Shown piece after piece: positions 1 to 64,000 of a stretch of 64,000 nt of DNA. How positions within the stretch are numbered: the first letter of the stretch is position 1; every line of letters begins with the position of its first letter. The position numbers were made by a program, and so were the translations under genes. Origin of the DNA: Chiloscyllium plagiosum (Eukaryota); contig NC_057719.1 in the NCBI RefSeq assembly GCF_004010195.1, forward strand, positions 64,361,794-64,425,793, written 5' to 3'. The notes beneath the pieces were generated by a model, which saw nothing but the letters and a program-made list of their open reading frames with translations, ran no database searches and was not told the origin of the DNA.

Positions 1-350
1 ACCAGCCTTCTCTTTTACCCTGACAGGAATATACTTTCTCTGGATTCTTGTTATCTCATTTCTGAAGGCTTCCCATTTTCCAGCTGTCCCTTTACCTGCG
101 AACATCTGCCTCCAATTACCTTTCGAAAGTTCTTGCCTAATACCGTCAAAATCGGCCTTTCTCCAATTTAGAACTTCAACTTTTAGATCTGGTCTATTCC
201 TTTTCCATCATTATTTTAAATCTAATAGAATTAGGGCCGTTGGCCCCAAAATGCTGCCCCACTGACACCTCAGTCATCTGCTCTGCCTTATTTCCCAAGA
301 GTAGGTCAAGTTTTGCACCTTCTCTAGTAGGTACATCCACATACTGAGTC
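1..350 (-). mobile_element. CR1-clade LINE ORF2 fragment, opposite in orientation to the adjacent element
   Basis: Its reverse complement matches 2510-2830 and 52790-53070 (QHFGASDHNSI...EKDRPDLKVE region). Confidence 0.85.
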
Positions 351-3300
351 ATAAAAAAAGGGTTCTGGGTAATCCAAGATGGAGGATGGGAAAAATTTCT
401 GGCTGTAACAGCTGGTTTTTGGGGTGTTTTCAGTGTTGGAGATGATTTCCTCGAATTCTAGGAGCAGCAATTACTGTTTTATATGCTGTTGCATTGTTTT
501 GGAACTTTGGAGAAAAAAAAATCAAAACAACAGCAGCTTTAAAAGGGAGAGGAACAGACAAAGGAAACACATGATGAGGTCAGTGGAGGAGAGAGAGAAA
601 GAAACCCACATTGCTAACTGACAATTAGCAGTTACTGCCTTTGCTGTTCAATTCATGTATTGCTGGACGTCGGAGTGCGTCTGGGAAAATTAAAAAAGTG
701 AAATTCACAACTGATTTTGGAGGAACCTGTTTGGAGAGGTCACAGCACAGAAGCAGATATGTGGATTTTAAATGCGGCCTTAAAATAAGTCTGCAGTAGT
801 GAGTAGAGTGGGTTCTTTCTTGATTATGTGTTTTATTGAGTTATTCCTCTTGATTAAACTTAAAATATAAGCCATAAGCATTAATTTAACCTGGAGCAGT
901 GTTTTGCAGAGGAATAAGACAGTGCTATTTTTGGGTCTGTAGAGTGAAAGAATCAAAAATGGTCCTTAAAGTGATATGCGCTTCTTGTCGGATGTGGGAG
1001 TTTAGGGAGAGCTTACGGGTTACTGAGGATTATATCTGTAATAAATGCAGTTGGTTGCAAATCCTATCAGATGGAATGGATCAGTTGGAGAGGCAGTTAG
1101 AGGCAATGAGGAATTTACAAGAGCAAGGGGATGTGATGGATGGCAGTTATAGGAAGGGGGGAAGTCTCCGATACGGTCACATAGATGGGTTAACTCCAGG
1201 AAACGTAAGAGAGGTAGGCAGATAGTGCAGGAGTCTTTTGTGGATATACCCATTTCAAACAGGTATGCTGTTTTGGAAAATGTAGGAGGTGATGGATTGT
1301 CAGGGGAACGTAGCACAAACAGCCAAATTTCTGGTATTGAGACTGACTGTAATGAGAGGTACAGCGGGTTCCAAGAGATCAATTGTATTAGGGGACTCTT
1401 TAGTCCGAGGTATAGACAGACGTTTCTGTGGCCAGCAGCGAAAATCAGAATTGTGTGTTGCTTCCCTTGTGCCAGGCTCAAGCATGTCTCAGAGAGGGTA
1501 CAGAATGTTCTCAATGAGGAGAGGGACTAGCAGGAGGTCATTGTACACATTGGAACCAATAACACAGGCAGGGAAAAGGTTTAGATTCTTAAGGGAGATT
1601 AGAGACTTGGCAGGAATTTAATAAGGAGGTCCTCAAGAGTAGTAATATCTGGATTACTCCTAGCCAAGATCAAGTGAGGGCAGGCATAGGAGGATAGAGC
1701 AGATGAATGCATGGCTGAGGAGCTGGTGTACAGGAGAAGGATTCACATTTTTGGATCATTGGAATCTCTTTTTTGGGTTTAGAAGTGACCTGTAACAGGA
1801 GGATGGATTGCAGCTAAATTGGAATGGGACTAATATACTGGCAGGGAAATTTGCTCAAGTTGCTCGGGAGGGATTTAAACTAGTAAGATGGGGGTGGGGT
1901 CGGGTGAGGGAGCGGGGACCCAGGGAGATAGTGAGGAAAGATTTCAATCTGACACTGGTACAGTTGAGAACAAAGGTGAGTCAAACAGTCAGGGCAGGTA
2001 GGGTCAAAGCAGAGAACAAGGTAGGACTGATAAATCAAATTGCACTTATTTCATCACAAGAGGCCTAACAGGGAAGGCAGATGAACTCAGGGCATGGTTA
2101 GGAACATGGGACTGGCCTATCACAGCAATTACAGGAAAATGGCTCAGAGATGGACAGGACTGGCAGCTTAATGTTAGGACAGAAAATTGGCGGGGGAGGT
2201 GGTGTTTTTGATAAGGGATAGCATTACACCTGTACTTAAGGAGGATATTTCCAGAAATACATCAAGGGAAATTATTTGGGTGGAAATGAGAAAAAATAGA
2301 AAGGGATGATCACCTTATTGGGATTGTATTACAGACCCCCTAATAGTCAGAGGGAAATTGAGAAACAAATTTGTAAGATCTCAGTTATCTGTAAGAATCT
2401 GTTGTGTTAGGGGGTTTTAACTTTCCAAACATAGACTGGGACTGCCATAGTGTTAAGGGTTTAGGTGGAGAGGAATTTGTTAAGTGTGTACAAGAAAATT
2501 TTCTGATTCAATAGGTGTATGTACCTACTAGAGAAGGTGCAAAACTTGACCTATTCTTGGGAAATAAGGCAGGGCAGCATTTTGGGGCTAGTGACCATAA
2601 TTCTATTAGATTTAAAATAATGATGGAAAAGGATAGACCAGATCTAAAAGTTGAAGCTCTAAATTGGAGGAAGGCCAATTTTGACGGTATTAGGCAAGAA
2701 GTTTCAAAAGCTGATTGGGGGCAGATGTTCACAGGTAAAGGTACAGCTGGAAAATGGGACGCCTTCAGAAATGAGATAGCGAGAATCCAGAGAAAGTATA
2801 CTCCTGTTAGGGTGAAAGGAAAGGCTGGTAGGTATAGGGAATGTTGGATGACTAAAGAAATTAAGGGTTTGGGTAAGAAAAAGAAGGAAGCATATGTCAG
2901 GTATAGACAGGATAGATTGAGTAAATCCTTAGAAGAGTATAAAGGGAGTAGGAGTATACTTAAGAGGGAAATCAGGAGGGCAAAAAAGGGGACATGAGTT
3001 GGCAAATCGAGTTAAGGAGAGTCCAAAGGGGATTTACAAATACATTAAAGGACAAAAGAGTAACTAGGGAGAGAATAGGGCCCCTCAAAGATCAGCAAGG
3101 CGGCCTTTGTGCGAAGCCACAGAAAGTGGGGGAGTATTTTGCATCAGTATTTACTGTGGAAAAGGACATGGAAGATATAGAATGTAGGGAAATGGATGGT
3201 GACACCTTGCAAAAATGTCCATAATATAGAGGAGGAAGTGCTGGATGTCTTGAAACACAAAAGTGGATAAATCCCTAGGACCTGATCAGGTGTACCCTAG

Positions 3301-3748
3301 AGCTCTGTGGGAAGCTAGGGAAGTGACTGCTGCAGCTCTTGCTGAGGTATTTGTATCAATGATACAAACAGGTGAGGTGCTGGAAGACTGGAGGTTGGCT
3401 AATGGGGTGCCACTGTTTAAGAAAGGTTGTAAGGATAAGCCAGGGAACTGTAGACTGGTGAGCCTGATGATGGTGGTGGGCAAGTTGTTGGAGGAATTCC
3501 TGAGGGACAGGATGTACATGTACATGTATTTGGAAAAGCAAGGACTGATTAGGAATAGTCAACATGACTTTATGAGTGGGAAATCATGTTTTGCAAACTT
3601 GACTCAATTTTATGAAGAAGTTACAAAGAGGATTGATGAGGGCAGAGCAGTCGATGTAACCTATATGGACTTCAGCAAGGCATTCGATGAGATTCCCTAT
3701 GGGAGACTGGTGAGTAAGGTTAGATCTCATGGAATACAGGGAGAACAA

Positions 3749-5202
3749 GTCTTATTGAATTCTTTGAGGAGGTGACCAAGCATGTGGATGAGGGTAGAGC
3801 AGTGGATGTAGTGTACATGGATTTTAGTAAGGCATTTGATAAAGTTTGCCATGGTAGGCTTATGTGGAAAGTCAGGAGGCATGGGATAGAGGGAAATTTG
3901 GCCAGTTGGATAGAAAACTGGCTAACCGGTCGAAGTCAGAGAGTGGTGGTAGATGGTAAATATTCAGCCTGGAGCCCAGTTACAAGTGGAATTCNNNNNN
4001 NNNNNNNNNNNNNNNNNNNNNNNNNNNNNNNNNNNNNNNNNNNNNNNNNNNNNNNNNNNNNNNNNNNNNNNNNNNNNNNNNNNNNNNNNNNNNNNNNNNN
4101 NNNNNNNNNNNNNNNNNNNNNNNNNNNNNNNNNNNNNNNNNNNNNNNNNNNNNNNNNNNNNNNNNNNNNNNNNNNNNNNNNNNNNNNNNNNNNNNNNNNN
4201 NNNNNNNNNNNNNNNNNNNNNNNNNNNNNNNNNNNNNNNNNNNNNNNNNNNNNNNNNNNNNNNNNNNNNNNNNNNNNNNNNNNNNNNNNNNNNNNNNNNN
4301 NNNNNNNNNNNNNNNNNNNNNNNNNNNNNNNNGAATATTGGTGGAGTTGTGGATAGTGAGGAGGGCTGTTGTCGGCTGCAGAGGGACTTAGATATGATGC
4401 AGAGCTGGGCTGGGGAGTGGCAGATGGAGTTCAACCCTGCCAAGTGTGAGGTTGTCCATTTTGGAAGGACAAATAAGAATGCAGAATACAGGGTTAACGG
4501 TAGGGTTCTTAGTAAGGTGGAGGAGCAGAGGGATCTTGGGGTCTATGTTCACAGATCTTTGAAAGTTGCCACTCAGGTGGATAGAGCTTGTAAGAAGGCC
4601 TATGGTGTATTAGCGTTCATTAGCAGAGGAATTGAATTCAAGAGTCCAAGAGTCATGAAGTGATGTTGCAGCTGAACAGGACCTTGGTTAGGCCACATTT
4701 GGAGTACTGTGTGCAGTTCTGGTCGCCTCACCTTAGGGAAGATGTGGAAGCTTTGGAGAGGAAGCAGAGAAGATTTACCAGGATGTTGCCTGGAATGGAG
4801 AATAGGTCGTACGAGGATAGGTTGAGAGTGCTAGGCCTTTTCTCATTGGAACGGCGAAGGGTGAGGGGTGACTTGATAGAGGTTTAAAAGATGATCAGGG
4901 GAATAGGTAGAGTAGACAGTCAGAAACTTTTTCCCCGGGTACAACAGAGTGTTACAAGGGGACATAAATTTAAGGTGAAGGGTGGAGGGTATAGGGGGGA
5001 TGTCAGGGGTAGGTTCTTTACCCAGAGAGTGTTGGGGGCATGGAATGCGCTGCCTGTGGGAGTGGCAGAGTCAGAATCATTGGCGACCTTTAAGCAGAGT
5101 TGGATAGGTACATGGATGGATGGGTGCTTAAGCTAGGACAAATGTTCAGCACAACATCGTGGGCCGAAGGGCCTGTTCTGTGCTGTATTGGTCTATGTTC
5201 TA
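3749..5202 (+). mobile_element. Second CR1 subfamily copy (5'-truncated) nested in the RT of the first
   Basis: Splits the host motif GGGAGAAC|TAGCCATTTGG; has its own RT (VDVVYMDFSKAFDKV) and a TATGTTCT tail; contains the N gap. Confidence 0.85.
3995..4332. other. Assembly gap
   Basis: Run of N. Confidence 1.
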
Positions 5203-6344
5203 ACTAGCCATTTGGATACAGAACTGGCTCAAAGGTAGAAGACAGAGGGTGGTGGTGGAGGGTTTTTCAGACTGGAGGCCTAAGACCAGTGGAGTGCCAC
5301 AAGGATCGGTGCTGAGTCCACTACTCTTCTTCATTTATATAAATGATTTGGATGTGAGCATAAGAAGTATAGTTAGTAAGTTTGCAGATTATACCAAAAT
5401 GAGCATAACAGGCACAGTTAGTACGTTTGCAGATTACTCCAAAATTGGAGGTGTAGTGGGCATCAAAGAAGGTTACCTCAGATTACATTGGGATCTTAAT
5501 CAGATGGGCCAATTGGCTGAGAAGTGGCAGATGGAGTTTAATTTAGATAAATGCAAGGTGCTGCATTTTGGGAAAGAAACTCTTACCATTAAGTGTATAA
5601 CTCTTGCTAAGGTCCTAGGGAGTGTTGCTGAACAAAGAGACCTTGGAGTGCAGGTTCATAGCTCCTTGAAATTGGAGTCGCAGGTAGATAGGATAGTGAA
5701 GAAAGCATTTGGTATGCTTTCCTTTATTGGTCAGAGTATTGAGTACAGGAGTTGGGAGGTCATGTTGTGGCTGTACAGGACATTGGTTAGGCCACAATTG
5801 GAATATTGCATGCACTTCTGGTCATTTTCCTATCGGAAAGATGTTGTGAAACTTGAAAGGGTTCAGAAAAGATTTACAAGGATGTTGCCAGCGTTGGAGG
5901 ATTTGAGCTGTAGGGTGAGGTTAAATAGGCTAGGATTGTTTTCCCTGGAGTGTCACAGGCTAAGAGGTGACCTTAGAGGTTTACAAAATCGTGAGGGGCA
6001 TGGATAGGATAAATAGACAAAGACTTTTCCCTGGGGTGGGGAGTCCAGAACTAAAGGACATTGGTTTAGGGTGAGAGGGGAAAGATATAAAAGAGACCTA
6101 AGAGGCAACTTTTTCACACAGAGGGTGGTATGTGTGAATGAGCTGCCAGAGGAAGTGGTGGAGATTAGTACAATTGCAACATTTAAAAGGCATCTGGATG
6201 GGTATATCAATAGGAAGGGTTTGGAGGGATATGGGGCAGGTGCTGATAGGTGGGACTAGATTGGGGTTTGGGATATCTGGTTGGCATGGACGAGTTGGAC
6301 CGAAGAGTCTGTTTCCGTGCTGTAAATCTCTATGACTATATATG

Positions 6345-7970
6345 TGGGAAGTAACTGATTTCGTTGCCCAGAGACTGCAGGAGTACAAGTATGCAAAGAG
6401 GAACCAGCTGCCCTCATGGATAGAGTGGAGAGAGGACATTGTCAATGTACCTTTAGCCAGAGGAGGAACCACCCACAGGCCCCTCTGCAGTCTCCACTCA
6501 GGATACCGGGGAAGAGAGGTAGGCAGGTGCAGAAGTGCATAGACAATTTGGACAGGGACTTGAGATGGTGTGAAGCCTATGGGGTTGACTGACCCGCGAA
6601 ATCAGAGCTGAAAGATCGCTGTTTGAGGGGCACGTGCTGTCAGCTTCAAGTCCCTTCAAGGGGTGACAGCACTCCATCCATATGGTCCATCCACTGCAGA
6701 GAACATGTCTGCAGGTGATCCTTGTACATCACATCACTATGTCTTGTTCACCTCCAAGGCCCAGACATTTCTGACCATTTTATGCAAAGCAAAACCTTTA
6801 GCCACTGACGCCAGTGATGTTAAATTAATGTCTCTCCACCTGCACCAGTGATGTTGTGTTTCTGGACACCATTTAACTGATGTTCACACTGCATACACAA
6901 GGTGCAGCAGCTTCTCAAAACCTCTACTGTCCCCTGGAACGTGCACATGGACTGATATCTGACCTCTGTAACAGTTCCAATAAGGCTTACGCAGAAACAT
7001 GAGCCAACAGATTGTGCAGAGATTGACACTCAATGTAACAAACGTCAATTACAGTGAAATTGTCCCTCGTGCCACCAAAATGCTCTCTAATAGTAATTGA
7101 ACAGTCTGAACACAGTCCAGACCCCCTGAACAATCTTCCCGACAGTATCGGTGACAGCCTCTGGACTGACTGTGACCCACTTGTTGGAGTGCAGAGACAT
7201 AAATCCCTGACCAACAGCACCTTGACTGGATGTATGGCTGCAACCAAGCCCCTGGAATGATCTCGGAGGCTGCCCTCTGCTGGGGACCCCCACGACAGAC
7301 AGCTGCCTCCACAGATATCAAGGAGCACCACTTCTCTTACAACTGCGAGACATGAGAATTTGTTTGCAGCACCTGCAGTGTGTCTGCCATGTAAATGCTG
7401 GCATATGGTGTAGGTGCCAACTTTTCGTAGAAATGTAATGTGCAGAAAGATATTTCCCCCCTTAATGAGCAAGGTAAGCTGTCTGGCTTTGTGTCTGTGG
7501 TAAGAGGCAAGGGAATGAATGCTGTGAGCATTCAGTTGGTACTAAGTTCACCAGAGATCAGCCCTGAGCTGGGATAATGTGGTGTGCATCCCCCCCAAGG
7601 GAGTCCTGAGAGGCCAGCATGTAGTAGGTGTTAGCGTCCATGCGTGTCTGGTGTATACAGCTAAGATAGTGTTGCCAGATGTCCAAGATGGAGGGCTCAG
7701 GGGAGTGTGGGGCAACTCATGTCAAGAACTGTTGGCATCTGGTTTCCTTGCAGCAAGGAATGAATATGAAACTGCATATTAATGAGATTTAACAATCATT
7801 AATCCCTATTAAAATTCATCTTGCTGCTCCCGAACAAGAATCTCAAAACTGTTTGAAAATGTAACAAATTGCTTCCGACTTCAAGATAGGCCTTGCCTCA
7901 CTTATCGCACGTTTTTCCCAGATTTCTCATCATGGCCCATGTCATTCAGATTCCTATAAGATTCCACCGA
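6345..7970. mobile_element. Possible decayed DNA-transposon relic (Harbinger-like?)
   Basis: GC-richer block not explained by LINEs, ending in ...AAGATTCCACC; no intact transposase motif could be read. Confidence 0.25.
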
Positions 7971-8785
7971 CTGTTTCTCTTGCAGCTTGTTATGTAGTTA
8001 TTTCCAGAACACTGAATATTAGGAGTTCCATGCTACATAATAAATGATGCAGCATTAATAATTTACTGCACAACGCTTTGTACTTTGGAAAGTTAAATAC
8101 TGCTCTCGTAGAAACGTAAAAAATATACCAAAACGTGTCAGATCTGGCTTTACTTATTCAGTCCAAGATCCCGAGTGGAAGTAGTTGGATTTAAGAATTA
8201 AAAAATTAGAGTGGGTAACGCCTTTCACAATCTAAAGAGCAATTGAAATACGTTTCACCTAATGGGGAACTAATCCGAATAAGCAGTGACTGAAAATCAG
8301 CTGAAACATCAAGTAGCCAATCAAAAGTAAGAGGTTGCTAAAATCCTTCCCTCAATCTCATGATCTGATCAGTGACAAGTCCAGCCTCCTTCATGCCGTA
8401 CATTGCAAAGGTATACAATACATAGGGCAACGGTTTCTGTAACAAAATATTAATTGTATACATGACCGCTTTGAAGGGTTTTATTTTTACAAACCAAGTC
8501 TTATTCGGGCAGATAGAGAATGAGGTGATGTACTTCAATGCAGCAAATGTTCACCCAAGGAAACAAAAGATGGTAAAAAATACATCGGCAAGTTCAAGCG
8601 CAACGATTCCTCAAAAGTACATTATTTTAAAAGTATGCTAATCTACAAAAACTCCATTATTTTGCTTTTTATTTATATAAACCAAGAATTTGCAAAATTA
8701 TATTCTGTATCGCGTATTAATGTAATATAACAGCTTCCAAGCCACTGTTGCGAGACAAATTATAACATTTGTTTTGATCAAGGGA

Positions 8786-9052
8786 CTGGAACTAACGTTG
8801 TAAAAACAATGACTGCAGATGCTGGAAACCAGATTCTGGATCAGTGGTGCTGGAAGAGCACAGCAATTCAGGCAGCATCCGAGGACAGGCAAAATCGACG
8901 TTTCGGGCAAAAGCCCTTCATCAGGAATAAATCAGGCTTTATTCCTGATGAAGGGCTTTTGCCCGAAACGTCGATTTTGCCTGTCCTCGGATGCTGCCTG
9001 AATTGCTGTGCTCTTCCAGCACCACTGATCCAGAATCTGGAACTAACGTTGT
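8786..9052. mobile_element. Palindromic PLE-derived hammerhead element (family A1) in RDH12 intron 1
   Basis: Perfect 103-bp arms (8829-8931 / 8938-9040); duplication CTGGAACTAACGTTGT at 8786-8801 and 9037-9052. Confidence 0.85.
8941..8976 (+). ncRNA. Minimal hammerhead ribozyme motif (mirror copy on - strand at ~8893-8928)
   Basis: CTGATGA(8945-8951)-A-GGGC-TTTT-GCCC-GAAA-C-GTC(8970-8972); predicted cleavage after 8972. Confidence 0.7.
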
Positions 9053-9153
9053 TAGGTGTCGGCATACCTAGAACTTGTATAATTGCACACCATTTACATT
9101 TACCTTTGCACAGCAAGCAGGGCTTTGAATTACTCCCTGGGCGAAATACTGAC

Positions 9154-9230
9154 CTGATATAGGGGCCAAACGCTGCCAGAAGAAGGGCAGCGATTGCACA
9201 GATCCCAATGATGGTGAATAAGACTGGCAT
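9154..9230 (-). CDS. RDH12: Retinol dehydrogenase RDH12/RDH11-like, coding exon 1 (N-terminal membrane anchor); downstream exons not found in the window
   Basis: ATG at 9230-9228 encodes MPVLFTIIGICAIAALLLAAFGPYI-R, then donor AG|GTCAGT at 9153 (phase 2). A hydrophobic anchor ending in P-x-I-R at a phase-2 intron matches human RDH12 (APSIR) and RDH11 (APQIR). The position next to VTI1B/ARG2 matches vertebrate synteny. Paralog choice rests on orientation only. Confidence 0.75.
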
Positions 9231-9603
9231 CCTGAGCGAGTGAACTGCAGCATCTTTTCTGCAGGAGAGAGGCTGGAAGCAGAGCTGTCAATCAGGCGCT
9301 CCACGGGACCGGATGCGGCTGGGACTACAACTCCCAGAATGCAAGGGGTTGCACGGTCCGTCTCCTTTTCCTTCCCCCGCAAGGGGTGGGGGCGGGGGAA
9401 GATAACAATCAAATGGCGGCTGAAGCAATCAGTAACGACGTTGATGAAACCTCAGGGTGGTGTTGTGGGGGCGGGGTATAGTGTCATGTGATTGCAGAAA
9501 GAGGCGGGGCCTGAAGGGTCGGAAGTTAAGCAGCAGGCTGCTGTTGGTTTTCTACCAGATCGAGATTTAAATCGCCACCTTCCTTTGTTTTAAAAAAAAC
9601 AAA
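9231..9603. promoter_or_regulatory. Bidirectional promoter between RDH12-like and VTI1B
   Basis: 373 bp between divergent ATGs and locally CpG-rich. Contains ACTACAACTCCCAGAATGCA (9324-9343), GC boxes (~9386-9398, 9467-9476, 9501-9510), YY1-like CAAATGGCGGC (9410-9420), GTCATGTGAT (9483-9492) and ETS CGGAAGT (9520-9526). Confidence 0.85.
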
Positions 9604-9700
9604 ATGTCATCCGAGGAATTCGAGAAGATGCACGAAGCCTTTGGCAGCGTTTTGGAGGAACTGAAGTGTCAGTGCGACCGTGTGTCCAACTGTTCAGGAG
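9604..9700 (+). CDS. VTI1B: VTI1B Qb-SNARE, exon 1 of 6
   Basis: MSSEEFEKMHEAFGSVLEELKCQCDRVSNCSG resembles human SSEHFEKLHEIF; donor GAG|GTGAGA at 9701. Confidence 0.93.
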
Positions 9701-9919
9701 GTGAGACTGAGGAAATGCTGGCTTGTTGTAGATCAGGTTTGTTGATAGGCCATTCAGTCCATCCAGCCTGTTCCACCATTCAGTGCGGTCATGGCTGACC
9801 TGACATTTATTAACGAAAGTTTTCTATTTCCCCTCTTTTTTTTGGGAGGCAGTCTTTCTCACTCTATGCAGTCTGTAATCAGTCTGGCCTGTGTAGTTCT
9901 TGTGCACAGCTCAGGTCCT

Positions 9920-10366
9920 GCATCCTACATACAGCCCTGCTCCCATGGGCATCCTACATACAGCCCTGCTCCCATGGGCATCCTACATACAGCCCTGCTC
10001 CCATGGACAGCGTACGTACAGCCCTGCTCCCATGGACAGCGTATGTACAGCCCTGCTCCCATGGACAGTGTATGTACAGCCCTGCTCCCATGGACATCCT
10101 GTGTACAGTCCTGCTCCCATGCAAATCCTGCATACAGCCCTGCTCCCATGCAAATCCTGCATACAGCCCTGCTCCCATGCACATCCTGCGTACAGCCCTG
10201 CTCCCGTGCACATCCTGCGTACAGCCCTGCTCCCGTGCACATCCTGCGTATAGCCCTGCTCCCATGCACATCCTACGTACAGCCCTGCTCCCATGCACAT
10301 CCTGCGTACAGCCCTGCTCCCATGCACATCCTGCGTACAGCCCTGCTCCCATGGACATTCTACATA
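9920..10366. repeat. 29-bp minisatellite, ~15 copies, in VTI1B intron 1
   Basis: Unit approximately TACAGCCCTGCTCCCATGCACATCCTGCG, with variant blocks. Confidence 0.95.
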
Positions 10367-11815
10367 CTTGATCAGGTGTACCCTAGGACTCTATGGGAAG
10401 CTAGTGAAGTGATTGTTCTGCCCCCTACTGAGATATTTGCATCATCAATAGTCACAGGTGAGGTGCTGGAAGACTGGAGATTGGCTAACATGGTGCCATT
10501 ATTTAAGAAAGGTGGTAAGGAAAAGCCAGGGAACTATCAGGCTCATCGGTCGACACCAGTGATGATCAAGTTGTTGGAAGGAATTCTGAGGGACAGGATT
10601 TGCATATATTTGGAAAGGCAAGGACTGATTATGGATAATCAACATGGCTTTGTGCGTGGGAAGTCATGTGTCACTAACTTGATTGAGTTTGTCAAAGAAC
10701 TGACAAAGATGATTGATGAAGGTAGAGAGTTGAATGTGGCATATAAGGACTTCAGCAAGGTGTTCGACAAAGTTCCACATGGTAGACGGGTTAACAAGGT
10801 TAGATCATTATGGAATACAGAACTAGCCATTTGGAAACACCTGCTCCAAGGTGGAAGACAGAGGGTGGTGGAGGAGGGTGGCTTATTGGTTTGGAGGTCT
10901 GTGACCAGTGATGTGCCACAAGGGTTGGTTATAGATGACATCAAAATTGGTGGTGTAGTGGACAGCCAAGAAGGTTCTCTCAGAGTACAATGAGATCTTG
11001 ATCAGATGGGCCAAGGGGACGAGGAGTGGCAGATGGTCTTTAATTTAGATAAATGTGAGGTGTTGCGTTTTTGAAAGGAAAACCAGGGCAGGACTTATAC
11101 ACTTAATAGTAAGGACTGGGGAGTGTTGCTGAACAAAGGAACCTTGGAGTGCAGGTTCATAGTTCCTGGAGAGTGGAGTCACAGGTAGATAGGGTAGTGA
11201 AGAAGGCATTTGGTATGCTTATCTTTATTCGCCAGTGCACTGAGTGTAGGAGCCAGGATATCATATTGCGCTGTACAGGATATTGGTTGGGAATACTGCA
11301 TTCACTTCTGGTCTCCCTGCTATAAGAAAGATGTTGTGAAACTAGAAAGGGTTCACAAAAGATTTATGAGGATATTGCCAAGGTTGGAAGGTTTGAGCTA
11401 TAAGGAGAGGTTGAATAGGCTGGGGCTGTTTTCCCCAGAGCATTGAAGGCTGAGGGATGACCTTAGGTTTGAGGGGCATGGATAGGGTAAATAGACAAGG
11501 TCTTTTTTTTTCCAGGGTAGGGGAGTCCAAAACTAGACAGCATAGATTTCAGGTGTGAAGGAAAAATTTTAAAAAGGACCTAAGAAGCAACTTTTTCACA
11601 CAGAGGGTGGTGCGTGTGTGGAACAAGCTGCCAGAAGAAGTGGTGGACGCTGGTACAATTACAACATTTAAAAAGCAGCTGGATGGGTATATGAATAGGA
11701 AGGGATATGGGCCAAGTACTGGCAAATGGGACTAGATTAATTTAGGTATCTGGTCGGCATGGACAAGTTGGACCTAAGAGTCCATTTCCATGCTGTACAA
11801 TTCTGTGACTTTATG
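10367..11815 (+). mobile_element. 5'-truncated CR1 LINE (RT + 3' tail)
   Basis: DQVYPRTLWE, PLFKKGGKEKPGNY, QHGF, DFSKVFDKVPH, VPQG; internal deletions. Confidence 0.92.
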
Positions 11816-11829
11816 AGTATAGTGTGCAA

Positions 11830-12910
11830 ATTTAGTATAATGTAGGAAAATGCGAAAGTTTGTTTAGGCAGAAAGTATAAAAAAACTAACTAAACCTTAG
11901 CGCATCTTTAGTGGTAGATATATTGGTGCTGACTTGAGGGGCCTTTTTTGCGCTTTATGAAACTATGAACTAAATGGTGAGAGCTTGAAGAGCTGAGATG
12001 CAGAGGGATCCTTTTGCATGGTTGCACAAGGCTAGTATGCAGATATAGTTAAATAATTGGGGAAGCTACTAAAGTGCAATCGTTACAAGTGCATTTTGGG
12101 AAAGGAAATCTTAGCAGGACCTATACACTTAATGGTAAGGTCCTAGGGAGTGTTGCTGAACAAAGAGACCTTGGAGTACAGAATCATAGCTCCTTGAAAG
12201 TCAGTCACAGATAGATAGGATAGTGAAGAAGGCGTTTGGTATGCTTTCCTTTATTGGTCAGAGTATTGAGTACAGGAGTTGAGAGGTCATGTTGCGGCCA
12301 TGCAGGACATTGGTTAGGCTACTTTTGGAATATTGCGTGCAGTTCTGGTCGTCTTCCTATCGGAAAGGTGTTGTGAAACTTGAAAGGGTTCAAAAAAGAT
12401 TTACAAGGATGTTGCCAGGGGTGGAGGATTTGAGCTTTCGGGAAATGTTGAATAGGTTAGGGCTGTTTTCCCTGGAGCATCGGAGGCTGGGGGGTGACCT
12501 TATAGAGGTTTATAAAATCATGAGGGGCATGGATAGGGTAAACAGACAAAGTCTTTTCCCTGGGGTGGGGGAGTCCAGAACTAGAGGGCATAGGTTTCGG
12601 GTGAGAGGGGATAGACATAAAAGAGACTTAAGGGGCAACTTTTTCACGCAGGTGGTACGTGTATGGAATGAGCTGCCAGAGGATGTGGTGGAAGCTAGTA
12701 CAATTGCAACATTTAAAAGGCATCAGGATGGGTATCTGAATAGGAAGGGTTTGGAGGGATATGAGCCGGGTGCTGGCAGGTGGGACTAGATTGGATTGGG
12801 ATATCTCTTCGGCATGGACGTGTTGGACCGAAGGGTCTGTTTCTGTGCTGTACATCTTATTGAAACATACAAGACTTTTGAGGGTCTTGACATCACAGAT
12901 GCGCAAAGGT
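11830..12910 (+). mobile_element. CR1 3' fragment (~12090-12860) nested in an older CR1 remnant
   Basis: LLEYCVQFWS...LERVQKRFTRML...FFTQVVRVWNELP. Confidence 0.85.
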
Positions 12911-13339
12911 TGGAAACGCTTCCAATCCCCAGCAAGTTAGTTTTAAAAATCATGCTGTTTGTGCTGGGATTACTTGTCTACCTGTGCCAAATCTCTACAT
13001 CATACCTATTGTGCACCTCTTTTCTATTTATCTCTAAATATATCCCTCTCAAATTGTACTATTGTGTACTTTCTCCAACTATTTCATTCTGTGCCTCTCT
13101 TCAGTCAGAACAAATTCTCATCTCAAGCTGCAATGTATCACTTGGTCTTTTTAAACTCAGTCATTCTCTAAAATCTGTATTAATTCACAAGAGGTTAATT
13201 GCAGTTCATGCTAGATTTATTTTCAGCCAGTGAAATGCCACTATAACTACCAATCAGGGTATCTAATGACATTTGAACCCCTCTCCCCTTCCCCAAAAAA
13301 TGCCTGAAATCCACTAAAATCCAGAAAGTTAGAATTTGG

Positions 13340-13990
13340 GTTGTCTGAACACCAAAAAATACGACAACAATGGTCATTGGAAGGAATAAACTAGAAGAAA
13401 CTAGAGTGAAGACAGAAATAGATGGTGTCACTCTGGAACAAGTAGTAAAATTTGTTCTCTTTAGGATTAATGATCACAGAAGGTGTGATGCTGAAGTCAC
13501 AGGAGGATAGAAATAGTATAACTTCAAGAAGATATTGATGCATTAACAAGAAAACTCAGGCTTGTAACAAGAAAGAAATTGGATAAAATCTACATTCGAT
13601 CCATTTTCCTGTGTATCTCAAACCTGGATAACACGTAGAAATCTGTGAAAAACATTTAGAGGCCTCTGAAATGTGGATGTTCAGATGTATATTTCAAATT
13701 ATGTGTAAAATCTATAAAGGAAATGAAGAGTGCTTGAAATTATAAGAATAATGCATACTTTTAGAAAGTGACATCTAGAAAAGAAAATGCCAGTACTTCA
13801 GCCATTCGATCCAAGCTGAACAGCTAGAGAGTTTTTCAGAAGTAAAGCAGAGGGCAACAGTAAGAGGAATTGACCGAGGTGTAGTTGGATAACGGATATC
13901 ACAGTATTGTTGTCAATACAAGGGGATAACATGAGACAGACAAGTCTGCACACCATGACAATAGATCTCCTATTAGGAGCAGTGACAAGC
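13340..13990 (+). mobile_element. Decayed RTE-clade LINE 3' portion
   Basis: Remnants of IDGVTLEQVxKF, LEASEMWMFR and K.EG...RG.PR..W.TDI motifs typical of the RTE ORF C-terminus. Confidence 0.6.
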
Positions 13991-16632
13991 AGCAATGTCT
14001 GCCTAATTGGCACTAAAAAGGAAAAAAAATGTTGGGAGTTGTCTTGCAAATATAAAATGTTGGAAAAATGACATATAGCACTGCACCTGCAAAAGGGACA
14101 AAACAGGTTTACGATTTGATTGTAAATTCTCTCCATCAGATTTTCTTTTTATGGGTGATTTGCTTCACTGTTAAGGGTAAATCTGTCTACTTTCTTGATG
14201 TTTTTGTCCATTGTTGCTGGAGCACATGAAAAGTTGTGGAGGGAGATGTTAGAACAGTATAAAGAGATATGGGAACACGGGAGGAGACATGAATTATGTG
14301 TGTGGGGATAAAGCATTTGTTATAATTTTGCCAAAACAAAGCTAAGTACAAAAGTTCGAGGTCAGCTAAAACTAATTCCACTCAATATTTACCAATGATG
14401 GGAGAGTTGAGGTAACAGTCTCTTCTGCTATTGTTTGCCTAATTGAACAAAAAAATGGTTCTGTTAATCTGATGTATTCATCCAACGTATGGGACTCATG
14501 AATAAGTAAGGCAATCAAGCCTCGTATACATAATTCCCCATTGAATAAGCCTGTGTCCCATGACTAGTAAGTACTTAGCGCAGTAGGTGGGATGAAAGAG
14601 AGATGAATTTTATGGGGATTAAGATAATGCAACATTTAGTGACATCAACAGATGTGATGCCAGAAGAAATGAAACAAATGCTGGTTCGCTTCTACTTATG
14701 ACGGAAATTTAAAGCTTAAAAAAGTTTTTAAACAGTAAGCACTGTTTTGCCACATACAGAACTAAAACTATTAAATCACAATTGTGTCTGTGACCTGCCT
14801 CAGTATTTCAGCACATGGTAACTCGAAAAACCTGTAGATGCAGCTAGTTCACAAGTTTCTTTGTAACCATATATGAAATCTCTTTCTGAGCAAACTTAGT
14901 GATCATGAGATTCTTGAGCAAATATTAGCTTAGAAACTGGAAAACAGGTCTGTTGTATTGTGAAGTCCCTTGGATCATGCAATATGCTCTACTTGCATTT
15001 CAGCAAATGTGACATCTGATGCAGTTACTTTGAAAGCATAGTGCTATTGTGATTTTGTCTTTTCTAATGTGTTTAATAATGTATATCCCACTGCAACAGA
15101 TTTTGTGATGGTTTTTATTGCAATCATTTTGAAGAAATTCTCCTTCCTTAACAATGGTAGTTTCAGGGTTTTTGTTTTGCTCGCCATCTTAAATTTATTT
15201 TTCCCCTTTTTATCAGATGAGAAGACACATTGGTAACATGTACAACAAACTAATAAGAGCAGTGTGATGCAGTCAGTTAATAATTTTGCTCCTTTATCTA
15301 AATTGTCTTCTTCCTCCCTTCAGTGGAAGCCTCATGTGTAGCCTCTATCAGATATCTCTCACTAACGAGTTAAGTGAGTTATCACTTGGTATATAGTGCT
15401 TCTGTATACCATGTTAATCTGCATTATGTAAGCACAGTATAAGCAAGGACTTCTATTTGATCTAGAATCAACATAATATATTATCTAATTTTTCACAGTG
15501 CCGATAGTAGGAAATCAAATTTTAAAAATTGTTTCTGATTTTAATTGTTGGCAACCACTAAATATTAAGTTTCCCTTATCCCTTTATGATATAAATGACA
15601 GGAAATGTATCAAAAAGCACGTTTGCCATGTTATGTTATACTCACCGACATGCCTCATATGCATTACATATACCATTACCATTTACTTGTGGCATGAAAC
15701 TCAGGGAAAGGTAAGTAGCTGTTTCCCCAGTCTGTCTTCTCAAGAATGTTGAACCTGCTGAAAACTCCTGGGTGAAATTTGCTTTATCAATACTGACTGT
15801 TGCTGTCATTCTGGTAATTGTGGTTGTCATTGTTGGATTCCCTACATTGTACCAGAAATTGCAGTTTTTATGTGATTCATGAACTGAGTTCTTAGCACAG
15901 TAGTCAAGCTCACCATTGTATTAGAATATCTGTTAGCTTTATTTTCCCTGTTGCTTTATCCAGGTTGCTGTGGGCACTGTGCTCAGAAGACAATTACTGT
16001 TGGGAGAGCTAAGGAAGTGGGAGTTATTGGTTTGTGACACCTCACAAGGTTTTGACATGCAGTCAGTTCTCAGCAAAGTTTGAAAAGTACAATATTCTGG
16101 CCAATCAAGATTGTGTTTCAAGCATTGTGGTGGCCATAAATGAGCAAACCAACTGATGCTTAATAAATGAATGTGATTCACAAATTCCTTGAATATTTTC
16201 CTGCATCTTAATACACAGGCTTATTTGTGTAAACTCACTTATCTGATGAGCATTCAAAGCCTGAAACATGAACCATGTTTCTCTCCACAAATGCTGAGAC
16301 GTCTTGAGCAATTTCCAGTTTTTAAGATTTGTACATCTGCAGTATTTTGCTATTGTAAATAAACTTATTGTTCTAATAAATCATATCCAAGATACTAGCC
16401 AACTATGAATTAGTAGCCGAACCTCAGTAGCTTAAATAAACCTTTCCAAAGATATTTTTATTGTCTCTAATGGCTTAATGGCCCAATGGCCCCAAGGGTA
16501 TCCAAAACCAAAATAAGTTTCAACACTTAATGGTGTTTCACAACTTGAGGATGGGTGTATGGATAGAGCTTCCTTAAAGCTTCATTGGAAATATATCAAA
16601 TGATCATTCACTGATCATTTAATGTTTTGCAG

Positions 16633-16691
16633 AACAGAAGAAAAGATTCATACGTGAAATTGATGAAAAAGTTGATGAAGCAAATGAAGTT
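16633..16691 (+). CDS. VTI1B: VTI1B exon 2
   Basis: TTTTGCAG acceptor; (E)QKKRFIREIDEKVDEANEV; GTAAGT donor; 59 nt, frame continuous with exons 1 and 3. Confidence 0.95.
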
Positions 16692-16854
16692 GTAAGTACT
16701 GAATGGCAGAGAATCTCAAATATGCACTCTGATTTACTCATCAAATCTAAGTAGAAATTATTGGTGGTGAAGCAACTTAGTTTATCAAGGATGCCAGTAA
16801 TAGCTGTCATTTAGAGAAATTGCATCTTTGAATGCTGTGTGCTTTTGCTTGTAG

Positions 16855-17040
16855 CTGGATGGAATGGAAAAGGAACTAAGGAAAGCACCACTCTCATTCC
16901 GTAGTCAGATGAATACAAAAATTCGTTCCTACAGAAAAGATGTAAGCAAGCTACAGCAGGATGTTAGAAGCAATGATATTGGACATGGATTTCGTAGTGA
17001 CGTTAAGTACACAGAGTACAGTGCTGAAAATGAACAAAGT
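16855..17040 (+). CDS. VTI1B: VTI1B exon 3
   Basis: LDGMEKELRKAPLSFRSQMNTKIRSYRKDVSKLQ...AENEQS; TGTAG acceptor and GTAAGT donor; 186 nt. Confidence 0.96.
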
Positions 17041-17729
17041 GTAAGTATTGCAACTAAAAAGCATTGTTGTAGCAATTACATTTTTGTGCATGTTGGCTTA
17101 ATAGAACATTATGTACCACTAATAGAATATTCTGTTCATTTCAGGACTGACCTTTAGCTTGTCACACTAATGTCTTTGTTTTTATTGGTTATTGTTGAAC
17201 TCAGCAGCAATGGGATTGTTTAAAGTAGCAATTTATTTAATGTCAGGATTCCTGCATTTAGGGAGGTAGGAAAATAATTTTCCTTGACATTGTAATGATT
17301 CTTATTGGACTTGAATTTTTTCATTTCTTGTACTGACCATCTTTATGGACTTTTTAAAATGAGATTCAGTTCCATTCAGTGTGCAATATTCTCCATTATG
17401 TAGGCTTGTTTGCAGTCTACACAAAGAGAAGACATTCATTTCTTTGAATTTGATTCTGAGAAGGTCAACCTGTATCCAGATCAGCTTTTCAATATATTAA
17501 AAGTTAATCAAACAAAAGCAAAATCATGTGTCTTGGGAAAAATAGCTTCTCCATCATTTGCCTGAAGTAGGGTGAAACATATTTCTCAGACTAAAGATGC
17601 AGCTTTTTATGAAGGTTGAAGCAGTGGCAGAAACTATCCCATTACTCTCCAGAACCTTGAAGTGGAAAAGCATAATTTTGTTGTCTATAATCTAGTTATT
17701 ATCTAGCTTAAAAATCTTCTCTCTTTCAG

Positions 17730-17903
17730 AATTACTTAGGAGCTCAGCGTGCTTTGCTTTTGCAAGGTACAGACAGTCTGAACAGAGCAACTCAAAGTAT
17801 AGACCGTTCTCATAGAATAGCAGCAGAGACTGATCAGATAGGTTCGGATATAATTGAGGAACTTGGTGGGCAAAGAGAGCAGCTGGAACGCTCGAAAGAC
17901 AGG
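17730..17903 (+). CDS. VTI1B: VTI1B exon 4 (SNARE motif)
   Basis: NYLGAQRALLLQGTDSLNRATQSIDRSHRIAAETDQIGSDIIEELGGQREQLERSKDR; TTTCAG acceptor, GTGAGT donor; 174 nt. Confidence 0.97.
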
Positions 17904-18014
17904 GTGAGTTCAAGAGTCAAGCAATTTGTTAAGAAATATCCTGAAAACTTCAACTGGATAACTTGAAACTTTGCTCTCTTTTTCTATTCATACTCTTTGA
18001 TTTTTGTTCCTAAG

Positions 18015-18076
18015 CTAATAAACACAGGTGAGAATTTGAGCCGGAGTCGGAAAATACTGCGTTCCATGTCCAGAAG
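18015..18076 (+). CDS. VTI1B: VTI1B exon 5
   Basis: LINTGENLSRSRKILRSMSR(R); CCTAAG acceptor, GTAGGT donor; 62 nt. Confidence 0.95.
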
Positions 18077-18541
18077 GTAGGTTTGTTTTCTTGCAACCGT
18101 GGTGGTACTTTCTATTGATCAAAGAGCATCAATGTAGAAAATGAGTGAGTATATGCTTCAAGGGGAGAGGGAGAAACTTTAAATTTAATCAATCACTGTG
18201 TAAATTGAAGATTAATGGTGGCTCAATAATGCAGCTGTAACATTTTCTACTGGTAGTACCTTTGCACCATGTATGTACTAGTTAGCTTTTGTTTGACAGT
18301 GTAACTTGGCTACAACTTGAAAATAGGTCATGTTAAAGAAGCCAGAATAGCCTGGAGCATTGTGAAGGAGGAGTAACACCACACAATTTTATTTTAAAAA
18401 TTGCTTAATAGCTGGTGACTAGTGTATTAGAGACTGGTTACTGTAGTAGAAAAAGTAGTGTATGACAGTTGTAAGAGTAGAAAATATATCAATTTATTTA
18501 TTTAACTGAATTAAAGTGAATGCTTTCATCTCTCTCTCTAG

Positions 18542-18641
18542 GGTTATGACAAACAAGTTGCTACTGGCTGTTATCATCCTTCTGGAAGTGGTAATTCTAG
18601 CAGCTGTTGTATATATCAAGTTCTTCAGCAAACAACATTAA
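18542..18641 (+). CDS. VTI1B: VTI1B exon 6 (C-terminal transmembrane anchor, stop)
   Basis: VMTNKLLLAVIILLEVVILAAVVYIKFFSKQH*, TAA at 18639-18641. Spliced CDS is 678 nt = 225 aa with no frameshift. Confidence 0.96.
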
Positions 18642-18948
18642 CCCAAAGATACTTATGCAATTTCAGTATATGGGACACCTGCTTTAGTGCTTCCCCTAAA
18701 GCTCTCAAGTTTCTGACTCTACAAGAAAGTGTTAAGATGGAGGATGTATTGAAGTACTTTTATGGAATCATTTCCATTCATCACATGCTCAACCTGGTTA
18801 TAGGATCTCTTTTGTAGTCTGATGGGTCTTCAGCTGACACTGCATCTTTGAGCAAGATGAAAGAACTTAACTTGTTAAAGAGACTGATCAAATGCAACTT
18901 AAACTTTGTTGCTAATTACTACATTGTAGTAATGTGCACAAAACTTTT

Positions 18949-18954
18949 AATAAA
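18949..18954 (+). terminator. Probable VTI1B polyadenylation signal
   Basis: AATAAA ~310 nt after the VTI1B stop; a second + strand AATAAA lies at 19205-19210. Confidence 0.6.
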
Positions 18955-19013
18955 GTCATTTGATATTTAACAAATGTCCTATTGGTCTTGCACATATCTG
19001 TCCTGAGGGAAAG

Positions 19014-19019
19014 TTTATT
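19014..19019 (-). terminator. Probable ARG2 polyadenylation signal
   Basis: TTTATT on + (AATAAA on -) ~340 nt after the ARG2 stop. Confidence 0.6.
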
Positions 19020-19359
19020 TAATGAAGTGTGTAGATTTATCCCTGCCAGTGTATTCTTATACAAAGTACAGAACATTTGAAAGTTCAGTTGATCAAACAG
19101 TATGACTTATTCAAACACAGCTCCAACTCAAATAGAGAAATGATATTCTTTCAATTAGAACATATTGAAAAAGCTTAGTACGGCATTGTTCACATTACCT
19201 TAAGAATAAAGGAAGGTATGGATGATGGGCTTAGAATAGTATCCCATTAATATATCCCAATGATAAGTATATATGGAACAGTGCTATTCTTAAAATTTCA
19301 GTTCTGGAATAGGATTTTGTACAAGCTAAACATTGTTTCCTCTTCTCCACCTTCAATTC

Positions 19360-19562
19360 CTAAAGCCGTATAGTCTGTTCATTTGTTGTATATGTTGCAC
19401 TGGGTGTTGGTAATTCATCATATTTGCCATGGGATCCTTCTCGAGCCTGTCCCAAAGAAAAGGAGATGACATCTATTGCAATATTTACTGTAGCATTAAG
19501 TTCAGCATCTGAAGTCGCAAGTTTAGGGTTGACTTCCACCAGATCCATGGCAGACAGTAATC
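19360..19562 (-). CDS. ARG2: Arginase 2 (mitochondrial), exon 8 of 8
   Basis: (G)LLSAMDLVEVNPKLA...SLGQAREGSH...TIRL*; contains the arginase EVNP motif and an ARG2-type C-terminal tail. Spliced CDS is 1068 nt = 355 aa. Confidence 0.96.
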
Positions 19563-19738
19563 CTGTATGAAAAAACAAAGTTGCTTATCACCTTGCGTTG
19601 AAACAATAAGTCTAAGTCATTTGTACCAGCAATGAAGCTCAACTGCTCTTGATTTTTGGTTAAATTGGAGCTTTTACATGAAGCCTGATCAGTCAATAAA
19701 GATAAACAATTAGTAGGTTTTGGACATTAGATTCATAC

Positions 19739-19875
19739 CTGTGTTCTGCACAGCCTCTGCAATATACATCCCTTCCCTGTATGTTAGTCCTCCTATCACT
19801 GGAGTACCAGTAGCAGGAGCTAAAGATGGGTCAATGGCATCCACATCATAGCTCAGGTGCACTGGTCTTTTCTGT
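19739..19875 (-). CDS. ARG2: ARG2 exon 7
   Basis: [45 protein letters not shown]; DxD Mn ligands; 137 nt with GT-AG ends. Confidence 0.97.
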
Positions 19876-20327
19876 CTGAAAAGGAAATTACAACTTAGAC
19901 TTAACAACTGCTGACTCATGCCTTTATTTTAAAATATGACAAATCAGGTTTGTCAGCTAGTCTGTTAAAAAGAAACACTTCATATGCACAAGGAAACAGG
20001 CATCTCAATTTTCATTTCCACCATTGAAAGAATGCCAATTCATCAGTTCAGGTTCTTGTGCCATCCCAGTATCTCAAATATATACCAATATTCATTTCTA
20101 GTCTATATGCCAATAAAATCTATTATAAAAAGGTGGGTTCCACATTTCCCCAACGTGAATGCTGGTTTATAAACCTGCACTGCATAGAAGTTTTTACAAA
20201 CGGACTGCCCTATCAAGGTCAATATAAAATTAAACAGATGCTTCTTAGAGTGATGCAAAGCAATAGGTTCTTATTTTCCATCAAAGTAAATGCAAAGTAA
20301 CAGCTACATTTGGCTCTTCTAACCTAC

Positions 20328-20432
20328 TTTCCAATAAGGTGATCAAATGTTCTTTCCATTACTTTATGTATTCCTAGTTGATCCACTTCTTTCATTGAGA
20401 AGTATCGAATACCAAAGTTTTTCAGGATGTAA
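20328..20432 (-). CDS. ARG2: ARG2 exon 6
   Basis: [34 protein letters not shown](K); 105 nt. Confidence 0.96.
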
Positions 20433-20988
20433 CTGTTGGTAAGAAACAAAATTTTTAAATAAATATCTAAAGTGCCTGTTGAGTCAAATTTGAGGTCACT
20501 TTAGAGCATGCATGCTTAGACAGAGTAATACTGAGATATGAATAAGAGCCTCTCTCAATGTCATGTGTTTAAATGAACACAAAATTTCATGTTTTCTATG
20601 TTACCTTAATGAAGGTGTGGTTATTCACTAAACATTAAATGTTTAAACGCCAGATTAAATTGTCATTTTTTGCTTGCTTTTTCAGACATTATGTAGCTAC
20701 TTAATTCAAAGATTACACTTTGAAATTAAATGGAAGTTGTGAAGGATGTCAAGTGCCATGTTATTCCAAGCTATTCTGAAATGCAGATTTGAAGTCGTGG
20801 TAATTTCAATAAGGAATCTTCAATTAGGAATTGTATTAGAGGTATTAAGTAACAGGTGAAAAGCTAATTTCTGAATCATTAAATTAGCATTGAATAGATA
20901 TGTTTAATAGCCACCCAAGGCAACACTGTAGATCTGTTATGCCATTAGACAGCAGGTAGACTTGTACAAGAAAACCAAGTGTTCTTAC

Positions 20989-21083
20989 TATTCAGCAGGA
21001 TCAACATCCCGAACACCAATATAAACCAAGTCCTTTGCTGAAATACAAGGCGTGACCCAAGAAAATCCAGGAAGTGGTGGTAT
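20989..21083 (-). CDS. ARG2: ARG2 exon 5
   Basis: [31 protein letters not shown](Y); 95 nt. Confidence 0.96.
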
Positions 21084-21233
21084 CTGCATTAAAAAAACCA
21101 CATTAGACAATAAATTTACACTGGTTCATTGCAACTACTGTAAACGTCAATTCTTAGAACATTTCCTGGATTTATCAAATCCATGAGTTCACAAGATGTC
21201 ACTTAATTGGTTCAATTTCAATAGAAATTTTAC

Positions 21234-21393
21234 CTTGTCCTGGAGCTCTCTGATAAGGAACGATACTGGTTGTCCATGCAGATTACCAGACATTGATGTT
21301 AGAGGTGTGTTTAGATCACAATGTGCATCAACCCATATGACACACAAATCAGGACGCTGCTGTGCATGTCCATGGACTGAACCAATTCCTAAA
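21234..21393 (-). CDS. ARG2: ARG2 exon 4
   Basis: [53 protein letters not shown]; DAHxD and SGNLHG motifs; 160 nt. Confidence 0.97.
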
Positions 21394-21571
21394 CTGGATA
21401 TTCATTAGAAAGAAAACATTGAGTATATTTAAGTTAGCTTTGTGTTTCCCTGCTGCACAGTGCATTCAGTTTCAGCATCTAATTGTCACAAGATTCTAAT
21501 CAAATTTTAAAGTCAACTTTTATTAAAAACAGATCTGAAATAAAGTGATAGCTTGCTGTTGGGGGACTCAC

Positions 21572-21749
21572 CTGTGATCTCCTCCAAGCATAACACTTAG
21601 GTGACCATCACCAACTGCTCGGCTGACTGCTTCAGTTAATGACTGGTTGGCTAAACCCACTGTTCTTGGGTGGTGGACAATGTTGTTATATGGTGTGTCA
21701 TTTGATACAGTGGTGAAATTCAGATCTCCATAATCATGCACTTTACAAC
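21572..21749 (-). CDS. ARG2: ARG2 exon 3
   Basis: CKVHDYGDLNFTTVSNDTPYNNIVHHPRTVGLANQSLTEAVSRAVGDGHLSVMLGGDH(S); GGDHS motif; 178 nt. Confidence 0.97.
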
Positions 21750-22849
21750 CTGGAAATTTAGAAGAACTTTATGAATTATAAAAATGCTTTTTTGTGACTT
21801 GTGAAAAGTTCCAAGTCTATCCCCAAACTCTTACTGGGTGACAATGCTTGAATTCAAAGCTTAGTCTGCATGATGAGTTTACCCCCCTTCCAAGACAAGG
21901 TCTGTATCTTTCTCTCCAAATTACCAATCTACTTTAACAGATTCCTTTACTGAACCAGATCAGCTAGTCTATGAATATTACCCTGTAACACTACAGTCAC
22001 GTGGTCTTTGGTAACATACCACAGGATAAACTTGGTTAAAATCTAATTCTTAGGCTGATCATTTAAATTGGAGAAGCAGATTTGAAATTGTAGAATCGAG
22101 AACTTCCTAAATAATTAGGAGGTAACAGGCATTGAATAGCACAATTAATCAAACTTTCTAATGTATTTCCTTTATCCTTCTAACCACAGCTCTACATTGA
22201 GTGACTGGCCTCTAATCATACTTGCTGCAAAATTTTAGGTATGAGAAATTGTTAGTCTCCAGTTACTATCAGTTTAGTTTCCATGGAATGCAAGAATCCC
22301 TGGCAAGCTCAACATTTATAGCCCCTCCCTAACTGCCCTTGAGAAGGACAGTTCTGGAGCTGAAGAATGTTGTTTATGGGGAACACGCATTTCATTGCTA
22401 TGTGCAATAATTTTAGACGGAATTCTACTTCAAGGAGTCATGACTCCCCAAATAGTTAATGCAGAAAAGACTTTCATTCCAGATCATTATCCATCAACAT
22501 TTCCTAAACTTGTATGTAGACACTGGGCATATAGTACCTCAATTGAAAATGATGTGCTGTCACTCAACAAAAGGGGCATTCAAGTGACAGACGCAATTTT
22601 CAAATTGAAGTTGTTTGAAATGAATCCTTTCAGTCATACAATAGAGGAATTTTATTCCCTTCTGACTGTGTTCCGCGATTTGAATTGTACTGAAAATGTC
22701 TGTACTGCCTCTGTAATTGGACCAAAAAAAGTACAGTCGTAACAATGAGCGATCAAGGTACTAACATCTAAATCAGAATGAGTCTGCCAAAGTAATGTAA
22801 TAGTGTGAAAATAGCTGATAGAGCATTAGTAAAAATAACTGGTTCTTAT

Positions 22850-24030
22850 GTGGTGTACTAAGATTTGCAAAAGGCCTATAACAAGAGTCTGCTGCATAAG
22901 ATAAAGATGTGTGGTATTACAGGTAAAGTATTAGCATGGATAGAAGATTGGTTGACTAACAGGAAGCAAAGAGTGGGGAAAAATGAGTGCTATTCTGTTT
23001 GGCAATCAGCAACTGATGGTGTGCCCCAGGGATCAGTGTTGCCATTGCAATTATTCACAATTTACACAGATGATTAAGTTGGGGATCATGTGTACTATGT
23101 CAAAACTTGCAGATGACATGACAATGAGTGGCAGAGCAATGTCTGCAAAGGACTGTGGAAGTTTGCAGAGGAACAGAGATACTTTAAGTGGGCAAAGGTT
23201 TGACAGATGGAATACAATGTTAATAAATGTGAAGTCATACATTTTGGTAGGAGTAACAGGAAAAAAAAGACTGACTTGAATTGTAAAAGGTTGCAGCATG
23301 CTGTTATGCAGAGGGACCAGGGTGTCCTTGTGCATGAATCACAGAATGTTGGTTGACAACAGATAATTAGGAAGGCAAATGGAACTTTGTCCTTCACTGC
23401 AAGAGGGATTCAGTTTAAAAGCAGGGAGGTTATGTTGCAGCTATACAGGATGCTGGTGAGGCCACACCTGGAATACTGTGTGCAGTTTTGGTCACTTGAC
23501 TGGAGGAGGATGAACTGGCACTAGAGGTGGTTCACTAGGTTGATTCCAGAGTTGAGGGGGCTGCCTTTGATGAGAGATGGAGTAGACTGGGATTATATTG
23601 CATTGGAATTCAGAAGAATGAGATTGGGGGGGGGGGGGGGGAGAAAGGGGTCTTATAGAAACAAAATTATGAAGGGAATAGACAAAATAGAAGTGGAGAG
23701 GAAGTTTCCACTGGCAGGTGAAACTAAGACAAGAGGGCATAGCCTCAAAATTAGGGGGAGCAGATTTAGGACTGAATTGAGAAGGAACTTCTTCACACAG
23801 AGAATTGAGAATCTGTGGAATTCCCTGCCTAGTTAAGTAGTTGACACTACTTCAGTAAATGTTTTTAAAGCTAAGATAGATATTTTTCAAACAATGAAGG
23901 AATTAACAGTTACAGTGAGAGGGCAGGTAAGTGGAGCTGAGGCCATGAAAAGATCAGCCATGATCTTACTGAATGGCAGAGCAGGCTTGAAGGGCCAGAT
24001 GGCCTACTCCTGTTCCTAGGTCTTATGTAC
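22850..24030 (+). mobile_element. CR1 LINE 3' part (antisense in ARG2 intron 2)
   Basis: [46 protein letters not shown]; poly-G at 23626-23641. Confidence 0.9.
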
Positions 24031-25469
24031 AGGATCGGTCTGCCAATTTTCTTCCAAGGTAGATGTAAGCAAGCAAAAAGATAATATTGATCTGTTTACT
24101 GGACCCTAAAAAGGGACCCACTGCAAAATGGTGTCAGGATTAAGGAAAATAAATTGGAGAAACCTGTCTTATCTATATCCTGATCCTCATGCACATTAGA
24201 GGTGATGTGTTGCAAATACAAAATGAGAACAAGTCCTTCATATTGATCACATTTTAAACAATGTGAATAGTAGTTGCTAAGACAAAATATATTTAGTGGT
24301 CTTACAATTGGCATGATTTTTAAAACATTTGGGAGGCAGTGTTAAGAGGTGTAAATGGAAGGAGGGAGGAATGTTGATAAAATTCAGACCAAATCAAACT
24401 GTGATAGGTTACAGTTGCTATACATACAGGCAAAGGAGACAGACCATAAAGCTCCACCTGGTTATCAAGTATGTAGTTGCAGGCATGACTTGCAGAATAG
24501 TGATGCCCAAATAAAGGCCATGACATGCAGTCGATAGTTAAAAGGTTAATGAGGGTTTAAATATTTATTTCCCCCTCAGTTCACTGGTTTATGAGCCTAA
24601 TTGATTAACAACCATTAGTGAGCAGATGCTATTCACTGTCAAGTTCCTGACTTGAGTTGCTTAAAAACCACTCAAATCAGTTGAGGAATATTGCAGAATG
24701 AGGATAGAAGAAAAATGTAGAACTTCACAAGTAGGTTGGTATTTAACATATTGCCCTCAGTAAGCAAAAGGGATGAGGAATTCACTTTGAATTGTCCTGC
24801 TCACTAAAGTCTTGAACTAGGAATTGAAATTATATCCTTTCATTTTCAATCTGATCACGCTAACAGCTGACCAGCTACTAAGGCACTGGTTTCAACCAGT
24901 CCTCTAACCAGGACTTGAACATGAATCCTTTAGACAGGTCACTACAGCAAAAGCAAGTTCTAAAGGAGAATAAATTCAATTTCATAACATAGGTGATTGA
25001 GATAGGTCTGGGTTATATCTAGCAATTTGAAAATTATACTTGTGTATTGAGAACAGAAGCTCCTTGATCTCAGTTTATATCAGTAGATATTTTAAGTGCG
25101 GCTGTTTTCCTTGGAGAAGATTTGAAAGGGTGTTCAAAATTGAGGTGCAAGCCCAATTGAGTCAATAGATCATGCTAAAAATATTTCCATTGGCAGAAGA
25201 ACCAAAAGGGAACTAACAAGAAGTTTGGCAAAAGCAAAAAAAAGACAAATTTAAAAATACACAGCCAGTAGTAAGGATCTGGAACACTATCCTGGAGTGT
25301 GGTGGAGGTAGCTCTACACCTTCAGAACAGAATTGGATTATCAGAAGAGCTGCGAGGTACAGGCAGTTGAGTGGGACCAGGAAAGTTATTGGTGCCAAGA
25401 AGCAGCACAGACAAAATGGGCCAAAATGTTACACAATAGTTTATACTCAGACTGGGGGAGGGGAAAGCA

Positions 25470-26160
25470 AAATGTGGCACAAAGAACAGGTACCCAATGA
25501 AAACAGTCTGCCAATTTCTCAGCAACACACCCCAACAAGCAGTCAACATGTCCAGAAACCCTAGCCACTCTCCCCCTATCAAAGGCATCTTGGAAATGAC
25601 TGTTAGACTACTCAGACCCCTTGGCATCATGGCAGCCCACAAACCCACCCACACACTAAAACAGCAGCTAATGAACTTTAAAGACCCTATACAGACAACA
25701 AGTAAAACTAATGTCACTTACAAAATACCTTGCAAGAACTGTAACTAACATTACATTGAAAAAACAGGCAGAAAACTAGCCACCCAAGGTACATGAACAT
25801 CAACTAGCCACAAAACAACAACATGACCCACTCTCACTAGTAACCTTACAGATAAGGACACCACTTTGACTGGGACAACACATCCATTCTAGGACAAGTC
25901 AACAGAGAGACACACGAGAATTCCTAGAAGTTTGGCATTCCAACTGGAACACCAACAAACACCAGACTTAGATCCCATTTACCACCCCCTGAGAAAAAGA
26001 ACAGGAAATGACATCACCAACCCAAGGAAACCAAAACAAATAAAAAGCAGGCCATGCCACCAGTGCTTCATCCAGAGGCTCATTGACTGTTATCTAGTAT
26101 GGTGATGAAACGTTTGGAAACTAACCTTCCAACTCAGCTAGCAAACCTACATCCACAACT
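25470..26160 (+). mobile_element. Penelope-like element fragment (family B): GIY-YIG endonuclease end plus pLTR
   Basis: TNVTYKIPCKNCN*HYI..TGRKL....HEHQLAT...FDWDNTSIL...REFLE; terminal repeat with decayed hammerhead (~26080-26118) homologous to 54290-54505. Confidence 0.8.
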
Positions 26161-26828
26161 CTTTGTTATGCACATAGTAATTTAGCTCAAATCAAGTTGC
26201 TTTGTCAAGACATCAGATCAAAATGCATACTTATGGAGGCTTTTGAAAAGATGCACAGCAAAACCCAGTTGAAAGCTGGCATTTTGGTTGGTGAAACATG
26301 AACAAGACTCCGTGTTGCAATGGTAGCTCTGCAGCCTGTATGCCAATCCTATTTTCTTTAGGAATTTTTGGTCATCTGCTTCTGCCACCTTAAGGCAATA
26401 GGTTCCAGGCCATTACCAAGAATCAAAAGAAAAATATTTCTCACATCCCTTTTTATCACTTGACCAAGCCTTAAGTTTGTATCCTAGTTTTCATACCAAC
26501 TATTTTGTTTATCTTATGGAAAGATGTCAATTTTGTATAACCATCTTTTCTCAGTCTCCTTTGACGTACAACCACAGCTTCTCCAACCTAACCTTCTCAC
26601 TAAACTGCTCTATTCCTGGAACCAGTCTAGCAAGTCTCCTCTGTAATGTTACATCTTAAAGTGTAAGAATGAGAACTGAATATTAATTGTGACAATCAGA
26701 ACTTGAGATTGGTGCAACTTCCCTGCTTTTGTCTACTGTACTTCTATTTATCAAACCCAAGATCTCACACTCATCTCTTAAGTCCTTCAAACAATAATCC
26801 CCAGATCCCTGTCTCCCACTGTAGAACT

Positions 26829-26930
26829 GTCAAAAATCAAACACCAGGTTATGATCCAATATGTTTATTGGAAATTGCAAGCTTTTGGAGCAATTTCAAA
26901 TAAACCTGAGACTATAACCTGATTTTTGAC
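26829..26930. mobile_element. Degenerate fold-back copy of hammerhead short element family C
   Basis: Arms GTCAAAAATCA...TTTATTGGAAATTGC / GCAATTTCAAATAAAC...TGATTTTTGAC; similar to 55630-55700. Confidence 0.6.
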
Positions 26931-27074
26931 CTTGTTCATTTCCTGAAGAAGGGCCTGTGCCCGAAACGTCGAATCTCCTGTTCCCTGGATGCTGCCTGAC
27001 CTGCTGTGCTGTTCCAGCAATAAAGTTTCAACTTTGATCTCCAGCATCTGCAGACTTCACTTTCTCCTTGTTCA
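26930..27074 (+). mobile_element. PLE-derived hammerhead element (family A2)
   Basis: TTC-CTGAAGA-A-GGGC-CTGT-GCCC-GAAA-C-GTC-GAA (26940-26973); flanking duplication CCTTGTTCA at 26930-26938 and 27066-27074. Confidence 0.8.
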
Positions 27075-27889
27075 CTCCAGTCCAACTCTGGCATCTCCAC
27101 ATCATGTAGACCTCTGCACTAAAGTCCATATTGCCTTTTCCTAGCCCCTTTTCCCAAATGCAACAACTTTCACAATACAATACCAAATTCCATCTACCAT
27201 TTGTCTGTCCATTCTGCAGACTTTGTCAATTGTTAGCAGCCTTATTGCTTGCTACATCTCCATGTTTTGTATCATTTAAAATTGAACAACCTTTTCTGCT
27301 CATCCATGATTTAGTGTTGGTCAGACTAAGACAATTAAAAATATCTAGTTCATGGTTAATGTGTTTTAGTATTTACTCTTTGGTTTTAGGATTAAAGTTT
27401 CTACCGAAAATGGGATAAATTTAAATGAAGCAAATGGAAACAGAGATTAATAGTAGAGTAGCAGCATCAGAAATTGCAGATGGGCTTGTTGATCAAAGGA
27501 TATTGTCTGTACTGCTTGTAGTAATGCCAGTCTAGACACGGTTTTGGGTTTCTGAAAAGCCAAACCCATTTACTTCTTCAGATTAAAAAAGAAATTAAGT
27601 AGACAGCTCAGAGCAGACTATCATAAGGCTGGGTGGAGCTTAACATAATTCTCAAATTAGATACTACCAGCAAAACTAACAATTTACAAAGTACCATGCA
27701 AGAACTGTAAAAACAAAACACTACATCAGACATGAACAAGCATGAAACTTGCCACCAGGATACATGAACATCAACTAGCTACCAAACAACACGACCCACA
27801 ATCACTCGTTTCTATACATATAGACAAAGAAGGACATTTTGACTGGGACAACTCAGAACAAGCAAAACAAAAACATGCATGAGAATTCG

Positions 27890-28470
27890 AGTCATAGAGC
27901 CACAGAGATGTACAACACGGAAACAGACTCTTTGGTCCAACTCTTCCATACTGACCAGATATCCCAACCCAATCTAGTCCCACCTGCCAGCACCCAGCTC
28001 ATATCCCTCCAAACCTTTCCTATTCATATACCCATCTAGATGCCTTTTAAACATTGCAATCATACTAGCCTCCACCATTTCCTCTGGCAGCTCATTCCAT
28101 ACATGCACCACCCTCTCCGTGAAAAAGTTGCCCCTTAGATCTCTTATATCTTTCCCCTCACCCTAAACCTATGCCCTCTAGTTCTGGACTCCTCCATCCC
28201 AGGGAAGAGACTTTGCCTATTTATCCTATCCATGCCCCTCAATTTTATAAACCTCTACAAGGTCACCCCTCAGCCTCAGACACTCCATGGAAAACAGTCC
28301 TAGCCTATTCAATGTCTCCCTATAGCCCGAATCCTCCAACCATGGCAACATCCTTCTAAATCTTTCCTGAACCCTGTCAAGTTTCACAACATCCTTCCGA
28401 TAGGGAGGAGACTAGATTTGCACGCAGTATTCCAACAGTGGCCTAACCAATGTCCTGTACAGCCACAACA
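27890..28470 (-). mobile_element. CR1 3' end inserted into the Penelope remnant
   Basis: Reverse complement of the CR1 tail and LEYCV region. Confidence 0.88.
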
Positions 28471-28499
28471 CATCCTCAAGGCCTGGTGTTCTAACTGAA

Positions 28500-29135
28500 C
28501 TTATGGAAAATAAAATAATGAAAGCATGGGAAGGGTTAAAAAGCATGAAGACCACTGGCAATCTGTGGTCTGTGGAAGGCAGGATGGGAAAAGAATAGTG
28601 GAATGCTCTTAACCTTACTCTGCTAATTGGTGTAAGGCTGAAAGGTCACTATGGCAAGATGAGATAACAGTAGAGGTAGTTTCTCTGTTAAGTGTCATTA
28701 TGGTAGGATTGGGACAAGACATTAAAATATCTAATCAATAGTTAGTAGAGTCAGCATGAGACAGGAGACTATTGTAATAGATGGAATAGCTAAATATCTA
28801 TCAATCATGACAGGTTAGTCTAGAATGCAAGATCACTGTAGCAGAGGTGATAATAAATGTCTAACCATGACAGTAGAATAACTAAGTAAAATGTACAACT
28901 AGAGATAATGGGAACTAACATCACTAGTTTATTGTGTAGTTAAAGTGAGGTTTTTTGATTAATATAGTTGGACATGCTGATAAGCTAACAGAAACATGAT
29001 AAAAATAAAAATCCACAGGTTTAGAGGTATTCGAGAATCAGCTTTCTCAGTGTCATGGTTTTTTGTTTGCAAATAAAAGACCTACTTCTTGAAGAACACT
29101 GTCTCCTGGTGATTCTCTACATTTTCTCTATGACA
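28500..29135 (+). mobile_element. Solo-LTR-like insertion inside the Penelope remnant
   Basis: Interrupts colinear PLE sequence; AATAAA at ~29072; ends ...TATGACA. Confidence 0.4.
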
Positions 29136-29829
29136 AATTCCATCAATAAACTCATCCCTGGGAAAAAGAACCAGAAATGACATCACCCACCTTAAGAAAC
29201 AAGACCTGGAACATACCACCAGTTCTTCACCAGAGATGCTCACTGATGTTACCTAGTCATGGTGGTGAAAACGTCGGAGAATAAACCTTCCAGCTCAACA
29301 AGCTAACTTACAAATCAACCTGAGCAACAGATCTTAAAAATTGCTCATGGTTCTCCAATTTCAATTTGTGTGTGTGTTATGTGGGAGATAGTTAGTTGCA
29401 GTTTTGAGCTGGGTAAGTGCTGCAAAGGAAGTGGCTCCTAACTGCACAGTTACCAGACTTAGACAGGTCGGGCTCAGGGGAAAACCCAAAAAGTAGTGGT
29501 TTCATTCTGTGGGGAAAAAAAAGAGCTAAAAAGCAGCTGATAATGAGAAACGAGCCCATCAACAGCACTTCCTAATACAGCAGTGAAAGATCAGAGCTTG
29601 TAGAAATGCAGGAGCAGCTCAGTGAAGCCAGCTACATGACAAGTGGAAATTAAAACTGAAAACAGAGTCAGATTTTGGAAGTTTTCCAAGGCCAGATTGT
29701 TGGAAATGAGGGAACAAAATTCCTTGTAAAGTGAGACATTCACTTTGATGACCCACAGCGTCAGTAAAGTCTGAGTCAAATCTGGCTTGGTTGCATTGGC
29801 CAGTTAAAGTGCAGTTTAGATTTTTTTTT

Positions 29830-30140
29830 AAGATTAGATTAGATTCCCTAGTGTGGAAACAGGCCCTTTGGCCCAACAAGCCCACACCAACCCTTCGCAG
29901 AGTAACCCACCCAGACCCATTTCCCTCTGACTAACGCACCTAACCCATGGGCAATTTAGCATGGCCAATTCACCTGACCTGTACATCTTTGGATTGTGGG
30001 ATGAAACCAGAGCATCTAGAGGAAACCCACGCAGACACGGGGAGAATGTGCAAACTCCACTCAGACAGTCGCCAGAGGCTGGAATCGAACCCTAGTGCTG
30101 TGAAGCAGCAGTGCTAACCACTGAGCCACCGTGCCACCCC
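29830..30140 (-). mobile_element. tRNA-derived V-SINE (HE1-like)
   Basis: - strand: GGTGGCACGGTGGCTCAGTGGTTAGC (box A), GGTTCGATTCC (box B), V-domain TTTGCACATTCTCCCCGTGTCTGCGTGGGTTTCCTC, (AATCT)n tail. Confidence 0.88.
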
Positions 30141-30141
30141 A

Positions 30142-30453
30142 TTAAATGCAGTGAACAACAAAGGTTAAGTAGTGGGATTCCAGCATTGAATTGCAATGCC
30201 CAAAAATTTATTATACAACTTGAACAAAAACAAACCTCAGTTTGTGGGATGTTTCTCTGTTAACTTGATTAACAACTTAGTCCTGAATGTTAGTTTCAGT
30301 TGCATATGGTGTACATGATTTAGAATCATTTTTACTGTTCAGTACACTACTTAATCATTGTTTTGTTCAAGTTGTGTAATAATTTTTGGGCATTGCAATT
30401 CAATGCTGGAATCCCACCACTTCACCTTTGTTCTACATTGCATTTAAAAAAAT
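30142..30453. repeat. ~90-bp inverted repeat with ~125-bp spacer
   Basis: 30142-30232 is the near-exact reverse complement of 30358-30447. Confidence 0.9.
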
Positions 30454-30683
30454 ATGGTCCACCATGTCAGATCACAGTATTCTCAAATCTGGATTTTAGC
30501 ATCATGCCTTTGACTGTGTTGTGTTGATGGTTCCCTATACAGTGCACTGTGACTGACCTTATTCCTCCAAGTGAACAGAAGGGCCAACAGTGAAACCATG
30601 GTTTCCAGAGTTAGAATTGGAGACAGAGGAATAAATTAGCATTAATGGGTGTCTTATTAGGATGACAATGTGAAAAGCAATTC

Positions 30684-32450
30684 ATAGAGTCATAGCCATA
30701 GAGACGTACAGCACAGAAACAGACCCTTCAGTCCAACTCGCCCATGCCAACCAGATATCCCAACCCAATCTATTCCCACCTGCCAGCACCTGGCCCATAT
30801 TTCTCCAAGCCCTTCCTATTCATATACCCATCCAGATGCCTTTAGAATGTTGCAATTGCACCAGCCTCTAGCACCTCCTCTGGCAGCTCATTCCATACAC
30901 GCACCACCCTCTACGTGAAAAGTTACCCCTTAGGTCTCTTTTATATCTTTCCCCTCTTACCCTAAACCTATGCCCTCTAGTTCTGGACTCCCCCAGCCCA
31001 GGGAAGAGACTTTGTCTATTTACCCTATCCATGCCCCTCATGAGGTTATAAACCTCTAAGGTCACCCTTCAGCCTCCGACACTCTAGGGAAAACAGCCCC
31101 AGCCTATTCAACCTCTCCCTTTATTCAAATCCTCCAACCCTGGCAACATCTTTGTTAGTCTTTTTTGAACCCTTTCAAATTTCACAACATCTTTCCGATA
31201 GGAAGGAGACCAGAATTGCACACAGTATTCCAACAGTGGCCTAACCAATGTCCTGTAGAGCCACATGACCTCCCAACTCCTATACTCAATACCCTGACCA
31301 ATAAAGGAAAGCATACCAAACGCCTTCTTCACTATCCTATCTACCTGTGACTACACTTTCAAGGAGCTATGAACCTGCACTCCAAGGTCTCTTTGTTCAG
31401 GAAAACTCCCGAGGACCTTACCATTAAGTGTATATGACCTGCTAAGATTTGCTTTCCCAAAATGAAGCACCTCACATTTATCTAAACTAAACTCCATCTG
31501 CCACTTCTCAGCCCACTGGCCCATCTGATCAAGATCCCATTGTAATCAGAGGTAACCTTCTTCACTGTCCACTACATCTCCAATTTTGGTGTCATCAGCA
31601 AACTTACTAACTATACCTCTTATGCTCCCATCCAAATCATTTATATAAATGATGAAAAGAAGTGGACCCAGCACCGATCCTTGTGGCACTCCACTGGTCA
31701 CAGGCCTCCAGTCTGAAAAAACAACCCTCCACTACCACCCAGTGGTGGAGCCAGTTCTGTATCCAAATGACGAGTTCTCCCCGTATTCCTGAAGGGCTTA
31801 TGCCCGAAACGTCGATTCTCCTGTTCCCTGGATGCTGCCTGACCTGCTGCGCTGTTCCAGCAACACATTTTCAGCTTCAGTGAAATCTAACCTTGCTCAC
31901 CAGTCTCCCATGGGGAACCTTGCTGAAGTCCATATAGATCACATCTACCAATCTGCCACCATCAATCCTTTGTTACTTCTTCAAAAGACTCAACCAAGTT
32001 TGCGAAACATGATTTCCCACACACAAAGCCATGTTGACTATTCCTAATCAGTCCTTCCTTTCCAAATACATGTACATCCTGTCCCTCAGGATTCCCTCCA
32101 ACAACTTGCCCACCACCGACATCAGGCTTACCGGTCTATAGTTGCCTGGCTTGTCTTTACTACCTTTCTTAAACAGTGGCACCACGTTTGCCAATCTCCA
32201 GTCTTCCTGCACCTCACCTCTGACTACCGATGATACAAATCTCAGCAAGAAGCCCAGCAATCACTTCCCTAGCTTCCCACAGAGTTCTAGGGTATACCTG
32301 ATCAGGTCCTGGGGATTTATCCACTTTGATGCATTTCAAGACAACTAGCACTTCCTCCTCTAATATGGAGATTTTTTCTCAAGATGTCAACATTTATTTC
32401 CCTACATTCTGTATCTTTCATGTCCTTTTCCACAGTAAACACTGATGTAA
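30684..32450 (-). mobile_element. CR1 LINE RT + 3' tail
   Basis: PLFKKGSKDKPGNYRPVSL, RPLLEYCVQFWSP; interrupted at 31786-31876. Confidence 0.92.
31786..31876 (+). mobile_element. Short family A2 element inserted in CR1 (hammerhead core deleted)
   Basis: ATTCCTGAAGGGCTTATGCCCGAAACGTCGATT...CATTTTCAGCT. Confidence 0.75.
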
Positions 32451-33949
32451 GGATAGCACCATGAACACAATACTAGAAATAGATGAGGACAGAGAGACAC
32501 CAGAGTTGGTGCACAATTTGATGCAAAATTTTTAAAAAGTAAACAAATTCTAATTGTCAGACCAAATCCAAAGCTAGGTAAAACGTGGACATTCCAAAGA
32601 CATTGGTCACATGCACGCTTGTCAGAAACAACTGCGTGGTGTTTTCCAAATGCCACAAAAGAATTGGCTTATTCAATACCAACAATTGTTTAAATAAAGC
32701 TAGTCAAATTTAAACTCTTTATTGGCATTAGATATGCTGCAATTTCTGTCAATTTTCCAGAACCTTTCAAGGCAGCACTGAAAACACACAGATGAGTTAT
32801 ATATTCATTGATGTACACTGAGCTCCTTATCTCCCAACAAGTAATTGCAAAAAAAAAATGTGTCAACTGAAAAGTCAGTCCATGCCATCATGACACCTGT
32901 ACCTCAGCATTTCATTCCACAGCTCAGGGGGAAAATCAGACAAATTGATTAGCCAAAAGTAAACTGTAAGCACAACTGAGTCCTTTGTCCTTCTCTGATG
33001 GGTGGAGTGGGGACAAGAGGGGAACTCAATGTAGAGCAATAAATACATAGCTGCCTTTGATATTTTTGTCTGCAACCTAGGCTGGCTGCAGTAGTTTTGA
33101 AAAAGGGGAGGAACCATCACCAGCTACCAATGGCAACATTTATGAAACGGAGATCAGCATGCACTACTTTTAGGAATTGGTGAAATGAGGTAGTATAGTT
33201 TGCTTGGGATAAAGGGAAAGTATAATTGTTTCAGGCATGCATGCAACCAATTTTTTTAAACTTATTTTTAAGGCAGAAGTAAAGGAATTGACTAAGAGTC
33301 AAAAAATATTAGTGTAGACAGCAAAGTGAAATTGAGGCTACAGTGAGTTAATGTGTTAAAATGGCAAATGGTCCTCTCCTTACCAGAGTTCGTACATTCA
33401 TTGTACTTCATTTTACCTCTTGCAACATTTTTCTGTGGAAATGCCCACATTTAGTCAGGAGAAAGATTTAAAAAGAGAAACAAAAGAGAGTATTTTGTTT
33501 TTTAAAAAAAGTGGCTCCTGTATGAACTTTCAGAGGAAGTGGCGGATGTGGGTACAATTACAACATTTAAAAGACATTTAAATAAGTATAATAAGTGTTT
33601 GGAGGGATGTAGGCCAAGTGCAGGCAAGTGGGAGTGGTTTATTTGGTATTATGGTCAGCATGGACTGGTTGGGCTGAAGGGTCTGCTTCCATGCTGTATG
33701 ACTCCCAAGTCATACCAGAACAGTTCCTTTTCAAATAAGGAGACAGGTTTGCATTTCTGCAGCACAAGGCCATAAAACACACTGCGGTTTTTTTTTAAAG
33801 ATCTAATCATGTACTTTAAACATGGTCAGGACGCTGAAACGCACCAGCCAGTTTACACACAGCAAGTTCCAAGAAATAATGTGTGTGATCGTGACGAGGT
33901 TATCTTTTTTTAAAAGAACGTCGTTGGACATTTGTTCAATCCCCTCCAC

Positions 33950-34040
33950 AAGATGGCCCAGCTCAGTAAGTGTGTGGAGTGGAGTTTGAACCACAGCCTT
34001 CTGACTCCAGTTAAAAAACAATTACCACCTGAGCCCGTGC
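33950..34040 (-). mobile_element. Decayed tRNA-derived SINE head
   Basis: - strand GGCTCAGGTGGTAA...GAGTCAGAAGGCTGTGGTTCAAACTCC (box A/B-like). Confidence 0.5.
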
Positions 34041-34831
34041 AGTAATTGGGAGACCATTCAAATCTGTGGATTTTCTGGTCTTTTAACTATATCCTCGTTT
34101 TATGGACAACATCTAAAATTAGTAATCCGGAAAATAGTAAGGTTAAGCAAAATGTTGCAAATGCAAAAGAGCAAACCCTCAGGTCAGGTATTCTCAAATG
34201 GAAAGGAGATGCCAGAAACATTAGTTTTTTTTCAGATGCAGATAGTACCCAGCTTGGTTTGCAGAATTGCTGGTGGACAACGCGGTCTCTCAGGAGTACA
34301 GAGAAACACGGGATAAATTCTGGTTCAGATTTGTAGAAGCAATATTTTTACAAAACAACATCTTGGCTGGAATGCAGCGGCCATCTAACGCTGTGACACG
34401 TTACTCTCTGCACCATGCGGCAAATCGAGAGAAAAGTCAACTGAAGTTATTCACAGTATACTTTTTTTAAACAAAGCCACTAAACGGAAACTATTATTTG
34501 CAGTGCTGGATGGGAAGCAAGTTTGGTTTTTTTCCTCTCAACAAAAAGAGGGTCATTACGGTCACGGTCCTGGCTTCCTTCAATTGTGGGAATCTGAAGG
34601 AGGAACATTCCTGGGGGAATTAACTGGAGCGGTTTGAGGACAGCGCTGGTACACCCCAGCACACACAGGAAAGCAGCGTCTGCCTGGCTCCCTGCCGATT
34701 GAGGCCAGCGGGACAGCTCTGCAGCATCTCCCGGAGTAAGGAGACCGCACTCAGTGAACCCTCACTCCAGGGGCCGCCACGCCATCCTCCTCTCTAACCC
34801 CCAACCCCCCCTCACCTCCTCCACAACTCAC

Positions 34832-34904
34832 CCAGACCCGAAAGTCTCTCCACTAAGCCGGCGTCCCGGATCGCCTGCGGTCCCCCTTCCACTCCTCGGC
34901 GTTT
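34832..34904 (-). CDS. ARG2: ARG2 exon 2
   Basis: KRRGVEGGPQAIRDAGLVERLSGL(G); TTTCAG acceptor, GTGAGT donor; 73 nt. Confidence 0.96.
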
Positions 34905-35126
34905 CTGAAAGGAGACATGTTTTGTTTTTAAAAAGGGACGGAGGGCATTTACAAACCCCGGTCCGGAGACCGAATCAGAACAGCGAGTCATCCTCCAATT
35001 TAGTTCCACGCCAGCATGCACCAGCCTCTGAATCTACCATCACTGTAGCAGTGGTGTAGGCTTGCCTATCGGCTCTCTGTTTAAAAAGCTAACAAAACGC
35101 TGTGCTGTTTTACTCATGCTCAGTAC

Positions 35127-35243
35127 CTGGCCATAGGAGAACGGTGCTCCAATGATCCCCACAGAATGTGCCGATCGCCTCTGCTTGGGGAACCAGCCCC
35201 GCTGCTTCACCAGAAGGTGCCGCGCACCCCTCTGCAAAGACAT
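35127..35243 (-). CDS. ARG2: ARG2 exon 1 (mitochondrial presequence)
   Basis: MSLQRGARHLLVKQRGWFPKQRRSAHSVGIIGAPFSYGQ: an Arg-rich, acid-free presequence followed by the conserved IGAPFSxGQ; donor CAG|GTACTG. Confidence 0.95.
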
Positions 35244-35254
35244 CTTTTCAGTTT

Positions 35255-35500
35255 CGGGGTGAGCGGCGGGGCAGTCCCCTTTTTATAAATGCGCTGCTCC
35301 ATCAACATCCCTGCGATTGGTTAACCCATCATGGGCGGAAATACTCGCGAGCGAAGAAGTGTCAGGGGAGACCGTCCCTTCCACACGCACACCCACTGAA
35401 CGCTGGGCTATTTTAAAATATCCCCCGACTCGCAGCGCGGACCGACTCAAAAGCAGGCAGAAGGCGACTTCACTCGCAGTCTTCTTCCCCTCGCCTCCCG
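35255..35500 (-). promoter_or_regulatory. ARG2 proximal promoter
   Basis: TATAAAA on the - strand at 35287-35281, CCAAT at 35320-35316, GC box ~35333-35338; CpG-rich region ~34650-35500. Confidence 0.65.
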
Positions 35501-35849
35501 AAGCTGATTTCTTTGTGGGATTGTGGCTCCACAAGTGGTGAGCACCCTCTAACGCTCTGCCCTGCAAGTAGCCATTATCCTTGCGTGAGTTCAGGACAGT
35601 CTATTAGATACTGGCAACTTCATTATAACCACTACCCTCTTCCCCCACCCCTCCAATTTTGTCCAGCAAACATGCCTGGAGAGGTGCATCGGATACATGT
35701 ACCCCGCAGATTAATTAATTGATGAACATTTAATAGATTTGCCTGTAACTGTTGGTTAGATTTGCTGAGCAAAAGTGTGAAACTAACATAGTGAACTAAC
35801 ATGGTGGAAAATTGTTTATGTCAGGATAGTACAAGGATATTAATATGAG

Positions 35850-37135
35850 AGAATCAGACAAAGTTAGCATGGATTTATGAAGGGGAAATCGTGCTTGACA
35901 AATCTGTTGGAATTCTATGAAGAAATAACCAGTAGAGTTGACAAGGGAGAGCTAGCTGATATAGTGTATTTGGGCTTTCAGAAAGCGTTTGACAAAGTCT
36001 CACATAAGGGATTATTGTGCAAGATTAAAGCACATGGGATTGAGGGAAGTGTATTGAGATGGATAAAAAATACTGGTTGGCAGAGAGGAAATAAAGATTA
36101 GGAATTAATGGGTCCTATTCAAATTGCCAGTGGGGTGTCATGGGGATCAGTGCAAGGACCCCAGTTATTCACAATATATATTAATGATTTGGATGAGGGA
36201 ACAAAATGTAACATGTACATCTCTATGACTCTATGATACCAAGTTGGGTGGGAGGATGAACAAGGATGCAGAGGCCCTTAATCATGATCTGGACAAGTTG
36301 GGTGAGTGGGGAAAACAGATGCAGTTTAATTTGGATAAATGTGAAGTTATTCATTTTGGAAACAAAAAAACAAGAAGTCAGATCACGACCTGAATGGCTG
36401 TAAATTGGGAGAAGGGAGTGTGCAGTGGGACCAGGGTGTCCTTGTGCACCAATCGCTGAAGGTAAGCATGCAAGTGCAGCAGGTGGAAAAGAAGGCAAAT
36501 GGTATGTTGGCCTTCATTGCGAGAGGTTTCGATTACAGGAGCAGGGTGTGTTGTTGTAGTTCTCCAGGGCCTTGGTGAGGCACACCTAGAGTATCATGTG
36601 CAGTTTTGGTCTCCTTTTCTGAAGAAGGATGCTCTTGCTCTTCAGGGAGTGCAGCGAAGGTTTACCAGGCTGATTCAAGGGATGGCGGGACTGATGTATG
36701 AGGGGAGATTGACTGACTAGGTTAGGATTGTTTTTGTTGGAGTTCAGACAAATGAGGGGGAGGATCTCAAAGAGACTTAGAAAATTCTAACAGGACAAGA
36801 CAGGATAGATGCAAAGAGGATGTTCCCAATGCTGGATGCATCCAGAACGAGTGGTCACAGTCTGAGGATTAGGGGTGGGCCATTTAGGACAGAGTTGAGC
36901 AGACAGTTCTTCACACAAAGAGTGGTGAGCCTGTGGAATTCATGACCACAGCAAATAGTTGACACCAAAACATTGAATATATTCAAGATGCAGATAGATA
37001 ATAGCACTTGGGGCAAATGGGATCACAGGTTATGGGGAGGAAGCAGGATTAGCCAATTGAGTTGAATGATCAACCATGAGGTGGAGCAGGCTTGATGGGT
37101 CGAATGGCCTCCTCCTGCTCCTATCTTGTATGTTT
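35850..37135 (+). mobile_element. CR1 LINE RT + 3' end upstream of ARG2
   Basis: KGKSCLTNLLEFYE...FQKAFDKVSH, HLEYHVQFWSP. Confidence 0.9.
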
Positions 37136-38779
37136 CCATATCTCTTGGGAAATCGCCCTATGCCATTTCCTACCACACAGAAGGACTTCCAGTATGGGCT
37201 GCTCACTGATACTGTCTACTTCGTCAACTTTTGTCTTCCATCAGAGATGGCCTATGGCTGCCTGGACGACAGTTACTTATGCACTTTTTATGGGCACCCT
37301 TTGCATTTTTGGGGAGCTAGCATGGAGAATGTTGGCTAGACTATTTAATAGATATTTTGGCTAATTTATCTTCCAGGGTGCATTCCTGAACTCTGGATGA
37401 AGTGTGTTTCATTTTTTTTGGCTCAGTGTCAGAGGTTACCTCTTCCGCTGTCTGAGCAGGTTTTTCTCCATTTTTGGATTGAGTCCCATACATCTGGGTG
37501 TGGATGAATGCAGGAAAGTCAGAGGATCTCGCCAGGGGCTGGGCTTGACCATTTGTACCTTGAGGTTAAGAGCAGCTCATTGGAGTGTCTGCCTGCCCTT
37601 CCACTGTTGTCTTGTCCACATCTGGATGGCTCTGGAGAAGGAGAGCAGTAGTTCCTGTGAATGTCTCGCAGACAATAGTGAATACATTATTATTTACGTT
37701 CCCTTTGGTTTTGTGATTTACTTTCTTATTGTGTGTCCCTTTTAAAAGACAAACATTTTATTTTTCAGTTGGTGATACTCTGGCAAACTAATGTCTCTTT
37801 TATCAGTTATTTTAAATTAGAATACGAAAAGGTGGGAGATGGACAGGCTATTGTAGAACAACAAAGAAGATTGAAGAAATAGCAAAGTCATGATTATTAA
37901 GCGGGAGTCACCAGCTGATGTAAGGGCCGAGGATAAAAGTTAGATTAGAAAGTGGAAAGTTTCAGCAAAGTAGAATAGAAAGATTGGAAATTGAAAACTT
38001 GACTTGATACAACGGCACAGGCAAACTACCCAAAGGAAATGGAATGTTGACGTTTGGAAGTTCTTTATGGAAACCATTAGTCTGTGTTTCTCGGAAAATG
38101 TACAAAAATTGTTAATATCAAATCAGCTTAAAAATCAAGGCGATGTCTTTTATTGATTTATCATTGGCAGCTCTCTCTAAGCTCTTTAAACCTGCTCACC
38201 TCGCACAGTTCATTTAATTCAGTCTCTACAACTACACCTTTGACCAAGCTTTTTACCACTCGGCTGAATTCCTTCTATGTGTTTGAGATCAAATTTTGTC
38301 TGACAACAATTCTATGGAGCGACTTTTGACTTTTTACTATTTTCCCTCATCTGTGCCTTAGTTACTTCCAGACTTGACAATTCCAACATCAACTCTAGGC
38401 ACAATGGTCTTCTAGAGACGGTATTTGGTTTCAGCATGTTGAATGTGGAATTAACTTCTGATTCTGGAAATTCCTCCTGGCTGGTCTCCCACACTTTTGC
38501 CTGTGAGGACTTGAGATCATCCAAAACTCTGCCCTGATTTGCATTAGGTGCCACTCACACAACATATGGCATGTTTTCATTCGTGATGTTCCAAAATTAT
38601 AAAATTTTGTTAAATGCAATATATAAATGCACATTATTGTAGCATAGAAGTGGTTTTGGATTAACTGCCACAAACTTCATTTGTCCATATATCAGTTCTT
38701 TAAGTGCAGTAATTTACATTTGCATTGACTACATTCTTGTGACTGAGCTATTTCAGTTTAATAACTAATTAAGGTGCAG

Positions 38780-40430
38780 AGATTGTTATATTCCATAGAG
38801 GAGAAATTTCATGATCCCATTTTCTGATTAATTTTTTCCCTTGCTGTAGGATCTTTTGTTTCCTATTGAGTTTGTTTTCATGGGTACTTGCCATTCTCTA
38901 GCCATCCTCAGTGGCAATCCTTCATGTTAAACCCTGCCTGGGAGTATCTGAATTGCTGTTGTGAGTCACTTGCTATTTTGAGTGTTGGAGTGAGTGGAGC
39001 AGTGCACCACTTGAACTGGCTGTCACCATGTTTGGGATTGACATTTCAGTGTTTACTGGAAATGATTTTACAAAGTAGAGTTCCTTGAAAACAGATAGTT
39101 ACGTTGCTATTTCCTATTTAAATAGAAAGTATATATATGTCTAGATTTGTATTGCTTATATGTGTGTATGGAAATGGTGGCATTTCATTTCATGTTGCCA
39201 TTTGAAAAAGTGAAAATACAATACCTTTTGTTCCAAGGGGTGTTTATGGGGATTGTCACAAGTATTTGGAACAGCATCATTAAGTTAGAATGATCAGTTG
39301 GGTTTTCAAAGAGGCTGAGTTATTCAGTATTCTGTTTTCTGTTGTTTGTGTTTCAATAGTTCATTGTCACTAACACTCAACATTGGAGCCCCCCCAGAGG
39401 AGCGTACTCACCCTGCTCCTATACTCATTGTATACCCATGACTGCGCCTATGACACCACCATTGTCGGTCAAATCTCAGATGGCGACGAAACAGACTACA
39501 GACAGGGAGGTGGAAGACCTGGAAAAATGGTGCACTGGGAACAACCTAGTTCTCAATGCCAGCAAAACCAAGGAACTCATTATTGACTTTTGGCGGGATG
39601 TTACTCATGCCCCCCCTACACATTAATGGCACAGAGGTAGAATGAGTGGAGAGTGTCAAGCTCCTGGGAGTGGCTATCCACAACAAGCTTTCTTGGACTC
39701 TTCATGTGGATGCACTGGTTACAAAGGTCCAACAACGTTTCTTCTTCCTCAGGCAGCTGAGGAAATTTGCCATGACAGCGAATACCTTTGCCAACTTATA
39801 TAGGTGCGCCATCGAGAGCATTCTGGATGTATCACTACCTGGAATGGCAAATGTAGCATTCAAGATTGGAGACAGTTACAGAGAGTGGTGAACTCACCCC
39901 GGCCAATGACAAAGGCCAACCTCCCATCTATAGAATCCATCTACCAGGCTCACTGTCAAGGAAAGGCTGCCAGCACTCTCAAAGATCCATCCCACCCTGG
40001 CAATGTTTTTCTACAACCTCTACTATCGGGAGAAGGTACAGAAGCCTGAACACACGCACCAGCCAGTTTTGCAACAGTTTCTACCCTACTGTTGTTAGAA
40101 TACTGAATGGACTCACAAACTCTTAAAAACACAGGGACTGGTGAATGTTGTTTTTGCTGCTGTTTACCTATTACTTACTGTCTATGCTACTTAACTGTGT
40201 GACCTGTCTGTATTGCTCGCAAGACAAAGCTTTGCACTGTGCCTCGGTACACGTGACAATAAATTCAATTCAATTCAATTCAATTGAGTTCATCTTGTAA
40301 ATATTTTCTGTTTTGTTTAAAACTTAGTGGTTTGACCAGCTGATTCTCTCCTGGGATATCTACCATACACCTGCTTAGGATCTGGGCTACCTTCTTTAAA
40401 TGTTATGAGGGGTTTGGCCTGGTCCATAAC
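38780..40430 (+). mobile_element. Solo-LTR-like sequence hosting the Rex1 insertion
   Basis: Colinear across the Rex1 duplication and ends ...CCATAACA like the LTR ending at 57719; left boundary uncertain. Confidence 0.35.
39365..40286 (+). mobile_element. Rex1/Babar-clade LINE, 5'-truncated
   Basis: LLYSLYTHDC, NASKTKELIIDF, LSWTLHVD...QQRFFFLRQLRKF; (TTCAA)n tail; duplication AGTTCAT at 39358-39364 and 40287-40293. Confidence 0.8.
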
Positions 40431-40449
40431 AGGGGGACTGGACAAATGT

Positions 40450-41315
40450 AGGTGATACGATCAGTAAACTTGCAGACAACATGAAAGTTGGTTTTATGAT
40501 AAATAACAATGAAGCGAACATTAGAATCTAGGCAATGTTTCCTTTAAGCTGTGCAGTCATTCTAAGGTTCTGTGTGTGATGATCAGCGTTGGCTGCTGAC
40601 ATGGCACTGACTTCCAGTTCACTGTCACTGCCATGCATGTGCTGAGGAGACCTGCATGGACTGTTTTTAAAGCAAAATTAGAATTCTGGCAAATTAGACT
40701 GGCTGGTCAGATAGCCTGAACAGTGGCAAATGGCATTTAATCTTACATTTGTAAGATGATGCGTTTTGGGAGGACTAACATGATAAGGGAGTACATGGAA
40801 AATGATAACATTCGTGAGGAAGTGCTGAAGATCAAAGGAATCAAGGCATTGAATTCAAGAACAAGGAGGTTATGGTGGAGTTGTGTATAAGGCCATACAT
40901 CTGGTTGCTACAGTGTAGGAATGATGTGATTGCACTAGAGAAGGTGCAGAAGGTATTCAACCAACATGGTAACGAGCATGGATATGTTGGGCCGAAGAGC
41001 CTCTTTCCCTGCTGTAAAATCTTTTCCCTGGGGTGGGGAAGTCCAGAACTAGAGGGCATAAGTTTAGGATGAGAGGGGAAAAATTTAAAAGAGACCTAAG
41101 GGGCAACCTTTTCACTCAGAGGGTGGTACATGTATGGAATGAGCTGCCAGAGGAAGTGGTGGAGGCTTGCAACATTTAAAATGAATAGGAAGAGTGTAGA
41201 GGGATATGGGCCAAGTGCTGGCAAATGAGACTAGACTGGGTTGGGATATCTGGTTGGCATGGATAAGTTGGACTGAAGGGTCTGTTTCCGTGCTATACAC
41301 CTCTATGACTCTAAG
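40450..41315 (+). mobile_element. Composite of decayed CR1 fragments
   Basis: KLADNMKVG, LEKVQK and a CR1 3' tail ending CTCTATGACTCTA. Confidence 0.75.
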
Positions 41316-42797
41316 TCTTAGTCTTGCTACAAATGTGATGATATTAATCTCGGTTTCCACCTTGGTGTGTACCATTAAAGACGTTAATGCTGGTGGCCTT
41401 CCTGGTGAGCTGCTAGCTTTTGCAGGTCATTGCAGATTATTCAGTACTTCTGTCTGCAGATCATGGGTGCTGCTTGAACCAACATATCTCCTCAACCAAT
41501 AGTTTATCTGATCAAAACAAAAAAAAGACAAGTGCAAACAACTCAGCAGGTCTTGCAATTTCTGTGTGCAGAGAAACAGTCACTTTTCATTGAAACCCAA
41601 TATCTGATCTTATTTATTGTGGTATCTTGCTGTATGTGAACTAGCGGTGCTCTTAGTTCATCTGTGTGACAACAAATAACTGCATTTCAAAAAGCAATGT
41701 GGTAACATTTTCCTTGAATGCAGGTTGGTTCATTTTTCTAAATTCAGGAAGTCTTGAAGTTCCAGGCTCATTTCACACTAACCGTTATCAGTGTTTACTG
41801 ACAGACTGAATACTGAGAATGATTTTCGACTGGAGGGTACAATGTGAATGTTAACAGTGAATTGGACACAATCCTGAGTTAAGTCGCGTCTCTCTTTCAC
41901 TTTTGTTTGATGTTCTTTGTGTGGGCTGAACTGGCCTCTCTTCGTTTGGCTGTGCAGACGAAGGGAGAGGTCTGTTTACTCTTGCTGTGTAATTAATTGG
42001 GCCGAGTCCCGAGCTTGTCCAGTGGGAGGAGGCGGGTGCAAACTGAAAACCCAGCGATATAATAGGACCAGGGACCCCAACTAACCAGCCACTGGGTGCT
42101 GAGCCAGCGCCTTCTATTTCAGCCCTGGAGGGTCAATAATGGAAAAGAAAATCTCAAGTGTTTCACTGTGCATTGCACTGACTGGCGGTGTCAGTGATTT
42201 GGGGATTTTCCTATGGGGCTGGTGTGAGAAATCTGAGAGGCAGTCAAATTCTACTCCCACCCCCCACTTCTCCTGACGGCCCAGGAAATCTTCGCTGTTT
42301 CACAAAGCTGAGGCAGCAGTGTTTCTAACAGTCAGCTCCGGGCGCTCTGCCTGTCATGTTCTGAGCAAAGAAACATCATCCGCCCTGACACAGGAAATTC
42401 GAGTGGCCGCTGCTGCGAGGGAGGGAGGGGGCACAAGAGTTCAAAAGAAAGTAGCACCATCATTTTCAAATTAAGATGATTCGGGATTCTCTGGAATGTG
42501 TGTGTACAAGACGCTGCCCAAGAAATTCGATCCTAGCGGTTCGTGGCTGTGTTTATGCTCTGCAGGATTTTCCGGTCATCTCAGTAACATCAAGCTCTTT
42601 CGATGTAACCCTTGCAACCCTGTGCTGACTGTGTGGACTTTCAGGAATTTGGGAACAGGATTAGGCCATTCAGTCAGTTCTGCCATTCCAGGTGATCATG
42701 GTTGATTTGGATCCTAACTCCATATACCTGTCTTTGGCTCATATCCCTTAATACCGTTCATTAACAAAAAAAATCTACCTCCAATTTAAAACTTAGC

Positions 42798-44097
42798 AAC
42801 TGATCCAACATCAAAGAGTGTGGCGCTGGAAAAGCACAGCTGGTCAGGCAGCTTCTGAGGAGCAGAAGAGACAATGTTGCCATGCCAGCATATGCTCTTC
42901 ATCAGGAATGTGGGGGGTGGGGTGAGTGAAGGGGCTGAGAGATAAATGGAAGGATGGTCGGGCTGGGGGTCAGGTAGCTGGGAAGGCGATAGTTAGATGA
43001 AGGTGGGGGGGTGATGGTGATAGTTTGGAGTGGATAGGTGGAAAGGAAGATGGACAGTTAGGACAGTTCAAGAGAGCAGTGCCCAGTTGGAGGGTTGGAT
43101 CTCAGATAAGGTGGGGGCAGGAAGATGAGGAAACTGGTGAAATTGACTTTAATTCAGTGTGGTTGAAGAGTCCCAAGGTAGAAATTGAGGTATTTGACCT
43201 CACGTCGTCGAGTGGCTTGGATTTGGCGGTGAAAGATGCCCAGGACCTGCATGTCCTTGGTGTAGTGGGAAGGGGAGCTGAAGTTGTCAGTCACAGAGCG
43301 GTGGGATTGTCCCGGAGGTGTTCTCTGAAACGTTCCGCAAGTTGGCCTCCTGTTTCCCCAATGTAGAGGAGACCACATTGAGAGCATTGGTCACAGTAGG
43401 TAAGCAGTTGAAGGTGCAGGAAAATCTCTGCCGGATATGGAAGGATCCTTTGGGGCCTTGGATGGAGGTGAGGGGGGAGGTGTGGGCGCAGGTTTTACAC
43501 CACTTGTGGTGGCAAGGGAAGGTGCTGGGAGTGGAGGGTGGCATGGACCTAACGGAGTCACAGAGGGAATGGTCTCTGCAGAATGCTGATGGGGTGGGGA
43601 AGGAAATCTATCTCTGGTGGTGAGATCTGACTGTAGGTGACAGAAATGGCAGAGGATGATGTGTTGCCTCCAGAGATTGGTGGGGTGGTAGGTGAGGACT
43701 GGAGGGTTCTATCCTTGTTGGGGTTGGAGGAGTAGGGTTCAAGGGTGGAGGTGCAGAAGTGGAAAAGATGCATCGGAAGGCATTGTTGACCATGTGGGAG
43801 GGGAAATTGTGGTCTTTGAGGCCATGTGGGATGTTCTGGAGTGGAATTGGTCCTCCTGGGAGCAGATGAGGCTGAGGTGGAGTAATTGGGAGTAAGAGAT
43901 AGCGTTTTTACAGGGGGTGGGGTGGGAGGAGGTGTAGTCCAAGTATCTGTGGGAGTCAGTGAGTTTGAAGTAGATGTTGTGTTGAGTCAGTTTCCAGAAA
44001 TGGAGATGGAGAGGTCCAGGAAGGGGCTAGAGCCACACTGTTTGACTCTGATCTCCAGCATCTGCAGTCCTCACTTTCTCCGAACTGATCCAATATC
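42798..44097 (-). mobile_element. Penelope-like element (family A parent): RT C-terminus, GIY-YIG endonuclease, pLTR, inverted terminal piece
   Basis: - strand SSHPTPCKNAISYSQLL, FPCHHKWCKTC (Zn knuckle), CGLLYIGETGGQLAERFREH; family A pLTR at 42813-42910; inverted tail 44032-44081; duplication AACTGATCCAA(C/T)ATC at 42798-42812 and 44083-44097. Confidence 0.88.
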
Positions 44098-44526
44098 TAC
44101 AACCATTTGTACGTGAGCGTTCCAAACATCTACCAGGCTTTGTGTGTACAAGTATTTGTTAACATCTCTCCTGAATAGCATGGCCCTAATTCTCAGGACT
44201 GTGCTGTCTAGAAGATTCAGCCAGTGGAAATTGTTTATCTTTGATCAAATCACTCCTTAACCTTCTAAATTCCAAAGAAAACAGAGCTAATTTGTATAAT
44301 CTGTCCTCATAATTCCACAATCTTTGTTTCTTCAAACGTAGATTAGACCTCTCCACTCTACTTGATACTTACACCAAAGGCAATCTGTTCTTCTGCCAGG
44401 CACGGCTGCCCATATTGAGAACCTTTTCCCCTGAAAAAATATTTAGTCTGCCTCTGCCTCAGAATCTGAGTGTCCAGTCAACAAGGCCAACAAGTGTCAC
44501 CTCCTTTTGCATTCAGTTTTTCCAAA

Positions 44527-44830
44527 CTACCTCACAGCACCCGAGTCCCAGGTTCAATTCTCGTCTCAGGCGACTGTCTGTTTGGAGTTTGCACATTCTC
44601 CCCATGTCTGCGTGGGTTTCCTCCGGGTGCTCCGGTTTCCTCCCACAGTCCAAAAATGTGCAGGTCAGGTGAACTGGCCATGCTAAATTGCCCGTAGAGT
44701 TAGGTGGATTAGTTAGGGGTAAATGTAGGGGAATGGGTCTGGGTGGGTTGCGCTTCGGCGGGTCGGTGTGGACCCCTTGGGCTGAAGGGCCTGTTTCCAC
44801 ACTGTAAGTAATCTAACCCAATCTAAACTA
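44527..44830 (+). mobile_element. V-SINE (HE1-like), 5'-truncated
   Basis: Box B GGTTCAATTC, V-domain GTCTGCGTGGGTTTCCTCCGGGTGCTCCGGTTTCCTCCCACAGTCC, AATCTA tail. Confidence 0.88.
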
Positions 44831-45253
44831 ACACATCCTTTTAGCTGTTTTTTAAATGAGTCCCTGTTCCTCTGACGACCTGATCACACAAGCTTTTGTT
44901 GCTGAGTGAAGTTCAGCCCCAGCTTCGCACCATTCCTCATTCCAGGGTGTTCTGCTTTTCCTTAAAAATTAAACAGACAGATTCAAACACAGCTGTCTTT
45001 GTAAAATCCAGCACTCATAATTGTGAAAGGTGGTTTTAAAAAAAAGAGCAAAACGAGAGGTTTACAAGAGGGCAGAAAGTTGGGGATGTTAAATGACAAG
45101 AGAGTTAATGGGGCAGAAATGGGATGTATTGGAACAAAATAGGAGGCCGTGTTGTTTAGTCCGTAGTGTTCCTTTCTGTGACCAGAAGCTCAAGGGTTCA
45201 CATCTTGAACTGGAATGATGGCCAAAAGAAAAGAATTTCTAACACAGACTGGT

Positions 45254-45387
45254 CATTCCTGATGAAAGGCTATGCCCAAAACATCGATTTTCCTGCTCCT
45301 TGGATGCTGCCTGACCTGCTGTGCTTTTCCAGCACCACTCTAATCTTGACTCTAATCTCCAGCATCTGCAGTACCCACTTCTGCCTG
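45254..45387 (+). mobile_element. Family A2 hammerhead element (decayed core)
   Basis: ATTC-CTGATGA-AAGGCTATGCCC-AAAACATCG...CTCCAGCATCTGCAG. Confidence 0.75.
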
Positions 45388-46719
45388 GTTATAAATCTGT
45401 CTAACACATGCCATTGGTAGGCATCAGGTATGGAAGAGTTTGCTGGTCAGCCATGTGATGGAAATAAATTGGCAATCCTGCTGTCATGCGTAGCATCAGG
45501 CCATAACATACATGTAAAAAAAAATGTATTTTGCAACTTGGATTCCTTAGGAGGTAGTTGCCTGGATGGCTGGGGTGGATTTGGAACCTGTCTATTGGTC
45601 TTACTCATGGTGGAGGTAATAGGATTCAGAATTGCCTTCAGGAAGGGAACTAAAAAAGGAAGAATGGGGGCAAGTCTATTTTTAAAAAAGAATCCAGAGG
45701 AGGGGTGAATGGTTAACTGTTACTGTCAAAGGCAAAAAGAAGATGAAGACTGACACATACAAAGAAAAAGAAACAAAGTAGGGAGGCAGAGATTACAATG
45801 CAAGATTCTTAAATTCCATGTTGCATGTAGAAAGCTGTGCCGTGTCACATTGAAAGATGAAGCTTTCCAGTGGCAGTGCAGCAGACTGATGTCAGCCTGC
45901 AAACAAGCTAGAAAATTTGGATGACATGCAAGTGGTAGCTCAGGACCATGCTCAAGACTCGTGGTGGCCCAATCTGCATTTGCCCTTCCTTGTACAAAGT
46001 ATACTGTGTTGTCAGCTGTGATGACAATGGACCAATTTGAAAGAAATACTTGAATGTCCTAAATTGAAATATTTACATGCAAATCACTGTTTCACATGGA
46101 AATATCTGAATCATGTAGATAGTCCCTTGTATTCTCATTCCCTAAATCCAAAGGCTGTCCAGCATTGTATTAGCGTTTTTCATTGATTTTTTTACATCTG
46201 ATCACAATATGTTGACAATGTAATTTCATGGACTCCTAAATCTTTTCAGATCTTAACTTTTTGCAGCATCTTACCAATAAGAAAATATTCTCTTTTTATC
46301 CGTTTGAGTTCCAAAATGAATAACCTCACATTTGCCTATATTTGTTCAAATCCAAATGGATGATTGCAGTGTCTGTTTCCTCACTCTATGACTCTAATAA
46401 AGTCAGTAGAAAATTGTCAACAGCTTAAGATAGTCCTAAAAGGATGTAGTAAGGAAAGGACAATAGGTGTTACTCAGAGGTGAGCAGCTGATGAGGGTAA
46501 GGGCTACAGTCTTTATGAAAGTATTCACATAAATCTCCTGAAAACAAATTCCAGCATCTCCATTGTAATTTGAACATGGATCATTTCTTTGAGAAAATTT
46601 GAAAATATACATTAAAAACTGTTTTGTTTAAGAATATAATTTTAGTTTTAGTAATTTCCATTTTTCCAAAGGAATGAGGTCAATGCATTAAAACATATTT
46701 AGAGTCTATTAAACTTAAA

Positions 46720-47648
46720 ATGTTGGGACCGTGTTGCCTTTAGATAGGTAATATAATAAAACAGCTAAACAGCTGGAGCTGTTATGTCTGCAATATTTGC
46801 AAGAATTGTAGTCCGAAGATATGTTTTTTTTTGGGAATGTAGAGGTCAATTAGCTTGAAGACATTCAGTAAGCCTTGAAAGGTGACTTGTTCACACCAAA
46901 AAGCACATCTTAAATGGGGCTTAATTTACTTATAGGTCAGTTTTGAAGTCACCAACAGAAGGCTATGTTTATATGGGGACAGCTGGAACCTAAGAAGACT
47001 TTCTGTTTTGGATTAATTTGGGTGTTTGTGGGGAGGCCTAATTGTGATTTGGATCTGATTCAATTTGCAGCTCACTGAGAGGAAATAGCCAAAAATAAAT
47101 CGGTAAAATATATCATTGACTGTGTGGAGGTTCGGTGAGGCTTAGTCTCAGTTTAGACTTTGTCTGTGATAGAAGCTTGGAGATTGCCTACTTTGAAGCT
47201 GATGAGGGAATTTACAGTGGATCTTAGTGTTGTATTGCAAAGTAAAGTAATTGGCTAATTCACGAGGCAGTACTAGAAAAATAACTGGAACAGAGGACTG
47301 AGGCATCCATAATCAACAAGAAGTGAATTAAAATCTTCCTGTGAGAATAGCTAGAGTTGAGGAGAATTCCCCAGTTTACTTATGGGTGGTCCCTATGGAA
47401 GTAAATCACTTCGATACACCTTCCTAGAGAATTGATGTGGAAGAAGAGCAGTTAGCTTGACTAGATAATATATTATAGCTATACCCCATATAGGTAAGAT
47501 AATAGTGCTTAATTTATTTACTCTTTCATAAACAATTAAGTTTGTTTTGTTTAAACGAAAGTGAACTCTTCTGTTGCAGTTATGTAGGTTAAAACAAGAT
47601 GTTTGGATTCATTTTCAAATGTTAATGCTCCCTGACAGGATCTTAACA
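46720..47648 (+). mobile_element. Possible solo LTR
   Basis: Ends ...GGATCTTAACA with LTR-like composition; no clear target duplication. Confidence 0.3.
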
Positions 47649-47869
47649 ATAGTTTGATACATTTTATTTTCAAATATGTGTGTGTTCTGTTGGCATGTTA
47701 TTTGAAATGAGACAATGTATAGTAGTTCAAATATTCAGAGAAAATTTACTTCCCTTTACACGGTCGTATAGCTTCCTTATTAGTAAGGATTGATAATGGC
47801 AAAACATATCTGGATCTGCTTTAATTTCATTTATTCAAGGCATCTGAATAAATTATTCATGTCCAAGGC

Positions 47870-48810
47870 ACTTAGCAATTGGCAATACATGCTGGCCTAG
47901 TCAGTGACACCCCATATACAATGAACAAATCTTTCAAAGATGAGATTTGAATGACTCTGGCAAGGCTGGCAATTGTTGCCCGTTCATAATTGTCCTCAGG
48001 TGGTTGTGACCATCTTTTTGACCACTGCTGTCCATTTGTTGTAGATACACTCTTGCAATGCTGTTCAGGTGAAAAATTCCAAGAATTTGACTTGGGCATT
48101 ATGAAGGAATGGTAATCTAGTTTCAAGTCAGTGTTGGAGGGGAATTTACACATGATGGTGTTCCCATATGGGAACTCTTGGCAGAGGGTTTGGAAGATGT
48201 TGTTGAACAAACCTTGGCAAGTTTCTGAATCTTGTAGGTAGTCGACAGTGCAGCCTTTAATTTAGTGATGTTCAGACTGAAGCTGGGTGCTGATCTGGCA
48301 AACTGCTTTGTCATAGATGGCGCCTAGTTTCTTGTGTTGCAAGTATAATACTTATCTAGTCAATGGGAGACTATTCTAGTGAATAGTGAACAGGTTTTGG
48401 GGAAGCAGAAGGTAGGTTACTCAGTACAGTTTCCTAACCGCCAGCCTGCTCTTGTAATGCAATATTTGTGTGTCTGTTCCAGTTTTGTTTCTAGTCAATG
48501 GTGTGTCCCAAGAATATTGATGATGATGGATTTAGTGACGGTGACATTGTTGAATAGCAAGGGAAGATGTTTAGATTGTCTCTTATTTGAAATGGACATT
48601 GCCTGGCATGTGTGCTGCAAACATTATGAGCATTTATCAGCTTAAGCTGATCCTGCTTCATGCAGGCAATGATGTGCTTTAGTGTCTGACAAATTATGAA
48701 TGATAGTAAATACAATGTAATCATCTGTGAACATGCCCACTAGTGATGAAGGAAAAAGCCTTGATGAAGGAGCTAAAGATGTTTGGGCATGAGATACTAC
48801 CCCGCAGAAT
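47870..48810 (-). mobile_element. Old CR1/L2-type LINE remnant
   Basis: - strand LVGMFTDD (YADD-equivalent) and SWN..P 3' motif. Confidence 0.65.
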
Positions 48811-48814
48811 TCCT

Positions 48815-50840
48815 GCAGCAAGGGAACTATGGAGCTATGAGGGAGGAGCTGGCCAAAGTTCAATGGTGCAATACCTTAGCAGGGATGACAGTGGAGGAAC
48901 AATGGCAGATATTTTTGTGTATGAAGCAGAAGATGCAGGATCAGTTCATTCCAAAAAGGAAGAAAGATCCTAGGAGGAGGCATGGGTGGCCNNNNNNNNN
49001 NNNNNNNNNNNNNNNNNNNNNNNNNNNNNNNNNNNNNNNNNNNNNNNNNNNNNNNNNNNNNNNNNNNNNNNNNNNNNNNNNNNNNNNNNNNNNNNNNNNN
49101 NNNNNNNNNNNNNNNNNNNNNNNNNNNNNNNNNNNNNNNNNNNNNNNNNNNNNNNNNNNNNNNNNNNNNNNNNNNNNNNNNNNNNNNNNNNNNNNNNNNN
49201 NNNNNNNNNNNNNNNNNNNNNNNNNNNNNNNNNNNNNNNNNNNNNNNNNNNNNNNNNNNNNNNNNNNNNNNNNNNNNNNNNNNNNNNNNNNNNNNNNNNN
49301 NNNNNNNNNNNNNNNNNNNNNNNNNNNNNNNNNNNNNNNNNNNNNNNNNNNNNNNNNNNNNNNNNNNNNNNNNNNNNNNNNNNNNNNNNNNNNNNNNNNN
49401 NNNNNNNNNNNNNNNNNNNNNNNNNNNNNNNNNNNNNNNNNNNNNNNNNNNNNNNNNNNNNNNNNNNNNNNNNNNNNNNNNNNNNNNNNNNNNNNNNNNN
49501 NNNNNNNNNNNNNNNNNNNNNNNNNNNNNNNNNNNNNNNNNNNNNNNNNNNNNNNNNNNNNNNNNNNNNNNNNNNNNNNNNNNNNNNNNNNNNNNNNNNN
49601 NNNNNNNNNNNNNNNNNNNNNNNNNNNNNNNNNNNNNNNNNNNNNNNNNNNNNNNNNNNNNNNNNNNNNNNNNNNNNNNNNNNNNNNNNNTAGTGAGCAA
49701 AATTAGGGTGCATGGTATTGGGGGCAAAGTACTAACTTGGATTGAAAGTTGGTTGGCTGATAGGAAACAAAGAGAAGTGATAAACGGCTCTATTTCAGAA
49801 TGGTAGGCAGTGACCAGTGGGGTACCGCAGGGATCAGTACTGCGACCGCAGCTTTTTACAATATATATTAATGATATAGAAGATGGTATTAGTAGTAAAA
49901 TTAGCAAATTTGCTGATGATACAAAGCTGGGTGGCAGGGTGAAATGTGAGGAGGTTGTTAGGAGATTACAGGGTGACCTGGACAGGTTAGGTGAGTGGTC
50001 AGATGCATGGCAGATGCAGTTTAATGTGGGTAAATGTATGGTTATCCACTTTGGTGGCAAGAACAGGAAAGCAGATTACTACCTAAATGGAATCAATTTA
50101 GGTAAAGGGGCAGTACAAAGAGATCTGGGTGTTCTTGTACACCAGTCAATGAAGGTAAGCATGCAGATACAGCAGGTAGTGAAGAAAGCTAATAGCATGC
50201 TGGCCTTAGTAATAAGAGGGATTGAGTATAGAAACAAAGAGGTTCTTTTGCAGCTGTACAGGGCACTGGTGAGACCACACTTGGAGTATTGTGTGCAGTT
50301 CTGGTCTCCAAATTTGAGGAGAGACATTCTGGCTATTGAGGGAATGCAGTGTAGGTTCACGAGGTCAATTCCTGGAATGGCAGGACTACCTTACGCTGAA
50401 AGACTGGAGCGACTGGGCTTGTATACCCTTGAGTTTAGAAGACTGAGAAGGGATCTGATTGAGACATATAAGATTATTAAAGGACTGGACACTGTGGAGG
50501 CAGAAAACATGTTTCAGCTGATGGGTGAGTGCCGAACCAGAGGACACAGCTTAAAAATACGGGGTAGACCATTTGGGACAGAGATGAGGAGAACCTTCTT
50601 CACCCAGAGAGTGGTGGCTGTGTGGAATGCTCTGCCCCAGAGGGCAGTGGAGGCCCAGTCTCTGGATTCATTTAAGAAAGAGTTGGATAGAGCTCTCAAG
50701 GATAGTGGAATCAAGGGTTATGGAGATAAGGCAGGAACAGGATCCTGATTAAGGATAATCAGCCATGATCATATTGAATGGTGGTGCATGCTCGAAGGGC
50801 AGAATGGCCTACTCCTGCACCTATTGTCTATTGTCTATTT
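48815..50840 (+). mobile_element. Young CR1 LINE; RT C-terminal frame open for 312 aa (49810-50748)
   Basis: [32 protein letters not shown]; (CTATTGT)n tail; one in-frame TAG at 49804-49806; spans the N gap. Confidence 0.93.
48992..49690. other. Assembly gap
   Basis: Run of N. Confidence 1.
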
Positions 50841-51019
50841 TCATAACATTTTGATTGAAATTATTGTGCAGTTTCTCTTACTCCTCCTTGCTTCTCTTCA
50901 CAGAAGGTATATATCTCTTAGTAGGTAAGAAAACAATGTTGGTCTTCTTGTCTGAATTGCAACGTGTGAGGGTCTACATTGGGATCTGTTCTGGCAGCAG
51001 TGCTCAAGATTGAAAGACA

Positions 51020-51645
51020 TTTTGTGTGTGTGTGTGTGTGTACACACACACACACACACACAGTAAGAGTAATTCGGGCCATGTGTGTGTGTACACGTAC
51101 GGTAAAAATAACTTGGGGGGTGTGTGTACATACATGTACGGCAAGAGTCATTTGGGCTGTGTGTGTGTATACAAGGTAAAAACAATGACTGCAGATTCTG
51201 GATTAGTGGTGCTGGAAGAGCACAGCAGTTCAGACAGCATCCAAGGAGCAGCGAAATCGATGTTTCGGGCAAAAGCCCTTCATCAGGAATAAAGGCAGTG
51301 AGCCTGAAGCGTGGAGAGATAACCACGCTTCAGACTCACTGCCTTTATTCCTGATGAAGGGCTTTTGCCCGAAACGTCGATTTCGCTGCCCTTGGATGCT
51401 GTCTGAACTGCTGTGTGTATACAAGTACGGTAAGAGTTTGTGTGTGTGTATATACGTACAGTAAGAGTAACTTGAGCTGTGTGTGTGTACATACACATAC
51501 AGTAAGTTATTTGCGCTGTGTGTGTGTGTATACACATACAGTAAGAGTTATTTGGGCTGTGTGTGTATATACATATGTATGGTAAGAGTTATTTGGGTTG
51601 TGTGTGTGTGTGTATATACACACGTACGGTAAGAGTAGTTTGGGC
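51020..51645. repeat. Compound (TG)n-rich minisatellite, ~35-40 bp unit, ~10 copies
   Basis: Unit approximately (TG)nTATACACATACGGTAAGAGTTATTTGGGC; split by the palindromic element. Confidence 0.88.
51162..51425. mobile_element. Palindromic family A1 hammerhead element
   Basis: Arms 51221-51314 / 51323-51415, loop AGAGATAA; duplication TGTGTGTATACAAG at 51162-51175 and 51412-51425. Confidence 0.85.
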
Positions 51646-54278
51646 CATGGAAGTGGAGGGGTCATGTGGGAAACCTCCTCAATATGTTCCTGCCTCATGG
51701 CGACTTGACCAGGGCCGACAGAAAACCAGGTCAGCAGCCCACTTCACAGAGGGAGGCAGCCATTTGTTCTAATGATGATACCATTCGAGGTCATTTGCAT
51801 TTGTATTTTATTTCAGTTTGTGGAGGCTTCCTTCTGAACAAAGGTAGCCATCCAACAGCTGGCCAGGGTACTTTCAGAATCTAGGGGTCTGTATTCCAAT
51901 GTCAATGCCTTGGGGATGAAAGGATGCAGGGCCTGTGAAGGGCTTTCCATTCCACACCAATCGTCCTACTCTCTTCAATTTTCACTTTGATGCTGACAAT
52001 TGAGATCGAGGTGGAGAGCCTCTGGATAGGTACAACATTGGATCGAGATTGCAGAAGTAGACAGCTGGGAGGCTGCCTTCTTGAAGGCTGTGAGAGTGAG
52101 TGTGCTAAGGACGTGGGCAGACTTGGTGTCTCCCATGATAGGCTGGATGTTTGGAACCCTACACCCACCTGAAAGTCCTATGCGTTTGGTTTCTGTCTTA
52201 CAATGCATTTCCATCTGGACTCATCATAGGAATTGGAAATGACATTCCATACCATTTTATGGCCCCCTTCTCATCAGAACCTTGATTACAGCAGAAAGCA
52301 TCGTCTGTATGCCAGGAGCTGCAAGTATTGTATCACACAAAAGCAAACGTTCAAGATATTCCGTGGTCAAAACATAATGTTTGTCTGAACATGAGAATGC
52401 TCTCCTTCTGAAGGTCAAGTTGACTAGATGTAAACAGCATACCCAAAACAAAACTTGACAGCTATGCTGTACAAATGTTAAATGTTCCAGCTGCTTTGTG
52501 ATATGAAATCTGCAGCTAATAATACTGCATTCAGTTGATAAACTGTAAGCTAGGAATTTGTTTTGTTCATGCTGCTCTGTTGGGAGTAGAGAATGTAGAT
52601 CAAGTTACACCTGAAACGTCAGCCAATTATTTCTGTTGCCTGTACATCAAGATCACATTTTATTCGGTTGTCCCAAAGCAAGCAAGCTTAATTTCAGTTT
52701 AATTTCTTTTCTTTTTAATTATCACTACTTGAAAAAGGTATTTGGAGAATATTGTAGCTCCTGGAAATCTGAAATAACAACTAACAAGACTGAGGTGTCA
52801 GTGGGGCAGCACTTTGGGGCCAGAGACCATAATTCTATTAGTTTTAACATCGTGATGGAAAAGGATAGACCAGATCTAAAAGTTGAAGTTCTAAATTGGA
52901 GGAAAGACAATTCTGATGGTATCAGGCAAGAACTTTCAAAACCTGATTGGGTGCTGATGTTTGCAGGTAAAGGGACGGCTGGAAAATGGGAAGCATTCAG
53001 AAATGAGATAACAAGAGTTCAGAGAAAGTATATTACTGTTAGGGTGAAAGGAAAAGCTGGTAGGTATAGGGAATGCTGGATGACTAAAGAAATTGAGGTT
53101 TTGGTTAAGAAAAAGAAGGAAGCATATGTCAGATATAGACAGGATAGATCGAGTAAATCCTTAGATTATAAAGGCAATAGGAGTATACTTAAGAGAGAAA
53201 ACAGGAGGGTAAAAAGGGGACATGAGATAGCTTTGGCAAATACAGTTAAGGAGAATCCAAATGGTTTTTACAAATACATTAAGGACAAAAGGGTAACTAG
53301 GGAGAGAATAGGGCCCCTCAAAGATCAGCAAGGCGGCCTTTGTGTGGAGCCGCAGAAAATGGGGGAGATACTAAACGAGTATTTTGCATCAGTATTTACT
53401 GTGGAAAAGGATATGGAAGATATAGAATGTAGGGAAATAGATGGTGACATCTTGAAAAATGTCCATATTACAGAGGAGAAAGTGCTGGATGTCTTGAAAC
53501 AGGTAAAGGTGGATATAATCCCCAGGACCTGATCAGGTGTACTCTAGAACTCTAGGGGAAGCTGGGAAGTGATTGCTGGGCCTCTTACTGCGATATTTGT
53601 ATCATCGATACTGACAAGTGAGGTGCTGGAAAACTGGAGTTTGGCTAATGTGGTGCCATTGTTTAAGAAAGGTGGTAAGGACAAGCCAGGGAACTATAGA
53701 CCAGTGAGCCTGATGGTGGTGGTGGGCAAGTTGTTGGAGGGAATCCTGAGGGACAGGATGTACATGTATTTGGAAAGGCAAGGATTGATTAGGGATAGGC
53801 AACATGGCTTTGTGTGTTGGAAATCATGTCTCACAAACTTGATTGGGTTTTTTGAAGAAGTAACAAAGAGGATTGAAAGGGCAGAACAATGGGCATGATC
53901 TACATAGATTTCAGTAAGGTATTCAACAAGGTTCCCCATGGGAGACTGGTTAGTAAGGTTAGATCTCATGGAATACAGGGAGAACTAGCCATTTGGATAC
54001 AGAACTAACTCAAAGGTAGAAGACAGAAGGTGGTGGTGGAGGGTTGTTTTTCAGACTGGAGGCCTGTTACCAGTGGAGTGCCACAAGGATCGGTGCTGGG
54101 TCCACTACTTTTCTTCATTTTTCTAAATTATTTGGATGTGAGCATAACAGGTATAGTTAGTAAGTTTGTAGATGACACCAAAATTGGAGGTGTAGTGGAC
54201 AGCGAAGAAGGTCATCTCAGATTACAACGGGATTTTGATCAGATGGGCCAATGGGCTGAGAAATGGCAGATGGAGTTT

Positions 54279-54516
54279 AATTCAGATAACAAACAGGAAA
54301 TGACATCACCACAAACCCCAGGAACCCCATTCAGGAGAAAGGTATAAATAGAAAGCAGGAGACAACAGCTTTGCTTCACTTGGAGGTCGCCACTGATGAT
54401 GTTACCTAGCCAGGTAATGAAACGTCTGGATATCAAAACTACAGCTCAGTGAGCAAACCTACACCCTAAACCTCAACCTGAGCTACAAAACTTCACAAAC
54501 CTTGCAATTCAGATAA
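54279..54516 (+). mobile_element. Solo pLTR of Penelope family B inserted in CR1
   Basis: 216-bp insert (54290-54505) between perfect duplications AATTCAGATAA (54279-54289, 54506-54516); homologous to ~26000-26160 and ~29165-29340. Confidence 0.85.
54390..54429 (+). ncRNA. Minimal hammerhead ribozyme motif (family B, intact core)
   Basis: CCA-CTGATGA-T-GTTACC-TAGCCA-GGTAAT-GAAA-C-GTC-TGG; stem I CCA/TGG, stem II GTTACC/GGTAAT; predicted cleavage after 54426. Confidence 0.75.
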
Positions 54517-55374
54517 ATGTGAGATACTGCCTTTTGGGAAAACAAATCTTAGCAGGATTTATACACTTATTGGTAAGGTCCTAGGGAATGTTGCTGAACA
54601 AAGAGACCTCGGAGTGCAGGTTCATAGCTCCTTGAAAGTGGAGTCGCAGGTAGATAGGATAGTCAAGAAGGCGTTTGGTATGCTTTCCTTTATTGGTCAG
54701 AGTATTGAGTACAGGAGTTGGGAGGTCATGTTGCAGCTGTACAGGACATTGGTTAGGCCACTGTTGGAATATTGCGTGCAATTCTGGTCTCCTTCCTATC
54801 GGAAAGATGTTGTGAAATTTGAAAGGGTTCAGAAAGATTTACAGAATGTTGCTGTAGGATTTGAGCTATAAGGAGAAATTGAATAGGCTAGGGCTGTTTT
54901 CCCTGGAGTGTCAGAGGCTGAGAAGTGACCTTTATAGAGGTTTATAAAATCATGAGGGACATGGATAGGATAAATAGACAAAGTCTTTTCCCTGGGTTGG
55001 GGGAGTCCAGAACTAGAGGGCATAGGTTTAGGGGAGAGGGGAAAGATATAAAAGAGACCTTGGGGCAACTTTTTCATGCAGAGGGTGGTACGTGTATGGA
55101 ATTAGCATCCAGAAGAATTGGTGGAGGCTGGTACAACTGCAACATTTAAAAGGCATCTGGATGGGTATATGAATAGGAAGGGTTTGGAGGGATATGGGCC
55201 GGGTGTTGGCAGGTGGGACTAGATTGGGTTGGGATATCTGGTTGGCATGGGCGAGTTGGACCCAAAGGGTCTGTTTCTGTGCTGTACATTTCTATGACTC
55301 TAACGTTCAAATACTCAGCAAGTCAGGCAGATTGGTAGAGAGAGAAGACAGGACATTTTGGGAATGGACTGGCA

Positions 55375-55600
55375 ATTTGGCTTAGTGGTTAGCACTGCTA
55401 CCTCACAGCGCCAGGGACCCAGATTTGATTCCAACCTTGGAGTTGCACATTCTCCCTGCGTTTGCGTGGGTTTCCTCTGATTTCCAACCAGAGTCCAGAG
55501 ATGTGCAGCTTAGGTGGATTGGCCATGGCACATTGTCCATATAGTATTCGGGGATGGTGTAGGCTAGGTGGATTAGCTAGAGTAGATGTGGGGTTACTGC
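55375..55600 (+). mobile_element. Decayed V-SINE (HE1-like)
   Basis: TGGCTTAGTGGTTAGCACTGC...TTGCACATTCTCCCTGCGTTTGCGTGGGTTTCCTC. Confidence 0.8.
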
Positions 55601-55604
55601 AGAA

Positions 55605-55700
55605 CTTCACCTGACGAAGGAGCAGCACTCTAAAAGCTTGTGGTTTCAAATAAATGTGTTGGACTATACTTTGGCATTGTGTGACTTTTGACTTTGTTTA
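55605..55700 (+). mobile_element. Family C hammerhead-type short element (decayed)
   Basis: CAC-CTGACGA-A-GGAG-CAGCA-CTCT-AAAAG-CTT-GTG, followed by AAATAAA...GGACTATA. Confidence 0.55.
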
Positions 55701-55984
55701 ATTTAGTATGGAGAGCACATTAGTTGTGACTGGTATTGTACAGCTGAAGGTTAGGCGGGTTTGTAGATTCCCAGGCGTCCTGTAGTGTTTTGCAGCCTTG
55801 AGGAGTCTGTCAGCCATGTGTAATTAAATGTGTAAGTCTGTAGCCCCCATTTCATTCTCTTGAGTTATTCTTCATATTTAACCTGTGCTGCAGCCTTTTG
55901 CTTATTTGGAGTAACTGATTTATCAAAGTAGTATGAAGAGAGAGACTCGATACGAAATTTTAAATTCTGCAAGATTCATTTGGA

Positions 55985-56690
55985 GTCATACAGTGTGAAA
56001 ACAGACCCTTCAGTCCAACCAGTTCATGCTGACCATGACCCCAAACTAAACTAGTCCCACCTGCCTGCGCTTGGCCCATATCCCTCCAAATCTTTCCGAT
56101 TCATGAATGTATCCAAGTGTCTTTTAAAAGTTGTAACAATACCTGCATCCACTACTTTCTCAGGCAGTTCATTCCACACATGAATCATTCTCTGTGTAAA
56201 AAAGTTGCCCTCATGTCCTTTTTAAATCTTTTTCCTCTCACCTTAAAAAATATGTCCCCTAATTTTGAACTCACGCACTTGAATAAGAAGACCCTTGTCA
56301 TCGACCTTATCCAAGGCCCTCAGGATTTTATAAACTACAATAAGGTCTCCCCTCAACCCTCTACACTCCAGTGGAAAAATGTCCCAGTCTTTCCAGTTTA
56401 TTTTTATGTCTTAAAACATCCATTCTTAGCAACACCCTGTTAAATCTTTTCTGAATCCTCTCTAGTTTAATAATATCCTTCCCTTAACAGGGCAATGAGA
56501 ACTGCACACAGTACTCCAGAAGAGACCTCACCAACATCCTGTACAACCACAACATAATGTCCCAATCCCTCTACTCAAAGGAGTAAGCAATGGAGGCAAT
56601 CATGCTAAACACCTTGTTAACCACCTTAACTACCTTCTTAACTACCTGTGATGCAAGAATTATGTACCTGAACCCTTAGGTCTGACTTTG
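55985..56690 (-). mobile_element. CR1 3' fragment
   Basis: Reverse complement of LEYCVQF and the 3' tail. Confidence 0.85.
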
Positions 56691-56769
56691 TGATTTGACC
56701 TTTATTACAGTGCTCCTCTAAGTGGCTGTCACGTTTGAATTTGATTTAGTTGGTATTTAAAAGTCCTTT

Positions 56770-56887
56770 GGGCTTTTGCCCAAAGTGTTGATTCTCCTGC
56801 TCCTCGGATGCTGCCTGACCTACTGTGCTTTTCCAGCACCACTCTCTCAACTCTGATCTCCAGCATCTGCAGTCCTCGCTTTCTCTC
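56770..56887 (+). mobile_element. Family A2 element, truncated within the hammerhead
   Basis: GGGCTTTTGCCC...GATGCTGCCTGACC...CTCCAGCATCTGCAGTCCTC. Confidence 0.75.
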
Positions 56888-57001
56888 AGCACAGAAACAT
56901 GTCCTGTCACCCAACTTATCCATGCCAACCATATTTCCTAAACTGAACTAGTCCTCTTTGTCCATTCCTATAGAGACAGATCACACTTCACACATTATGT
57001 T

Positions 57002-57719
57002 TGTCATGAAGATGTGGGTATACTGTACCTTTTAAGAAAGTTAAAAGCGAGCAGAGCAACCTGACAGCACCAAGTGTTCTGAATAAGGTACAATGTAACA
57101 TGTGGTTCAGCAGCTAACATAGCTGGTTGCCTGGAGACAAAAATAAATTTGAATTAGGCCAATCAGTTTAAATTATACCCCTAAAAAAACAAACTCCAAT
57201 CAAGTTTGAGTTTAGTATATTGACAATATTAAAAACCAATGACACAATCTGATGCTTTGGGGGTGTAAGATCGGGAAAAATTGAACAGTTGGGAGAGAAC
57301 TGCTGAAAGACCAACAGATGTAGGCTGCTAGACAGAACTCTCTGAGAGGTACATGTGTAGAGAAGGAGTTTCACAGAGAAAAACATCAACACAGACCTGG
57401 AAAATAACTCTACAGAGGAAGATATAACGAGAAGATTTGACCGCTGGCTGGTTTTAAAATCTGAATTTTTCAGTAAACCTTAAATCGAGGGTTTTATCAG
57501 ACTAGTATTATAGAAGGGAAAGTAAAAGATGGATTAGAAGAAGGAATTGCCAACAGATGTTAGTTAATTATTCTCTGTTATATTTTAAGAAATAAAGTTG
57601 TTAATTTTTACTTTAAGTAGTTCTTGGCCACTCAAATTTTCACAGATTACTCCACAGGATAAATCCTTTCTGTGTTGCTGGTTGAAATTAAGCAGAAGGG
57701 TTTATCCTGTGTCATAACA
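57002..57719 (+). mobile_element. Solo LTR (gypsy/ERV-like)
   Basis: Termini TGTCATGA...TCATAACA (imperfect inverted TG...CA), AATAAA at ~57591, flanks ATGTT/CTGTT. Confidence 0.65.
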
Positions 57720-59189
57720 CTGTTATCAAAGTTTAGACAACCTAGGACCTCCCAACATTGCACAGGAGTACCGCTAGCTGTCAAAAAATGAAAGGAGCCT
57801 TTGCTCCCATACTCCATTTCACAGCCTCAGAGCATCTCCAAATATTTTACAGCCAGTTAAGTGCTTTTGTATCACTGTTATAACATAGGAAACAGGTCAG
57901 CCAATGTGCCCCAGTTAAATCCCACAGACTGTTAGATGTGTTGATGGTTTTGAAAGGGTTAATGTGGAGACTGCATGATCTGCTTCACTCAATCTGCCCA
58001 TTTCATACTCTAGTGAAGGAAAAAGAGCAGTGTAACTTGCGATCCTGTTGGGATCGGACATGTCATCCCTGGATCCTGATATTCTCAACAAGTATTCTTA
58101 GCCAATGTAACTTGTACCTATCATTCAATACGTCACATCTTGTTGTTAAGCCAAGTGCCTCCTCTTCTTAAGATGCACTAGTGTTTAATCCTCTACAACA
58201 GTTAACCAAATAGATACATAGATCCAGTATAAAAAGGAGGATTGACGGCATCAACCTACCACAACTATGAGTGAAGTGATTGGTTCAGTAGCACAGACAT
58301 GACGATGACAGGATGGTCTGTTGTCAGGTGTTTGTGAGGAATATCTAGAACACCTATAGAATATCTATACTTATCCTAGGGCACACTTTTCATAACTACC
58401 TGAGAAAGCAGCCAAGAGCCTCAGTTTAACATCTTATCCAAAAGACTGTATCACTGACGGTGCTGTGCCCTCTCAAGATGTAACGGGGATTGGTGTCGGG
58501 GTCTCCACTGTTTACCACTTATCGCATCATATTAGGAGCAGGGGTAGGATACGTTCAGGCCCTCGAGTCTGCACCACCTTTCAGTAAGATCATGACTGAT
58601 TTGATTGTAAAAATGACAGGATAGTATCGTGCACTTGAATGGCTCTCTAGGCCAGAGGTTTCTGACGCAGATGTGAGGGCAATGAGCTGCAGCTAACAAC
58701 GAAGAATGCAAGTCTGCACATTTTACTAAAGCTCCTACCTTTGGGAGTTTGCTGATAGAGGTATCTCGAATGAAAGAATCCTAAAATCCAGTGGAGGGCC
58801 TGTCCCTCCAGATTCTTTACTGAGACGGCAGCCTTGGTTCAGGTGTTGGATTATCAAATCTGCAGCAAGGGTCTGACTTGATCCTGAGCTTTGATGAATG
58901 AGTGTGTTATTTTGGAGCCACCTTATTGTCAACGAAACAGAAGTGACTTAATCATCTTCTTTTCAAGAATTGATCATGACTAGTCGATCGCTAGGCATCT
59001 GACAATCGTGGCCTTGTGCCCTTGTTCGCTGAACAGCAGGAACCTGGTTTCCTCCTGGACAATGCAACCCACTGTAAACTGGATCAAATGTTGTCCATGC
59101 TCTTGATCCACCCACCCAACTTACCTCAAACTCTGAAATGCAGTGATTAATGTGGCAGTTTGTGAGTATGACTTCAGGGGGACATAAAG

Positions 59190-59925
59190 TAGGGAAGACA
59201 CCAGACAGTTGATAGTTAACACAGTTGGATGTGAGGTGGTGCACGTTGGTGGGAAGAATGAAATCAGGAAGTTTGGGTTGGATGTCACAGCTCTGTGGTG
59301 GTTATTTGCAGGAGCAGAGAAGTCTGTGGATATAGATCTGTGTCAGTAGTAAGAAACATGGAAAGGGCTATTAAAATGCATATGTGATTCTTGGTGAATG
59401 GAAGGAGAGAGAATAGGGGCAGGGAATTCATTCCTGATTTGTAGAACCCAGTTAGAGTATTATATTCAAATTTGGGTTTTCAGTCATATGTCAGGCCCTT
59501 TAATAGGATGCAAAAATGATTTACCAGAATGATGCCTAGGATGAGAGACTTCAGATATGTGTAGACACGGAAAAGCTTGGGATTTTCTCCTTTAGAGTAG
59601 AGAATGTAGCGGCGAATTGACGGAGGTGTTCAAAATCCTAAATAATTCTGATTGACAAAGTAAATAGTAAGCTACTTCCAGTGACAGAAAGCATTGGTAA
59701 CCAGTGGGCACTGATTCAAGGTGATTGGCCAAAGAAACAATGGCTACAAACGTGGTGACATTTTCTTCTGACACAGTGGGTTGTTGCAATCTGGAATGTA
59801 TGACCTCAGAGGTTGATGGAAAGAATGCAGTGGTAGAATTCCAAAGAGAATTGGACAAACTCCTGAAGGGAATAAAATTGCTGGGCTCTTGACACAGATC
59901 AGGGAGAAATGGGATAGCTCTCCAA
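59190..59925 (+). mobile_element. Highly decayed CR1 3' region
   Basis: Remnants of CEVVH, LEY.IQ.W, FTRMMPRM and EVFKIL. Confidence 0.65.
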
Positions 59926-60172
59926 AAGAGCTGAAAATGTGTTGCTCGAAAAGCGCAGCAGGTCAGGCAGCATCCAAGGAGCAGGAGAATCGACGTTTTG
60001 GGCATGAGCCCTTCTTCAGGAGCCTGAAGAAAGGCTCAAGCCCGAAACGTCGATTCTCCTGCTCCTTGGATGCTGCCTGACCTGCTGCGCTTTTCCAGCA
60101 AGACATTTTCAGCTCTGATCTCCAGCATCTGCAGTCCTCACTTTCTCCTTTTTTCTAGCTCTCCAAAAGAGC
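59915..60172. mobile_element. Palindromic family A2 hammerhead element
   Basis: Arms 59927-60020 / 60023-60116 with a 2-nt spacer; duplication TAGCTCTCCAAAAGAGC at 59915-59931 and 60156-60172. Confidence 0.85.
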
Positions 60173-61817
60173 CAGTAATGCCACAGTAAACTTAATTGAT
60201 TCCCTTACTGTATAAGTATACAAAAAAGAGATCTTGTCTGTATCAAAAAAAAGTCACATTGTATTTGCATATTTCTATTCTTATTTTCCTTGAAGCAAAA
60301 TTCTGGCCAATATTTGCAATTCAGTGAACAAATTAACAGTGCTTTTACAAAAACTTTCCAGTAATGCTGATTAACTAGATGACAGTGTAGCCAGTTAGCA
60401 AGACTATTGACTGTGTGCTTCCAGATCAACTGAATGGAGTTTGATCCTTGTTCCAGTTAGGATCTGTCTCCTCGGCCTATTCCAAACCAATCTCAGCAAT
60501 TTGGTGTGGTTCAGAAAATAATCAACGAAGACCACCCTTCAGGCAGACAACTCAAAAACAATTATTATTCTTGATATTACTGAGATGTTTGTCGCATGTA
60601 TTTGCATTAAAGTTATAATTGAGCACAGGATTTTTCCTGTTTTTTCTACTGGGGGTGTGTGAATGTGACAGTGGGGAATTACCATAATAGTTTACCATGT
60701 CCTTTACTCTGTTCATTGACCCATGTCTTGTGCACTCACAGGAGCACAAAGTGGAAACTTGCGTAAATTGTTGTTTTTGCCAATGTACACAGTTTCAACA
60801 TTGCTGCTCTCTGCTGTGACTTTGAGTTCAAGCTGATTTGAGAACAAACCTAAACACGTTCTATGTCATCAGATGAATTAGTATCCGATAACAACCCCTG
60901 TATTTTTTATACATGCAAAAGTAAACACTTCTAAAGCTTTAGCTTTAAAAATGGAGCTAAAACGAAAAGTAGAAGGGATGTCAAAGGTAAGTGGAACTAG
61001 AAATGACAATGGTATTAAATATATTTCTCATTAGTCTTTTAGAATCAGATCTTTTGCTTTCCATCTCCATTCAGGGCAGTTATAAATGGATCGCCCTATG
61101 CTTCTGCTGACATTTTTGATGCAGTCATAGGAGTGGACTCCATAGATCCTCTAACAACTCTGTGTGGCCATCTGGGAAGAGTTTCAAAGTTGGCATGGAC
61201 TGGGCACCGCTCAAGTGGTGTGCAAGAACTGAAGATACAAGCCCCCCCATCCCAACTTTGCTCTATTTTCATGCACTATACAAGACTATCAACCCCATTT
61301 TAGATTCTGCCTCTGTACATGCCATTTTACTCCAGATTTTACATGCAATAAGGCAAGGTGAGCATATGCTATTGTCTTCCAAGGACAGCTCTTGGTGAGG
61401 TACTGTCTCCCTAGGCAAACAATGTCCATGGTCCATGAAACCTATCCCTGAATGCCATATTTTTAAGTTTAAATTTTAGATTATGCCTAATGCATAAGTG
61501 AGATACAGCAAAAAGTATGTATTGGATAATGGTGTTTGCAAAATGTCTTATGTATTAATGTGAAATGTATTAGTGAGAACGGTCAAGAGTGTTTTGATTA
61601 TCATTGGCTATAACATACACGATACAGCACTATTTCAGTCACCATAGCCTTGACACTGAATGGCATATATGTAAATCAGTCACAATTCAAGATTCACTGG
61701 GAAGCCAAAACACTGCAATTGATGCTTCAACATCCAGCTTTTAAAGGATTCTCCATGTTTCCAACCAACAGGAAAAGAAAAACTTTTGTTTAGGGGATTT
61801 GGGTGTTGCTATGCCTA

Positions 61818-62507
61818 AGTGGAGTTGCAGGTCGATAGGATAGTAAAGAAGACATTTGATATGCTTTCCTTTATTGGTCAATGCGTTGAGTATAGAAGTT
61901 GGGAAGTCATGTTGCGGCCGTATGGGACATTGGTCAGGCCACTTTTGGAGTATTGCTTGCAATTCTGGTCTCCTTCCCATTGGAAAGATTTTGTGAAACT
62001 TGAAAGAGCTCAGAAAAGATTTCAAAGAATGTTGCCAGGGTTGGAGTGTTTGAGCTATAGGGAGAGGCTGAATAGGCTGGGGCTGTTTTCCCTGGAGTGC
62101 GGAGACTGAGGGGTGACCTTATCGAGGTTTATAAAATCATGAGGGGCATTGGTAGGATGAATAGACAAGGTCTTTTCCCTTGCGTGGGGGAGTCCAGAAC
62201 TAGAGGGCATAAGTTTAGGGTGAGAGGGGAAAGATATAGAAGGGAACTAAGGGGCAACGTTTTCATACAGGTGGTATGTGTTTAGAATGAGCTGCCAGAT
62301 GAAGTGGTGGAGACTGGTACAATTGCAACATTTAAAAACATTTAAAAGGCATCTGGATGGGTATATGAATAAGAAGGGTTTAGAGGGACATGGTCCAGGT
62401 GCTGGCAAATGGGATTCCATTAGGTTGGGATATCTGGTCAGCATGGACGGGTTGGACCAAAGGGTCTGTTTCCACGCTGTACATCTCTGTGACTCTATGA
62501 CTCTATC
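61818..62507 (+). mobile_element. CR1 3' fragment
   Basis: RPLLEYCLQFWSP; (GACTCTAT)n tail. Confidence 0.9.
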
Positions 62508-62554
62508 TCTAACTGCCCAGAGGGCAGTTAGAATTTAATTACATAGCTGTTATA

Positions 62555-62735
62555 AGTTAGCTCAGTTGGCTTTGACAGCTAGTTTGTAATACGGAGTGAC
62601 ACCAACCGCGTGAGGTTACCATGGAGGACTCTCCTTCTTAACCTCTCCCCTTGCCTGAGGTGTGGTGACCATCAGGTTCAACCCTTTAATGAGGGAGCAG
62701 CCCTATGGTCTGTTAGGACTGTGATGACGTTTACA
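62555..62735 (+). mobile_element. Decayed SINE-like element; second copy at ~63395-63610
   Basis: TAGCTCAGTTGG box A-like start; shared blocks TGACACCAAC, TTACCATG, GAGGT.TGGTG, TAATGAG...CCTATGG in both copies. Confidence 0.55.
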
Positions 62736-63527
62736 TAGTGTCTGAATGTGTATGATGTTACTTCTACAGTAATTACCTGCTCATTTGTTGTGTAGGTTTC
62801 CAAACTGCTAGAACATGGAGTGCTACAGTAAGGCTGACCTGCAATAGAGATGAAAAAAGCTGAAATGTCAATTGTTGGTAAAGCGATGTTAATGGTTAAT
62901 CAGTGTACAATATCAATTCCTCCTCCTCCTTATCGGAAGACAGTAACTCATTCAGTTACAACTTTACACATGCTGGCAGTAATACCTGCATCTGAACTGA
63001 GAGTTCTTCATGTATATGACCTAGCTGGTGAGATTTGAAATACTTTTGACTGCAGGACCATTACATTCAAGGGCACTGGTGAACCCACAATGTTCCCTTT
63101 TTCACAGACTATGCTGGAACAACAGGCACAGGGAGCTCAGCTTGATTATTTTTCTCTCTCTTCCTTGATTAGGAAATGGATGAGCTGGTTATCTGCCAGG
63201 CAGTAAAACCAGTAAAAGAGTGTAGTGTAGGGGATTCCAACTGTCACAAGGGACTTTTAGATTCCAAAAACAACACAGAGGGAACTTTTGCGAATTTGCC
63301 CTCAGCAGATGGTTTACCTGATTTAACAATGATTATGTTAGCTGCAATAACATGAGAAATTGGGTGTCAGTATTGTGGTATTGAAGATTCTTGGGAGTTG
63401 GCTGGACAGCTGGTCTGTGATATAAAATGACACCAACAGTGTGGATTCAATTACCATGAACCTCTCTCCATCTCAATCTCTCTCCTGAACCCGAGGTATG
63501 GTGGATCTCAGGCTAAACTCACTACCA

Positions 63528-63530
<3 letters not shown>

Positions 63531-63562
<32 letters not shown>
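63531..63562. repeat. (TC)n microsatellite
   Basis: About 15 TC units inside the second SINE copy. Confidence 0.95.
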
Positions 63563-63563
<1 letters not shown>

Positions 63564-63679
63564 ATGAGAGAACAGACCTATGGCCTGCTGGAGCTATGGT
63601 AACTTTACTTACTGTATTGAAGGAATCCAACAGATATTCATTACAACCAATTATTGTCATGATTCCAGTTGATGTTATT

Positions 63680-63797
63680 GCTTTTGCCCGAAACGTCGAT
63701 TTTGCTGCTCGTCGGATGCTGCCTGAATTGCTGTGCTCTTCCAGCACCACTGGTCCAGAATCTGGTTTCCAGCATCTGCAGTCATTGTTTTTACCTT
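63680..63797 (+). mobile_element. Family A1 element truncated within the hammerhead
   Basis: GCTTTTGCCCGAAACGTCG...CATCTGCAGTCATTGTTTTTACCTT; flanked by TTATT on both sides. Confidence 0.8.
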
Positions 63798-63799
63798 AT

Positions 63800-64000
63800 T
63801 ACTCGACATGTCAGTCATAGTTGAGCATGGCCTCCACTTCCTCTGGACTTGTTTGACTTTGAAAGGATTAAGCCCATAGGGATGTTGTTTTATCGGACCA
63901 GTATTCCCTACGTCTACTTCATGTACAATAGCATTAGTCCTCCCCATCTGATTCTTACACATGGCCTTGTACTGCAGTAACAAATCTTTCAACTGTGTTC
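63800..64000 (-). mobile_element. Gypsy LTR-retrotransposon pol fragment (protease-RT linker)
   Basis: GRTNAIVHEVDVGNTGPIKQHPYGLNPFKVKQVQ matches the H-x-I-D-x-G...PIKQxPYR motif preceding gypsy RT. Confidence 0.75.

Follow-up and report, generated by a model that had tools for sequence, protein, structure and literature searches.

Hammerhead motifs in Chiloscyllium plagiosum are carried by repeats that are very probably 5′-truncated tail ends of three Penelope-like retrotransposons

The window analysed is a stretch of 64,000 nucleotides of C. plagiosum DNA (assembly GCF_004010195.1, contig NC_057719.1, positions 64,361,794 to 64,425,793), in which an initial annotation had placed hammerhead-bearing insertions of three families, A, B and C. 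Family sequence was recovered at all 14 named places, as 12 A, 3 B and 3 C arms (18 arms), with one extra tail-only piece at 44042–44081. Copies in the window are single or head-to-head, and target duplications of 9–17 nt were seen at 7 of the 14 loci. The features, in window coordinates, are:

8786–9052, both strands: young family A head-to-head copy; 16-nt target duplication (8786–8801 and 9037–9052); unmutated motifs at 8897–8924 (minus) and 8945–8972 (plus); tail on the minus arm, plus arm shorter.
25482–26159, plus strand: old family B copy; decayed GIY-YIG coding piece at 25482–25899 (tblastn E 1e-32 against a family B protein), then 3′ UTR, then a broken hammerhead at about 26079–26115.
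26828–26935, both strands: family C head-to-head remnant lacking CUGANGA; the tail of this remnant continues past a nested A copy, at about 27076–27105.
26940–27072, plus strand: family A copy lying inside the C remnant; target duplication of about 10 nt; unmutated motif at 26943–26970.
29156–29335, plus strand: old family B copy with a deletion in the core.
31785–31881, plus strand: family A copy, CUGANGA short by 3 nt.
42798–44097, minus strand: long old family A copy; RT thumb, Cys linker and GIY-YIG remains at 43124–43978 (GIY-YIG E 0.019, below the Pfam cut-off), then 3′ UTR; hammerhead broken at about 42880–42910; inverted tail piece at 44042–44081; 15-nt target duplication with one mismatch.
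45255–45399, plus strand: family A copy with G12>A and a flanking 9-nt direct repeat.
51162–51425, both strands: family A head-to-head copy, placed within a (TG)-rich minisatellite and flanked by a 14-nt target duplication; motif unmutated at 51351–51378 (plus), motif with one change at 51259–51286 (minus).
54279–54516, plus strand: young family B copy (54290–54505) with an 11-nt target duplication; unmutated motif at 54393–54426.
55607–55700, plus strand: old family C copy with G12>A.
56770–56885, plus strand: family A copy starting within stem II, without CUGANGA.
59915–60172, both strands: family A head-to-head copy; target duplication of up to 17 nt; plus motif at 60024 without the first stem II pair, minus motif with G12>A.
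63680–63785, plus strand: family A copy starting in stem II or loop II, without CUGANGA.

The motif has the layout of a minimal type I hammerhead, as had been proposed: a CUGANGA…GAAA core with an NUH triplet, an extra nucleotide before stem II, a G–C closing pair and a palindrome at 15.2–16.2, which is ACGU in A and B and AGCU in C. The claim that all insertions share this layout, intact or decayed, stands in part. Core, stem II and GUC are unmutated in only 5 of the 18 arms, at 4 of the 14 loci. The motif at 51259–51286 (minus) is one change from intact, as is that at 60024, which has lost the first stem II pair and is the source of the ‘TCAA’ loop formerly taken as family A variation. CUGANGA is entirely missing at 56770, at 63680 and from the C copy at 26880, and carries deletions at 31790, 29250 and 26090; G12>A was found at 45255, 55610 and 60021 (minus), and GAAA is lost at 42910 (minus). 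Cleavage after GUC fits A and B, but the family C motif (CUGAUGA-A-GGAGC/GCUCC-GAAA-GCUA) has the triplet CUA and, going by its sequence, would be cut after CUA. Stem pairing is kept across three unrelated stem sets, as previously noted, which represent few independent lineages. Within family B, stem I shows a two-sided change (CCA/UGG versus UCA/UGA) and stem II changes give wobble pairs; stem I in most A copies comprises only 2–3 adjacent pairs. An Rfam scan of the window gave no hammerhead match, only hairpin and miRNA noise on the palindromes.

Across the genome, exact unmutated motifs numbered 87,506 for A (a count spanning all A subfamilies), 18,117 for C and 4,828 for B, with 0 for the controls. 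The total of 110,451 in 3.56 Gb bears out the very large copy number expected and corresponds to about 1 per 32 kb; fragments are denser, with 294 arms in 1.03 Mb (about 1 per 3.5 kb, where about 1 per 5 kb had been estimated). A motif count should not be read as a number of working ribozymes. Profiles run on 1.03 Mb of unselected genome matched 198 (A), 32 (B) and 64 (C) arms and none in reversed sequence. A family-blind hammerhead descriptor, a search that had been suggested, gave 75 matches (51 of them palindromic), compared with 0 in reversed sequence and 0 in all five shuffles. The repeats are therefore not due to chance.

All three families extend upstream into RT/GIY-YIG open reading frames, pieced together from several broken copies, in agreement with the suggested Penelope origin. 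For family A, GIY-YIG scored E 7.7e-5 at one locus (L106), above the Pfam cut-off, and RVT_1 E 0.003 at another (L107), below it; RVT_1 in family B gave E 2.5e-6, also below cut-off, and family C matched the RT of A by tblastn at E 1e-19. A CX2-5CxxC linker between RT and endonuclease is present in A and C and absent from the B piece examined. Families A and C are classed from sequence as Neptune-type and family B as Poseidon-type, clade names that rest on the Cys linker and on the account of Neptune and Poseidon as the sole vertebrate clades (Li, Clavereau and Pollet 2026). Two window copies, at 42900 (about 1.3 kb) and 26090 (about 0.7 kb), still reach GIY-YIG coding sequence, so that not all copies are short, as had been supposed. 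A same-strand coding match ending no more than 1.2 kb upstream was found for 18 of 198 A, 16 of 32 B and 1 of 64 C arms in the 1.03 Mb; in family C the link was seen directly in two long copies. No intact full-length master was retrieved, and assembly gaps lie where the long copies are. Since the coding link is missing from most A and C arms (about nine in ten for A), a short copy alone cannot tell an autonomous from an ORF-less template.

Copy ends were then compared. The 3′ ends cluster at the tail, whereas 5′ ends are scattered between +50 and positions beyond −300 (numbered from C3), running into ORF sequence. For A and C, 5′ ends are about 10 times commoner at the 5′ edge of the hammerhead than elsewhere; family B shows no sharp excess there. 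Alignment to the best of many references shifts ends 5–10 nt too far upstream. No peak of A 5′ ends was seen at the cut site (+28), with 7 of 158 falling in +21 to +40; the 30-bit filter drops short matches starting at +40 or later, and without it 15 of 127 start at +31 or later. At 30 young-A loci read by eye, several of them cut by assembly gaps, 5′ ends ran from about +46 to beyond −85, a broader spread than in the all-subfamily sample. The pile-up of A and C 5′ ends is somewhat SINE-like. Fixed 5′ ends together with a fixed palindrome, suggested by early genome searches, were rejected as query bias, and blocks chosen by position were used instead. That the pile-up is an artefact of unsampled subfamilies was likewise rejected: 0 of 28 mate-free copies carried the parent’s pyrimidine-rich upstream sequence, the mean upstream pyrimidine fraction being 0.48 in mate-free copies as against 0.7–0.85 in most long copies. 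Among arms of at least 30 bits, 81 of 158 (A), 10 of 29 (B) and 34 of 60 (C) lie head-to-head within 1.5 kb, many such copies having one shorter arm and a target duplication. Partial tandems, an inverted 5′ copy, a tail and a short target duplication, all features of PLE insertions, are thus present.

Across genomic copies, conservation of the core does not exceed that of its flanks, an outcome that the initial annotation had named as counting against its own reading. Divergence by column in A copies was 2–8% for non-CpG core positions, 1–7% for the best-conserved non-CpG flank and 23–25% for CpG core positions, including G12 and C17. This core decay, with G12 altered in 23% of A copies, argues against the dispersed copies being host intronic ribozymes maintained by selection, an explanation for which the roughly 110,000 unmutated motifs and RNA reads over the motif might be cited. 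The reads numbered 798, on both strands, in one of two raw-read runs and 0 in the other; they show no pile-up of molecule starts or ends and come from poly(A) single-cell data, which are blind to circles, cleavage and start site. No run recorded as RNA carried the motif among indexed runs. In the predicted folds of monomers, moreover, the core pairs with GUC (z −1.4 to +0.6, no better than shuffles), head-to-head arms place the second copy antisense, and published minimal PLE hammerheads did not cleave as monomers (Cervera and de la Peña 2014, PMC4209133). Selection as host ribozymes is accordingly regarded as highly improbable.

A second alternative is that most short A and C copies derive from ORF-less, retrozyme-like RNAs mobilised in trans by Neptune proteins. 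The proposed unit, of about 250–300 nt, would comprise hammerhead, tail, ORF start (the sequence that follows the tail), a jump and the 3′ UTR end, and so short an RNA would account for early truncation. Mini tandems were found at 21 of 30 loci chosen for A post-tail sequence. A minor ORF-less tandem derivative of A has been re-amplified, with one exact junction recurring at 18 loci on 16 contigs, four linked substitutions in 11 of the 18, and up to six cores at one locus (L267), where three consecutive units have unmutated cores. These units are few, however: exact matches to the 33-mer that follows the tail number 865, whereas a young-A 48-mer occurs 4,352 times and the unmutated A motif 87,506 times. 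Most junctions are locus-specific, as expected from template jumps at insertion, and the core has the change A9>G in 15 of the 18 re-amplified units. The window, searched with the young A subfamily, holds no such unit, nor any head-to-tail tandem array with complete hammerheads. We consider this origin unlikely for most short copies. The proposal of retrozyme-like units is not supported for the window copies and finds a counterpart in the minor derivative elsewhere in the genome.

The coding sequence upstream, 3′ ends grouped at the tail, variable 5′ ends, head-to-head pairs and core decay all support the reading of the three families as 5′-truncated tail-end copies of three protein-coding Penelope-like retrotransposons, with a minimal hammerhead aboard that is likely inert after insertion; we hold this to be very probable. 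Judged by sequence, each repeat is the 3′ end (pLTR plus minimal hammerhead) of an autonomous element and not a member of a stand-alone SINE or retrozyme family. A SINE would have a fixed 5′ end and its own Pol III head; here 5′ ends are variable and no separate head was seen.

By analogy with PLE biochemistry (Frangieh 2024, PMC11167929), the element’s RT-endonuclease would nick both target strands, and cDNA would be started within an uncleaved RNA, from the tail that lies about 125 nt 3′ of the hammerhead. Synthesis would usually stop early, and second priming or fold-back may give the inverted arm. Selection on the ribozyme would act only in active master elements, where tandem transcripts are probably cut by the ribozyme as a protein-assisted dimer. 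For A and C, the commonest stop lies at the hammerhead 5′ edge, most likely through a template RNA starting there or RT stalling. Tentatively, and as a possibility we would not favour, the Neptune template RNA may start just upstream of the hammerhead, so that cDNA primed at the tail would reach the end of its template after about 130 nt. SINE-sized hammerhead stubs and fold-backs would then be mass-produced by an autonomous element, without a separate master; occasional template jumps would create tandem arrays lacking the ORF, able to spread as newborn retrozymes even when the core is mutated. If so, this genome would record the birth route of animal retrozymes and hold by far the largest hammerhead count yet in any vertebrate. 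Thousands of copies record where reverse transcription stops relative to the hammerhead; this position is not the same in Neptune-type as in Poseidon-type families and is relevant to the role of the PLE hammerhead. In the mini tandems, the origin of retrozyme-like units from a PLE can be traced.

Solo and opposite-strand PLE hammerheads were already described in 2014 (PMC4209133). Fish Neptune and Poseidon elements carry minimal hammerheads, and those of metazoan pLTRs share with ours the extra nucleotide before stem II, the G10.1–C11.1 pair, the palindromic 15.2–16.2, several families per genome, mostly single motifs from truncated PLEs and opposite-strand pairs. The accessible portions of that paper name no cartilaginous fish and give vertebrate maxima of about 4,000 (coelacanth) and 9,000 (Xenopus), a rough comparison with the 110,451 exact motifs here, which were counted with different, family-specific patterns. 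A literature search for a paper on shark PLE hammerheads found none on the topic. Expansion of Penelope-like elements has been published for whale shark introns (10.1101/443036), so existing annotation of families A, B and C is likely. Endonuclease-positive PLEs (Craig 2021, PMC8557442; Arkhipova 2013, PMC3846280) show the same heavy 5′ truncation, partial tandems, adjacent inverted copy, optional 30–40-nt tail on one arm, short target duplications and solo pLTRs, and the CX2-5CxxC linker of A and C marks Neptune-type ORFs; the 5′-end excess at the hammerhead edge in A and C, though not B, was not found in the available parts of those accounts. In Anolis Poseidon in vitro (PMC11167929), RT starts internally, at a tail lying 3′ of the hammerhead, both strands are nicked and extended and uncleaved RNA is used, in keeping with the lack of a genomic pile-up at the cut site here; that work concerns a Poseidon element only, and would extend to A and C by analogy. 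Non-LTR retrozymes (Li, Clavereau and Pollet 2026, bioRxiv 10.64898/2026.07.22.740005), reported in one chondrichthyan with a mean unit of 363 bp, are PLE-derived, ORF-less and of type I, a description that the dispersed ORF-less mini tandems (L261–L278) fit. Their definition requires two or more units in tandem, each with a complete hammerhead, whereas copies in the window occur singly or head-to-head. The repeats as a whole add a genome very rich in PLEs to a pattern already known.

Copies of family A, B or C were found at all 14 places named in the initial annotation, amounting to 18 hammerhead-region copies (arms) spread over 14 loci in the window. The hammerhead layout described there held in part: family sequence is present at every site, but core, stem II and cleavage triplet are unmutated in only 5 of the 18 arms. 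Nor is GUC the triplet of all families, as had been proposed, because family C has CUA, with AGCU as its palindrome. A profile search of 1.03 Mb of genome sequence chosen by position returned 198 matches to A, 32 to B and 64 to C, against zero in the same sequence reversed, and a family-blind descriptor gave 75 matches, against zero in reversed and shuffled controls; the three families are therefore far above chance level in the genome. Exact whole-genome counts of unmutated motifs were 87,506 (A), 18,117 (C) and 4,828 (B), or about one per 32 kb for the three combined, and the read-backwards control was zero for each. Five copies of older family A relatives with a different stem II were present in the sample; another decayed hammerhead-like motif in the window (16243–16310) has 3′ sequence resembling these relatives.

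Several other repeats lie nearby. Many pieces of a LINE-type repeat, 70–95% identical and by resemblance presumably CR1-like, occupy 3300–6350, 10400–12900, 27880–32250, 53560–55300 and 61760–62500 of the window, and the B copy at 54390 sits within one of them. A 29-nt minisatellite (15 copies) lies at 9921–10367, and the A insertion at 51300 sits in a TG-rich minisatellite with a 39–41-nt unit (51020–51640). A 284-codon open frame with the look of a candidate host exon (L048:6287–7138) is located about 73 kb upstream of the window.

The three families are the 3′ ends of three protein-coding Penelope-like elements (PLEs). The proposed Penelope origin was borne out by upstream continuation into reverse transcriptase (RT) or GIY-YIG coding sequence, and the suggestion of stand-alone, non-autonomous units was not supported for the window copies. 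At three A loci (L003, L106 and L107), as at the window copy at 42900, the hammerhead is preceded by a pyrimidine-rich 3′ UTR, then GIY-YIG, a CX4CxxC linker and RT. Most of 25 B loci, and likewise the window copy at 26090, extend into GIY-YIG without this linker, with RT pieces further along. For C, the position-chosen 1.03 Mb contained two long copies with linker and GIY-YIG, one of which also carries RT. No intact full-length copy of any family was seen among the loci retrieved. A linker between RT and endonuclease is given as a Neptune-type criterion in Craig 2021 (PMC8557442); by this criterion, A and C are classed as Neptune-type and B as Poseidon-type. Beyond the tail, family A sequence continues with the beginning of the ORF, so the repeat comprises pseudo-LTR (pLTR) plus tail. 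In young A copies (L019, L243 and L254), one frame is open from the hammerhead across the tail into the ORF start; another A subfamily, inspected visually, does not retain this frame. Also read by eye were TATA-like and initiator-like sequences 5′ of the B hammerhead (window 54330–54385) and a TTATCTY that several A subfamilies conserve 5′ of their hammerhead; these are possible promoter or splice signals.

Better conservation of the core than of its flanks, set beforehand as a test, was not found: among A copies, 2–8% differ from the column majority at non-CpG core columns, against 1–7% at the best-conserved non-CpG flank columns, and 23–25% differ at core CpG columns, including catalytic G12. 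Inserted copies thus decay without sparing the ribozyme. Across families the core is conserved, and the stems, as originally noted, differ while keeping their pairing; one example is stem I, both sides of which have changed between B subfamilies. This pattern points to selection acting in the master elements. Folds predicted for monomers did not exceed those of shuffled sequences in stability, and the predicted folds of A and B pair the core with GUC.

For a Poseidon element, Frangieh 2024 (PMC11167929) showed that both target strands are nicked and extended by the protein, that synthesis begins at an internal position of the RNA, at the tail, that uncleaved RNA is used, and that the hammerhead cuts only with protein. 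Short stubs containing the complete motif, and no accumulation of ends at the cut site, are what this model predicts, and both were seen here; the same mechanism might extend to A and C. The 5′ ends of A and C, however, go beyond the predictions in that description. Arms ending from +10 to −19 of core position C3 made up 84/158 in A and 27/60 in C, a per-base rate of 0.012–0.039 versus 0.001–0.006 away from the motif. For A the shoulder reaches −39, and for C it reaches +20. The mapping of these ends is subject to chance over-extension of 5–10 nt, loss of very short matches and assembly gaps at long copies, and 30 young-A loci showed a broader spread. For B, 1 of 29 arms ended in this zone, and the rate was flat (about 0.003–0.004 per base). 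Either RNA starting or RT stalling there would fit the excess in A and C.

Non-autonomous, retrozyme-like units do exist as a lineage derived from family A, although it is small and lies outside the window. Mini tandems make up 21 of 30 loci selected by their young-A post-tail sequence; in these, the ORF start is followed by a jump, either to the final 30–125 nt of the 3′ UTR or to pLTR sequence. One exact junction recurs at 18 loci on 16 contigs:

Re-amplified ORF-less tandem derivatives of family A
L261–L278 (G000, e.g. C13:66597818–66600851): tandem loci with a common 281-nt unit

Four linked substitutions are common to 11 of the 18 loci, and L267 has the most cores (six). At 15 of the 18 the core carries A9>G, which is expected to impair hammerhead cleavage, suggesting that the spread of the lineage did not need the unit's own ribozyme. 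With 865 exact post-tail matches against 87,506 A motifs, the lineage is small. The mini tandems fit the non-LTR retrozymes that Li et al. 2026 (bioRxiv 10.64898/2026.07.22.740005) trace to PLEs and report from one chondrichthyan. A separate array (L011:318–540) consists of five head-to-tail repeats of just the 44–45-nt family A core, a natural arrangement that would be dimer-capable.

The kind of element is already known, and Cervera and de la Pena 2014 (PMC4209133) describe minimal hammerheads that come from truncated PLEs and occur singly or as opposite-strand pairs; a literature search with the 2014 and 2026 supplements and Repbase/Dfam outside its scope returned no paper on shark PLE hammerheads. 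At 25/25 C head-to-head loci obtained with a biased query (L136–L160), a common palindromic centre lies just 5′ of the hammerhead, and may be a recurrent fold point or a re-amplified palindrome. In general, 3′ ends gather at the tail and 5′ ends range between positions within the motif and points further upstream than −300. Head-to-head arms account for about half of A (81/158) and C (34/60) and a third of B (10/29), with the tail on one arm of a pair and the other arm shorter, and 9–17-nt flanking duplications occur at 7 of the 14 window loci. These features match the insertions of endonuclease-positive PLEs as characterized in Craig 2021 (PMC8557442) and Arkhipova 2013 (PMC3846280).
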